Below, in pieces: positions 1 through 64,000 of a stretch of DNA of 64,000 bases (its first letter is position 1; each line of letters opens with the position of its first letter). Under the pieces are notes generated by a model that searched no databases, was not told the origin of the DNA, and was given only the letters and a program-made list of their open reading frames with translations. Origin of the DNA: Ruditapes philippinarum. Taxonomy: Eukaryota. The stretch spans positions 310,001-374,000 of the forward strand of contig NW_026856698.1 of assembly GCF_026571515.1 (NCBI RefSeq). The letters run 5' to 3'. The translations under genes and the position numbers were made by a program.

Positions 1-187
1 TGGAAGTATAATCTATAATGTCCTATAAATGGATGATGTCTCTATCTGGAAATATCCTTGATTTTTCTATAATGTGATATTCTGTTTACATATTTACAAA
101 GTTTGTCATCAGGAATGTCCTATGAAAGGAATGTGTATTTTGTGGTATTGTATGAAGCACAATGATGTATATTTATATAGTACAGAT

Positions 188-314
188 CTATAAGTCGGAC
201 TCATCCATTCCTTGTGTCTCCCGTGTCAACTTGACTGTTGTCTGTACCTGGTATGTTCTTGTTCCCTCATCTACATCTATACCTCGCTCCTGACTTGGTG
301 TTCTCTCCATACGA
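188..314 (-). CDS. Gene 1, terminal coding exon 5 ending ...GMDESDL*
   Basis: tttccag acceptor, phase 2. (D)RMERTPSQERGIDVDEGTRTYQVQTTVKLTRETQGMDESDL then TAG at 190-188. Confidence 0.8.
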
Positions 315-913
315 CTGGAAATTTTAATAAAATCAAGTCTTCAAAATAGAATTCCATTTCAACAAAGTTTTCTAAATGGTACATCAATGTTATCTATACT
401 AGACATGAGTCTTACAGGAAATGGATGCCCCTATATTCCTATAATTTGTCAGACTATGGACAGACAACACGACATACAAAGAAAGATCTACATAAATAAT
501 GGCAGCATTTACATGTATACTGTGGTAAATAATTATTTTTATGTTGATAAAACAATATAGAACAATCTGGATAGTGGTTATAATAACACAAATGTACAGG
601 GCTAATAATTTTTAAATATTTAGAAATAAAATCTACATTACCTTTGATATAAGTATCATGTACTTAATGTAACAAGTTATCTTTAACAAGTTTGTAATAT
701 TGTTAACTATACAAAATGACTTGTACACTGAAATGACCTGATGTTGTTAATTATATAATGTCCAATATGAAAAGAATATCAAATACATAATTTTCATTGC
801 AGAATTTCTTTTTAATTTGCTAAAAGATTACACTATACACAAATGACAAGGAAGTCTAAAGTATCTCAACATTATGTTAAAATACCATACAGAAAAAGGA
901 AACCAAATCATAC

Positions 914-1334
914 TCATAGCTTTCAGCTTCAGCCTGTTTCCTGAGCTCAGCTCGCCTTCTGTCTTCTTCAAATCTTCTTCTCTTATCTTCTTCATACCTC
1001 CTTCTTGCCTCAGCCCTACGACGATCATCATCAGGTCCTCGAGGAGGTCTAGGACGGTTTGGATCACCAGGAGGTCTTCTGCCCCGTTCTCCTTCCCTTG
1101 GTGGTGGTGGACGGCGATCTCCATCCCTTCTCGGTGGCCGGTCGCCCCTTGCCTATCACCCCTGGGTCTATCACCTGGGCCACGACCATCCCTCTGGTCC
1201 CTACTCATTTCTCTGTCACGTTCACGTCGTTTTTCATCGTCATAGGTCCGACGACCATTGTCGTCATTGTAACCACGGTTATCATAGCCACGATTCTTGC
1301 TATAATCACCCCGGTTACCTTTGTCATTTACTCC
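914..1334 (-). CDS. Gene 1, coding exon 4: R/D/G/P-rich low-complexity tail with an apparent 1-bp frameshift at 1145-1148
   Basis: ttttcag acceptor, GVNDKGNRGDYSKNRGYDNRGYNDD...GDRQG. Adding one G to the G4 run continues GDRPPRRDGDRRPPPPREGERGRRPPGDPNRPRPPRGPDDDRRRAEARRRYEEDKRRRFEEDRRRAELRKQAEAESY to a phase-2 GTATGA donor. GC-rich compared with the flanks. Confidence 0.8.
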
Positions 1335-2786
1335 CTGAAAACATGAAAAACACTCAACAATTAGTATCTTACTCAGGGATAGAAGGTCTGGAGGTGGGAA
1401 TACAGGACTACTTTGTTTGTGTATGATAACCATGGTTACGATGTACTGGGGGTCAAGGTCAAATATTTCAACTTTCCTGTACTCAATCTCCTGGACTTCT
1501 CTCCCTGGTAAGGCAAACAAAGTTCTACACTACCACTACTCTCAAAACTTTAACCACTTGTTATGACTATATGCTTAAACATGTTACGTATTATAACAAA
1601 TAAAATATGTTACAGAAACCACTTCAGGTTTTTAATTTGCATTTTTATTTATATCACAAATTACTGTAGGAAACTACATCTTAAAGTAACAATATAAAAT
1701 ACAACAAAGCATCTACTTTAAAGTCAATCATGTGCTCATGGGAGTACAGGAAGCAAGCAATAAGCCTTATGTGTTTAAGTCTCATGGCCAGCCAAATGGA
1801 CTATTTAGAATTCATGTACTGTTTTTGTACTGAATTTTTATCATCATTTTTACATGGTATGAAGAGTTAAGGCATAATTTTCTTCTGCTTCAAATTGAGT
1901 TAAAGTATAAGTGGACCCCTTTCATTGTAGGACAATGTAGACTTCTAGGACATATGAATATGACAAATAATTAGTACTATTTGTGGGCTACTGGACACTC
2001 TTAAGAGTGTGCGTTTCTTACTTTTTGCCTATCTTGTTTATTATGTTTAACTACTTGCAACACTCTGTATACTCTTTATGGGCAAATAATAAATCTAATA
2101 ATCTACATCTTCACCAAAATTAAATAAACCAAAGAAAATACCTGAAGTAGGGTTCCCAAAAAATAAGATGGTTCAACATTAACATGCATCTTAATTAAAC
2201 AAGCATTAACAATTATTGAGCAAATCTAAAACAAATATGTGAGTAAAACACAAAACTTGAAAGCCATGCCATAACAACAAAAATGATACATGCCAAAAAC
2301 ATATTGTCCTACATAGTAAAGCCTACACCATAATAAGGGAAATTGTCATATTCCAAGTGGTTAAAGAATTGATTGGTGCATATATACAACCAAATTTTAC
2401 AACAGGTAAAAACAAGCATAACATAGAACATAATTAGGGTATTTTACTCAACCATAAGTAAAGTCTTAAAATGTTAGTAATTTAATCTTATAATATACTA
2501 TCAATTAAAAACAGTTTGTGTGGAATGCTGAATAAGCAATTTTTTTTATTTTATGTTTTTACATTCATATATCAAATGATACCAAAAACATAAATACTGA
2601 AAGCTAAATAAAACAAAGATTGTTTAACTAATAATTTCTAAGATTTAGACATATTATATGATTGTATAGATATAATATTTAATTTGTTGTTGCTGTTGTT
2701 GATATAGTCATCAATCTTATGGCTGAGTACTCAAACTTGCATGATATTCTCTAGCATTTCTACAATGATGAAAAACATGAAATCAG

Positions 2787-3033
2787 TTTGTATGGTTATT
2801 TTTTAAGGCCAATTTTTAACAAATATTTGGTCACATCTCAGTTTTCAATCCACCTAACCAGCTTTCTGGATAACTAACCAGTAATTACCTATTTCTCCTC
2901 AACAAATCAGCTACTTATTCAACAAAATTACACACAATGGTCAGCAGACTCAATGACCTAAATCTATTGTCTGGGAGCAACAAATATCCCCTGGATTACA
3001 AATCAAATTCCCGCTCTATTGAGCTAAGCAGGT
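2787..3033 (-). mobile_element. Degenerate tRNA-derived SINE, same family as 18400-18652
   Basis: Shares GATAACTAACCAG, TCAGCAG..AATGACCT and the (G/A)CTAAGC head region with the 18.4-kb copy. Confidence 0.5.
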
Positions 3034-3038
3034 ACACA

Positions 3039-3160
3039 TGAAATCAGAGTTTCACTCTTACATAATATCAGAGTTTCACTTTTCTATAGAATCAGAGTTT
3101 TACTTTTCCATAAAATCAGAGTTTCAGTCTTACATGAAATTAAAGTTTCACTCTTACATG
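3039..3160. repeat. Minisatellite, ~5 copies of a ~25-27-bp unit (AAATCAGAGTTTCACTCTTACAT core)
   Basis: Imperfect tandem copies are directly visible. Confidence 0.8.
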
Positions 3161-5783
3161 ATTTTCTGAAAGATATACTTACAAATTTCATTTGCATCTC
3201 AAAAGCTACAATTTTGCTAAGCAAATATCAACACAGGCCTTGCAATAATTATATGTAAATTATCAATTCAGAAACTGGATATTAATTGCATATTTAATTA
3301 AGTATTATCATTTTGTAAAGAGATGTCTGAAATAGTTCTAGGATATTACAACATACATTTTTTTGTCTTTGGTTATGTACTGTTATTACATAGATATATT
3401 ATAATGTAAATGATGTGTACATGAGATGAAAGGAAAACAACAGGGACTGGGATAAGCTATTGACAGTGCAGAATACTAGAGAATATATGACACAGAAATA
3501 ACAAGATTACTAACATATTCATGCGAAATGTTTAGATTGGAATATAAGTCAGGATAAAATGAGCTTCAGAACTTAATCAAAATAAGGTTCAATGCCATTT
3601 TTACTGTTCAAAAACAAGTATTCAAATTTAATATAAAACTTAACTCTTTTTGAAAATATCAAATTCAACATTCCACCTATTTCATGTGAATAAAATTCAA
3701 CAAGACTGAATGTTGTAATTTAATAAGATGCAAAAGTACCCTTTCCATATAGTGTCAGTTTATATGTGTACAGAAAGAATGATCCAAAAAAAATGCATAG
3801 CAATACTGATACTATAAACTCATGAATCTGGTACTAATCGACTGAAGACTATCAAATGAAACTTACATGAAATGAGGTAACATTTTTCAAAATTGCGCTT
3901 GCTTTGATTAAAACATAAAACCTTATTTTCTTTAGACCAGAACGATTCTGAAAAACATGTCCGTATGTTAATGTTAAAACTAAGAAAACCCCCAAAAAGA
4001 ACCACACCAAGAAACCAAACCACTGGGTTTGGCCAACAGAAATAAAGATCAAAAGAGACTCCAACTGACACCACTCCTGCATATAGATTTATAAATAAAA
4101 GCATTCTAAATTAAAAGCATGAGCATTATCTGCTTCTTGAATAAATTCCCTTTTTATCCCAATGCCACTGAATATTTCCTCTATTTTCTAAATAAATACA
4201 TTTGTTAAAGAAACAAGTACCACTGCCTTTGAAATATTTTTCTAATTAATTTTTGTTTTTAATTGAACATTATACCCATCCTAAAATAAAATACCTTTAT
4301 CTTGTGAAATTTAAAATTGTTTTACAATTTCTGAAGATTCAAACAAGACACTGGCATATCACGTAAAAATGGTAGCCTGCAATTACCCTGACTCTATAAT
4401 TATGTGTGGCAAATATGTCCCAAGTTTGATTCAAGCATTGGATAAATCGATAATTTTTCTTTTACATTTATTTTCATGTATTAGGTAAATGATTCTTCTA
4501 AAATGATATTCAAGCTTAATGCATGTTGTACCTATAAATGAAGACATCAGCAGCTAAGCATTTATCTATAAAACATGCATTATATAGAGGGAGTCACACA
4601 TAAGACTTACTACAGGCCGATTTTTCAATTTTATTTATACTTATAGATTTTAGAACTTGACTTGCATGAAACAAATTTTAAATTTTGAAACCCTTACCAT
4701 TGAAAAAAAAACTCCAAAAAGATTCTGTTCAAAGTTAAGAGATAGTGTGACTCCCTGATAGTTTAGACTAAGACATAGTGTACCATAGTCCCCTGCCACT
4801 ATTGCTATAAGAAACACCTGACCTACTACCCTACACTGCAAAACTACCAAACTACCAAAAAATTGAAAATGCAATAAGGGAAAGGCAAAATTACGCTTAG
4901 CATTTGAGTAGGGTTTACCAAATACAAGAAATATTTAAAGCATTTTTATTGTGAATATGGTACATAAAGACAATTACGTGAATGTATTGGTAACAATGTA
5001 ATATAATATTATAATAATAAATTTTTTTAGATATGATAAAATACAATTATCTTTTAAGTAACTGTCTCTTTTGATTAAAATTTAGTAACCATGGAAATCA
5101 AAATTTAATTAATTCAAACACTGTATTAGAAACACACTTAAATCTTTAATACACTCAAACGTGTTTTAATTTAAAAATTCACTTCAGTATAAAATGTCTG
5201 TGTTAAAATGATTTTTTTGAACATCTGTTTAGAAATTTCTTTGCTATAATGCAAGCTTTATTGAGTAAGTAACATGCATTTAAAGAGGAGACAGACCAAA
5301 GATTTGCACAATAAATCTGATATATCGTCAATTAGCCGGTCTTGTCCAGCTCTAAATTTAGTACTATCCATTGTCATACATTCCAACAGCCAGGGTCAGC
5401 AAAGACTGTATGGATATTATATATACTAGAAATCGTAGTATTATAACATCTTTATCATCAAACATATTCCAAATATTTCAAAATGTGGGATCAAGCCATT
5501 TAACATCTTTTAACCAAGTTTAACAAAAAATGCAGTTTCTGGTAAATTTGTTTGCTTCACACAAAATTCAAGTTATTAGATTTCACCATTTAAATTCAAA
5601 ACAGACATAGTAAAGACGTTATCGTGATGATTACAGGTTTCTGTGCTACTACTGCCATAGAAAAATCACTATCTCTGCCAATGTTCTAATTTTCTTCTAG
5701 CTAAATTGTGTTATTAGCAGATGAAGAGAGATATTAAAATATTGTGCAAGCCTTAAGTTTATCACTGACTCTTTCATACTTAC

Positions 5784-5838
5784 AGGTCGGCCTGGATGTC
5801 TGACATTATGTGGTGTAGTTCCAGATTTTAACTCTGTC
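5784..5838 (-). CDS. Gene 1, coding exon 3
   Basis: tttgcag acceptor, (K)TELKSGTTPHNVRHPGRP, GTAAGT donor. Phase 2 in, phase 0 out. Confidence 0.8.
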
Positions 5839-5991
5839 CTGCAAATATAAATATCTTGATGTTAGAGGAGTTGACATTACTGACAAAGAAAACTCTCTAA
5901 AAAACCCTGGAGTAAACTTTTGACCATTGACATGTATGACCATACAGCAAACAGACTCAATGTATCAATGTATAAATTCTTTATTAGAATA

Positions 5992-6713
5992 CCGTATAAG
6001 TACTTATATCTGCGGGCTTAATATTCTGCGACTTTTATTAAAATAAGTTGTTTTAAATTTCTGCGTATCTTATTTCTGCAGTGTCATCATTCTCGCATTG
6101 ATGTTTTTTATTTCTGCGTTTTAATTTAGATATTTTTACAAAATTAACCGATACAAACAGAGAACATTTCAAGATTTGTTGATGTAACATGTATTTTACT
6201 TCCGGTAAATGCAGGCGACATCTAATGTGTTTCTTCGTAATCATCATGAATCGGTATATAAACGTTTATAAACAAAAATCAACAACGTGCAATGACAACA
6301 ATTTAATGTTATACTGCATGTGTATAAATATGAAGTGTGAAAAATAAACAATGGTAAAATCGCACGTAGACACAAGATATTGTACAAGTACAAAACGGTA
6401 TGTTTATTGCACCCGTCAAACTATAATAGTTTTATTTTACAAAAAAAAACAAACTTCGGGTGAGCGAAAAATCATACAAACATGATATTTTTTTAAACAA
6501 AAAGAACAAGTAAAGTAACTTTTTTTCTAATATTTTATTTTTTCCTATCTACAAAACCGATAACGGTACATGGTAATGTAATTATACAATACTGGTAGTT
6601 GATATATTCCAACATAGACATAGGGAAAGGCTTAATTTTCTGCGGTTTTAAAATCGTGGTGTCGTTATGAACCGCAGAAATAAAGTTCCTGCAGAAAAAA
6701 AGTACTTATACGG
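5992..6713. mobile_element. Tc1/mariner-superfamily (pogo/Tigger-like) MITE
   Basis: TIR CCGTATAAGTACTT...AAGTACTTATACGG flanked by TA on both sides. Subterminal TTCTGCG/CGCAGAA repeats; no ORF. Confidence 0.8.
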
Positions 6714-7390
6714 TATTTCAGTCACCAGGAATGTTCCATTGAACATCATTCAATTTTCCTCTCTGCTATGTATCTATAATCTATGTTCACTAAATGCCAG
6801 TCATTTTACACCTTATATAAACAGAGGCCTATAAAGGGCCTCTTCCCAATAGGAATTTTCTTTAAAATTATGCTGTTTTCCCAAAAGTCCAAAGTTACAC
6901 CTGTAATGCTTTTACTTCCCACTACAGCAATATTAGCGAAAATTCTTTCCAAAATCAAAAGGCTAATGCTTTTTCCCAATAAAGTGAGAAAAATCACTGA
7001 ATGTTTTCAAAGAATAAAATCAGAAATAATTAAGACAATGTTAATCATATTTTTTAGAACTGGCTCAAAATACAATCAATTTAATATGTTTCAATTGTGA
7101 TCAGTTAACCATGGAATAACCTGATATATGACATCATGAATAACATGATTTTTCCTTCTTCAATCATTAAATACTTAAACAGTAGGCCATTTTTTTCACA
7201 AAATAGCATTAATCATTTACTAATTCCATATTTTTAACCATTACATTTGAAAAATATCATTTATGGTGAGAAATGATCCAGAATCAAAATGGATATACCT
7301 ATTATTTACATCAATAATGATCATGATATCATTTCTTAGTAAAGTAAAAAAAAAACTGTACTTGCGCCTTTGCTTGTTTTGTTCACTTAC

Positions 7391-7461
7391 TTCTTTTGAT
7401 CATCATAATTGAGCTTGCTCTTGTGGACCACAGCAACACCGTAGTCTCCGATTGGTCGAAA
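7391..7461 (-). CDS. Gene 1, coding exon 2
   Basis: tttcag acceptor, FRPIGDYGVAVVHKSKLNYDDQK, GTAAGT donor. Phase 0 in and phase 2 out, matching the neighbouring exons. Confidence 0.85.
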
Positions 7462-7783
7462 CTGAAATTATTTGTACATCAATGATCATGAGAAAATTTA
7501 CAAAGATAAATTTTGAAGTAAACAAGTATTTTAATGGTTATTTGACAAAATATCTATGCTAAAAACCTATGTTACTATATAGACCTTATAATATAATAAA
7601 GCCATTTCAATTGAACATAAGTGAAGTATAACATTTTAAATTGTCATTATAAAAGACAGTAAGATAACAGTGAAATTCTGAAATTTCAAGTGTCAACACC
7701 AAACAGCAAAGACACTGGTGAATTTATGGATAAAAAAACAAACATTAAGCCAAGTTAGTTTAAAGCGAGATTCTGCCCCAGAA

Positions 7784-8531
7784 CAGGGTCTTTCAAATAG
7801 AATGGTCTGGAAACACGCTCTGTAAACCCTTCTCGCTGCAATTAAACCTGTCTCGGTATAACTCGATATAATTTGCTATACGCAAACTATGTAAGTGTTC
7901 AAGAAAAGGGCGAATATTAAATACAAGAACAAAAATGAAAATTTTAACGACATGATGTTATTTAAAAATCTTTAAACTTGTGAAAAAAGGATAAATATTT
8001 CAGAAAATAATGTTTTTAAAGCCATATTTGTTGAAAAACATAGATTGCTTGTCCAGAATATTTGCCGATAAACGGCGCCATTTTGAAAATGCATCAAAGT
8101 AAAAATCAAATATTTGCAAAAAAACATCGTGAAATATTATAATATTTTTACATGACACCATTTAATAACATCTATTCTCTGTAAAATCAATTTTTATTTT
8201 GTCATTGAACAATGCATAAATTTAAAAAAGCTCATGAAGCATGTACCTATTTTCAAATATGAGCAGTAGATTTTTCTTTGACACCGGGAACGAAAAATGC
8301 TTAATTTCATTGCAAATCTATAAAATTGTTACTTTTAAAGAAAAAATGATAATATAATGTAGTCAGAGTTAGTTTTCAGTATTTTTTGATTGATTTAACA
8401 AAACATTATCTTAAAATTTGATTTTTGAATGGTGATGTGCTATGCCAGATCACGGTCGGTTGATAACCCACCGAGACAGCTTTTTTCGTAAAATTGGTAT
8501 GTCTCAAGACCATTCTATTTGAAAGACCCTG
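7784..8531. mobile_element. Non-autonomous DNA transposon (hAT- or P-like)
   Basis: 25-bp perfect TIR CAGGGTCTTTCAAATAGAATGGTCT / AGACCATTCTATTTGAAAGACCCTG. Target duplication (C)CCCAGAA of 7-8 bp. Confidence 0.85.
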
Positions 8532-8701
8532 CCCAGAACGAAAATATCTCAGAGTCAGAATCAAGCTTTGGCACGTCAATATATTTTGACTAGGCTTCGG
8601 CTTGCCTGGCTTTAGACTACATGTATGTATTACCTTGGTACCCTTTCCTACAACAGCTTGAACAGGTAAATATATAAATATGAGAACAATCATATACGTA
8701 C

Positions 8702-9055
8702 AGCAAGGTCTTTTCTGTATTGATTGGTCCTTCGTTTGGCTATCAGTAACAAAAATGTGGCTACAGCACAACTAAGTAAAAACATGATGATAAAGAATGG
8801 ACCCAGGAACTGGTCATCCCAAGACACCAGGTATACATGTCTATGGCGAAGTGTGATCACAAGAATACCCACAATCATACATATAAAACCAAAACCAAAA
8901 AACCCAAATGCAAATCTACTGAGCGTATATCCGGGGCCGATCGTAACCCCGTTTAGTTCCCCCTGTATACGTCCTTGAAGAAACTCATGATAGGCGACAA
9001 CTGTATCCTTGTCAATTTCGCGCTCTTTGCGCGGTCTGCCAGTTTTAGGCTTCAT
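8702..9055 (-). CDS. Gene 1, coding exon 1: uncharacterised two-TM membrane protein, N-terminus and both TM helices
   Basis: ATG at 9055. 118 codons MKPKTGRPRKERE...FAFGFFGFGFICMIVGILVITL...QFLGPFFIIMFLLSCAVATFLLLIAKRR...KDLA, ending at a phase-0 GTACGT donor. Two hydrophobic helices with GP at the start of TM2, an architecture reminiscent of PIRT/TMEM100/TMEM200-type proteins (family not established). Confidence 0.85.
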
Positions 9056-9125
9056 ATTGTCATCTCATATTTAAAGGAACTAAAATTAACGAAAAAATGG
9101 TGGACAAATTTCAATTTTGAGTGTC

Positions 9126-9158
9126 CACTTCCGTATTTTGAGTCATAACGCATGCGCA
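9126..9158 (-). promoter_or_regulatory. Candidate proximal promoter of gene 1: ETS, AP-1 and NRF1-like motifs
   Basis: CACTTCCG (ETS), TGAGTCA (AP-1) and CGCATGCGCA (NRF1-like) cluster 70-100 bp upstream of the ATG. Confidence 0.45.
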
Positions 9159-9329
9159 CCTGTAATTTACCTGAGTTTACCTGTGCGGAGTCTAAACTCC
9201 GTGTGTCAGAACGCCGTACCTGGGACATTCAAAGGCCGTACTATAACCGTATATATTGAATATCCTTTGATTCAATTGACCTACCATTTTTTTGGAGGGC
9301 GCTAAATAAATAAATAAATAAATATTTTT

Positions 9330-9479
9330 TTTTGTTTTAGATTCATCGTCGTATAATGGTTGGACAGGCTGTTTACTTAGAATATTAAGCGAGATACCCG
9401 AGTGATCAGAAAATTCATTCGGTTGTAAAACCTGAAAATCTGTGACGCAATCAAAATAAAAAAGAAAGTTAAAATTCTT
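9330..9479 (-). mobile_element. LINE (L2/CR1-type) endonuclease-domain remnant next to the gap
   Basis: Translates DCVTDFQVLQPNEFSDHSGISLNI, which resembles the terminal SDH motif of APE-type LINE endonucleases. Confidence 0.45.
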
Positions 9480-9759
9480 NNNNNNNNNNNNNNNNNNNNN
9501 NNNNNNNNNNNNNNNNNNNNNNNNNNNNNNNNNNNNNNNNNNNNNNNNNNNNNNNNNNNNNNNNNNNNNNNNNNNNNNNNNNNNNNNNNNNNNNNNNNNN
9601 NNNNNNNNNNNNNNNNNNNNNNNNNNNNNNNNNNNNNNNNNNNNNNNNNNNNNNNNNNNNNNNNNNNNNNNNNNNNNNNNNNNNNNNNNNNNNNNNNNNN
9701 NNNNNNNNNNNNNNNNNNNNNNNNNNNNNNNNNNNNNNNNNNNNNNNNNNNNNNNNNNN
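9480..9759. other. Assembly gap (N run)
   Basis: 280 N bases. Confidence 1.
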
Positions 9760-10237
9760 ATATGCATGGTTAATTAGCATTTAACTGTGTCAACAATCCT
9801 TTTTCGAATGGATGTAAAAAGTAGAAATGAACAAACCAGTGAACCAGCGTAAACAAAAATCTTTCGAATGCTTTCAGTAGGTTTTTAGTTTTGAAGGTAC
9901 AGAAAGCAGAACACTGTTTCGCTGGACACGGTTACACGCGCTAAAACGCCCACTAGCACCTATATAATGATTTAAAACCGCACGTTATCAAATGAGTGGA
10001 TACAGTTTAGAAAAGTGTAAAACATTAAGAAATATATCAATATTCATAATTCATTATTCAAGTAATACATATGATATTATACATCGGGTTATATAATTTT
10101 ATTAACTGTATTCATCAGTTTATGTCTACCCCGTTACTTACGAAAAATACGGTATTTGTAAGCATTTTTTAAGACATTCACGGCAATTGATGTAGATTAT
10201 TAATGCATTGATCAATCATAGATTACCTTATTTGTAT

Positions 10238-11590
10238 CATAGGTAATCGGCGCGTTGATTGGTCACTACCCCCCGCACCCCCCCTCCCCCCCCACACCCA
10301 CTCTACAGCCCTCCTACCTCTCAAAACCATGTAAAATACAGTATTTCATTTGAAACATGTTTTAATATTTGGTTTATGCTTTTAATTCAATAACCTTCAT
10401 TTCCTACAAAAAATAAAAAATTGATACATATATATTTAGTAAAGGTATGCAACTCGCCGCTCAATTTCAGCACTCATCTTAATATGAACTCCATAACTTT
10501 TCAACATTTTTTCACCAATTTTCAATATTTTGGGTACCAAAATGGTAGGGAATTGATTACTCTTAAAGGAATTAAAGTTGTCATTACAATCATTTCAAGT
10601 TATAAGAAGATGTTAATCTCGAAGTCACCATAAGTGTAACTCGACAGTGATCTGACCGCTGGTTTTCTTCAAAATTACCCGAACTAAACGGCAGTTTATT
10701 CGAAATGAATGCATATTTCATTGTATTGCGCATATAAATATGATCAAATCATATTATTAGTTTGTAATAACTGTTCATCAAACAGCTTATAAAACTATAA
10801 CAAACCTTTTTTCCTATATGTTAAAAATTCCAAAAATTATAATGCAAGTAATGAGTTCTACAGAGTGCTCTCCCCTTCATTTTTTTTACGGAGTATTTTC
10901 ATTGGTCTAAGGTTTTCATACGACCAATGAAAATACTCCATACGAATGCTTCCGTTTATACATGTGTACTTTCATTTTGGATTGGAGAATTTGGCATATC
11001 GGAAAAAAGGTTTGTTATAGTTTTATAAGCTGTTTTGATTGAACATTTATTACAAATAATAATATGATTTGATCATATTATATGCGCAATACAATGAAAT
11101 ATGCATTCATTTCGAATAAACTGCCGTTTAGTCGGGTAATTTTTGAAGAAAACCCAGCGGTCAGATCACTGTCGAGTTACTACTTATGGTGACTTCGAGA
11201 TTACACATCTTCTTGTATAACTTGAAATGATTGTAATGACAACTTTAATTCCTTTAAGAGTAATCAATTCCCCTACCATTTGGTACCAAAATATTGAAAA
11301 TTGGTGAAAAAATGTTGAAGTTATGGAGTTCATATTAAGATGAGTGCTGAAAAATTGAGCGGCGAGTTGCATACCTTTACTAAATATATATGTATCAATT
11401 TTTTATTTTTTGTAGGAAATGAAGGTTATTGAATTAAAAGCATAAACCAAATATTAAAAACATGTTTCAAATGAAAAAATACTGTATTTTACATGGTTTT
11501 GAGAGGTAGGAGGGCTGTAAGTTGGGTGTGGGGGTGAGGGGGGAGGGGGGTGCGGGGGGTAGTGACCAATCAACGCGCCGATTACCTATG
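10238..11590. mobile_element. hAT-type foldback non-autonomous element with ~580-bp inverted arms
   Basis: Termini CATAGGTAATCGGCGCGTTG...CAACGCGCCGATTACCTATG. Arms ~10238-10820 and ~10995-11590. The 8-bp flanks ATTTGTAT / ATTTGTAA match at 7 of 8 positions. Confidence 0.8.
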
Positions 11591-14500
11591 ATTTGTAAAT
11601 ATTTGGCAACAATTTAAAACACTTTTAATTTTTGTGTGGAAAAAATCGTATAAACTTAGAGACGTGTTACTTGAAGATGGAAGTTGTGTTACAATCTTCA
11701 CATAATTTTAAGTGCAATGTTAAGAAAGTTAACTGTTTAAATTAAAACCATTTACCAAACTATATACAAATGTAGATTAGAAGAATAGTATCTACTTTTA
11801 TGGGAATATTATGCTATATATTTCTTTCAAATAATATCTTTAATCAAAGTTTTCAAGAAAAAAAATGACTTTAGATAAACTCGATTTACTAGATTTCCTT
11901 TTTGGAAATTGGACCGTACATATTTTTTCTCCACCAATGCGGATTGATCTGGATGGAATAGCTCTTTGAAAAGAGAGCAAAAATGACAGCTATGCAATTC
12001 CGCAATTTTACTATGCATAAACCCAAAAACGGGAAAACCCGGGCCTAAATTTGAAATTTCCAAACAAACAAAAAGTTCAAAAAACTCGCTTATCAACATT
12101 AAAGGGAAAGGGATTTTCCCATTTTTTTTCCCGGGCTGTCAAAATTCCCATTGGGAAAAAAACCTTTTTCTGCGTTTGGGAAAACGGGGCCAATCCAAAT
12201 GGGGAAAAATCCCCTTTAGGGTTGTTTACGACTTTTCATTTTAATTAGCAAATAGATTTTTCAATCCTTCTCAAGAAGAAGGGACTGATTGCATGGTTGT
12301 GTTTATTCATATTTATTGTCCAAAACTCACAGACAGGAACATTAAAGAAGATGAGAAATGTTTGCTATTTTAACCCCTTTTTATTCGACGTCTGGACTTT
12401 ATACTCCTAACAATAGGCAGTGACAGATACAACCGCGAAACATCTCCCGATTTCACGAGTTATGAGCCCATTGGCGTTTATATCTCCGCGAATATGAGGC
12501 AGTTTTCATCTGTGATTAACTATAAAACAAGATTTCGGCAATAATTCACGATATTTATGACTATTTACTTTAGACAGCACACGCTGTTACAATGTTTGCG
12601 TCGAGAATATTGTTAAATTGAATAATTTGCAAAAATGGTTGTCATGGGGACGAAGAATGATGGGATTTTGCAGTGAAGTTGAGGTAACAGTAAATAATGA
12701 TTTACATACGGAAGTCTTTTACCATTGTGTATTTCCAAATCGAACGAATGCGACTAAATGAAAAGAAAATATGAGCAGACGATATATCGCGAAAACGTGT
12801 GATTTTATTGTCTTTGTTTTTCCGCTGAATAATTATAATGTAATTCTCGCAAGACCATCTTACATCACAATTTAAACATCATTTCTGTGACAACGTCGCG
12901 TACTAAAGTCTAACAATATTTTTGAAGTGGAAATTGTATGAATAATTGACGGCGATGTTTTGCGTGCAAGCAGACAGTTTCCAAGAAGGCGACATATTGT
13001 GGTCCCAAGAACCATCTTGTTACAATTTTGTTGGATGGTTGACATGAATAGCACGCAATAATAGCGTTATATAAGTGAGACAAAACTGAGCCTCCCTGTC
13101 GCTGATGTATCACGAACTCATGTTTTGATGCCCAAAGGAATTGCTTAAGACCGAGAACATGAAATAGAAGCTGAGATGTCCCTTTCAAAACTATTTTGTT
13201 ACAATTATAATTAAAATTAGCACTGCCTTTTTGAACAAACATTTAATTCGTTACATAATAATGGAACTTTCATTTTTTTTCTTTCTTTTTCTTTCGTGTT
13301 GGTTGATTTAGATATTTCAAGATCGCTGTTAGCATTTACTTTGAAGAACATCACAGAAAAAAATCCAGATAGAAATAAGTTGCATTCAAATCCATTTCAA
13401 ATGAACATGGAAAATAATGATACAGACATTATATCTTTTTGACATTTGACATTGCTTTACAAATTTAAGTTATTTAAAACTGTTCATTATTCTTGTCATT
13501 TATAATATACATGAATGTATAAAGGTATTTGGTGCTGGGATAATTCAACGACATTGAAGCATAATTGATTATAAAATTGCACATTCAATGTCAATATTCT
13601 AATTGTCTTTATTGCTGCCCCCCTGTCATTGTCGATAGCTAAGAAATGTGCAGTTGGGCGTTCTCTTGTTGTATTTTGATACATAACATAATTCTCTTCA
13701 CCATATTTTCCATATTTTACAAGAGTCAATAATTTTGCCATGGATCAATTTTGATATGAGCAAAAACACACAAACTTTAAAAACTACCATTGCACATTTG
13801 TACATAACTGGGGAACCATTTCGAAAATAAGAATAACCTGAAAATGTTACAAGTAAAAGGAGTCATTTTGGTAATATTTAGATCTATGGGTTATTTCATA
13901 GGAATGTTATCATTTATATTGCCAGATGATTACATTCTCTTGGCAAAGAAAAAAAATTACGACCTTCCTTACTTCTTTATAAAATAATTCGAAAACTTAA
14001 AAATGACTCACTTTATAAATCAATTCAATGCACAAATTTCGACCAGACCCGAAACAAAAATAATCAATGTGTGTGATAAACAGAATCCGTGTTATGCGAA
14101 AAATGCTATCAGTGTTTTCACGTGCCATTTACGTTACATTAAATTATTAAGGGGTTACAGGAGACAACAAATGAAAATCTAATATCTCAGGATCAATCTT
14201 GTTCAGGCATATTTTAAATGATTTAGTAGAAGTGTTTTCAAACGAAATAATTTTGACTTTAAACACGATTTTAGTTTAACATTTGCATTGTAGGGCAAAA
14301 CCTGGGCCTAACAATACCAAAGGGGTTTCAAAACCCCGGTGAGTAGGGAGAAAGGTGTTTCCCAAAATTTTAAAATTTTTTCGATTTTTTTTGATTGTTA
14401 CTTTTAAAGGATGAAAAACTGTTTGTCATTTTAAGTAGGCACAAAAGGGGGAAGATAAAGGGGTTTCCGAAAACCCCAAAATTTAAAATTTAAAATTAAT

Positions 14501-16066
14501 TTCTTTTTTTGGGAAAGGGTGTTAATGGGGTGTAAAAAAGATGCTAATATACATTGAAACACAAATTTCGATGTTTTTTGTCAATTAATCACTTTAACAG
14601 AATCCATCCGGTCGTAAAATTTCAAAATTTGTGTGTGCATGGTAAAATTAGATAAATGGATGTAGATATATATTTGTATCTTTAATAATGATTTCATATA
14701 AGTTATGGTTTTATGTTTTAAGTCTTTTTGTCAATGTATACTCTTTTTTATATTCATTATATCAATAATGGTTCTAGTGTAAACCAACTAATACAAGAAA
14801 ACTTAATGTTATTAAGTGAAATGCAAAAATGCAAAATCATCAGAAGAGACTTATCTTTTCAATAGCTCTATGAAATTTATGTTTGTTCAATATATCTTGT
14901 AGAAAAATAGTACGATTTTAGATATTAAGCAAGGCAAAGAGAGAGAAGATAATTTTATAAAAGTATAATCTCGTTTTCAAACTCTGGAAAATGTTCTTTA
15001 CCAGTCACTTTTCCCGTAAAAACAACAGACAAATTACCAACTTGCTATCATCATGTTTGCCATTTTATTGGCTTTGATGAATTTGCTAACACCGACAATA
15101 CTTCTGAGCATCTTTATGTTGTCGAAATTAACATGACTCCAGTAGATCAACAGAAAGAATTAACACCAACTCAAGATGTTAGTGTCTGCCGTAAACTGAT
15201 GGGAACGAGGCTTAATGCATCCCGCGGGCGCTATTCACGGTACCGTCTGCTTTTAAATGAATCTGGACAATTTCAGGATTGCAGAAGATTTGACAGAGAA
15301 AAGAAAAGATTTCAATCAAACTGACCTAGATATTAACAAAATATAAGATTCTGGTATTTATAAGAATAACTGAAGATTTATTGAAGAAAGAATATAAAAT
15401 TGAAGTGTGAATTATTTAATATAAAATTATATGCAAATCAAAGGAACAGAGTGTATGAATTTGAGAAAATTATGACACATGTTATTTTGAAGTTTTGAAT
15501 GTATTGAATGATATTCATCATCAATACCAGTCTTATAATTAATTATACAGCATTTGAGGCATTCGCTTTACCTTTTAGTACACATGTATATTGCATTTTC
15601 CCCCAAAAAGATCAATTTCTGTGATGTCAAATTACGCTGAAAATACTTTAATTGTGGATATTAATATATATGCTAAGAAAACACCGTGTTCGATTAAGTA
15701 ACAAGACAACGGTGGTTAAATTGGAGAACATATATTTTTGCATATTAAACGGTTTAATATGCAAAATGGTTTAACCATACATTTATAATGCATAATGACT
15801 TTTTATTATAGTTTGATTGTCATAAAGCTGTTTTTGTATCATTTAATACCTTTTGTAAATCATAACACATACTTGTGCATACTGCAACTGTTTTAATGAT
15901 TTCATTTCTATTAACCATACATTAAAGCAGGACACTTACAAATTTGTTGTAATTTTTTAGTACTCTAATTAGTAAATTACGTTAAAATGAAATTATTTAA
16001 CTTTGCCTTCACATTTACAACCTGCAAAAATGGCCTGTACAAACATGCAGAATAAAACATATCCCC

Positions 16067-16290
16067 TTTGTTTGTTTGGATTTACGGCGGACCAACACAG
16101 TATAGGTTATATGGCACTGCAACAGGAATGATGCTTTCGTTTACCCCGGGTGTTACAAAGAAGGGGTCAATACCACCTCACCTGTTGGAGCTAAGAGATG
16201 CATAGACTCAATTTCGATCCCATTTACAAGTGTTAGTCACCTCTTACAATCACGCAGGGATAAACGGTGACAATTCTTATGCCTTAATCA
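16067..16290 (-). mobile_element. SINE fragment (MetaSINE-like core, tentative)
   Basis: (AAAC)n tail on the minus strand. TTAGTCACCTCTTACAATCACGCAGGG resembles the reverse complement of the conserved ...GTCGTAAGAGGCGACTAA core recalled from invertebrate SINEs. Confidence 0.45.
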
Positions 16291-18399
16291 TTAAAGGCGA
16301 CCCCAGCCAAAAGGGGGGCATATATGTTGAAGGGGATAGAAAATTAAAAGAAGAAAATATTTAAAAGGGTTTTTTTATTTTTTGTTTTGGGGCAAAGTGT
16401 CGTTTTAAAAACATAAAAATTTAAAAATTTTTTAAAAAACTTTTATAAGTTCAAAAGTTTTTTTTTAAATTTTTTTTTGGGGAAACTCGGCTGGGGGGCA
16501 GGCCCGCTTTTAAAAGATTAGAAACAAAAAATCATGGTGGCCCTTTTTAAATCTTTTACGGGTAGTTTATTTCCCCTAAAACTAACTTAATTTAGGCAAA
16601 GTAGAAAAAAAAAAAAGCGGGGAAAAGGGAGACGGGTTTTTGACCAAGCAAAAAAATATCATAAAAGTCACGTGTCATAAAAATTGAAAAAACCCCGCCA
16701 ATAACGTTTAAACTGAAAAAAGTATCCATAAAAAGTATTTCTTTTTTAAGAAATTTTCTGTGACGAACCTTTTTAAAGTGTTATTCTCAAAGCCATATGT
16801 TTCGTTATTTCTTAGAATATGTTTTCGCGTGCCCCCCCTGTCTCCGTGGGGGGAAATAAAGCTTTGCCGAAATTTTCCGCACGCCAACTTTTAAACCCGA
16901 AATTAAAACAGCCGTAGTAAATTGGTTTAAATTCCCAAAAAACTGTTGGGGGAAAAAACGAAAAATTTTTAAATTGGGAAAATCATTACTTTTAAAAAGT
17001 GCTGTTTTTCTGAATATAAAAAAGGAAGTTTACATGTATAATTCATAACTCTATCATAAAGCATGGCGTTTAAAAAACATTTAAAAATGGGGTTTTCAAA
17101 GATTTTCGTGCTCTATTTGCCTCCATTGTCCAACATACTTTAAATAATTAAGCACATTTTCTCGGACTTATTTAAATTTTGAAATGATGTTTTGTCAAGT
17201 AAGAAACAAACTTGAAAATTGATTTATCACAATTATTTGAATAAAAATTAGCTTTAACCATTTGTTTTGAGACGTCCAGAAATAATGGTTTGATCTTGTC
17301 TCATCGACTGATGTTTCTTACACCTTTAATGAAGAACTTATATTAATTAATAATCTTTGGAAAAGAGAGAAATACTTACACTGATTCTACCAAAACACAT
17401 AACAATATCTTCCTGTTTAAAAAGGTTTAAATTGATACATGTTATCTAACAATTTGAAACTTTGAAAAGCTCGTTAAAGATCACTTCATTGTTTTGTATA
17501 AATTGTATAAATTCATTTTATTACCAAGTGAATCATTTGTCTAATGCTTTGTGGGTCATCCTGATAAAACATGGCGTTATAGTTTCTCTTTCTTGAATTC
17601 GTTTTTGTAAAACCGCATTTCACTTTGTTTCAATTTTCTTACGCATGCATTTTTCATTTCATCTTTCTTGACAGATTAGTGATTATTTAAGATACTTATC
17701 AATTTCTTGTATCAGTACGGCGCCAGCTTGCCGGATAGCATTTTATTGTAACGTGAAACACTTCCCCTCAACGACCACATTCGGCGAAATATGTGTTTTC
17801 ACAAAAACCATACGCATAAGAAAAGTCATCCATTTTGTCTGTTTTCGGCGGAGAATGCCTATTCTATTCGGTTAATTAATTTCTCTCGGGAAAGTCTTTT
17901 TTCTCAATTGCATATTTGTGTGGATATTATGATAGGCCCGTCATAATTGTAATGCTTTCAGTGTCATTTGTGATCTATTGATTGATTTATTTATTTGACA
18001 TACTGCTGGTTTGTTTGTATTTGTGCATGCCTGAGAGACAATGGGTCGTGTTAGGAACGGACAATCTGTCAAAAAGCTCGCGGTGGATGGACGACAGAGT
18101 TTAATCATCTCCTTGGGGACCGAATGTTATTTGATCATTTAGAATTAGAAAGTTACTAAATTATTGTATTCCGCTATTGTATATGATGTATTCAACTAAT
18201 GCTACTATACAAGGTTTTGGTATATTTCTAAATGATGTAAGTTTATAGCGGTATTTTAGAAACGAAATACTATTATCAAATTTTCTATATTACAATGAAT
18301 ATATTGCAATATAAGTATTGTGAGTATATTTTCATTTATTCTAAAGCGTGATTATTTAGACACTATACTATTTAATAGCGCTACATGCTATAATAATAC

Positions 18400-18652
18400 T
18401 TTGTTTGTTTATGTGCCGATTTAAACATTTTTGGTCAAATCTCGGCGGTTGGTCGATCTTACAGGCGTTCCTCGATAACTAACCAGCATTTACTAATTTC
18501 TACTTTTTTGAATCAGCAGTGAGATAGAAATGACCTCTAATTAAATGTTCAGGATCAATTGCAACGGAGTAAAATTCACCTCGCCATCGCAAGGATTGAA
18601 CCAGTGACTCCTGGACAACAAATCCGAAACTCTGCACTGAACTAAGCGGGCG
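18400..18652 (-). mobile_element. tRNA-derived SINE
   Basis: Minus-strand head GCCCGCTTAGTTCAGTG (A-box-like), B box GGTTCAATCC (18602-18593) and an (AAAC)n tail. Confidence 0.7.
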
Positions 18653-21600
18653 TGTATAAAAATACTGTGAATAAATTAACATTTTAAAGAATCAATCATG
18701 GAAATATCAGAAATAAAATCATGAATTATCTAAATGATTGGTGATAGTTAACTTTTGAATTTTTATGTTTTTATTCTGACAGTATTCAATATATGTTGTA
18801 GATCTACATGTATGTATACGTGATGACGATCAACTTCTTACATACTGTATTACGAAAACCTGTTCTGTTTTATTATAATGGACAAATTGAATAATTAATT
18901 CAATTTCCAATTGACCTCTTTGACGTTAGTTATAGTAAATTACAAATGAATTCATTTAATTGTGGAATTTCGGTATATTATATTAAAAAGTTATAAAACA
19001 CACCAATTTTCATTTTGTATAAATTCGCACATAAGTAGATATAAATGTTATGTTTGTTCCTTTTTTAAATAATAATTTGTCTTTTATATGGTTTATATAT
19101 TTATCAAGAAAGTAGTAAGTTTTATTTAAAAAAAACGCACGTTATTATGTTTGTTGATCAGATGAGATGAAAGTCTCGACAGTTTCAAGTGCTAACATTT
19201 GTAAGCATTTATTCCACCGGGTGAGTAACACATCACCAAATAATATTGCATCACATGTCAACTCTTTATGTCCCAACATCAATGTGTTAAATGTTCGTTT
19301 TATAACTAACTGTGTCATTAAAGAATAATCACCACCCTGTAAGCACCGTATCTGATCACATTAATATAACCACCTTTATGGCGCTACGGTATTTTAGGAA
19401 CACTGGTGCACGCCCATTTCCACTAAAGTATTATTGTTAAGTAATTGGCCATTAACGGGGTGTTTATTTTCGGATGAAAGTAGCCGCGGCATGCGTGATG
19501 GTCAGCGTCATTGAGTAAATTGGTCATCATGATTTGAATAAGACATTTGGTTAAGACGTTATTGAATCTATTTTCGGGATAAATGTTATATTCGGAGCTT
19601 TAGAAACATTTGATGATGAGAGTTGTACCAAGCACACGTAACACTTGTTCTCATCTAAGATGACACGCTGATAATTAGTATATATTACATATTTACAATG
19701 TATTATTTTCACTTGTTGCATTGATTATAAAATAATATAAAAAAGAGCTGCCTAATTACAAATTGTACGACAGTACATTCGCTTTTTTGTTTTAATCAAG
19801 ATAAGCTGACTTTGATATGAATAGATATAAGAACATTATAGAATATATTGGTCAATGCGATTTGCCTTAGCCAATAACTTCAATGATTACATGTACACTG
19901 TTCTGGCACTATTTCGTTCTACTTAAACTTTCCTAGATTTAAATTTTGATTCGTTGTCGGCTAACATAACAATTCCAGTTTATTTATTGCCGACCAGCAC
20001 CATGTTGTATTGTTATATCAATGGAACTGAAAACCGTTGGTAATATCTTAATTTGATATAAAAGGCATTTTCATTACTTCCCAATATCCTAACATATTTC
20101 CCTTAATGTGTAATTAAAATGCAAATGCCGTATAATTATCAGTTATGACAACAATTAAGTCACGTGCAGAAATGGCGCGAACTAGGCCACATGACAGGTT
20201 AAAAATTAGCAACAATCTGTTCTTACTGCAGACAGATGTACAGCGTTGTTATAATGTAATTATTTACAAATTAATTTCTGTTTTGATTATTTCATTTATT
20301 AATGATAACCGCAGTCAATTTTACTTCAGTAATTATAAAGCACTTTTAGATACAAGATAATGCGAGATATTACCGAAACTTTTTTCCATTATTTCAACTT
20401 TTTTTAAAATTATGTTTTGCTGAATAATCTACTAGGAAAAATCAAATTTATTCAAACACAATCGCGTTAAGTTGGTATCATTATAAAATTTACATCCTTT
20501 GAAAAAATGAGATCGAAAACACATAAATCAAAAGAGAGATATATTTTTAAGCTTTATATCTGCACGCATCTTTAATTTCAAACAGAGCTGACATGTATAT
20601 AAACAATTGGGCAAAAGACATTTTCAGCTTTTTTCCCTATAGTTATAAACAAATAAATAGTCAAAATTCACTAACTATTTAATGAGAGCGAATTTGTTTA
20701 ACAAAGTGGGAAATTTTGCAACTTAATAATTATGAATTAAGGTTTAAAGTATCAAAGCTTATTATTTAAAACCATTCTAACGGAGATTTTGGCTTATTGT
20801 TTTTCTCCCCGTGACTGTCCAGTTCTCTATACCAACAGTGGCCTCAGTCTGCCAGTTCAATCAAAATAAATACGATATGATATGAGGACGAATTAGATCG
20901 ACAGAAGGTGCTTTAAATTTAGTTTTCATTAACAATTTCAAATATTCTAGCTATCAGTATGATGACAAAAGGCGATTAAACGGCCCCTTAATACCATAGG
21001 GTCTGTAACAAAATGAGCATATTTGATTATGAAAATGAGGGAGATTAATACAGGGCCTGTCCATATGTTCAGTACTTGAAACTGTTACAAATGCTAGTGG
21101 TTCATGGTTATTGTTTCAAATTTTTTAAAGGAGTGCGTGCGAGTTCTTTCTGAGATAACCGTCATTTTGAACCGTTAAAAATCTTTGCGACAGACCTAAA
21201 TTCCTGTTTACCTTATGGAAGAACTATTTATTTTCTTTTAACACCTATGGATATAGATAAGTTCTGTAATGATCATGCGATGCTTGTGCTTATTGCATCG
21301 TTATTGTATAATATTTTTGTATCACAAAAAACAATGTATTTCAATGATACAAGAAATGGCTCAGTCAGATTCAAATGATATTTTATCTTTCTACATTTTG
21401 TAGAATAAAACAAAAATGAAGCTTTATTCACTATAATTAACCGTTCTATAAACGAGAAGAGCCGTGACAAATGTAACCAAGTTCACGAAGTAACAGATTT
21501 TCTCAGCCATATATCCTTAAACATTTGATGTGAACCATTGTTAAAGAGTATGATCTTTTTTCATGTGAAGACGTGTCTTTTTCTTTTTAAGTTCTAGAGG

Positions 21601-23497
21601 CCACAGTCTGACACAAATTTGCTATACATCTTCATAAAAGCCTCTAATAAAGCCTCGATTAGCGCCATCTCCCGGAATAGATCATTTATTGATGGCAATG
21701 TTTAAGCGCAACATTCTGGTATCGGACAATGTCCTATGGTTTCATTACATCGCCCATAGTAATTAATATTACAATAAAAACGGCCATTTATAATTCAAAG
21801 GTAATCGAATCGGGAGGTCGACCGCATCTGTTTTGTAACCGTGGTATGTAATACATGAAAATGAACACATCCATCTAATAGGCAATGACATAATGTAAAT
21901 GAATGCGATTGTAATACATGTAGTTGATAGAAGAAATATTAAAGGTCGTACCACACGACAAAGTTGTAATTGTTGCAGTACCAACCGACAGAAAAAATAC
22001 TTTGAGATTCACGTCAAATTTTCTTTTTTCTTAATATGCTTTTCATCATATATCTAAAGATTTTCTGTCAATACTAATAGTAATTAAATGTATGATTTAT
22101 TTTTGATTTCTATTTTCAACAGCAAATTCAATTATTATCTATATACATGTACACTTGTACTCAATCTGGGTAACATTTGTCTAACTGTTTGTAATATGTT
22201 AATGACAAAAAAATGGTTTACACAATCTTAGTATAACATATTGAAATATATGTATAGATATACAATTGCAAACATTTATATTGCCGGTTAAATTCAGTAT
22301 AATAACACATTAAAACTGATAACAGAAGCATATTGGTTGTGGTTTTTTTCTATCCATTTACGAAATGCATTGATGTGTTGAAATGCCGCCGGAAACTTGC
22401 CCCATGCTGTCTCACACTGGAATTGGCAGATGGTCGAAAAACAACTTAACAAGCTTCATTTATTGATCTGAAAACGTAAATTTCTCCAAAGGGCACTTCC
22501 GTGATCCCTAGTTTAACACCAACAGTCTCTCAAACATGTGAAGACAAAATAGAAATTAGCCTCGTATTGGCGCTTCACATATGCCCGGATGAGCTCAAAG
22601 TGTTTCTGGTCCTTTAGCCGCAATAACGAATTCGGCTCTTCGTAAGAATGTTCGTGTTATGAAGAACACTCAAATCATCTCGGAAACAAGGTATTTCAAT
22701 TGAATGTTCATGGTAATTTGATTTAAATTTGAACAAGAATAGTGTTATCCCTATTAAAGAGATTTAAAAGATTAAATTTTGAGAAGAAATGAAGCTTAAA
22801 CTGGGCTGCGACTTTGACAGATTCTGTTGTTAAAAATGAAAGAAAAATCAACAATGACAAACGATGCAATTAATGGTACAAATTTGCAAAGTTGTTTGTT
22901 TGATATAAGATCTAAATTCATCGAAACTCTAGTATCGCCATTACAATCTGATCCTTATTCTATTTTGACAATTGTTATAATTTGCTTTTTTTGATTTTTA
23001 CTGCAAAAAGGATTAAAAAAATGTTACTACACGTTCCTTTTTTCACTTTTTAACTTAATTTTTTTTTCCTAAACAGAAATGATATAATACTTGCGGTTTA
23101 TTTGTATTTCATTAGAAAATTATTCGAAATAAATATATAATGCCGAGTTGCAAAATTATTTTCTTTATGGAAAAGAAAAACGTTACAAAGATTTGTGTAA
23201 GAAATTTAGATATTTTTTTCGTAAAAAATATTTCATTTTCTTAAAACTATAATAAAATGAATAAGCACAAACTCAAAAATTCAGTAAAAAAATATGACAG
23301 CATATATTGGTACCATAAATGGTACGAGCTCAAAATTCTCGGCTGTCCTAGTAATAGATGGATCAAAAGCTACTGTATCTTTTCATCTGCCCACATCCAA
23401 TACTAAATGCTCTTTTAATCAAGTGGGAGGAGTAAGCACGAAGCTACGACGATCCGTGTTAACATATCGCCAACAAATTACAAACGATTGGTTAAGG

Positions 23498-23562
23498 ATG
23501 CCTCCTTATGGTGAAATAGTTTCCGATGAAGAAATCCAAGATGCTCTTAAAACCAGTATACG
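23498..23562 (+). CDS. prdm8: PRDM8-like gene, probable first coding exon (MPPYGEIVSDEEIQDALKTSIR)
   Basis: Coding-like composition, ending at a CG|GTAAAG donor (phase 2). Needs a phase 2->0 bridge to reach exon 26408. The start could lie further upstream in the same ORF (23294). Confidence 0.55.
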
Positions 23563-24413
23563 GTAAAGACAATACGGTCTTAGATTGTATCTCCCTAAAA
23601 GATAAAAACGAGCCGACGGAAAATATTAGTTTCAATGGGGGATTATGCGGGTAATGTTATATTTGTTTAAGAAACAAATTTTGATATTTTAATTATATTG
23701 GTTTTACTCCCTGAACGTTTAATTCTGTAACTTTAGAAACAAAATATACCCGCATATTTCTCATTTGTTTTGTGATTAAAACATTAACGTCTTGAAATTT
23801 TAGACATTCCTCAGAGGATTTCCAAAATTGTGATACAAAAAGGATTTTAAATACAGTGGTAAGTTGAATCATGGTATAATAATTAATTATTTACCACATA
23901 TGTAGAAAATATATGTATTCTTTTCTAAAAAAAACCCATTGTAATTATAATTGTGATTAAATAAAAATAGATTCGAATTGTAGTCATTTTGTTATCTTAT
24001 AATAAAACAGAGAAACACTTTCATCTTTTCATGAATTGGCTGGTATGTTCTATATCCTTGGAAATATCAATTTGTTTATTGAGGTTTATTTTATTACATT
24101 TTAATGAAATATTTATATCGTTTTTATATGATATTTCTTTTTAAAAAATTTTTGCATGATGTTGATATAGACTATTATACGAATAATACGTTTTTACTTT
24201 AATTTTTTTTTGAAAGATGAAAAAAAAACCCCAAGAAAAACGTGTTTCAGAAAATATAAAGAATTTGATATCGGGCTCTTAACAATAATTATTTGAGCAT
24301 TTTGTTTTCTTTAAAACTAGATGATGGATATTTAACTTATATCTATTCATTATTTTTCTTCAATATTGTCGTCGAAAAGGGGTTTGTAACTGATCCATTT
24401 GTTACTTGTTCAG

Positions 24414-24429
24414 TATCAATGTTAGCCCT
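24414..24429 (+). CDS. prdm8: PRDM8-like gene, candidate 16-nt micro-exon ((R)INVSP)
   Basis: ccatttgttacttgttcag acceptor and CCT|GTAATT donor. Restores the frame: ...LKTSIRINVSPDEMGVIAETD... Confidence 0.4.
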
Positions 24430-24955
24430 GTAATTTCTATAACACCTGTCATGACCCAACCCCCGAGTTACGGTTCGGGTCTGTAATTTTGTGTTACACC
24501 TAAGGGGATTATGATGAATAGACCTAATTTGTTACATGTGGGATACAAATATGTTTCGATTCATTTTATGTAAATCATTACATTTGATATTAAATCAAAG
24601 TTTATTTAGATGTGTGAATCCCTATCGTCCATTCATTAAAGAAAGATTGTGTTTATTTTGACTATCATTCTCTTGAGAAAATAACATCGTTGAAAGGTCA
24701 GTAAATTATATACTTTAAGAACATTGTTGACGAATTAATTATACGTATGCTTTAATGGTATATAACTCGACACTTTCATTTTCTTTAGTTAAAGACCATA
24801 CTGATTATTCAATGTTTGATCAACACATGGCCTCGGGACTGTTGGAGAAGGGATGGACACTTTAAGTATTTCTAAACTATTACAAATTCGTTGTGTTGAA
24901 ATGATAATATAATTAAGAGAAAACATGAGAAAAAATGTTGATATACATTTAACTT

Positions 24956-25168
24956 TTAACCTTGTTAGTTTAGTAATAGTAGTTGTAGTAGTTAGTGTGT
25001 CCACTTACTTTTTGGAATTATCTATTATGGGGATATGTAGATGAAAACTTAAATATAGCAAGCCAACAAAATAGAGCCTGGTCAGTCGGCACAGGTGAGC
25101 AGGCTGGCCTAGGTCTATACTTGTGGAAATGGCTAAACATGTTCGTTACAAGCTAGGCAAAGGCTGAA
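24956..25168 (+). mobile_element. TTAA-ended MITE family, copy 1
   Basis: Starts TTAACC. Its AGAGCCTGGTCAG...GCAGGCTGGCCT...GTGG core is shared with 32519-32696 (reverse) and 36447-36553. Confidence 0.55.
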
Positions 25169-26407
25169 GGTGAAGTTTTCCCAATAAAAAAATATACGTT
25201 TTGGCTAAAGTAGCTATGCTATATGAATTACATAATTATTAAAAAGTGGTTGGCAAATGTAAAATTAAAAACAATATCAAATGATTTACAACTTAAAGTG
25301 ATATTAAGCCTATATAAGTGTCTGTGGTCAATGAACAGGTAAAATAGAAATAACTTGACATTTTGCAATTGTGTTCATTTTTATACTTTACTAAGAAAAA
25401 AATCAATAATCTATGTGGCCAATGGAAAGTTCTTAAAATATCATCATTCAGAATGTTTCGGTAATTGTTAAATCTTAAAAAGAAGTCTTTTGATGATTTA
25501 GGTAGTTTTTGCAATATATCATAAACATTTTTCATTATCATTCACTATTTTTCAATCACTATTATAATAGCCAATATTTTGAAATATTTATAGTTCAGAT
25601 CAACTTAACAGCGAAAAGTGAGCATAATGTGACTGTAATTTAGTCTTAATGCCTGGTGATACATTATTTATCATAGTAAATGTGAATTTAAAACATTCTA
25701 ACTTTTATTGGAACCAAACTTTGTTTCAATTTAAAATTGTTTATTTGCTGCAAAAATATTAGGAAATAAGATATAACAAAAAGTAACGATAATATTTGTT
25801 GAACATGTCTATTTAGCTTTATAACTGGACGGCTAGTACTAGTAATTGTAAAGTTGTTTTTAATTGGAGGTTCACGTTTCAGCAGATGCTTAAAGCATCT
25901 TCAATCATTATCTACAGGTCATTAATCATGTGACAGCAGGGGTCACGTGAGCCCATCATTAACGCTTTGTTCGGATTTGTTCTGGTTTCATGGTCAAAAC
26001 CAACATTTAAAGTCTTGTTAAGCCATTGGCATCATCACCGCTCTTTCAAAGAAGGGGAGTGAAACTTATCCCTATTCAACTTTAAGTGGACTGGTGTTTT
26101 AATATCAAAGCAAGCGGAAGCGATCCGTTTTGAGTGTCTGCGGTCGGTCCTTTTGCTGATTTTAACCAATGCATGCTTAATTGGTAGCCTTGCTTTTTAT
26201 GTTACAAGAGCTTGTTCTGTTACGAATTCCGCGAGCTCATCATAAAAAAGAATTACTTAAAAAATAACTTTCATTTTATTCAGTTGATTAACAAATGAAT
26301 ACAAAAAATATGATAAAAAATGTAATATGTTCTAAATAGTATTAATATTTTTGAAATACGTATTGAGTGTGCATATGAAAAGTGTTTTTTTTTCCTGTTT
26401 ACTTCAG

Positions 26408-26548
26408 GATGAGATGGGGGTGATTGCCGAGACAGACGTAGATTATGGTCGAATTTACGGCCCGTTCCCCGCCGTCGGACATATACCAATATCTCATTTT
26501 ATAGGATACCTGACAGCCGACGACAGGCATGATACTGGAAGTGTAAAG
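26408..26548 (+). CDS. prdm8: PRDM8-like gene, PR/SET domain exon
   Basis: cttcag acceptor, DEMGVIAETDVDYGRIYGPFP...GSVK, GTATTT donor. Contains the PR-domain GV.A...G..YGP motif. Confidence 0.9.
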
Positions 26549-27208
26549 GTATTTAATATCTTATTCGTTTCTTATGCTTAAATTAAGAATTAATATTTTT
26601 GCTTTAGATCTTATACAAAGCAATGAAAATTGATTAAATACACCATTTAGATAAGAAGTTCAATAATTTCATTTCCCAAATACATTATTTCATTTCAATA
26701 GAGTTGAAAAATCGTAAAAAGTAAATAATATAACATCCAAAACAATCACTCAGATCTTAAGTATTAAAAAAGTGATTATTTACTTATGTAAATATAATGC
26801 ATATATTCAACATTATTGCAAGAGTATCTTTTTTATTCTGTTTTTGTACATACAGTGAATCTAAACTGACACATATAACAATATCACATTCATCATGAAA
26901 AAATCAATCTAGTTTCTAGTTTAATATTGAAATAATATCATATATTTAATAATGGTAAGGCAGCTTAGTCTTAAGCCATAATGTAACGTACAAGTATTTT
27001 TTGCTTGAAAGAGAAAAGACAGTTTAAATTGGCTTATTATAAATACCAGGAACTATTATTTTTGGTAAAGAAACATATTTATTGAATATAACTAGGAGTG
27101 TATTATCATTGTTTCGTACATTTTCATTTTGTTGTTTTAGTGAATAAAGTCAAGTGAAAGACAAATTCAAAATACATGTGTATTATATACATATTTCATG
27201 CATTTCAG

Positions 27209-27324
27209 ATAAATTTAAATGATTCTGTGTTAGGGAATACATGGCTGCCGTACGTACACCCTGCACGGACAGTTGATGAACAGAATATGGAAGCCTATAT
27301 GAAGGACGGGAATATATTTTATAG
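27209..27324 (+). CDS. prdm8: PRDM8-like gene, PR/SET domain exon
   Basis: INLNDSVLGNTWLPYVHPARTVDEQNMEAYMKDGNIFY(R), matching PRDM W..V..AR..EQN.EAY..G.IFYR. Canonical AG/GT. Confidence 0.95.
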
Positions 27325-27855
27325 GTAATACCAGCGATAATAATTTATCATAAATCAAATGATTCTTTATTTGATCAAAGTTTTGTCTAAGATCTACTAG
27401 AAATATATCGTATTGGAATCACCTAAAAAGAAATGTTTCTAACAAAGATACACTTTTTTAAGAAATAAACATTGAAAGATTGTTACATTTACTTCGATGT
27501 GTATGATAATAATAATATAATATTTCAGCATACAAAATAATACTGCAACATTATATTTCTTGTTGACGCTTTTTAATTTGATGTTATATAAGCAATATGT
27601 AATTTTATCACTTGTTTAAGCTATGTAATAATTAACCTTCCCCTATGTTTGTGTTATTCACGAAGACATACCTATATAAACCAAAAGCGTTAAATCTAGT
27701 TTAAAACAATAACATGAATTAAATACAATAATTTAGTAATGAACTAATGTCAACTAATTTAAACCATTTGCAATCACATTTTCTTGCTTTTTAAAACATA
27801 CAAATACGTATTGTTGCTCTTTTGAAACCCTTCATTAAAAATGTTATAATTTCAG

Positions 27856-27959
27856 AACTCTCCGAATCATTCGAGCAGGAGAGGAGCTCTTGGTTTGGTA
27901 CAGCAAAGACTTTGCCCAGATTCTAGATATTCCATTGTCGCATATCGTGCAAAGAGAGG
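27856..27959 (+). CDS. prdm8: PRDM8-like gene, end of PR/SET domain
   Basis: (R)TLRIIRAGEELLVWYSKDFAQILDIP..., containing the ELLVWY signature. Phase 2 in, phase 1 out. Confidence 0.95.
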
Positions 27960-28381
27960 GTTTGTATTTTTATTATCATGTTCCTTATAAAACATTACGT
28001 ATAGATTCAACATAAATATCTATAAAATTATTAACTTGGTATATCATTTTATGACATTAAAAAAAGGTACATGTATAAACATAAATAAAAAAACAATTTG
28101 TAAAAATCTTTAATATTATTCAAAATACATGACAAACAAATTATGTTTTAACAAGATAAATAAGAAAACTTGTTTTCCTCATATTCATAATACATGTATC
28201 ATTAAATAAGATAGAAAAGTGGCAGATTTAAATTTCCTAGAAATCGACAACCTCTAAATAATGATAATATGTTGCGAAATCACCCGCGCAATCACTTAAC
28301 AAACTGTTGTTGCTGTTTTTAAATTTCTCGCAACAAATAAAAAATGTTTAATTTATATGATATTTTGTCCTCTTTCTACAG

Positions 28382-29457
28382 AAAATGACACAAAACTCGT
28401 CTGCGACAAGTGTGATGAGAAGTTCCGATACAAATTTCCTCTTATGGCGCATTTACGTTTCCGGTGCACAAAGGTCACCGGAAGTCAGTCTAACACCTCG
28501 CTATCACCAACAATAAGCCGGAATAAGTCTGTAGCAGGATCTGAGATGGAAATAAATTCAAATCATGACGACCACAAGGGATTAAAAAGAAGTTTAGAAA
28601 CTGACTTTGTGAGCTCACAAAGAAAGAAACTATGTGTAGAACCTAGGGAAGAAAACAACAATGAGCAAATGCCCGGAACAAGTAATGATAGAAATACTTC
28701 TCCAGGATCAGGTAGTGCAATTAGACAAAGTTCCTCAAGAGACATTGGCAGCGCTTTTCGGAAAGTTGAAAAATCTTTTGTTAGAGAAAATGGTTCGCCT
28801 AATGAGGAAATGTCGCTTTTGAATAAACCTTTTACAATAAATGAGACGAAAATAACCTTACAGAAGGAACACGAAATGATTGCAAGGCATTTATACAATA
28901 AAGGCATGATACCACCACATTCAATGGCCAACAGATTGCCTGTTGGGATTGGAATGTTGAGTCCTGGCTGGATGGCACCAGTTTCATCAGTAGCACAGTC
29001 TTATTTAGATCCACGTGTGTATTCAGAACGGATACAGGTGTCGGTTGCTAATAAACCACAAATGGTCACACCTATAAATAGCGTGAATAGAGAGACTCTC
29101 AGAGACTTACATAATGGAGATATGTTTAGCAAACAAATGTTAATGGAACAATTAAGAAAATCACACTTACCTTTCATGCAAACTGCCAACCCAATGGTAG
29201 AGAAAATTCTTCAGACGGCAACTCCTACAATGAATCAGCGACCAATACAACCTTTGTCCCTGGCACAAAACTGGTGTGCAAAATGTAATGCTACTTTTAG
29301 GATGACTAGTGATCTCGTTTATCATATGAGATCTCACCATAAACGAGAGTTTGATCCAATAAAGAAAAAGAGGGAAGACAAATTACAATGTAATGTTTGC
29401 AAAGAAACTTTTAAAGAACGTCATCATCTAACACGTCATATGACGTCACATACCTAG
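28382..29457 (+). CDS. prdm8: PRDM8-like gene, last exon with zinc fingers
   Basis: CDKC...HLRFRC finger, then AQNWCAKCNATFRMTSDLVYHMRSHH and KLQCNVCKETFKERHHLTRHMTSH, which closely match the PRDM8/ZNF488 C-terminal C2H2 pair. TAG ends at 29457. Full model ~505 aa. Confidence 0.95.
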
Positions 29458-30439
29458 CTATAATTATGACATTTCACTTTGTGCCAAATTTTGATAAAAC
29501 TTGTAAAGAAATACTTGCGTTTCATTGTGTTTAAAATGTCATTTGTGATGTTTGTAAAGTAGCCAGCTCTTAACACGGAATAGTTTAGTAACATTTAAAA
29601 ATCTTGCTACCTTAAATTCCTCTATGTTTGTATTAAAGAAAAAGAAAAAGAATAAGAAGAAGACCATTTTATTTAACTTAATATACTTTTACATGTATCT
29701 ACTTATATATAGAAACTATTTAAATTCATAGAAAATATTTTTTCACGATTGATATCAAATATAACACAATAATAAATGTTTAAATTGATACAATCTAGAG
29801 AATCAGCTCTGATATCATGTATAAAATAAGATATTGAATAGAAGTTACTATTTCATTAATAAAGTGTCTATAGTCTAGGATATAAATTCAATATATCATT
29901 TCTTTTTTATCGGCTAAATAGATCAATTTGCTAAGATTATTTTGAACTAATCTGTTGTTTGACTTAGGCATACGTATCTATGTATTTGTACATATAAAAA
30001 TGACGTTTGATTCAATCGACTTCTTAAACTTTGTTAAGCATTGCATTTAAGAATAAAATGATATTCATCTTCGATCTCAGAGCATTGACATAATTGGACT
30101 AATCTTTACCGTCTTTCTATTCAATTCCTACAATATCGACCTGTTTAAATTCTATGATTTTGTGAAGAAATTCTTAAACGTGAAATACACATGAACTACT
30201 CCTTTAAAATTTAGATTTGATAGTTTTAAGACGAATATAAAGAATGTTTAAAACATTATTGTTGTTTATCTGCTTGCCATGTTTGTTTAAAGCAAATTTC
30301 AACCTCTGTGTCAAAGTACATCTGCTAAACCGTATTTTTCTAGTAATATTTTAACATTGTAGGTCCAATTTTTTATTTGCGACATAACATTGATATACTC
30401 ATAATTGTTTACAGTATCAATTTAACACAGTTACAATAT

Positions 30440-30700
30440 CGAATTTTTACTTGAAACATTTGTAAAGACATTTGTAAAGATTGAATGGTTAACATACAGA
30501 TTTGTGTATTAAAACAATTGTAAAGATAAAATGGTAACGGTACGAAATTGTCAATTGAAACATTTGTAAAGATAAATACAGTAAAGATTCAGAAACGTTA
30601 ATTGAAACACTTAGAGAAAAAAGAAAAGTAAAGATAAACACGGTTAAGATAGAACATTTGTAAAGATAAATACGGTAAAGATACAGAATTATTAATTGAA
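30440..30700. repeat. Imperfect tandem repeat (AATTGAAACATTTGTAAAGATAAATACGGTAAAGATACAGA-like) in the presumptive prdm8 3' region
   Basis: About 5-6 degenerate copies visible. Confidence 0.7.
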
Positions 30701-31084
30701 ATACCTAAATTACATGTAGCATTGATTAATTGCTATTGGAATATTGTTACTATGGTTTTAATATATTTTTTGTTACATGATTTGCTATAATAGAAATGCG
30801 CAGCTGTAGTGAATGATATTTACTTATTTGACAAGTGTGCATTTTCAATTTGTTTTCTTTCTGAATATTTTCCTTTTTGTCAGACTATTTTCATTATATG
30901 AGTGTGTAGTAGGAGAGAAATAAAAACTAAAATTCTTAACATAAAAGCTGTTCATTTTATTTCATTTAAATGGTAAACAATATATGAATTACCATACAGA
31001 CAGATGTGTTTCTAATTTTTAATGATTTTAAGATGTATTAACGACTAATATATTCGCGTGTATATTTACACTTCTTTCAACAAC

Positions 31085-31170
31085 ATACAAAGTGTGCAAA
31101 AGTATACAAAATAGTGCAAAAGTAAACACGATTGTGCAAAGTATGCAAAATGTCCAAAAGTATACAACAA
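31085..31170. repeat. Short tandem repeat GTGCAAAAGTATACAAAATA-like, ~4 copies
   Basis: Directly visible. Confidence 0.65.
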
Positions 31171-32518
31171 TATAAACAAAATGCGACCACTCGTTCTTTT
31201 ATTCCTGAGGCATTCTCAAATAAAATGATACTTATTTCATCGCATTTGCATTTTTAAAATACAATAAAATAAATAAATTCATAGATATAGATTTCAATGA
31301 TAAAAACATAATTTAATCTTCATGAATTTTTTCATATATTTCCATGCAAATAACCAAGGAATATGTAGCTTCTATCAGAACATATTTTCCCATTTATTAA
31401 AGAATAATTACCTTAAATTGACAGTATAATATCTGACGTAATGTCATATTTAACACTAATTAGTGTTTGAAGTAAAGAAACACTGCACTCAAGCAAGCAA
31501 AAATGCCGATGAGCATATTGTTATCAAAATAAAATGTATTTTAGTTGTGTGTTTTAGCATAATTACTGTCCCATTATTTCTCAATAAGGCAAAAACTTCA
31601 ATTCGTGGTCTCATGGTCGTGTTGAGCTCTAAATGAACAGATGGTCCAAAAACATGTTTTAGGCTTGAGCGCTTGTCGATCAAAGTTTTCATTATTTGAT
31701 ACACGTGCTTTACGCGCTAGAACAATGCCCCCGTCACGCTTTAAGTGTCGGGAAAAGATTTACAGGTCTGACCCTTATTGTCCCCGGCATATGTGCAAAA
31801 GCTCGTCTAAGAAACACATTAGTTTTCTTAATTAAACAATTTGACCCTAACATAGTGGATACCTCTGATTAAAGGCGAGGTTTTCTTCAGGGTGGCTAGT
31901 TTCTCATTTTTCAAATGTTCATGCATACGCTCGGTTAAACTTAAGAAATCTTAATAATTCATATAGCCGTGAGTTATTTCTAATTTTTTGTTTTAAGCGT
32001 TTGTTCTTTATTGATTAATTGTTTTATTTTGTTTGATTCCGTTTACCAATTTGCATATAAAATGAATCATAATTCGCATTATTGTGGACCCGTGTTTATC
32101 ATTTGGAGAAAAAATAGAATATATACTAGAGATAAGGGAAAGCATCTTGTTTGTGGTAAATCTTCAATCCTGGAAAGATAAAGGCTTAAAGGCATTTAAA
32201 ATATAATATAAATTATTTGATAGCAGTTAGTATACCATTCTTTTTATTTAAACTCACTTCACCAATGATCACAATAAAATAAATCAAGAAAGTTACTAGT
32301 ATAATGTCTGTGCTAATTATTGTGTATAATTCATGGTGTTTCATTGATATACTGTATTAAGATGATTATGTCATCGACTTTAAAAATATTTAAAGAACGA
32401 ATTATTTTCTTTTATGATCTATTAATAAAAAGAAGTAAAAAAATAAAAGTTACACCGCCCAAACAACAACAACAACGACGACGAAAAAACAACAACAAAA
32501 TAAACCCACTTAAGGTGT

Positions 32519-32696
32519 CTTTGCCATCAGTATATAGTCATGCTAGCCTACACACCCTTGCAGTCTGACCAGGCTCTAAACCGTTCACTGACTTGATAAA
32601 AATTTTCAAATTGATATCCCCAAAAATGATAATGAATAATTCCAAAAATTGAAGCAATGAAGTTCATTCAAGAAAGGTAGCAGTTTAAGTGTTTAA
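32519..32696 (-). mobile_element. TTAA-ended MITE family, copy 2
   Basis: CTGACCAGGCTCT and CTTTGCCA are reverse complements of motifs in the other copies. Confidence 0.55.
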
Positions 32697-33719
32697 TTAA
32701 TGAATATAAAAAAATATGCTTTGGATATATGAATATTATACAACTTATTAAATATTATAAATGATACATTTGGAAACACTTTACTCCGTAACTAGTTAGT
32801 TTAACATCCAACACTTTAACATCGTAGAGATTTACATTTATGAACTAAATACTTTAATAACATTTACCTCCCTTTCACACTTATACGAGCACAACTTTAG
32901 CAGAAAATTTAAAATTGTACAATTATTCTTATTTTCATATCATTCGTATAAAAAATAATAAAACATACTGTGTGATATAAAAAGTATAATAGCTTAATAT
33001 GCATATCGATTGCATTAACTACCACATTTATCATTTTAAGAAAGTCTGTTTGTTCTAATAATTCAAGCACCAGCAGTCTGTTGTGGATTCGCCGACGAAA
33101 ACTCTAAAACGAAAAACCGCAACAATCTGTCTATATTTGTTCACTTTGACATTGCTACTCAAACTCATATTTCTTCCGCCACTCTTCATTTAAAGACACG
33201 AAAAGCCGTCTAATTAAGCCATAAATGAAGAGGACATGTTCCACAACATTAGTTCAATCAGTAACTGTCAGAGAGAAATCAAAGAACACAAATCACGTTT
33301 CAGATATGAGCGACTCTGTAAATTAAAGTTAATACGCTCCATCGTACTTTGGTATTCAATTTAGAAATATTTTGATTAAAGCAGTGTATCGGAACATACG
33401 CTGTCATCAAACAAATAGACGAATTTTGACAGCCAATATATTGTGTCTTTACAAATCTATTGTGATCTATACGGATAAAAGGCCTTCTCTGGAGGTAGAC
33501 AGTACACAATCAATCTGGCTGGGAATTTCGATTAAATGATACACATTTTCCTTACAAATTTCATTGGAAATACATATTAGTAGTTTCTGTTATAAATTCA
33601 TGTGCATGTTTATTTTTTCAACATACTGACTTGGCACAAAATTAATACAGTGATTATCAAGAAGAAGAAAAACACAACAAAATAACGCTTTTTTAAAAGG
33701 GATTCCAATAGGGTAACAC

Positions 33720-33880
33720 ATACATGTGTTAATTGAAGCATGAAGCTATTTTTTTTATATATATATCGAAATATGAACATATTTCGATTGAGGGCACAAT
33801 ATGGCATATTTTGATTTGAATACGTGACATATTTGAAATTGGTTTTACAACATTTATGATTGATATTGATAGATCATCGT
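33720..33880 (-). repeat. Module A copy 1 (diverged)
   Basis: Reverse strand reads ATCAATCA...AAATATGTCA...TATTGTGCCCTCAATCGAAATATGTTC...ATGCTTCA. Confidence 0.7.
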
Positions 33881-34336
33881 TTTAGAAATAAAGACGTATA
33901 TATGCCAAGTTTGCTAACATATGCGTGTTTTTTGTATTTTTTAATAAAGAAATGAGACTCTCTTGAAATATACAGGCGCTTTCATAATCGTATTCTATTG
34001 TTAATAATTAATATTATCAACTTTAATAAACCACGATGGTATTTAATACATGCCAACATTTAAACATAATCAAAACATCTTAAATGCGCTTTTAAAATTT
34101 ACAAGCATATAAATTGAAGGTATTTTTGACAAATTACATCGGCAAGTTACATTTTGTTTAATTAGAGAGAACACTATTATTTGAGGAAGATAGTTATATT
34201 ATACCTTAACTGATTTTAATGGACTTGTCAAGCTTCAATATTTGGACTGCCTATTATACGCGAGGGGAAGTCAGAAAATATCCGGACTTTTGACTCGTTC
34301 TCGAAAAAACATTCAACATTTAAAAAAATAAATAAA

Positions 34337-36259
34337 ATATTCTCCACCTACGTCTTCGCACTTTTACGGAATGCCGTTAGGGCCATTGCCTATGAATGTG
34401 TTGATCTGAAACGCGATAGTCGATAGTACGATGGTGAAAACGCGAAATCACGAAAATACGATGGTGAAAACGCGAAAGCACGATGATGAAAACGCGAAAG
34501 TACGATGATGAAAACGCGACAGTACGATACTACGATAATGAAAGCGCGATAAACTATCGTGTTTTCACCATCGTACTGTCGCGTTTTCACCATCGTAGTT
34601 TCGTGATTTCGCGTTTTCATCATCGTACTGTCGTGTTTTCATCATCGTACTATCGCGTTTTCACCATCGTACTATCGCGTTTTCACCATCGTACTATCGC
34701 GTTTTCACCATCGTACTGTCGTGTTTTCATCATCGTACTATCGCGTTTTCACCATCGTACTGTCGTGATTTCATCATCGTACTATCGCGTTTTCATCATC
34801 GTACTATCGCGTTTTCACCATCGTAGTTTCGTGATTTCGTGTTTTCACCATCGTACTATCGACTATCGCGTTTCAGATTAACACATTCATAGGCGATGGC
34901 CCTAACGGCATTCCTGAATGCCGTTAGGGCCATCGCCTATGAATGGTTTAATCTGAAACGCGATACTCGACAGTACGATGATGAAAACGCGAAATCACGA
35001 AACTACGATGGTGAAAACGCGACAGTACGATGGTGAAAACACGATAGATTATCGCGTTTTCATCATCGTAGTATCGTACTGTCGCGATTTCATCATCGTA
35101 CTATCGCGTTTTCATCATCGTGCTTTCGCGTTTTCACCATCGTAGTTTCGTGATTTCGCGTTTTCACCATCGTTCTATCGACTATCGCGTTTTAGATCAA
35201 CACATTCATAGGCGATGGCCCTAACGGCATTCCGTACACTTTTGCCATCTTCGTGGGAGCTTTTGTATTCCCGCTGTGAACCATGACGTAGACCTATGTT
35301 TTAGGTACTGTGTAACAGCAGATATCAAAGCCGCCCTGGTATAATGTTTCTTTCTAGCAAGCAATTTTTTCAGTTCTGGAAACAAATAAAAGTCACAGGG
35401 GGCGAGGTCTGGGCTATAAGGAGGGTGAGACAACAATTGCCATTTGTAAGAGTTGATAACCTCCACTGTAGTTGCGGCGGTATGTGAGGGGGCGTATCGT
35501 GAAGAAGGAGGACATTTTTCTGTGCTAACCTGGGACGCATTTACTTCAGCTTTTCTCTGAGATTTTTCAGAATTACTTCAGAATAGTACTTGGCGGTGAC
35601 AGTTTGACCTTTTGGCGTGAAATGAGTAAGTATCATTCCTCGTGAATCCCAAAAGGCAACAAGCATGACTTTGCCAGCCGAAGGAGACAGCTTAAACTTT
35701 TTAGGAGGTGGGGAACCAGCTCGTTACCACTGCTTTGATTGAGCTTTTGTCTCAGGTTCGGAATAATGAACCCACATCTCATCTCCAGTGATAATGCGGT
35801 TCAAAAACTTATCTCCTTCACGATTAAAACGACTTAAATGTTCTTTTGCATTGGTTACTCTGGTTGCCTTTTGATCTGCGGACAGCTGTCTAGGCACCCA
35901 CCTGGCACTTACCTTGCTCATGCCTAGGTGTTCGTGTAAAATCTTGTGTGCCGATGCCTTACCGATGCTAAACTTGTTGGCTACCTCCTCCAAAGTTACT
36001 CGACGATTTTTGTTGACAAAAGCTTTAACATTTGCTACCATTGTTTGGGTCACCGCCTCAGCTTGCCACCCAGTCCTAGGCCTGTCACAAACACTTGTTC
36101 TGCCTTCACGAAACTGAGAAACCCAGCTGTAGAAGGTTGAACGTGATACACATTTATCAGAAAATCTTTTTTTAAGCCTCTGAAAGATGTGGCAGGGCTT
36201 TTCACCTTCTACAATCAGAAACTTTATTACAGAGCGTGTCCCTCTAACAAAGAGTCCAT
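34337..36259 (-). pseudogene. mariner transposase pseudogene
   Basis: Probable ATG at 36259. In-frame stops (e.g. after SKQW) and frameshifts. The C-terminus PRRWQK|CEDVGGEYF is interrupted by the 34365-35236 insertion. Confidence 0.9.
34365..35236. mobile_element. IS3EU-like non-autonomous element built from a 22-bp minisatellite; inverted dimer of two palindromic units
   Basis: Termini TACGGAATGCCGTTAGGGCCAT...ATGGCCCTAACGGCATTCCGTA. Exact 6-bp TSD CACTTT at 34359-34364 and 35237-35242. Internal ACGATGGTGAAAACGCGATAGT arrays in both orientations. TAY..RTA ends with a 6-bp TSD are the described IS3EU hallmarks. Confidence 0.8.
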
Positions 36260-37619
36260 GATAGACGAAACACCTATCATATATCAGAGGGCAAAATACT
36301 GTGTATACACAACTATCATTGAAAATAAACTGACCACGTTATTGGCGAATGAATGTAGTTTTCACCAATAAATAATGTGTGTATATAGCTGCACGTGGAA
36401 AGAGAAGAGCATGAAAAGTCCGGATATTTTCTGACCGTCCCTCGTAAATTTGGGAATATATAGATATTAAAATTGTTAAAGTTATACAGGCTGGGCTTGT
36501 TTGTTCTAGTGGCAAAGGCTGAAAACGTTCGGGGCCAGTAGTTAACGGGTTAATGAATGTTACTGACTGTTGGTATAAGAGTATCTAGTATGGGAAGGAT
36601 TACGTAAATGTTTGATTTCTACTGAATACAGGTGAGCAGAATATCCATTCATATCTCTGGTTAATAAATTTGATTGGCGAAGACGTGTGTATTAACATGT
36701 TTCTGGTTGAACATGCATGTTCATCTTTTAAGGTTTTCTTATTCTCAGAACAAAATATCCAAGTTGCTCGGATCACAGCAAAAAAGTGCATCATATTTGA
36801 GAAGAAGTTTTTAGAATTAAAATGTGCGCCTGATATGAGACAAGATGTCGCGCTATAAACTAGATAAGAACTGTAAACACTTGTTAGTGCATTCATATTG
36901 TGCACTCTTTGTGCTCTTTTCAACTGATTTTAAATGATAAAATCGCATTTAAATCTTTTTGGAGCCTCTAGTGATTGATCTGTTATTGTGTTGTGAGCAT
37001 CTTGACATTTGCCGCGATGATGTGACAAAAGGAGAATCATTTGTTTGTTCTCAATTTGTAGATTTTGCTTCATATATGAAACAAAGCTTTTAAATAACAT
37101 AAGACTGAATACTGAAATGCTATAATTTATTGATGCAACATAAATATGGTTTATTTATACTCGAATTAGATGATGACGTTTCGTTTTGTTACAATAAATA
37201 AGCTAAAAACTTTATGAAATTTGAAAAAAATATCATTCTGCAAAAATAATTTCGTGAAATGATTACAAATCTCTGATCTGAACACTTTACCAAGAAGACA
37301 GAAAGATAAGAGTATTTGAACTATTTGGTGCGGATGTGAATACTAATGTTGAAGTGTAGTGAAAAGTTTCATTAATTGAAATACAAAAACAACAAAACAA
37401 AATGAAAATGAAGTTTGAAGAACATCTTATGATACATATTGATCAATATATGTTGTCTATTGCGTGCTGTTTTATAAAGCGACTCTTGTTTAAAAATAAG
37501 TGTGTGCCTGCTGCAAGATATAATAATTGTTTCTAAACAACTATTTGTTTTATATTCAAGTGGAAAACAGTCAACAGAATTTTAAGACAGACTATACCTT
37601 TTAATAATCTAGATATTAA

Positions 37620-37835
37620 GCGTGTTCTTTGACAAACAATTAATCAAAAATGAAAATAAACATTGCAATATTAAACTACTTTAAACAATGCCTAAGAATG
37701 ACAATAAAAGAAATTCTCTCCCGTTTTTAACACTCAAACACAGATTGGACAATGTGAGATGTTATCATACATCAAGATAACCAAGAGTCAATTTGTTGAC
37801 CTTTGAGATTATCATACATCAGTTCAGAAAACAAA
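37620..37835 (+). repeat. Module C copy 1
   Basis: Shares GTTCTTTGAC, TACTTTAA.ACAATGCC, TCAAACACAGAT, TGTGAGAT.TTATCA and GTCAATTTGTTGACCT, in the same order, with 46828-47090. Confidence 0.75.
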
Positions 37836-38559
37836 GGCACCACTGACAGAACAATACTAACATAAGGTCACCTGTAATGTTGTATTTTATAATTAGTCTA
37901 ACTTGTTAACATTTAATTCCTTTGGTGTTGTGATAAAATGAATACACATAGACCTTAAAGGAGCAAACAATGAAAATGTTGTTGAAGGCTCAGGTCGACT
38001 GAATCTGTTCATGGAATAACAGCATTTGTTTTATACCATGCAAATCATTTGATGTGCTCTAAAAAGAGCATATATTTTTGCAAATATAGAAAAGAATACG
38101 CGCAACCGAATCTTGCGTATTTTCAATGTTTAAAGGTGCTTTACTCATGGACTTCTTAAAGTAATATAGCGTTACATAATAAAAAATTGAAATTCAAAAT
38201 TAAGATAATTTCATCTGGAATAAGGAATCATACTTTGACCGTGGCAAATAAAAGTGAATATTCATACAAGGAAAACATTGTGCGCATGTTACTAATACTG
38301 TAGATGTTCTTTATCAGCATTATCTTTTTATATTATTTCTTTTCTTATTAAACGATCAATAATTTTATGAACAATAAGTTTTAATATAGCTAAGGAAATA
38401 AAAAAAGAATTATGTTTAATGTTATATTCTTTTCAATGTGTTGTTATTTCTGTTTTTCAATATTACAGTAACACTATTTGTATAAACGAAGGTGCATAAG
38501 AATAAGAATGTTAAAGGGAGACATAAAAGTTAGGGTAACTAATTTATAAATAAACCCAT

Positions 38560-38760
38560 CATCCTCTCGTTTTTCTGTCTAGCAGTTATTCAATTTTAAG
38601 CTAATATTTGACATTGATTGAGATATATCTCGACCAGGAAATGAGGTTGCTGGCAGAACTTTATGGACTGTGTTGTTTTTCATATTGATTTGTGCCATCT
38701 CCCGATCATTTGTCTAGATTTTATCCAATTCAATTGAAACGACTACATCGGAACAATATT
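38560..38760 (+). repeat. Module B copy 1 (diverged)
   Basis: CTAATATTTGACATT.ATTG.GATATATCTCGACCAG...TATGGACTGT...GATCATTTGTCTAGATTT. Confidence 0.8.
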
Positions 38761-40042
38761 AACATAACATAATAGTGATAGGTAATGAAGAATAATGTTT
38801 GACGATGTCTTTTTTCTATCATGTTGCATCAAATAATTGAATGAAATTTCGAGGAAAAGGAATAATAGGTTCATTCAGTTTAAACTAACTTCAGATATGA
38901 GAGAGGCGGCGAAACGTAAAGACATATAAAATTTAGATACTGTATTCAAATGTATGCACCGGGTTTATAGGATTTTGTTCTAATACCTTATTCTGCCATA
39001 ATGGAAACTGTAATTAGAACTCACAAACTATCATTTTAAATTGTTTCAAAACCAAATGATTTTTTTATTTTGCGTACTAGATTATATTGACAAAAATTCA
39101 GTAAATGTTTCACTTTTTACCATGATACGTCCTGTAATATGAAAATATGTTTATTTCTTTGTTGAAATTAAGACCTGTTGAAGCAATGCAGAAGAGATCC
39201 AAGTTAATTTGTTTTGATCTAAGAATACACCAAAAGAACATTTCATACTTAATTTCAAGAAAGCAAAGCTAAAATGTTCCAAACTATTAACATGCTTTGA
39301 ATTAGTACACACAATAGGCATGTTATGATACATGAAGTTCATTTCATGGATAAAATAGTAAATTTAGAAATTATGCTGTCTTTGGATATTATAAGAGCTG
39401 TTTCTTATATTGGTCTTTTCCTCTTATTTTCTTGAAGCATTACATGTACCACACAAGCAACACTTTAATTATTACTCTTTATAGTTCATTAATTTACCCC
39501 AGTAAAATTCATTTAAAGTTCTAATATGTTATAAATGACTAGCATGTTAAGCCTCGCTCAATACAGCATTTATCAGCATGGCCTGATAAAAATGATATAT
39601 CAAAGTACAGAAGCATGTTATTCTCTATTTATCAGCGGGTGGCTATTTAGGGTAATGCAGCTTTAAAATATCAAAGTTATATGAGTGTTACGTTAAATAA
39701 TGCTTAAATCATATTTCGCTTAATAAGTTTAGATCGGTGATAATTACCATTGATTAATTATAATTCTTTTCAAAATTGGTTTCTTTCACAGTAACTATCA
39801 AACTAATATGAGGCACCAGTTTGAACAAAACAAACATGTTAAACAGTAAAAGTCCCTTAATTTCTGATCTTTTGCCTATGCTAACTTTGCATGTTGTTCA
39901 GTACAAATAATGTCATTAGTTGTTGTGTTTCACCATATATAATAAGGAGAATAGTTATATTCATTTTGATTTGGTTCTTCTTTTTCCCCTAAATACTTAT
40001 AGAGTTCAGTCAGAATATACTCTATCTATTTCTTTCAGACGA

Positions 40043-40367
40043 TTGAAGTCAGGAGACTGTACAAATATGCATCATACTCTTGTAAACCGTCTGTCAGTTG
40101 TAATGTTCATCATCCCTAAAACGCCATCAATCAAGGACTATTTGTAATTTAAAATATGTCATATTATCAAATATATGGTTGGCCTTATTGTGCCCTCAAT
40201 CTAAATATGTTCGTTAAGTGCGTATCAGATGCTTCATTTCACTAATCTGTATGTTTTCCAATAAAACATTTCTCTGCAATTATTTGTATTTAGAGTGATA
40301 AGGAGGGTTTTTGTCAGTATCAGTGATCTTTGTTACATCAATTACGTGTAGCGAGACAGTAAATATT
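40043..40367 (+). repeat. Module A copy 2
   Basis: Core 40171-40262 is identical to 58668-58759. Confidence 0.9.
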
Positions 40368-41647
40368 GACAATCGAACCAAAGTCGATGAAATCGTTTAC
40401 CACCAGCACTATTACCGTCTTATCATTATAAGTAGCATCAAAATCACCAGATGATGTTTAATGATCGTTTCTGTAAAATATTCAAACATGTACTCTCATA
40501 ATTCAGATAAAAATATCTATCAAAACTCAATGCATATACGAATTGAAAAAAAATAGTTCTTTCTGTATTTTTAAGTTAACAAGGACAATGATCTTGTACA
40601 TGTAAAGAGGTTGCCTACTTGATATATATTTAATCATATTTAATGATATTTATTACAAAAGTAAGTGATATTATCAATTATAAACTGTACATATGAATGC
40701 CGTTGTAGAACTGTCAATGAGTTTTATCCTATAAAGGATGTGTATTGTTTCAATTTATTTTTACATTGTTATCTAGCAATCATGAACATACTTTGCTGTA
40801 AAATTTGCTTTATTTTTCATCATTATTTTTTTGTTTAAAAGAGTTAAGTATGTATTGAGCATATACCGCCAAATCGAAAATGAATGACGTTTTATTGTAT
40901 TACTATGGTGCTAGAAATAATGACTTATTGCATATCATGTAATGACACCGGAAAAGCTTGAATGACCCTTATTAGCCAAATAAGAAACTCAGGCATGGAA
41001 ATAAGAAATTAACCCAATTAAAAAATGGGTAGGATAATATGAGGTCACTATACATTGTTGCAATACTGAATTTTCATTGGAGGAGCCTTGTCCAATACAA
41101 GTTTTGCACCTGCGTACAAATATTATGTATAATGACGGCTTTATTCACACCACTAACTTCTTGACATTCGTATAATTTTGATACTTGGAGTACAATAAGG
41201 ATGTGATGTTATTTTTAATGGACTCTGAAAATAAAAATGACGGGGTACAATAGTGATTTGATATGGACTTTTGGTCTCAGAAAAATGAAAACGAGGCTAG
41301 ATGGAGATTAAAGTGATTTGATATGGAAGTTCTGGACTGGCAAAATGAAACTGTGGCTTTATTAATAAGATTGGATCCAACATTTATGGCAGATCACATG
41401 GTGCAAGAGCTAGAAGCTTATTAGTTACAGTAAAAAATAAAAAGTGTGAAATAATACAATATATATAACTGTGCAAAAATGAATAGTTTATCTGAAATAG
41501 GTAAAAGAAAATTAGAAATTATTTCTAAAATAGACAATGCATCAAAGAGAGTCATTGTTTTACATCGACAGTATTCAGGATAATCTTTAACCGTAGTCGA
41601 AATGTTTTTTATATCATTATATCATTTTTTTTGTAAAAGAGATAAAT

Positions 41648-41960
41648 GTTTCCGTAAGAGAAATCCTATTAGAATAACAAGTTTAACAATCCCTATCATC
41701 AACACCTCGTTTTGTCGTTAGGAATTTATGTAATTTTAGACTAATATTTGACATTAATTGTGATATATCTCGACCAGAGAATGAGCTTGTTGGCAGTTAT
41801 GTATGGACTGTAGCGTTGCACATATTTATTGTGAGAATTCAAGATCATTTGTTTAGATTGTTTCTATTTAATTACAGACATTGCAGTTTAACATTGACAA
41901 TAACGGGATCAAAGTTAGTTGAATTATTGGCCATTTTAAGAAATAGAGAAGCTGTCATTT
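41648..41960 (+). repeat. Module B copy 2
   Basis: Core 41706-41830 matches 60017-60141 with 2 substitutions. Confidence 0.9.
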
Positions 41961-42089
41961 CCTGTAAATAAAAACAATGCATTGTCTGTTAGAAAGGTAC
42001 TGAGTATGTACAAAAAGTGATTTTAACTACGTTTATGTTAATGGACAATTAAATCAACAATTCATTTACCAAAGAAATTGCTTTACATC

Positions 42090-44588
42090 ACTGTTTTGCT
42101 AAGTGATAATGTAAATGATGCCTGGAATATATTTAAACAGTTATTTTTATCTGTGATAGACAATATAGCACCTGTGAAACAGACCAGAATTAAACAGAGA
42201 ACAGAACCATGGATTGACTCAGATATTCTTAGTGTAATTAATGAAAGGGATAAAGCTTTTAATAAATATAAATGTGATAGAAACTGTGATAATTATGACT
42301 CATTTAAGACTCTCAAGAACAAAGTTCAGTATCTTGTTGCCAAAGCAAAAAAGGAATATTTTACTAATACACTGAATGAGAACAAAAATGACTCAACCTC
42401 TTTATGGAAAACTGTTAAAAATCTTGGTTTACCTTCCAAGAAGGGTTCATCTTCAACCAGTTCAAATATTTGTTTAAATATTGATGATAATGTGTGTTTT
42501 GAAAAGAAACTTATTGCTGAATCATTTAACAAATTTTATACAACAGTTGCATGTAAACTTGTTGAAAAGTTGCCAGAAAGTATGCATAAATTTGGTACGA
42601 ATTTTGTTAATACTTTTTATGCAAACAAGGGTGTTTTTGCAAACAGTTTTTCTTTTTCCATTGTTTCTGAAAGTAAAGTTCTTAAATACTTAACTTCATT
42701 AGGTGTCAAAAAAGCTACTGGCTTAGATGGTATACCTTCACGTTTAATCAGAGATGGATCTCCAGTTATTGCTAGTCCATTAGCTCATATCATAAACTTA
42801 TCCCTTATCAAAGGTCAAGTCCTTGATGATCTTAAATCTGCAAGAGTTGTTCCCCTCTATAAAAAGAACGACAAATTGTCTGTTGGTAATTACCGGCCTG
42901 TGTCCATTTTAAATGTTGTATCTAAAATCCTTGAAAAGGTGGTTTATGACCAGGTTGAAGCTTATTTTAAGGATAAAGATCTGCTGTATAAATTTCAATC
43001 AGGTTTCAGGAGTGGCTTCTCTACTGATACTTGTCTGATTCACCTTACAGACTTTATCAGGTATGAAAATGATAAAGGTAATGTTGTTGGTATGGTTCTG
43101 CTGGATTTGCAGAAAGCGTTTGACACAGTCGACCATTCCATTCTTTTAATGAAACTGCAAGCATCAGGTCTTAGAATTGACGTCCTAAATTGGTTCAAAT
43201 CATATTTATCAGATAGACAGCAGTTTGTAGATGTCTCTGGTACTTATTCTGCCAATTCCAAATAACATGTGGTGTTCCTCAGGGCTCAATCCTTGGACCC
43301 CTTCTCTTTTTAATTTATGTTAATGATATGTCAGCTGTGGTCAAAAATAAATCGCTTTGATATGCTGATGATTCTGGTATCCTCGAATCTGGTAAAAGTT
43401 TATCTGTTGTTGAAAAGGCGTTGGCCGATGATATGGAATCGGTCAGCCAATGGTTAGTGGACAATAAGTTGTCATTGCAACCGAGTCAATTTTATTTGGG
43501 TCCAGGCAAAAGCTTAAGTCACAATCTAACCTGCATATAATCTGTTCTGGTACATCCATTGAATCAACTTCATCTATCAAGTATCTTGGGATTACTATAG
43601 ACCAAAATCTGTCATTTTGCTCCATGGCCGAGTCGGTTCTTCAGAAGGCCAACTCTCGGTTAAAATTTCTTAACCGCAAGAAAGTGTTTCTTATTCAGCA
43701 TACCAAGAAACTTCTGGTTATGTCTCTTATTCAGTGTCACTATGATTACGCATGCTCTGCTTGGTAAAATAGCTTGACACAGTCTTTAAAATATATGTTA
43801 CAAACTTGTCAAAACAAAATAATGAGATTTGTACTTGACTTGGACTCCGGAGCCCACATTGACCCATCCCACTTTAAGTCCCTTAACTGGTTACTGGTCC
43901 ACAAAAGAGTTGAACAGATAATGTTGTGTCATGTTTTTAAGATAAAAAATGGCCTATCTCCGGATTACATGTCTGAACACTTTATTTCACAAGATTCCAT
44001 TCATAATTATAGTACAAGACTTAGTCAAAAGGGTGGATATTGTCTACCTAAGGTCAAAGGCCAGGGTTCTAAATCCTTTGCTTTCTCTGGTATTAAATTA
44101 TGGAATAATTTACCTGTAAAGTTAACGGAAATCAACAGGTTACAAAGTTTTATGGTTGCCATCAAAAGCCATCTTATGAACAGTATTTAATTTTTTTTTT
44201 TTAAACATGTTTTTATATTTTTCGGCTCAGGATTTTAAATTGTCTGCTATTTATCTTATTACAATTTTAGTAATGTGTTTTAAATCCTAGCTGTAAACAA
44301 GAGTATCATTAACTCAAGATTTGACTGTGATATACATTTTTATGATTTATTAGTATTTTTAAACATGATTATATTTAGGTTTGCCTCTCTATGTCATGCC
44401 GCCAATACAAAGGACCACAATGAAAATAAGAGCTTTTTGCCCTTTTTTGTGTTATCCTTGGTTTTGGTGAGCATGTCATAGTTTTACTCGTATGTGATAT
44501 AGTATTTAATAATGCTCATTATTTTATCCTATGTTATATTGTCAACTATGTATATGCTTCCTTTGCCGAAATAAATCTATCTATCTAT
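42090..44588 (+). mobile_element. 5'-truncated L2-clade (Crack/Daphne-like) LINE, defective ORF2 plus 3' UTR
   Basis: RT motifs [51 protein letters not shown] and GIKLWNNLP, with stops and frameshifts after 43260. 3' end is AATAAA followed by a (TCTA)n tail at ~44570-44588. Confidence 0.92.
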
Positions 44589-46827
44589 ACTTCGATGTTG
44601 TGTGTTCCTGGTTCTTTAGACTCATTAATTCTAGCGCATTTTTGTTAAAAGTTGGATATCGCTTAAAGAGTCGTGACGGATGTTGCATTTATTCATTTTA
44701 CTTCACAAACAGACACAATCAAATCGAGTCTGCAATTTACATGTAAATTTGTTTTCATTGCTTAAATCTCCTTTTTTTCAGTCGACCAGGGTCTAATTAG
44801 TCTAAATACAATGCATTTAACAGCATTCCTGATAATTTATTAGGCTTTGTAAAGGTTGTAACGAACTTTTAAAGTTTATAAAGGAGAAAACTTCAAAAGG
44901 TATAAAAAAATTCTAAGTGTTTAACTTACAATATTATGGTTTGAATTGGTATATGTATAAACTGTTCACATTTTCGTTAAGTTATTGTTAACGGTTGTGG
45001 GGATTATTAAAGTTGTTACGTTTCAACAGTTGTTTAGAATGAATTGTTTCCTCGTTCGTTATAAAAATCAAAATTTGTGACATTTAGTAAAAGAAGCAAT
45101 TGATTTCGATATTAAAAAGTGCTTTAAAATGTTGATATTAAAATGTCCCTCGACAGCATTGATAACAATATTTTAACTATTACAATGCTTTTGTTCATAT
45201 AAAGCCATATTCCTATTTCTGGTCTTTGTAAGTATCTATATATAGTTAACGGTTTAAAAAGGCGTTATGAGTTTCATTATACAGATTATATTATCAATAC
45301 AATAGAAATAATGAAAATAGTCTCATGCGAATACAAACACTGATCAGACGATACAAACCGCGTTCCTTGTAGTTTTGTTTTTCCTCAAAATTGACCAATA
45401 AACGTTGTAATACGTCATTTCCGAATCATTAGCCTAACTAACAAGATGATGTATGACAGAATATGGAAACATCAATTATCTTTCATACATATGCTTAACT
45501 AAACGAAAGATTATGTCTGCAATCACTGATCTAATTTTGTGTTTGCTAGAATGTCATAGTTCATATTTCCAAAACATCAATCAAATATTCACCATTGCCT
45601 AAATCTCTCGCTTTGTCAAAGCGTTTCAGAAATGAATAAGATTGAACTGTATTGAAGTTTATTAAAGATATATATTTTGTGCAAAAGTTAGGTGTAAGGA
45701 AGATACGTTGATACTTGATAAATGATAGAGCTCAAATAATACAATTAAAAAACTTAACAACAACACTACAACAAAATCAAAAAATCTTCACCCATGATAT
45801 CGATACATTTTGATGAACTTTTTGCACCATAAATATCTATTAGAAACTCGTTATTCTACGAGCAATTTGAAAACTTTCTTAAAAATTGAAAAAAAACTTC
45901 ACATATGTTAACATTCGATTTCCCAAACCTCTATCAAGAAGTTTTTTTAATGCATATTTTTGTGCAAAACAGGAAAAATGACTATAATTGTATAAACAAT
46001 TACTTGTAATTCAATAATTAACTTTAAGTTTTCATAAATGCAAAAAGAGTAAAACCGTTGCACTAGGCATTTTAGTGACCATTAACTCTGATTATTTGCA
46101 ATATATGTATTAAAGCGATGTATGAAAATAAATGCAGCATCTACAATGCCAATAGCAAAAGAAGATTTGACTTATTGTCATTTTTAAACAATTCACCACT
46201 GTATTCTACTTCCTCCGTTTGTAACTTTTCGTGTTCAATGTTCCTTGTGAGCTCTTTTGTTCTATTGGCGTTGTGTGGCTTTGGGTAAAGATGCCTGGGT
46301 AGTCGGGGGCAGCGTGTAATTATGTTGGTTGATGTTTTGCTCTTTTATTTTTTTTCTTAAACTGAGATACATCTATTTTATTCAGCATGTGTGTCAAAAA
46401 AATAATAAGCAAAATATTTAAAAAGATATGAATGTTCCATATATGAAAGTGAATGTTCCATATATGAAAGTGACAAATTATCAGTACACTTGCAATATAC
46501 CTATTGTAGCGAAAGGGCATTTCTAATAGAAAGATTTAAATTGCCGATGTTATAAAAATAAAATAATATAATCCCTATATCAATTTTAATACAATGAAGG
46601 AAATAACTTATTCATAGCATTTGGTGAATATCATTAGGAATTACTTTTGAATTGAAATATTATATCGAGTGTGCCTTTTAACGTGATTTGTTTTGGGGCT
46701 CTGTTTAAATGGTCAGTATTACAAGCTTCATCAATCAAACATCTTATACAAACTTTCAATCAATCCTAAATAAAACAAGTCTGGTACATAATGAAACATT
46801 TTTAAACAACCACTAAATTTATAAAGT

Positions 46828-47090
46828 GAGTTCTTTGACGTGTGATTGATCAAAACTAGAATAAGTATCTTAAGATATCGCACAATTAAATTACTTTAAG
46901 ACAATGCCGCAGAATATGATTTGGAGAAAGTGGCTGACGTGTTTACAATGTCTATAATACTGAAGTATATTCAAACACAGATATGACGTTGTGAGATATT
47001 ATCAAACATATTTTTGACAACCTGGTGTCAATTTGTTGACCTGCGCTAAGGAAAGATATCCGATTATTAATCATTGTTCTCAAAACAAAG
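46828..47090 (+). repeat. Module C copy 2
   Basis: Collinear motif blocks shared with 37620-37835. Confidence 0.75.
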
Positions 47091-50000
47091 AAAAATAAAT
47101 AATTTGGTTGTGACTAAAGAGCAAGACCTATTTGACAAAACAAAGCGTTATGAATCCCATGCAACAAACATTATCAAATAAAACAAATGATTAAATTGAA
47201 AACGATTGAAAAGCCAATTTTGTAGGAAACTTTTTTCCTTAAGATACTAATTTCTGCGTTTAGTTTTGTTTTTCTTGAAACTAACCATTATCTGTTGTAA
47301 TGCTTAATTTCTGGGTAAAAAAAATAATTAATCCGAATTTATGGAAATATCAATTTTGATCAATATACACCGTATGCCTAACTGAATAAAACATTATTTC
47401 TACGTCTTAAATCATAACCTGTATTTGCACAAATCAATAAAAATATAATAAAAATGCGGACATGCCTGAATTTTTATCATCAAAGTATTAATAAAAATGA
47501 AAGTGCATATATTTTGTTATGTTTTTGGAGAATTAAATGATGAAAATTTAATAAATATATATTTTTTCAATGCATATATGACCCAAAAAGACACAGTGCA
47601 AAATTACGTCGTTGCGTTTATTTACATACTTATTTGATATCTTTGATTCCTTTAGTATAAATTTTTTTTATGCTATTACAGGTAGACATATAAATTTGCC
47701 AGGCCAGATTTTATTTTCAACAATTGCGTGTGATACGAGAGAAGATATCGCGGTTTTAGGAGAACAAAAAGTGCTTAAAATTGTTTCTGCATTTATAGTT
47801 TCAAGTTTTAGGTCTAATAATGTTTCAAAATAATTGTGTTCAATGATGCAGGTAATAAAGCATTTTATAATTAATAAGATAAGCTAAATATATTATACAT
47901 TTGTTTATGCTTAATGAGGGTCCATCCGCCCTTTCAGGCAAAAAAATGCATCTTTCGCTGTCGAGTACGGACCCCAGACATGTCACCAGTCATGCCCTTA
48001 AAGAGTTAAATTTAAGCACAAAGTGGTGCTAATTTACCTCCATGCAATTTCCACGGAGTATTAGCCAAAGATATGAATTTTGAGCCAAAAGTAGGTCACT
48101 GTACGGCGGTCAATGAGAACCTAAATGTACGTAAACCTGAGACAATATGAAAGGGTAGCCCTGAAAAGGGCTGTTTGCGCCAGAAAAGGAATGCAGTTCA
48201 AGCCGCTTCACCGTGCTAGGGGCTCACGCACCCTAGCACACCATCCTCGTCGACTCAGAGCCTACTTTGTAGGGCCACTCCCCTCGGCTTTGTTCAGGAC
48301 ACCGGCAGTTAACTTAATGCAAGCTAAGTCGTGCCGCCTTAAATATAACCCCGAGCTGTAGAAAATATGCGAACCTGCCGTCTTATACGTAGCATTGGTT
48401 CTTCAATCATCTGCCAATGCCCTGTGTCTTCTCAACCACGTACACGTACCGAGGAAAAGAGAGAAGTTACATTTGTTTTGCATCTTATGTTCTATTTAAT
48501 TGAAAAACTTTATTTTGGAATTATTTTGTTAAAATTCATAGTATCAAGTTACATTGCCACAAGCATTTTTAAAGAAATCAAATGAAATTAAAAAACAAAA
48601 TTTTATAAATGATTCAGTTATTAGTGTTACGCAATCTTACATTCTTTCAGTTTTTGTAAAATTTTAGCTTTAAAAAGTTTTCATAGACGCTCAAGTTCTT
48701 GACAAAACAAAGCGTTATGAATTTCATAATTTCATAGACGCTCAAGTTCTTAAACCATATTAAGCAATACTGAATCTTTAAAAATCAATTACTCAGCAGT
48801 ATTCTATCTATTCAAGTTGGTTCTTGACTCTGTTGTTTTGACTAAAGTATATCAAAGTTCATTTTTTTAAATAATTTAAACAGCATACATATATGCATAG
48901 TTTTTGTTTGCTTTCTACCATCGGATACAGATAAATATATTTTGACCAATTTTAACTGAACATTTTATGATAAATAGAATAGCGGACGATCAAAGCAAAT
49001 GTGTACATAATGAACAATAAATGATGTTTTATGTTTTTTGAATATAACGTAGTTTCAGTTTGCAAGAATGATGCATAATTTAAATTCATACATATCTTTA
49101 TTACATATTTTGATCGTTCAGCACGACATTATTGTTGTGTATACATATTATGTGGTACTTTTAGTTTCTTCTATTTGGCCATTTTCAACTTGTGTGGTTC
49201 CAGCATTCCTACTTGAATACTGTATAATCACCCTTAGGATATGTTGCCTGCTTTTTAAATTTGTCTTTTGACGACTTATCTGTGATATGCAGGCTTCATA
49301 ACCGCAGATCTCCTTTCAAAATTCCATTTTATTTAGTTCCGCCCATTGTTTTCTCGTATAGGGCAAAAGCATTCTTTTACTTGGGGACCATACGCCGCTT
49401 TTAATGGAATGGCACTACTGTGTCGCATTGAAGGTCCATGATAACCGTCGTATGAACACATCTGCGGATGTTTCTAAATTCAAAATTTCACCATTTTTTT
49501 GTTAAATGTTGAATTCTGCTTAAGCCGGTGCTAGGGGGCGTGGACGGTAACTTGCACTTTCCAGTACCGTCCATGAACAGGCCCAATTAAACCGAGCCTG
49601 CAACATTTTCAATTTTGTTATGTTGGGCTTTCTTTAGGGATTCTGTTTCATTCTAATTAATTGACGTCCAATAGAAGCATCCTTTGATACAAGACATAGA
49701 ACCAGTGGTTTGTTTGAAATCAGTCCTTGTTTCTTGTTATCCAAATGTCCTTATTCACACTTTTTAAACAATTAAAGTAAAAGGTCCGTACTGTTCTATT
49801 GTACTTTTTAAATTTGAATGTTACATTTTTAAAATATTTTTGTTATATCGTTGAATAAAGTTACTTAATTTAAATGTTACATTCTTTGTGTATATTAGCT
49901 ACGAGCAAATTTTAGACAAGATTTTGTATCAGGCACTTTGGTGTGTTATAAAATTTCAACGTATGTCATGTTTTTGAGCTGAGCTGCTGTGGTGTTTCCA

Positions 50001-50334
50001 TGGTTATTTAAGGCGGCCTGCGACGGATCTGGATGATATTAAACGAATAACTTTTTGCAATAAAATAGATTAAATATCATTTTTTGCGCAGGTTTAAATT
50101 CATTAAAAAAATGTGAAATTTATCAAAATTATAAACAAATTACGGGTAATTCTGGATCATCCCTTGTAAAAAAGAACGTACAGAAATTATAAATAATAAG
50201 AAATAAAAGTACAATTTTTTTGCACGATACTTATAATATTTCTTATCCTTTTTATGAATAAGTAAATATTTACCAAGTTCAATCATATTTTAGAAGGTTT
50301 ATTAATAGAAGAACATAAATATTGATATTAACAA

Positions 50335-50575
50335 CCTTGTCAGTCAAAAAACAAATATTTGTACAGGAATAGCGCGAGAAAAACATACAGATTTGTGATT
50401 TGAAGCATCTGATATGGTGGGAAGGAACATATTTAGATTGAGGGCACAATAAGGCCAACTGTTTATTTGATAATATGACATATTTAGAATTACAAATTGT
50501 AAATGATTGATAGATTTATATGGCAGATGAACTTTATCGTTCTCAAAGGGATAACTAGTTCTTATATTGACTTCA
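50335..50575 (-). repeat. Module A copy 3 (inverted)
   Basis: Reverse strand reads AAATATGTCATATTATCAAATA..GTTGGCCTTATTGTGCCCTCAATCTAAATATGTTC..TATCAGATGCTTCA..AATCTGTATGTTTT. Confidence 0.85.
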
Positions 50576-52262
50576 ACATTACTCCCTGTCAAGATGTTTG
50601 GTGATAACCGGAAAATATAAACCTAATGAAATAAGTTTTTATCCCGTATTTATTTTTTGTGATATTTTAAAGGATTCAGTTTAATTTTTATGAGAAGTTA
50701 AATAAAAAGATTCCCATTTTGTGTACAAATATACTGATCATGAATATTTTTTCATTGCAAATGCCATTTTAATTAAGGTTTTTAAACAAAAGAAAAATAT
50801 CATTTTTCAATAAAACACTCATTTCGTTTGAAAAAAAAAATCAGTGAAAACAGCATTTAAAACAAGAAATATTTTAAAAAAAAGATACTCGGCCGAAGTA
50901 AAACTGGTTATCTTGCATATGTTAGTTCTTAGTTTTCCTTGCAACGTCATATAGAAATGTTAGCATAACTTGCATAACAATACTAGTAACATAATAATTT
51001 CTTGTAGGGTTATTAATGTTGAAAAATTGAATACTTTAAGATGTATGTGTTTTAAATGAACTTATCGTGTTTCGGTCAGTGAACCTCTACTCAGTCGGTA
51101 GGCAATTATTTTTTATAAATAATTGATTAATATTTATAAATGTATGAAAAAAAAAGCATAATATCATTTGAACACATCATTAATCATATAATATATTAGA
51201 CACAGTAAGTTTTTATGTCAAACAATCTGTTCTTTAGAAAATGTACTGAGATCTGAATGCAGTGTAAAATGTTTTGTACAAACAGAACTAAAATATCTGA
51301 GCAATTTAACTAGAAAATTAAAGAATTATATTCAAAAACATCAGTTGGTAAGGACAACATATCTAATTGTATTAATGGTTTGACTAAGTAGCTTCATGAG
51401 GGGACAGTGTGAAAACTGAGCATTTTTGCCTGCACTAAAATGTGTTCCATTGAGAATAAACAATTCTATTTCCCAGTGCGTAAAAATACTTTATCTAGCA
51501 GTTCCATAGTATAAAGTTTTGAGACATTGAAATAAAGCCAAACAGTATTGATAAGTGACGTCACATGTCAAATAATTATATATACATGTATAATTTTATA
51601 AAGACACGATTTGCTCGCTTTTAGGTTATTTATGTGCTGTGCACGCTTATTTTGTAGTAATCATGTCACTCTAGGGGTTTTCATAGATATACGTGTGGAT
51701 TTAGACGGTAGCGTTGACCAATCAAAATTAAGTATATCTGGCGAGATATCTAATTTTGATAAGAGTGTTTAAAAATATATGAAACAAACATACTTAAAAA
51801 TTTCAAAGCAGCATAGTCAGTACTATTTAACAATTCATTATACTTAATTACATACGGATGTTTATAATAAAATTCTGGGATATTTTTTTCCGTGCGTCAG
51901 TGAAACGTTTACAGGACATAATTGCGAGAAATTCATTTCCAAGTGTCCGGCACTCTTCACTTGTACGCTCGTTGTATGGAGTGTTGTTGTATCTTAGAAT
52001 TTCACTGGAAGTCGGTGATAAGATGTCCGAAATTTCAGAAGCGGTATGTACAAGTTTCTCGGTAATATTGTTATTTAGTCTTCTGTCTTATGTTCTTGTT
52101 TATACACATTATATAGTTTTCCTTTGTTTGAGGCGTGAAATGTTACATTCCAATCAGTTATGAATTGATTTACTATCACTTGCTTTACCAATAAGTAAAT
52201 GTTTTTCATGGTGATATCCTCTTGATTCACAAATTATTAGGTGACACCAATTTTATGTTATC

Positions 52263-52369
52263 GAGAAACTCCAAAAACAGTCCATTATGTGAGAGAATGA
52301 ACAGATTGAGGCGCATAGCGGCGAGATTTGTTTATTCTCTCACATAATGGGCAGTTTGAGGAGTTTCTC
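52263..52369. repeat. ~107-bp imperfect palindrome upstream of the Crypton ORF (probable terminal structure)
   Basis: GAGAAACTC..CCATTATGTGAGAGAAT..[GAGGCGCATAGCGGCGAG]..ATTCTCTCACATAATGG..GAGTTTCTC. Confidence 0.8.
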
Positions 52370-52657
52370 TTACTTAAAACATGTTTTCTAATGTCTAAAT
52401 AATGGACAGTTGTATCAATACATGATTTCCATGCAAAAGTTGGGTAAAAAATCATGCGTCCATTGTTAACCTTTACTTTTTGGGGGAAAATGAAAAAGGT
52501 AAGAAAAAAATGTTTATCATGCTTTCATGAAATACACTGTATATATAGTTGTGACAATATTCATAAGTAACACAAAGTTGACATCATTAAGTTGTTCTGG
52601 ATTTAAAAAAGAAAAAATGAAAGAAAGAAAAACGATTAGAAGTTATAAGCAGCAATA

Positions 52658-55103
52658 ATGTCCTATTCAGATGATAATATTTTATAACACAGTCAAAAGA
52701 AAACGGATGTTTGAGCCCTATAGAATCGGATTTAATTTTAAGTGAGGTATTAGACATGGTAGAATCGGCTGACAATAAGCAAGAACAGAGCCCAGCCGTC
52801 GTTTGATTTGAAAAGCGACCTATTTTTTTTAGACATTTCGGACGAGGAACTTTTGAAAGCAACTCAGCTCATCGAACAAAATGAGCCATCAAGGTTTTCA
52901 GTGCCACTGAAACAAAGGGATTTAGACAACCTTGTCAAAATTGGATTGTCTAGTAAGACAGAAAAGAAATCAAAATGCGCAGTTAACATGCTTGACTTAT
53001 GGCAGAAGAACAGAAATAAAAACACAGACTCTTTTGTGCCAAACAACAATCTCATAAATATGAGTAGCGAAGTGCTGAACGAGACACTGGGGTACTTCAT
53101 AGCAGAAGTGAGGACAATATCTGGAAAAGAATATAAGCCCAACACATTAGAGATTATATTGCGACAACAAGATCTTCGACAGCAAGGTAGACTTATCAAC
53201 TTTCTAGATGATGCCGCTTTTGATGGATAAAGGCGTATTCTTGATGCAAAAATGAAGCAGCTATCCAAACAAGAGCTTGGTATGCAACAAAGAGGCGCTG
53301 CTATTATAAGTGAAGATCAGGAGAATGAACTGTGGAACAAACGAATCTGGGAACAGAAACGCAACAAATGCTTCAAGATACGTTAATTTACGCGCTGTGC
53401 TTGTATTTTGCTTTAAGAGCAGGCCAGGAACATCGTGCACTTAGAGTTGGTGAAAATGGACAAATCACAGTCAAACGGGACTTACAAAATCGCCGATATT
53501 TAGAATATCGTGAGGGTGTATCCAAAACAAACAGAGGGGGGATTTAACATCGTAAGATATAGCCCAAAATCACACGAGCATACGAAAACATAGCCAAACC
53601 CGAGAGATGCCCTGTGAATATTCAAATGTATACGAAAAATATATATTTCTCTCCGGTAAGTTATCTTATTTTTTGTATATGTCTTTCAAACGCTTTTTAT
53701 TCAGCATGTATAAATAATTGCATTCTGACTTAAAGCCAATTATGCCTCAGTAAATAGGAACTCGAGAACGGGACCGCAGATTGCGGCGCATATTTTCGAT
53801 CGTGTAACGGTTTTTAAATATGTTTCTACTACATCTAAATATCTTTAAGTATTATCCGAGTATATGGCCTCAAAAATATATTATAAATTGAACACAATCT
53901 GTTACTTTTAGAACTGGTCATATTTTATTTCATTATTAAAAAGGAGTGACATCCGCCATTTGCCGCAATCTGTATAATTATAGTTTAAACTCTAAATTTA
54001 CTATTAAACACATGTCTGTCATTTCTAAAGAATTAAAAGAATATATTGATTTCTGAGGCATACTGTGCCTTTTACTCACTGGATGAGATGAAATAACAAG
54101 AGTTTTATCTATCTTAATTTTCGCGATGAAATAATGTGAATGTGGACATGTAAAATATGTATATAAATTATCTTCTTGTGCGTAGCGGGTGGGGGATTTG
54201 AATAGGGACCTTATAATTAATTGTAGTCTTTATTTTGCCAATTCACATATATGCAAATTTCTCACTTTGCTTTTGCAGTGGACTTAGTGTCACTTTGTAA
54301 TTTATAAAGTTCTAAAATGAAAAAAAAAATCCAAAAAAATACTTCGTAAGAAATACAAAAATGAAAAAAGAAAAGAAAAAAAAAGAATTATAATATTTAT
54401 AAATAAGTTACCAGCATTTTGTGATAAAACTCAAAAACGTACCCTCCTAAGGAACAGCATTTTTTTAAAATACATAATTACCTTTCTCATGACCATTTTA
54501 TCAAGTTACATGAATTGTAATTAATTAATGATGCTACTTCTTTTAAAGACTGTCTGTTAGTAGATAATTTTGCAGAAATTACACTGTATTTTGACTGTAT
54601 GACTAGGGTAATTTAGTCGAAACGAGTAGAAATGTCATTCCCTCTAGTAATATATTCATAATGTATGTTTTGTTTGCTTACAGTCCAAGAAATTGTAAAA
54701 CAGATGCCTTATACCTGCGACCTCTTAAAGCGCCAACGGCAATATGTTGATACTGCGATTCACCCGTTGGCGTTCACGTGCTACAACAGACAGTTTGTAA
54801 CCTGTGCAAACGAGTTTCCTTCCATGGACATTATACCAACCATTCTTTGAGAGCAACAGCAGCAACACGACTTTATAAAGCTGATATTGGCGAACTGATT
54901 ATTACTGAAAAAAAGGTCATCATTCAAATGCTGTTCGCGGTTATAAACGTACAAGTGAGGATCAGTTGATGCAAGTCAGCGGTATCTTGCATGGACAATC
55001 GGACCAATCAAAAAAATCTAAGACGGAAAATTTCAGTCCAGATAGTAATTTTCAAGAACTCAATTTAACATCTGGAAGTATGTCGCTTCATCTTAAGTTT
55101 AAG
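52658..55103 (+). pseudogene. Crypton (DUF3504-type) tyrosine recombinase pseudogene with one intron (53656-54683)
   Basis: Reads MSYSDDNIFITQS..., YFIAEVRT..G.EYKPNTL, FALRAGQEH (catalytic R), SKTNRGG, ERCPV, LYLRP, YTNHSLRATAATRLY (HxxR), GHHSNAVRGYKRTS (H, Y). CG|GTAAGT donor and ttacag|T acceptor join in phase 2. Several stops and frameshifts. Confidence 0.88.
53734..54070. mobile_element. Kolobok-like MITE inside the Crypton intron
   Basis: TTAA|AGCCAATTATGCCTCAG ... CTGAGGCATACTGTGCCT|TTTA: imperfect TIR, AG..CT ends and TTAA-like flanks. Confidence 0.6.
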
Positions 55104-55729
55104 GGCAAACAAAGTTTCAGTTTGTGTATTATATTTTCAGAAAATGATTATTTTCCAGTATATATTATAAATAAGTCAAATTATTGTATCTTGATAATAA
55201 AAAGAACATATTATTGTCGTTGAGTTATGTATTGTTCGATTATTTCTTCCACTTGAAATGATATATACACATGTTCTATAACTGTCCATTTTCCCTCTCA
55301 AATAATTGATAGAAAAGTATCCAATATTAATATATTGGAAACCTATTTGATAAATATTGGATAGCTTCGTCATCTGCCAGTACAATAGGCACATTTATGT
55401 ACAGAAGCAACAAAAGATGACGTCAAAAACATGTTTTAATCTAAATTAAGCCATCTGTAAGATCTGTAAGACTGATCGCTCTGAATCATTTGTTTGTAAA
55501 AAATATTTAATATCGTGCTAATATCAATTTGCAATGGGTTAAACGCCCCAGTTTCCTATAAAACATATACGTGAGGGTACTTTTCCTACTATTTGTAATT
55601 TTTCTAAATGAAAATCTAAATGAACCTTTTCTCTGTCATCGTTATTTTCTATACTCCATATTTCGCTAGAAAATGTATGGGTATATTTTAAAAATACGAT
55701 TTTATAACAAGGGCATTACCTTTTTGCCT

Positions 55730-56400
55730 GTGTTATGACATGGTCACAAGCTTTGTTTAATTTGCAAGTCTGACTTAAAACAACACCAAAATACTTCTAT
55801 TTTTCTGTTATCTCAATTAGACGATTATGTATGTAGAATGTCAAGTTACGAGTACCGCATGTTTTTTTCGAACCGAAAACAATAACTTTGGTTTTGTCTG
55901 TATTTACTTGGACTTTCCACTATTTACAGTATGGGTAGAAATTATTTAAACATTTCTGAAAATATTGAGGGTTTCGCGCAAAAATAATGGCATCATCTGC
56001 GAAGAAAAGAGCTATGATCGTTAGAGTTTCTATGTTATCACCCGATGTGTAGTCAAATTTAATTCCAGAGTTGCTTTTTGACATCAAATAAGCTAAAAAG
56101 GTCATTTATAAACAGGGCAAATTAAAGTGGGGACACTTTTTTTTCTCTTGCTAGACCCCAAAAATGCACGACATTATGGCAGAAACATTGCTATTTAACT
56201 GGATACAAGATTCACTCTTTTATGCAAATTGTGAATACTTTTAAGGAATTTTCAGTGTCGACTAATTTTTGGAAAAGTTGCGCCCGTGGTAAATTATCAA
56301 ATAGGCCTAAATTAGGAGAAATCAATGAATGCGATATGTAACTTTTGTGGGTTTTTTTCTCTCTCAAATATTCTATGAGAAAAATCATTGTTACCACATG
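55730..56400 (-). mobile_element. Decayed LINE RT fragment (L2/CR1-type)
   Basis: LFFADDAIIFA...CLNNFYPYCK*WKVQVNTDKTKVIVF. Confidence 0.75.
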
Positions 56401-57529
56401 ACCAAGAGTGGACATATTATTTTATAAAAGGAAAGCAGTTTTAATTCCATGAATCAGGCCATTTGTTTCGACAAACCTTGTCAATCTATCAATAGCATAA
56501 AGTAATCCAGTAGCCATTTAAATGTTTACATCGCCTCTGTCAGCAATCTGTCAGTCGTAATGTTTATTATCCCAAAAACGCCAGCAATCAATGACGATTT
56601 CTTATTTTAAAAACGAAGTAATATTATCATTTCATTTCATTTATTGGCAAATAGGCATTGCAAATACCTTTGACCTTTTACACAAAAAATATATGGCCAA
56701 GACATACAGTTTTCAGGAATATTTCATTAATAACTACGTATTTAGTTTAAACATATCTTATTTCTCAGAATATATATACGTGATACAATTTACCATATAC
56801 AGAGAGCAATTAAAAATATTTTTTAAACAAAACTGGATTAGAATGAAAGACAACATGTCTTATGCAATTCTACTCCTAAGTGAGTAATTGACATATAAAA
56901 GGTGCTTAAATGATTACATATTTTATAATCCGAGACGAATATAATATAAAAAACCCAAAAATCACGAGTTTATATTAGAAAAAATGAAAACACAGAATTT
57001 GAAATGTATATTTAGAATCAATATATATTTAGAATGAATATATTATTGGATCGAATAAACATTTATGTAAATATAGACATACCAAGTAGAATAGTTTGAA
57101 AAGAACACAGAAAGTTGAAAAGGTAGTGACGAAGGAGAAAGATAATTAATGAGTTATAAAGTAAAGGAATATAATGATTAAGTGTTAGGCTGTTAAATAA
57201 AAAATTGTGAACGTGTGAAAACATTATGTCATTAGTTTGGTCAGAAAGGTCTGGGTTGCCTAAAAGTAGAACATTTAAATCAACGTCAACATTTCAAATT
57301 TCGAAGTCACTTTTCTCGAGCTGTGTCAAATTGTGTAGATTCGAAGAAAAAATGAAAGTTATTTTCTATTTGGCCGCAAAGACATAAAATAGATAAATAC
57401 AGAATAAAGACGATGCAGTTATGTTTTTCAAAAACAAATGGTAGTTTAGAGAACTACACTTTGTTCGAAGTCTTGTATGAAGAATTTGAAGTTGTTTTTT
57501 TTTCACCAGAAAAGTAATAGTTAGGCGTG

Positions 57530-58607
57530 TGCCGTATGGTTTTCTTAAAATTCTGCTTGGATGATGTGAGAGTTGGAAGGTTACGGACATCGGGTGGAAG
57601 ATTATTTCATTTCCTTATTGCAGTCGGAAAAAAGAGTAAAATAAAGTGTAGTTCTTGCATATAATTCCGGAATATTGTCAATATTTCTTAGGTTGTACCT
57701 ATCATTAGTTGTTGTTGGGAGAATTGAGAAAAGATAATCTGGAGCTAGTCCGTTTTTAATTTTAAAAAGAAAGATCATTCTATGAAATATCGTCTTTTTT
57801 CGAGAGATTCCCAGTTATTTTCATTCAAAAGATTTTCGAGTGAAACAAGTCTTGTACATCCGGAAGCAATACGAGCACATTCGTTTTGGATTTTGATAAG
57901 TTCGTCTTATTCAAAATTTGTAGCATTTCCCCATATAACATCAGCATATTCAAGTAATGGACGAATTAAAGAAGTGTAGATTGTCTCAAGTGATTTTCTA
58001 TCTAGGCGAAATTTTTGTTTTCTCATAAATTTACACTATTCCAGAGAGAAAGTGAAGAGGACCAAGAATTGAGCCTTTGGGAAAACCAGCTGAAAGATAA
58101 CCAATAGACGATTTAGAGTTAGAAAGGACATTACATTGATGTCTATATTTTAAATATTCGAGAAACCAAGTATATACCTTTCAGCATGTTTCAATTTAGT
58201 AAGCAAACCCTTTTGCCAAACCTCGAAAGTTTTTCTTACGTCAAAGAAAAAAACTCGTACTTCTAGACCGTTATCAAGGGTTTTGCAAAGAGTATCATAA
58301 ATATACACTAATTGGTTGACTGTTGAATTGCCTGGTATAAATCCTGATTGAACTGAAGTAAGAAAGTTGTTCTCCTGCAAATGGTTAAAGAGATGTTTGA
58401 ATATAAGTCTTCCAAATACTTTCTCCATGGTGTTAAGAAGTGAAATAGGACGATAGTTACTAGGTAAGGATGGATCACTTTTTTGAAAATTACAGTTACA
58501 TTAGCTTCTTTCAAAGAACTTTAGAGAGAGTAGTTATATAAGTTATATAAGGGAACAGAAAGTTCTTGAGAAGCTTCTTTAAGATTTGTATTACTGATTC
58601 CATCAGC
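57530..58607 (-). mobile_element. Decayed CR1-like LINE ORF2 fragment with internal deletions
   Basis: KEANVT, SNYRPISLLNTMEKVF, QSGFIPGNSTVNQL, GSILGP, IRPLLEYADVIW, IQNECARIASG, WESLEKRR. Confidence 0.85.
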
Positions 58608-58657
58608 TACTTATTTAATGTTTGAATAATAAATAATCACCAAATACTAGTTTTACG

Positions 58658-58853
58658 ATTATCAAATATATATGGTTGGCCTTATTGTGCCCTCAATCTA
58701 AATATGTTCGTTAAGTGCGTATCAGATGCTTCATTTCACTAATCTGTATGTTTTCCAATCTGCAGTTATTTGTATTTAGAGTAATAAGGAGTGATTTTGT
58801 CAGTAACAGTGATATTTATTACATCAATTACATGTAACAGGACCGTAAATATT
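58658..58853 (+). repeat. Module A copy 4
   Basis: 92-bp core identical to copy 2. 5'-truncated next to a CR1 remnant. Confidence 0.9.
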
Positions 58854-58874
58854 TACATTTTACTAAACATTACA

Positions 58875-58943
58875 TAATAATTTACAATAAAGTTAGTTAG
58901 TGACGTTATTGTAATAATTTACAATAAAGTTAGTTAGTGACGT
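58875..58943. repeat. Tandem duplication of AATAATTTACAATAAAGTTAGTTAGTGACGT
   Basis: Two adjacent copies. Confidence 0.85.
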
Positions 58944-59957
58944 GTTCCGGCGATTGAATCGAAATCGCTATTTAAATATTGGAGATACATTTTGTATTTG
59001 TCTTACTACCTATCAAAGCGATAATGATCTATTTAGATGGTAATGTTTCAATTCATATGTATCCATCGCCAATTGTTTTAAGTATATAATTTCGGAATAG
59101 TCAGGCTCTCAGATTAAATGCTGCCTGTGTTAGGTGGAACTCAGTCTTTTTATATTCACGGACTGCCGTGATAAATATATTATCTAGATCACGCCTCTTA
59201 TAACGGCAGGTGATTAGAATGAAAGACACAACATATAATTTTATGAATTATTCTACAAAAAATTGTTAAAATGCCTTCCTCCAGTTGTTGGTTTATACGT
59301 CGTTTGTTTTTGTAAAATATCAAAATATGTATATTGTTTTTCCTAAAAAGAGATCCTCAAAGTACATTCACATGTTAAATAGATTTTCTTTAGATGCTAA
59401 CATATTACATTACGTCACTTTTGTTTTTCATTTGTTGTCATTATTCTGCGAAACTCCTCTTTTTCTTTTGGCGCCTTTTTGTTAGGAATATTAACGAATG
59501 AAGTAAACTTTCCCGTGCGTTCTTTTAGAATATAAGGGACCCAAGTACGGAAAAAAAGTGAACAAGCAAAAGAAATGTCGATTTGTGTCGTATTCGGGGG
59601 CAGATTTTATAAGTCGTATAACAGCTATTCATAAATTATATATTAAACAGAAACGGGCTTTTCAGATGGTGATATTATTTCTTTTGGCACATATCACATC
59701 ATATTCACAAGCTTAATAGTCCACATTGGTTGATACTTTAATAAATTAATAAACATTTAAGTGAGATATGTTTCGCTATTTCTGACAAGAGGTTTACTTC
59801 AGGCACAATAGAAAACAAATATCGGTACCGTATAAATTGTATATCTAAGACGGACTTTGTCCGGGATATCTATAAATTGTCTTGAAATAATAAAAGTTTC
59901 TTTATTCATTTTTTATCATTATTTCAGGCACTGTAATAGAGATTCTTGTAAATTGAG

Positions 59958-60262
59958 TGTTCCCGTAAGAGAAATTCTATTAGGATAACTAATTGAACGA
60001 TCCCGACCATCAACAGCTCGTTTTGTCGTTAGGAATTTATCTAATTTTAGACTAATATTTGACATTAATTGTGATATATCTCGACCAGAGAATGAGCTTC
60101 TTGGCAGTTATGTATGGACTGTAGCGTTGCACATATTTATTTGAGAAGATTTATGATCATTTGTCTAGATTTGCCCTGTTCAATTACACGAACTGCAATC
60201 GAACAATACCACTCAATTGAATCAACGTTAGATGAATAATAGCTATTTTAGGCAATAGAGAA
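59958..60262 (+). repeat. Module B copy 3
   Basis: Core 60017-60141 matches copy 2 with 2 substitutions. Confidence 0.9.
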
Positions 60263-61689
60263 GATGGTGTTTCGAACCGATTAGGAATACACTCTAATCC
60301 CTTTCAAGCAAATCAATGAACGTGATAAAGGTTTAGGTAATGCATATTTTGAAATACTTCGTAAAATTAATTACAAATCAAAATTAAACTAATGAGGCAA
60401 TACATTACAATTGTATATATAAATAGCAAAATCAACTAAAAGCTGTCAGTTTGTGTTAAATACATCATTAACATACAAGACAAGTTTATTTCACAGAAAA
60501 ATGAAATATAATTATTTGTATATATAAATCGATCTGATACCAACATGTGGTTGTAGGGAAGAGGTTATATTTAAATGATAGAGGCTCCGAGATTTCAAAA
60601 ACTGTTTACAAGCTAGATTATGGATTAATTATTATTGATTATATATTACCTGATCCACGTTCTCTGGCATCGGCTTAAACATAATTCAACATTCAAATTA
60701 TGAAATTAAGAATTAAGTATCATAAGCCGATGTAAGTCGTATACTGCGGAAAAGGTTTTAGCGATTAACGTCCTTGGAAACTAAGATGATAAATACTTCA
60801 TAATCTCATAACTGGGAACTCTGTTTACATAAATAAATGAATAAATAAATAAAACTATGTAAGTTATCATACAAAAGTATCTTCAAATGCGATAAAAATT
60901 GCGAAGGTAATTAGTTGTATGAGATAACGTCCTATTTGTTAACATAGCCTGCCGCTTACTATAATCTCATGAATATGGAAAGAGGTGAGAAGGTGAAATA
61001 AATGCCTATTATAGTATGCATCTGTCTCCATGTTAACAAAATAAGGAAGATATTTATAAATATGGAATGATATTTCATTACGCCTGCAGAGAAATGAAAA
61101 GTCTCAGATGAGACATGCTCGTAATTGGAAAAATTGGAAAATACGGCAAATATTTTCAGGACACACGTGTGTCTAATATCAATGTGGTGAATCGGTCAAG
61201 GGAACATTCTTCTTTGAAGTTAAGAATACATGAGAATGATCAAGCTTTGCATAGAAAATTGTTTAACAGTACATGTATCTACAAATACCGGTTCATTTAA
61301 AATATATTGATACAAGCGAGGTTTTACGCACGCGTAAAAAGGCTGCGCAGGAATGGTCAGCTGTGCAGTGCATACTTTAAAAAGAACCCAAAAAATTGCT
61401 ATGTAGACGAGTTGTTGAAATTAAAGCATAACGACAAGAAAATTTCATTTCGCCATACTAGTAGTACTCGTTTTATACTGTGACATGACGGGAACCCTTT
61501 GGTCAATGTCGTATTGTGCCAGGAATCCGACACCATGTAAACAGAGCTGACACTTTGACAATATTAATTTTATCCCAATTAAACAATATCTTAACTTTTA
61601 ATAAGCAAGTGACAAACAATAAAACTCAAATTTGAGCATAAACATAGTATACATGTATAAGTCATTAAAGGGATTATCTAATTTTTAGA

Positions 61690-62830
61690 TTTTTCTGATT
61701 TTTCAAACACGAGCAGAACAATTCATAGCATATGTTACAGGAACAAACCACATCATTTAGAAGTTCTGGATCCGCAACAGACGGAGACATGGTAATAGGT
61801 TCCTGTACTCCATCTTCAGTTTTTTTTTGTATCTAAACTGCAAAGACGGTGGCAAATGCTCTACGCCTATTGTTGCATTTCGCCATATATACAGCTTTCT
61901 ACACATCGCAGACAATGCAAAGCAAAACTGTTTTCAGTACGAGGCAAATATCAAGGAGATACAGACTTCAATGCCTTAGAACATCGAAAGGCATTCTATG
62001 ATGTACATTCAGTGCTACCGTTGAAGAGACCAGCAACAAAGCATGCACAATCCTGATTTTGCGATGATGCGAGAAAGACTTTTCTCTCGTGTCTTTTAAA
62101 ATTTGATATGTGTATGCATTTAAATCCTTCTTTTCTTTCCTTTTACATAAAATGAACTTGTTTTATAACATCCCGATAAAAAGGAATCTGATAAGATAAT
62201 GTTATGCTGCTCTTGAGTTAACATATTGTATAAGTGGTAAACAGATATACCATTGCATATAACAATAACGTGTCTACATTTCTAATACCAGTTGTCTGGT
62301 CTTGAAGCAGGTTTCCAAGCACCTTCATGAAATCGGACCTTTTACATTTGAGCATTGACCCATCTTCAGAGAACATACTTGTTGGAACCGTTGTGTTTTC
62401 ATATGCAAATACCCGTTGGTTTTAAAAGTTGACAGCTAGTAGTCGCTGAAACGTAACTTCAATGGATATTGTTTTTAAACGCTGTTAAGTTTTAGTTCTT
62501 TTCTTAGGCTTTTTCTTTATGAGGATCTTATTTCTTGTCATTGGACTATAGAAGCTTTTCGAATCTGGGTCAGTCCAATCGGGTTTTACAATTTATCCTC
62601 CGAAATAATTTGTTCATGAGTTTTGCACATTAATCAAAGTAATCTAACATGCTTTTCTCCGTTTCTTCTGTAGCTTGGATGCAGGTTGCAACATTGATTA
62701 GTCTTTGTAGTGTTTTTCTTGTATTAAACTGGTCTAATAAATTAGCATCGAATGACGTAACCATTTTTGCTACGTTTTTGTTGTACAAACTGCCTTCTGA
62801 AAACGTGTTTCATCGTCAAACATTCTTTTA
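61690..62830 (-). mobile_element. Decayed Academ-like DNA transposon coding remnant
   Basis: Across frameshifts: LINVATCIQATEETEKSML, FAYENTTVPTSMFSEDGSMLKCKRSDF, LPRTENSFALHCLR and a Cys-rich PELLNDVVCSCNICYELFCSC. Order and motifs resemble the AcademX transposase/XPG/Cys-finger protein (recalled, not searched). Confidence 0.55.
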
Positions 62831-63499
62831 CTTGAATAAACACTTTGTTTAAACATAAATGTTTGGTACAATTGTCTGAAAAATTGCACTCTTGAAAAAT
62901 TGCATTTGAAACTAGTTTCTCTAAAAAAATGTTATTAATCAGATTTCAAAAAAAAAAAAAAAAAAAATTATGGATAACTTTGAATGAACAGCTTAGCCGG
63001 TTAAACCTTCTCAGCCACATGTGTTAACTCTGTTAACTCGCAGAAAAAAAAAACACCTGTGTCAAAGCTTCTATTGGCTGACATTGATTATCTAGGCAAC
63101 GGTCCATGAGACACAGTAATGCTTTGAGTTTGAATAATATTTTTAGCTGCCGAAGATAGGAACATACGAAGTTCGGAGTAATAAATTTTATGACTAAGAT
63201 TGGACATTTCTTTAACTAAATGCCGACTACCAAACTCATTTTACAAACGAACTGAGAGTCAAGTGTTTTTTGGGAATTGATGGTTAAAACAAGACTTTTA
63301 TTATCAGAATCAGATGCGATTGATATATCTTCGGTTTCAAAGCTACCGCAGCTGGACACCCAGAAGGTACCAAATCAAAATGTGTGAAATATATATTTTA
63401 AAAACTAAAACGGCCCTATATGAGAATAAAAGGGACAAGGGCGACCGGGTGGGGGGGGGGGGTTTGTCAGTTTCATCTTCTATATTTCTATGCTCTAAT

Positions 63500-63900
63500 T
63501 CATCATATCTCCTTATGGCTGCATCAACAGAATTTTTACCATAGCAAACGAGATCCTGTGAACGTTGCCTTTGCGTTGTTGATATTTATTCCCCTTTTTT
63601 TTGGCAATTGTATTGAATCTATTCCTGAGTTCAAAAGTTTACCATCCTTCCTTTGTTTCATTAAAGAGCATTTAAATTCCTGTTTTAATTTTAATGCTGC
63701 TGCCATGTATTTAAATTAGTTAGGTTTGTCCTCAGATCTTGTTCGTCTTATTTCCATAAGACTTTGTGAGCCATCCTTTTTCTCTATTTTTCTCTATTAC
63801 TCTAGACAGTATTTTTATTAAGACATAATTCGCCAATTGCTTCAGCTATGTTTTAGAACCTTAGTGTAAATACTATTATCAATAGTGCCTATAGCTGATT
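63500..63900 (-). mobile_element. Highly decayed RTE-like LINE fragment
   Basis: SLMEIRRTRS...AALKLK and FELRNRF resemble the RTE endonuclease-end and linker region. Confidence 0.3.
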
Positions 63901-64000
63901 CCACAATAAACCAGTTCTTATCTAGCCTCTGACTATTAAAAAATATGATAAACAAGGAAATGCAACCCCACACGATCCAGCAACAAGAGCCAGTGGCAAG

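What the first reader, a model, noticed from the sequence alone, without database searches (positions are those of the whole stretch)
33720..60262. Dispersed family of non-coding modules (A x4, B x3, C x2) in a 27-kb gene-free region
Seen: order A(-)33.8k, C 37.7k, B 38.6k, A(+)40.2k, B 41.7k, C 46.9k, A(-)50.4k, A(+)58.7k, B 60.0k. I see no TIRs, TSDs, Pol III boxes or tails on these modules, and no conserved ORF. Diverged copies keep short motif blocks with variable spacers: A keeps ATCAATCA, AAATATGTCA, ATTGTGCCCTCAATC and ATGCTTCA; B keeps TTTGACATT and GATATATCTCGACCAG; C keeps GTCAATTTGTTGAC. Known: TGATTGAT and TGACA are Pbx and Meis (TALE) sites and ATTGT is a Sox core. Inference: a locally amplified array of enhancers or small-RNA units downstream of prdm8, or regulatory relics of a tandem gene cluster.
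Basis: partly seen in the sequence, partly recalled or inferred. Interest (0 to 1): 0.7.

Follow-up and report, generated by a model that had tools for sequence, protein, structure and literature searches.

The report
Duplicated enhancer-like blocks beside clam prdm8
Three unrelated short non-coding blocks have been copied several times, only next to the gene-regulator gene prdm8 in a clam genome, and stay recognisable where the DNA between them does not, so they are likely duplicated gene switches, some likely kept alike by sequence exchange between copies; no switch activity has been tested.

Summary
The modules are real. A, B and C are three unrelated 200-350-bp families confined to a host-gene-free stretch of at least 120 kb downstream of a single-copy prdm8 in a venerid clam: A x5, B x4 plus two decayed copies and two fragments, C x3. 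No conserved ORF, RNA fold, TIR or TSD was found. Identity peaks in cores and drops to random in spacers. B1 and B3 vary less than their flanks between haplotypes; C1 does not. One inverted pair 47 kb apart (A2/A5) differs at 1 of 312 bases beside a 72%-identical shoulder, which points to gene conversion. Conversion can mimic constraint. Best reading (0.55): locally duplicated, partly selected enhancer-like elements, probably of prdm8. Cross-species conservation, chromatin and expression could not be tested; the two 'RNA' runs behave as Hi-C DNA. This scan noted similar duplicated blocks elsewhere in this genome (e1-9925195, e1-9860686), and enhancer duplication is known in fly, mouse and human. 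New member of a known kind; modest interest.

The parts
26414..29457 (+). prdm8-like gene, four coding exons (26414-26551, 27206-27334, 27851-27958, 28378-29457); single copy in the assembly; candidate target of the modules
   Evidence: last exon 78% identical to a Mercenaria protein; PR domain PF21549 in relatives; C2H2 fingers
33688..33868 (-). Module A1, most diverged A copy; keeps short exact blocks with spacer indels
37620..37819 (+). Module C1, diverged C copy; as polymorphic as its flank in one other animal
38541..38763 (+). Module B1, about 75% identical to the other B copies; low variation between animals
39981..40406 (+). Module A2 (core 40120-40303). 40095-40406 differs at 1 of 312 bases from inverted A5 47 kb away; the shoulder 39981-40094 differs at 32 of 114 columns
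41647..41954 (+). Module B2
46826..47093 (+). Module C2 (77% to inverted C3 beyond the window)
50335..50536 (-). Module A3
56547..56629 (+). A4a, 5' half of the split A4 copy (about 80% to A2)
58658..58857 (+). A4b, 3' half of A4; core identical to A2 over about 95 bp; A4 is absent from contig C1766, a probable other haplotype
59958..60266 (+). Module B3; 5 differences in 309 bp from the C1766 copy

Best explanation
A, B and C are three unrelated short non-coding elements copied only within the gene desert 3' of prdm8; they are likely enhancer-like protein-binding modules, probably acting on prdm8, that likely arose by old local tandem and inverted duplications, were likely kept by selection on their cores while spacers decayed, and are likely homogenised in part by gene conversion. 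Shown: local confinement, low copy number, core-and-shoulder identity profile, near-identity of A2/A5, decayed and haplotype-absent copies. Inferred: selection (supported for B, open for A, not seen for C1), conversion as the cause of the identical tract and of the B mosaic, enhancer function, and prdm8 as the target (nearest host gene; the far side of the desert lies beyond the contig end). The set would turn over by birth and death: new copies by duplication, loss by insertion (A4), deletion or decay (B5, B6, perhaps C1).
For: Confinement: DNA searches of the 1.41-Gb assembly gave 5, 5 and 3 candidates for A, B and C, all on this contig except one B3 copy on a 6.8-kb probable haplotig. A neighbouring 198-bp transposon gave 1,674. 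Exact-motif scans gave 5 of 6, 5 of 6 and 2 of 2 hits in the cluster or its haplotig; the two outliers lack flanking homology. Profile: A2-B2 vs A4b-B3 reach 98% in both cores, 60-90% in shoulders and 28-60% across the 1.2-kb spacer, like a shuffled control. Copy ends differ pair by pair, with no TIR or TSD seen. Blocks are non-random. Lower variation: B3 5/309 vs flanks 79/1315 against C1766 (p=0.0009). On one X15 contig, at worst 6/340 differences over B1 vs 11/147 beyond it (p=0.005). Over B1 all four animals gave single contigs with 6-9 differences in about 400 bp (X5, X8, X14; X15 as above), while the next flank carries a haplotype with 21-35 differences in 320-390 bp. B1 is only about 75% like its paralogues, so recent conversion hardly explains this. 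Conversion: A2/A5 1/312 vs 32/114 in the shoulder; an X5 contig follows the tract to 40406 and continues into A5's flank; the B2/B3/B4 odd-one-out pattern is mosaic (p=0.047 and 0.016). No ORF or RNA fold. [quoted passage not shown]
Against: No functional or cross-species data: the one metagenome motif scan gave 11 of 11 chance hits. C1 is as variable as its flank in X5 (9/165 vs 7/117, p=1; 16 of 19 differences listed). B3 vs its right flank alone is not significant (p=0.10), nor is the A2/A5 tract vs nearby flanks in X14 (1/224 vs 16/838, p=0.14). The B1 boundary was set after seeing the data, the table showed 40 of 235 differences, and a recombination breakpoint could give the same step. 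Conversion alone can keep cores alike. 3 of 11 control repeat pairs also looked block-wise. No shared motif grammar across families and no motif enrichment that is both pre-chosen and robust. A4 is missing from C1766. Locally confined repeats are common here: 54 of 135 families in an 802-kb sample.
Confidence: 0.55

Rival explanations
1. Function-free debris of old local duplications: cores stay alike only because gene conversion keeps working where similarity is already high, while flanks have drifted past the point of pairing.
For: The A2/A5 tract and the B mosaic point to conversion. The identical tract runs about 100 bp past the family core. C1 is polymorphic, A4 is dispensable, B5 and B6 are decayed, and local duplications are frequent.
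Against: A1 keeps exact 8-16-bp blocks separated by indels, too diverged for recent conversion. B1, about 75% like the others, still varies little between animals. The same cores survive in every pair rather than different pieces in different pairs.
Confidence: 0.2
2. The modules are promoters, short first exons or micro-exons of an unannotated family of non-coding or small-peptide genes, not enhancers of prdm8.
For: Sequence reading: A2-A5 have AG|20 nt|GTATGT with an ATG at its start, and all three C copies have CAG|10 nt|GTGAGA inside invariant blocks. Earlier notes from this genome reach such readings for other duplicated blocks (e1-9860686, e1-8603611; unchecked).
Against: The putative exon lengths are not multiples of three. 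A1 shifts the donor-like word by two bases relative to its ATG. The -1 base is T. B has no convincing conserved donor. No downstream exons are shared between units (BLAST; tBLASTx, output cut), and no host Pfam domain reaches its cut-off in the 167 ORFs scanned. Such words are expected by chance among about 170 invariant bases (rough estimate, not computed).
Confidence: 0.17
3. An array of small structured RNAs (miRNA, snoRNA or snRNA-like).
For: Low copy number, a local cluster and conserved short blocks fit such arrays. A1 has one 90-nt window with z -3.85.
Against: No Rfam match on a module at gathering score or E<=1. Best 90-nt folds are -10 to -20 kcal/mol, z mostly above -2; structure conservation index 0.11-0.61. 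The C consensus fold has a covariation term of -0.33. Blocks are spread over 150-250 bp, not in hairpin arms.
Confidence: 0.05
4. Remnants of dispersed transposable elements.
For: Both orientations occur and the region is full of transposon relics.
Against: 3-5 genome-wide candidates vs 1,674 for a control element; diverged A1 and B5 queries found 4 and 1, all local; no TIR, TSD or shared ends; module bins are at background read depth (about 0.1-6x) while transposon bins reach 300-510x.
Confidence: 0.03

Closest known systems
Shadow-enhancer sets born by local duplication in fly and mouse (PMC13345019, passages seen; e.g. CG6325, Gata4 with two duplication groups)
   Same: Several short homologous non-coding blocks near one developmental regulator; more than one family per locus; homology often limited to the element body.
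   Different: Those are defined by measured enhancer activity; none is measured here. 'Gene conversion' has 0 occurrences in that paper's main text, whereas it is the clearest signal here.
Regulatory element families made by segmental duplication (Weaver and Lowe, bioRxiv 10.64898/2025.12.03.692127, abstract and outline seen)
   Same: Families of non-coding elements made by duplication rather than transposition.
   Different: Human, young duplications with open-chromatin, STARR-seq and CRISPRi support; here the surrounding duplicated DNA is no longer alignable and all copies sit in one desert.
IgH 3' regulatory region with inverted hs3a/hs3b enhancer copies (PMC4757795, abstract seen)
   Same: Enhancer-like copies downstream of a gene, with inverted duplicates tens of kb apart; B and C copies point one way in the near arm and the other way in the far arm.
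   Different: No continuous palindrome here: only 200-400-bp islands match, the order is not a mirror image, and A copies are mixed in orientation. No sequence relation. Whether conversion maintains the IgH arms was not found in PMC3068965 (0 hits for 'conversion').
Conserved non-coding elements of genomic regulatory blocks (search listing only; otherwise recalled)
   Same: Gene desert beside a developmental transcription regulator; core-and-shoulder conservation.
   Different: CNEs are defined across species; here conservation is seen only between paralogues and haplotypes.

Membership tests
Duplicated (shadow) enhancers | Homologous non-coding blocks clustered at one locus near a candidate target gene | tested here: met
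Duplicated (shadow) enhancers | Non-coding, no conserved RNA structure | tested here: met
   splicing not testable
Duplicated (shadow) enhancers | Sequence constraint above neighbouring DNA | tested here: inconclusive
   met for B1 and B3 (p=0.005, 0.0009), not met for C1 (p=1), open for A2 (p=0.14):
Duplicated (shadow) enhancers | Enrichment of transcription-factor sites in conserved blocks | tested here: inconclusive
   9 recalled motifs; TGAC p=0.013 uncorrected, Pbx 8-mer p=0.003 but chosen post hoc
Duplicated (shadow) enhancers | Open chromatin, reporter activity, contact with the target promoter | not testable with these tools
   no such data; the Hi-C-like reads were laid at only about 1.4x
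Conserved non-coding elements (CNEs) | Conservation in orthologous DNA of other species | not testable with these tools
   no related genomes held; the metagenome motif scan gave only chance hits
Transposable elements (MITE/SINE/Helitron relics) | Many dispersed copies | tested here: not met
   against control
Transposable elements (MITE/SINE/Helitron relics) | Shared sharp ends, TIR, TSD or tail | tested here: not met
   ends of 7 copies inspected; pairwise limits differ
microRNA / structured small RNA genes | Stable conserved hairpin or Rfam family match | tested here: not met
microRNA / structured small RNA genes | Small-RNA reads | not testable with these tools
   no usable RNA run
Relics of a tandem prdm8 gene cluster | Extra prdm8 copies or pseudo-exons among the modules | tested here: not met
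Interlocus gene conversion tracts | Sharp tract of near identity inside an older, diverged paralogous pair; mosaic relationships | tested here: met
   1/312 vs 32/114; B mosaic p=0.047 and 0.016; seen in another animal's contigs

The most novel reading that the evidence does not exclude
A two-armed, inverted enhancer array for prdm8, loosely like the IgH 3' regulatory region, in which functional enhancer copies are kept identical by ongoing gene conversion across 47 kb while whole copies come and go between haplotypes, giving clams heritable variation in enhancer number and hence in prdm8 dosage.
Probability: 0.15. Interest if true: 0.65.

Novelty: new member of a known kind. Interest (0 to 1): 0.33.

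Why it matters
If these are enhancers, paralogue comparison alone has mapped candidate control elements for a mollusc prdm8, a gene for which my searches found almost nothing in print (2 papers with prdm8 and mollusc; expression peaks in D-larvae of Mulinia, PMC10451705 passage). The locus would also be a natural case of enhancer birth, conversion and loss segregating in one species. If they are conversion-maintained debris, it is a warning that block-wise conservation between paralogues can arise without function. The general phenomenon is known, so the gain is local.

Tried and rejected
Expression: no RNA holder listed. The two raw-read runs labelled RNA-Seq behave as Hi-C DNA libraries: unstranded, 73-74% of laid reads run on into unrelated sequence, loose ends pile up at GATC, unique DNA at about genome coverage, prdm8 exon not above background. 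They say nothing on expression. One of four animals (X8) had no contig over C1 at 90% likeness; a hole in contigs proves nothing. Cross-species: metagenome scan with the A motif, 11 of 11 hits without flanking homology; viral-contig scan with the B motif, 4 hits, none matched by the B profile; look-ups for relatives in earlier findings were empty. Rfam: no module hit; the 6 weak hits lie elsewhere. A U7-like Sm word in B1 and B3 (recalled motif) is not kept in B2 or B4 and lacks a 3' hairpin. Open frames through A and B are broken by stops or indels between copies. tBLASTx self-comparison was noisy and its output was cut. Of the listed ORFs I scanned 65 of 67 (the other two) and 101 of 117 plus one long ORF; ORFs under 62-72 aa and low-complexity ones were left out. 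One Fisher test used a guessed shoulder count and is not used; the counted value is 32/114. Literature searches listed no paper on this locus; only listings were read for most, and no supplements were opened.
Full report
Context. The window lies on contig C5185 (462 kb) of a 1.41-Gb assembly. The zinc-finger gene at 26.4-29.5 kb is prdm8-like: its last exon is 78% identical to a Mercenaria protein, and relatives carry the PR domain. It has four coding exons and one locus in the genome. From the stop codon to the contig end, about 122 kb, Pfam scans of 167 ORFs and of the longer window ORFs reached a curated cut-off only in what look like transposon relics. Small exons could be missed.

Observation. 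With the flanking DNA the array extends to 141.6 kb: A has five copies, B four clear copies, two decayed copies and two fragments, C three. Nothing was found in the 310 kb upstream of the window or in 340 kb from two other contigs. A, B and C do not match each other and share no excess of short words, so they are three families. All B and C copies are on + up to 60 kb and on - beyond 87 kb; A is mixed.

Not transposons. Genome searches gave 5, 5 and 3 candidates, and the diverged A1 and B5 gave 4 and 1, against 1,674 for a 198-bp control element from the same region. Exact motifs occur 6, 6 and 2 times in the genome; one A and one B hit lie elsewhere and have no flanking homology. Ends are ragged, with no TIR or TSD at the 7 copies inspected. 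In raw reads, module bins are near background depth while transposon bins are hundreds-fold.

Not coding, not structured RNA. Frames are broken between copies. No Rfam family matches a module. Folding is weak and not conserved. Splice-like words exist in invariant blocks of A and C, but lengths and phases do not agree; without RNA data this rival stays open.

Pattern of conservation. The unit A2-B2 and the unit A4b-B3 have the same order and similar spacing. Both cores reach 98% identity, shoulders fall to 60-90%, and the spacer is at shuffled level. This fits an old duplication in which only the modules survive. Invariant columns cluster more than shuffled ones for A, B and C (p 5e-5, 9e-4, 8e-3), but also in 3 of 11 control pairs, and not in the B1/B2 pair alone.

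Constraint within the species is mixed. Against contig C1766, a probable other haplotype, B3 has 5 differences in 309 bp and its flanks 79 in 1,315 (p=0.0009; right flank alone p=0.10). In contigs of four other runs from four studies (40 of 235 differences listed), B1 lies in single contigs with few differences, while the next flank carries a haplotype about 7-9% diverged. One contig spans both: at worst 6/340 vs 11/147 (p=0.005, boundary chosen after the fact). C1 shows no such dip (9/165 vs 7/117). C1766 lacks 55.6-59.3 kb and with it A4.

Gene conversion. A2 and the inverted A5, 47 kb apart, differ at 1 of 312 bases, while the adjoining shoulder differs at 32 of 114 columns and the DNA beyond does not align. 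An old paralogous pair with a recently copied tract explains this best. It is unlikely to be an assembly error: an X5 contig follows the tract to 40406 and continues in A5's flank, and a 224-bp X14 contig with one difference has about twice the depth of the B1 contig (123 vs 61; a hint only). Along B2/B3/B4 the odd copy changes from B2 to B4 to a mix (p=0.047 for adjacency, 0.016 for longest run). Conversion weakens the inference from paralogue similarity to function. It does not readily explain A1's exact blocks between indels, or the low variation of B1.

Mechanism. Most likely (0.55): three cis-regulatory modules in the 3' desert of prdm8 were multiplied by local tandem and inverted duplication; selection keeps the cores, conversion homogenises some, and others die by insertion, deletion or decay. 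Enhancer function and the target are inferred. The factor names (Pbx, Meis, Sox, nuclear receptor) are recalled labels; of 9 motifs only TGAC, one Pbx 8-mer and one TGACCT half-site had p<0.05 uncorrected, all picked after seeing the blocks. Rivals: conversion-maintained debris 0.20, promoter or exon fronts of unknown transcripts 0.17, small RNAs 0.05, transposons 0.03.

Comparison with what is known. [quoted passage not shown] Segmental duplication makes regulatory families in human (Weaver and Lowe, abstract). The IgH 3' region has inverted enhancer copies (PMC4757795, abstract), but this locus has no continuous palindrome. It works like a duplicated enhancer set at best; membership is unproven because activity and cross-species conservation were not testable. 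Searches listed no paper on this locus or on conversion among bivalve enhancers. The scan has noted similar duplicated blocks on other pieces of this genome (e1-9925195, e1-9860686; unchecked), and 54 of 135 repeat families in my 802-kb sample were locally confined, so such arrays may be common in this clam.

Verdict. Real, local, non-transposon; likely duplicated regulatory elements with gene conversion; new member of a known kind; interest 0.33.

Noticed in passing
runs X23 and X24 laid on window 27500-47400: Two public runs labelled RNA-Seq behave as Hi-C DNA libraries (GATC junctions, unstranded, genome-level depth). Other sessions on this genome that read them as RNA may draw wrong conclusions on expression.
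   Followed up: partly
L015:2403-2678 and L015:8269-8549 (106.4 and 112.3 kb in extended coordinates): A fourth local family D: two 280-bp copies at 70% identity, plus one on a 2.7-kb contig; 3 candidates genome-wide. Divergence is not block-wise (p=0.16).
   Followed up: partly
window 34300-36450: High-copy element with long inverted ends around 22-bp tandem arrays (34365-35236), next to a broken Tc1/mariner-like transposase; related arrays at -35 kb and 130.6 kb.
   Followed up: no
window 52260-55442: Broken ORFs with QRICH1 and DUF3504 domains (Crypton-like tyrosine-recombinase element, label recalled); absent from contig C1766.
   Followed up: no
window 41200-41360: Short imperfect repeat with raised contig depth and many loose ends, probably a low-copy dispersed minisatellite-like family.
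   Followed up: no
window 33955 and 38719: Four reads of one run join these places with 31 other letters between; the short side is only 21 bases. Possible structural variant or ligation product.
   Followed up: no
proteins P0010/P0011 and P0022/P0047: Dreissena and Potamilus each list two prdm8-like proteins, so prdm8 has duplicated in other bivalves, unlike here.
   Followed up: no
L012:2961-5108 (77.0-79.1 kb extended): A 716-aa open frame with a C-terminal Spin/Ssty match, probably a transposon-derived gene.
   Followed up: no
extended 137.9-140.1 kb and 104.8-105.0 kb: Nested inverted repeats and a 190-bp near-perfect palindrome in the far arm of the desert.
   Followed up: no
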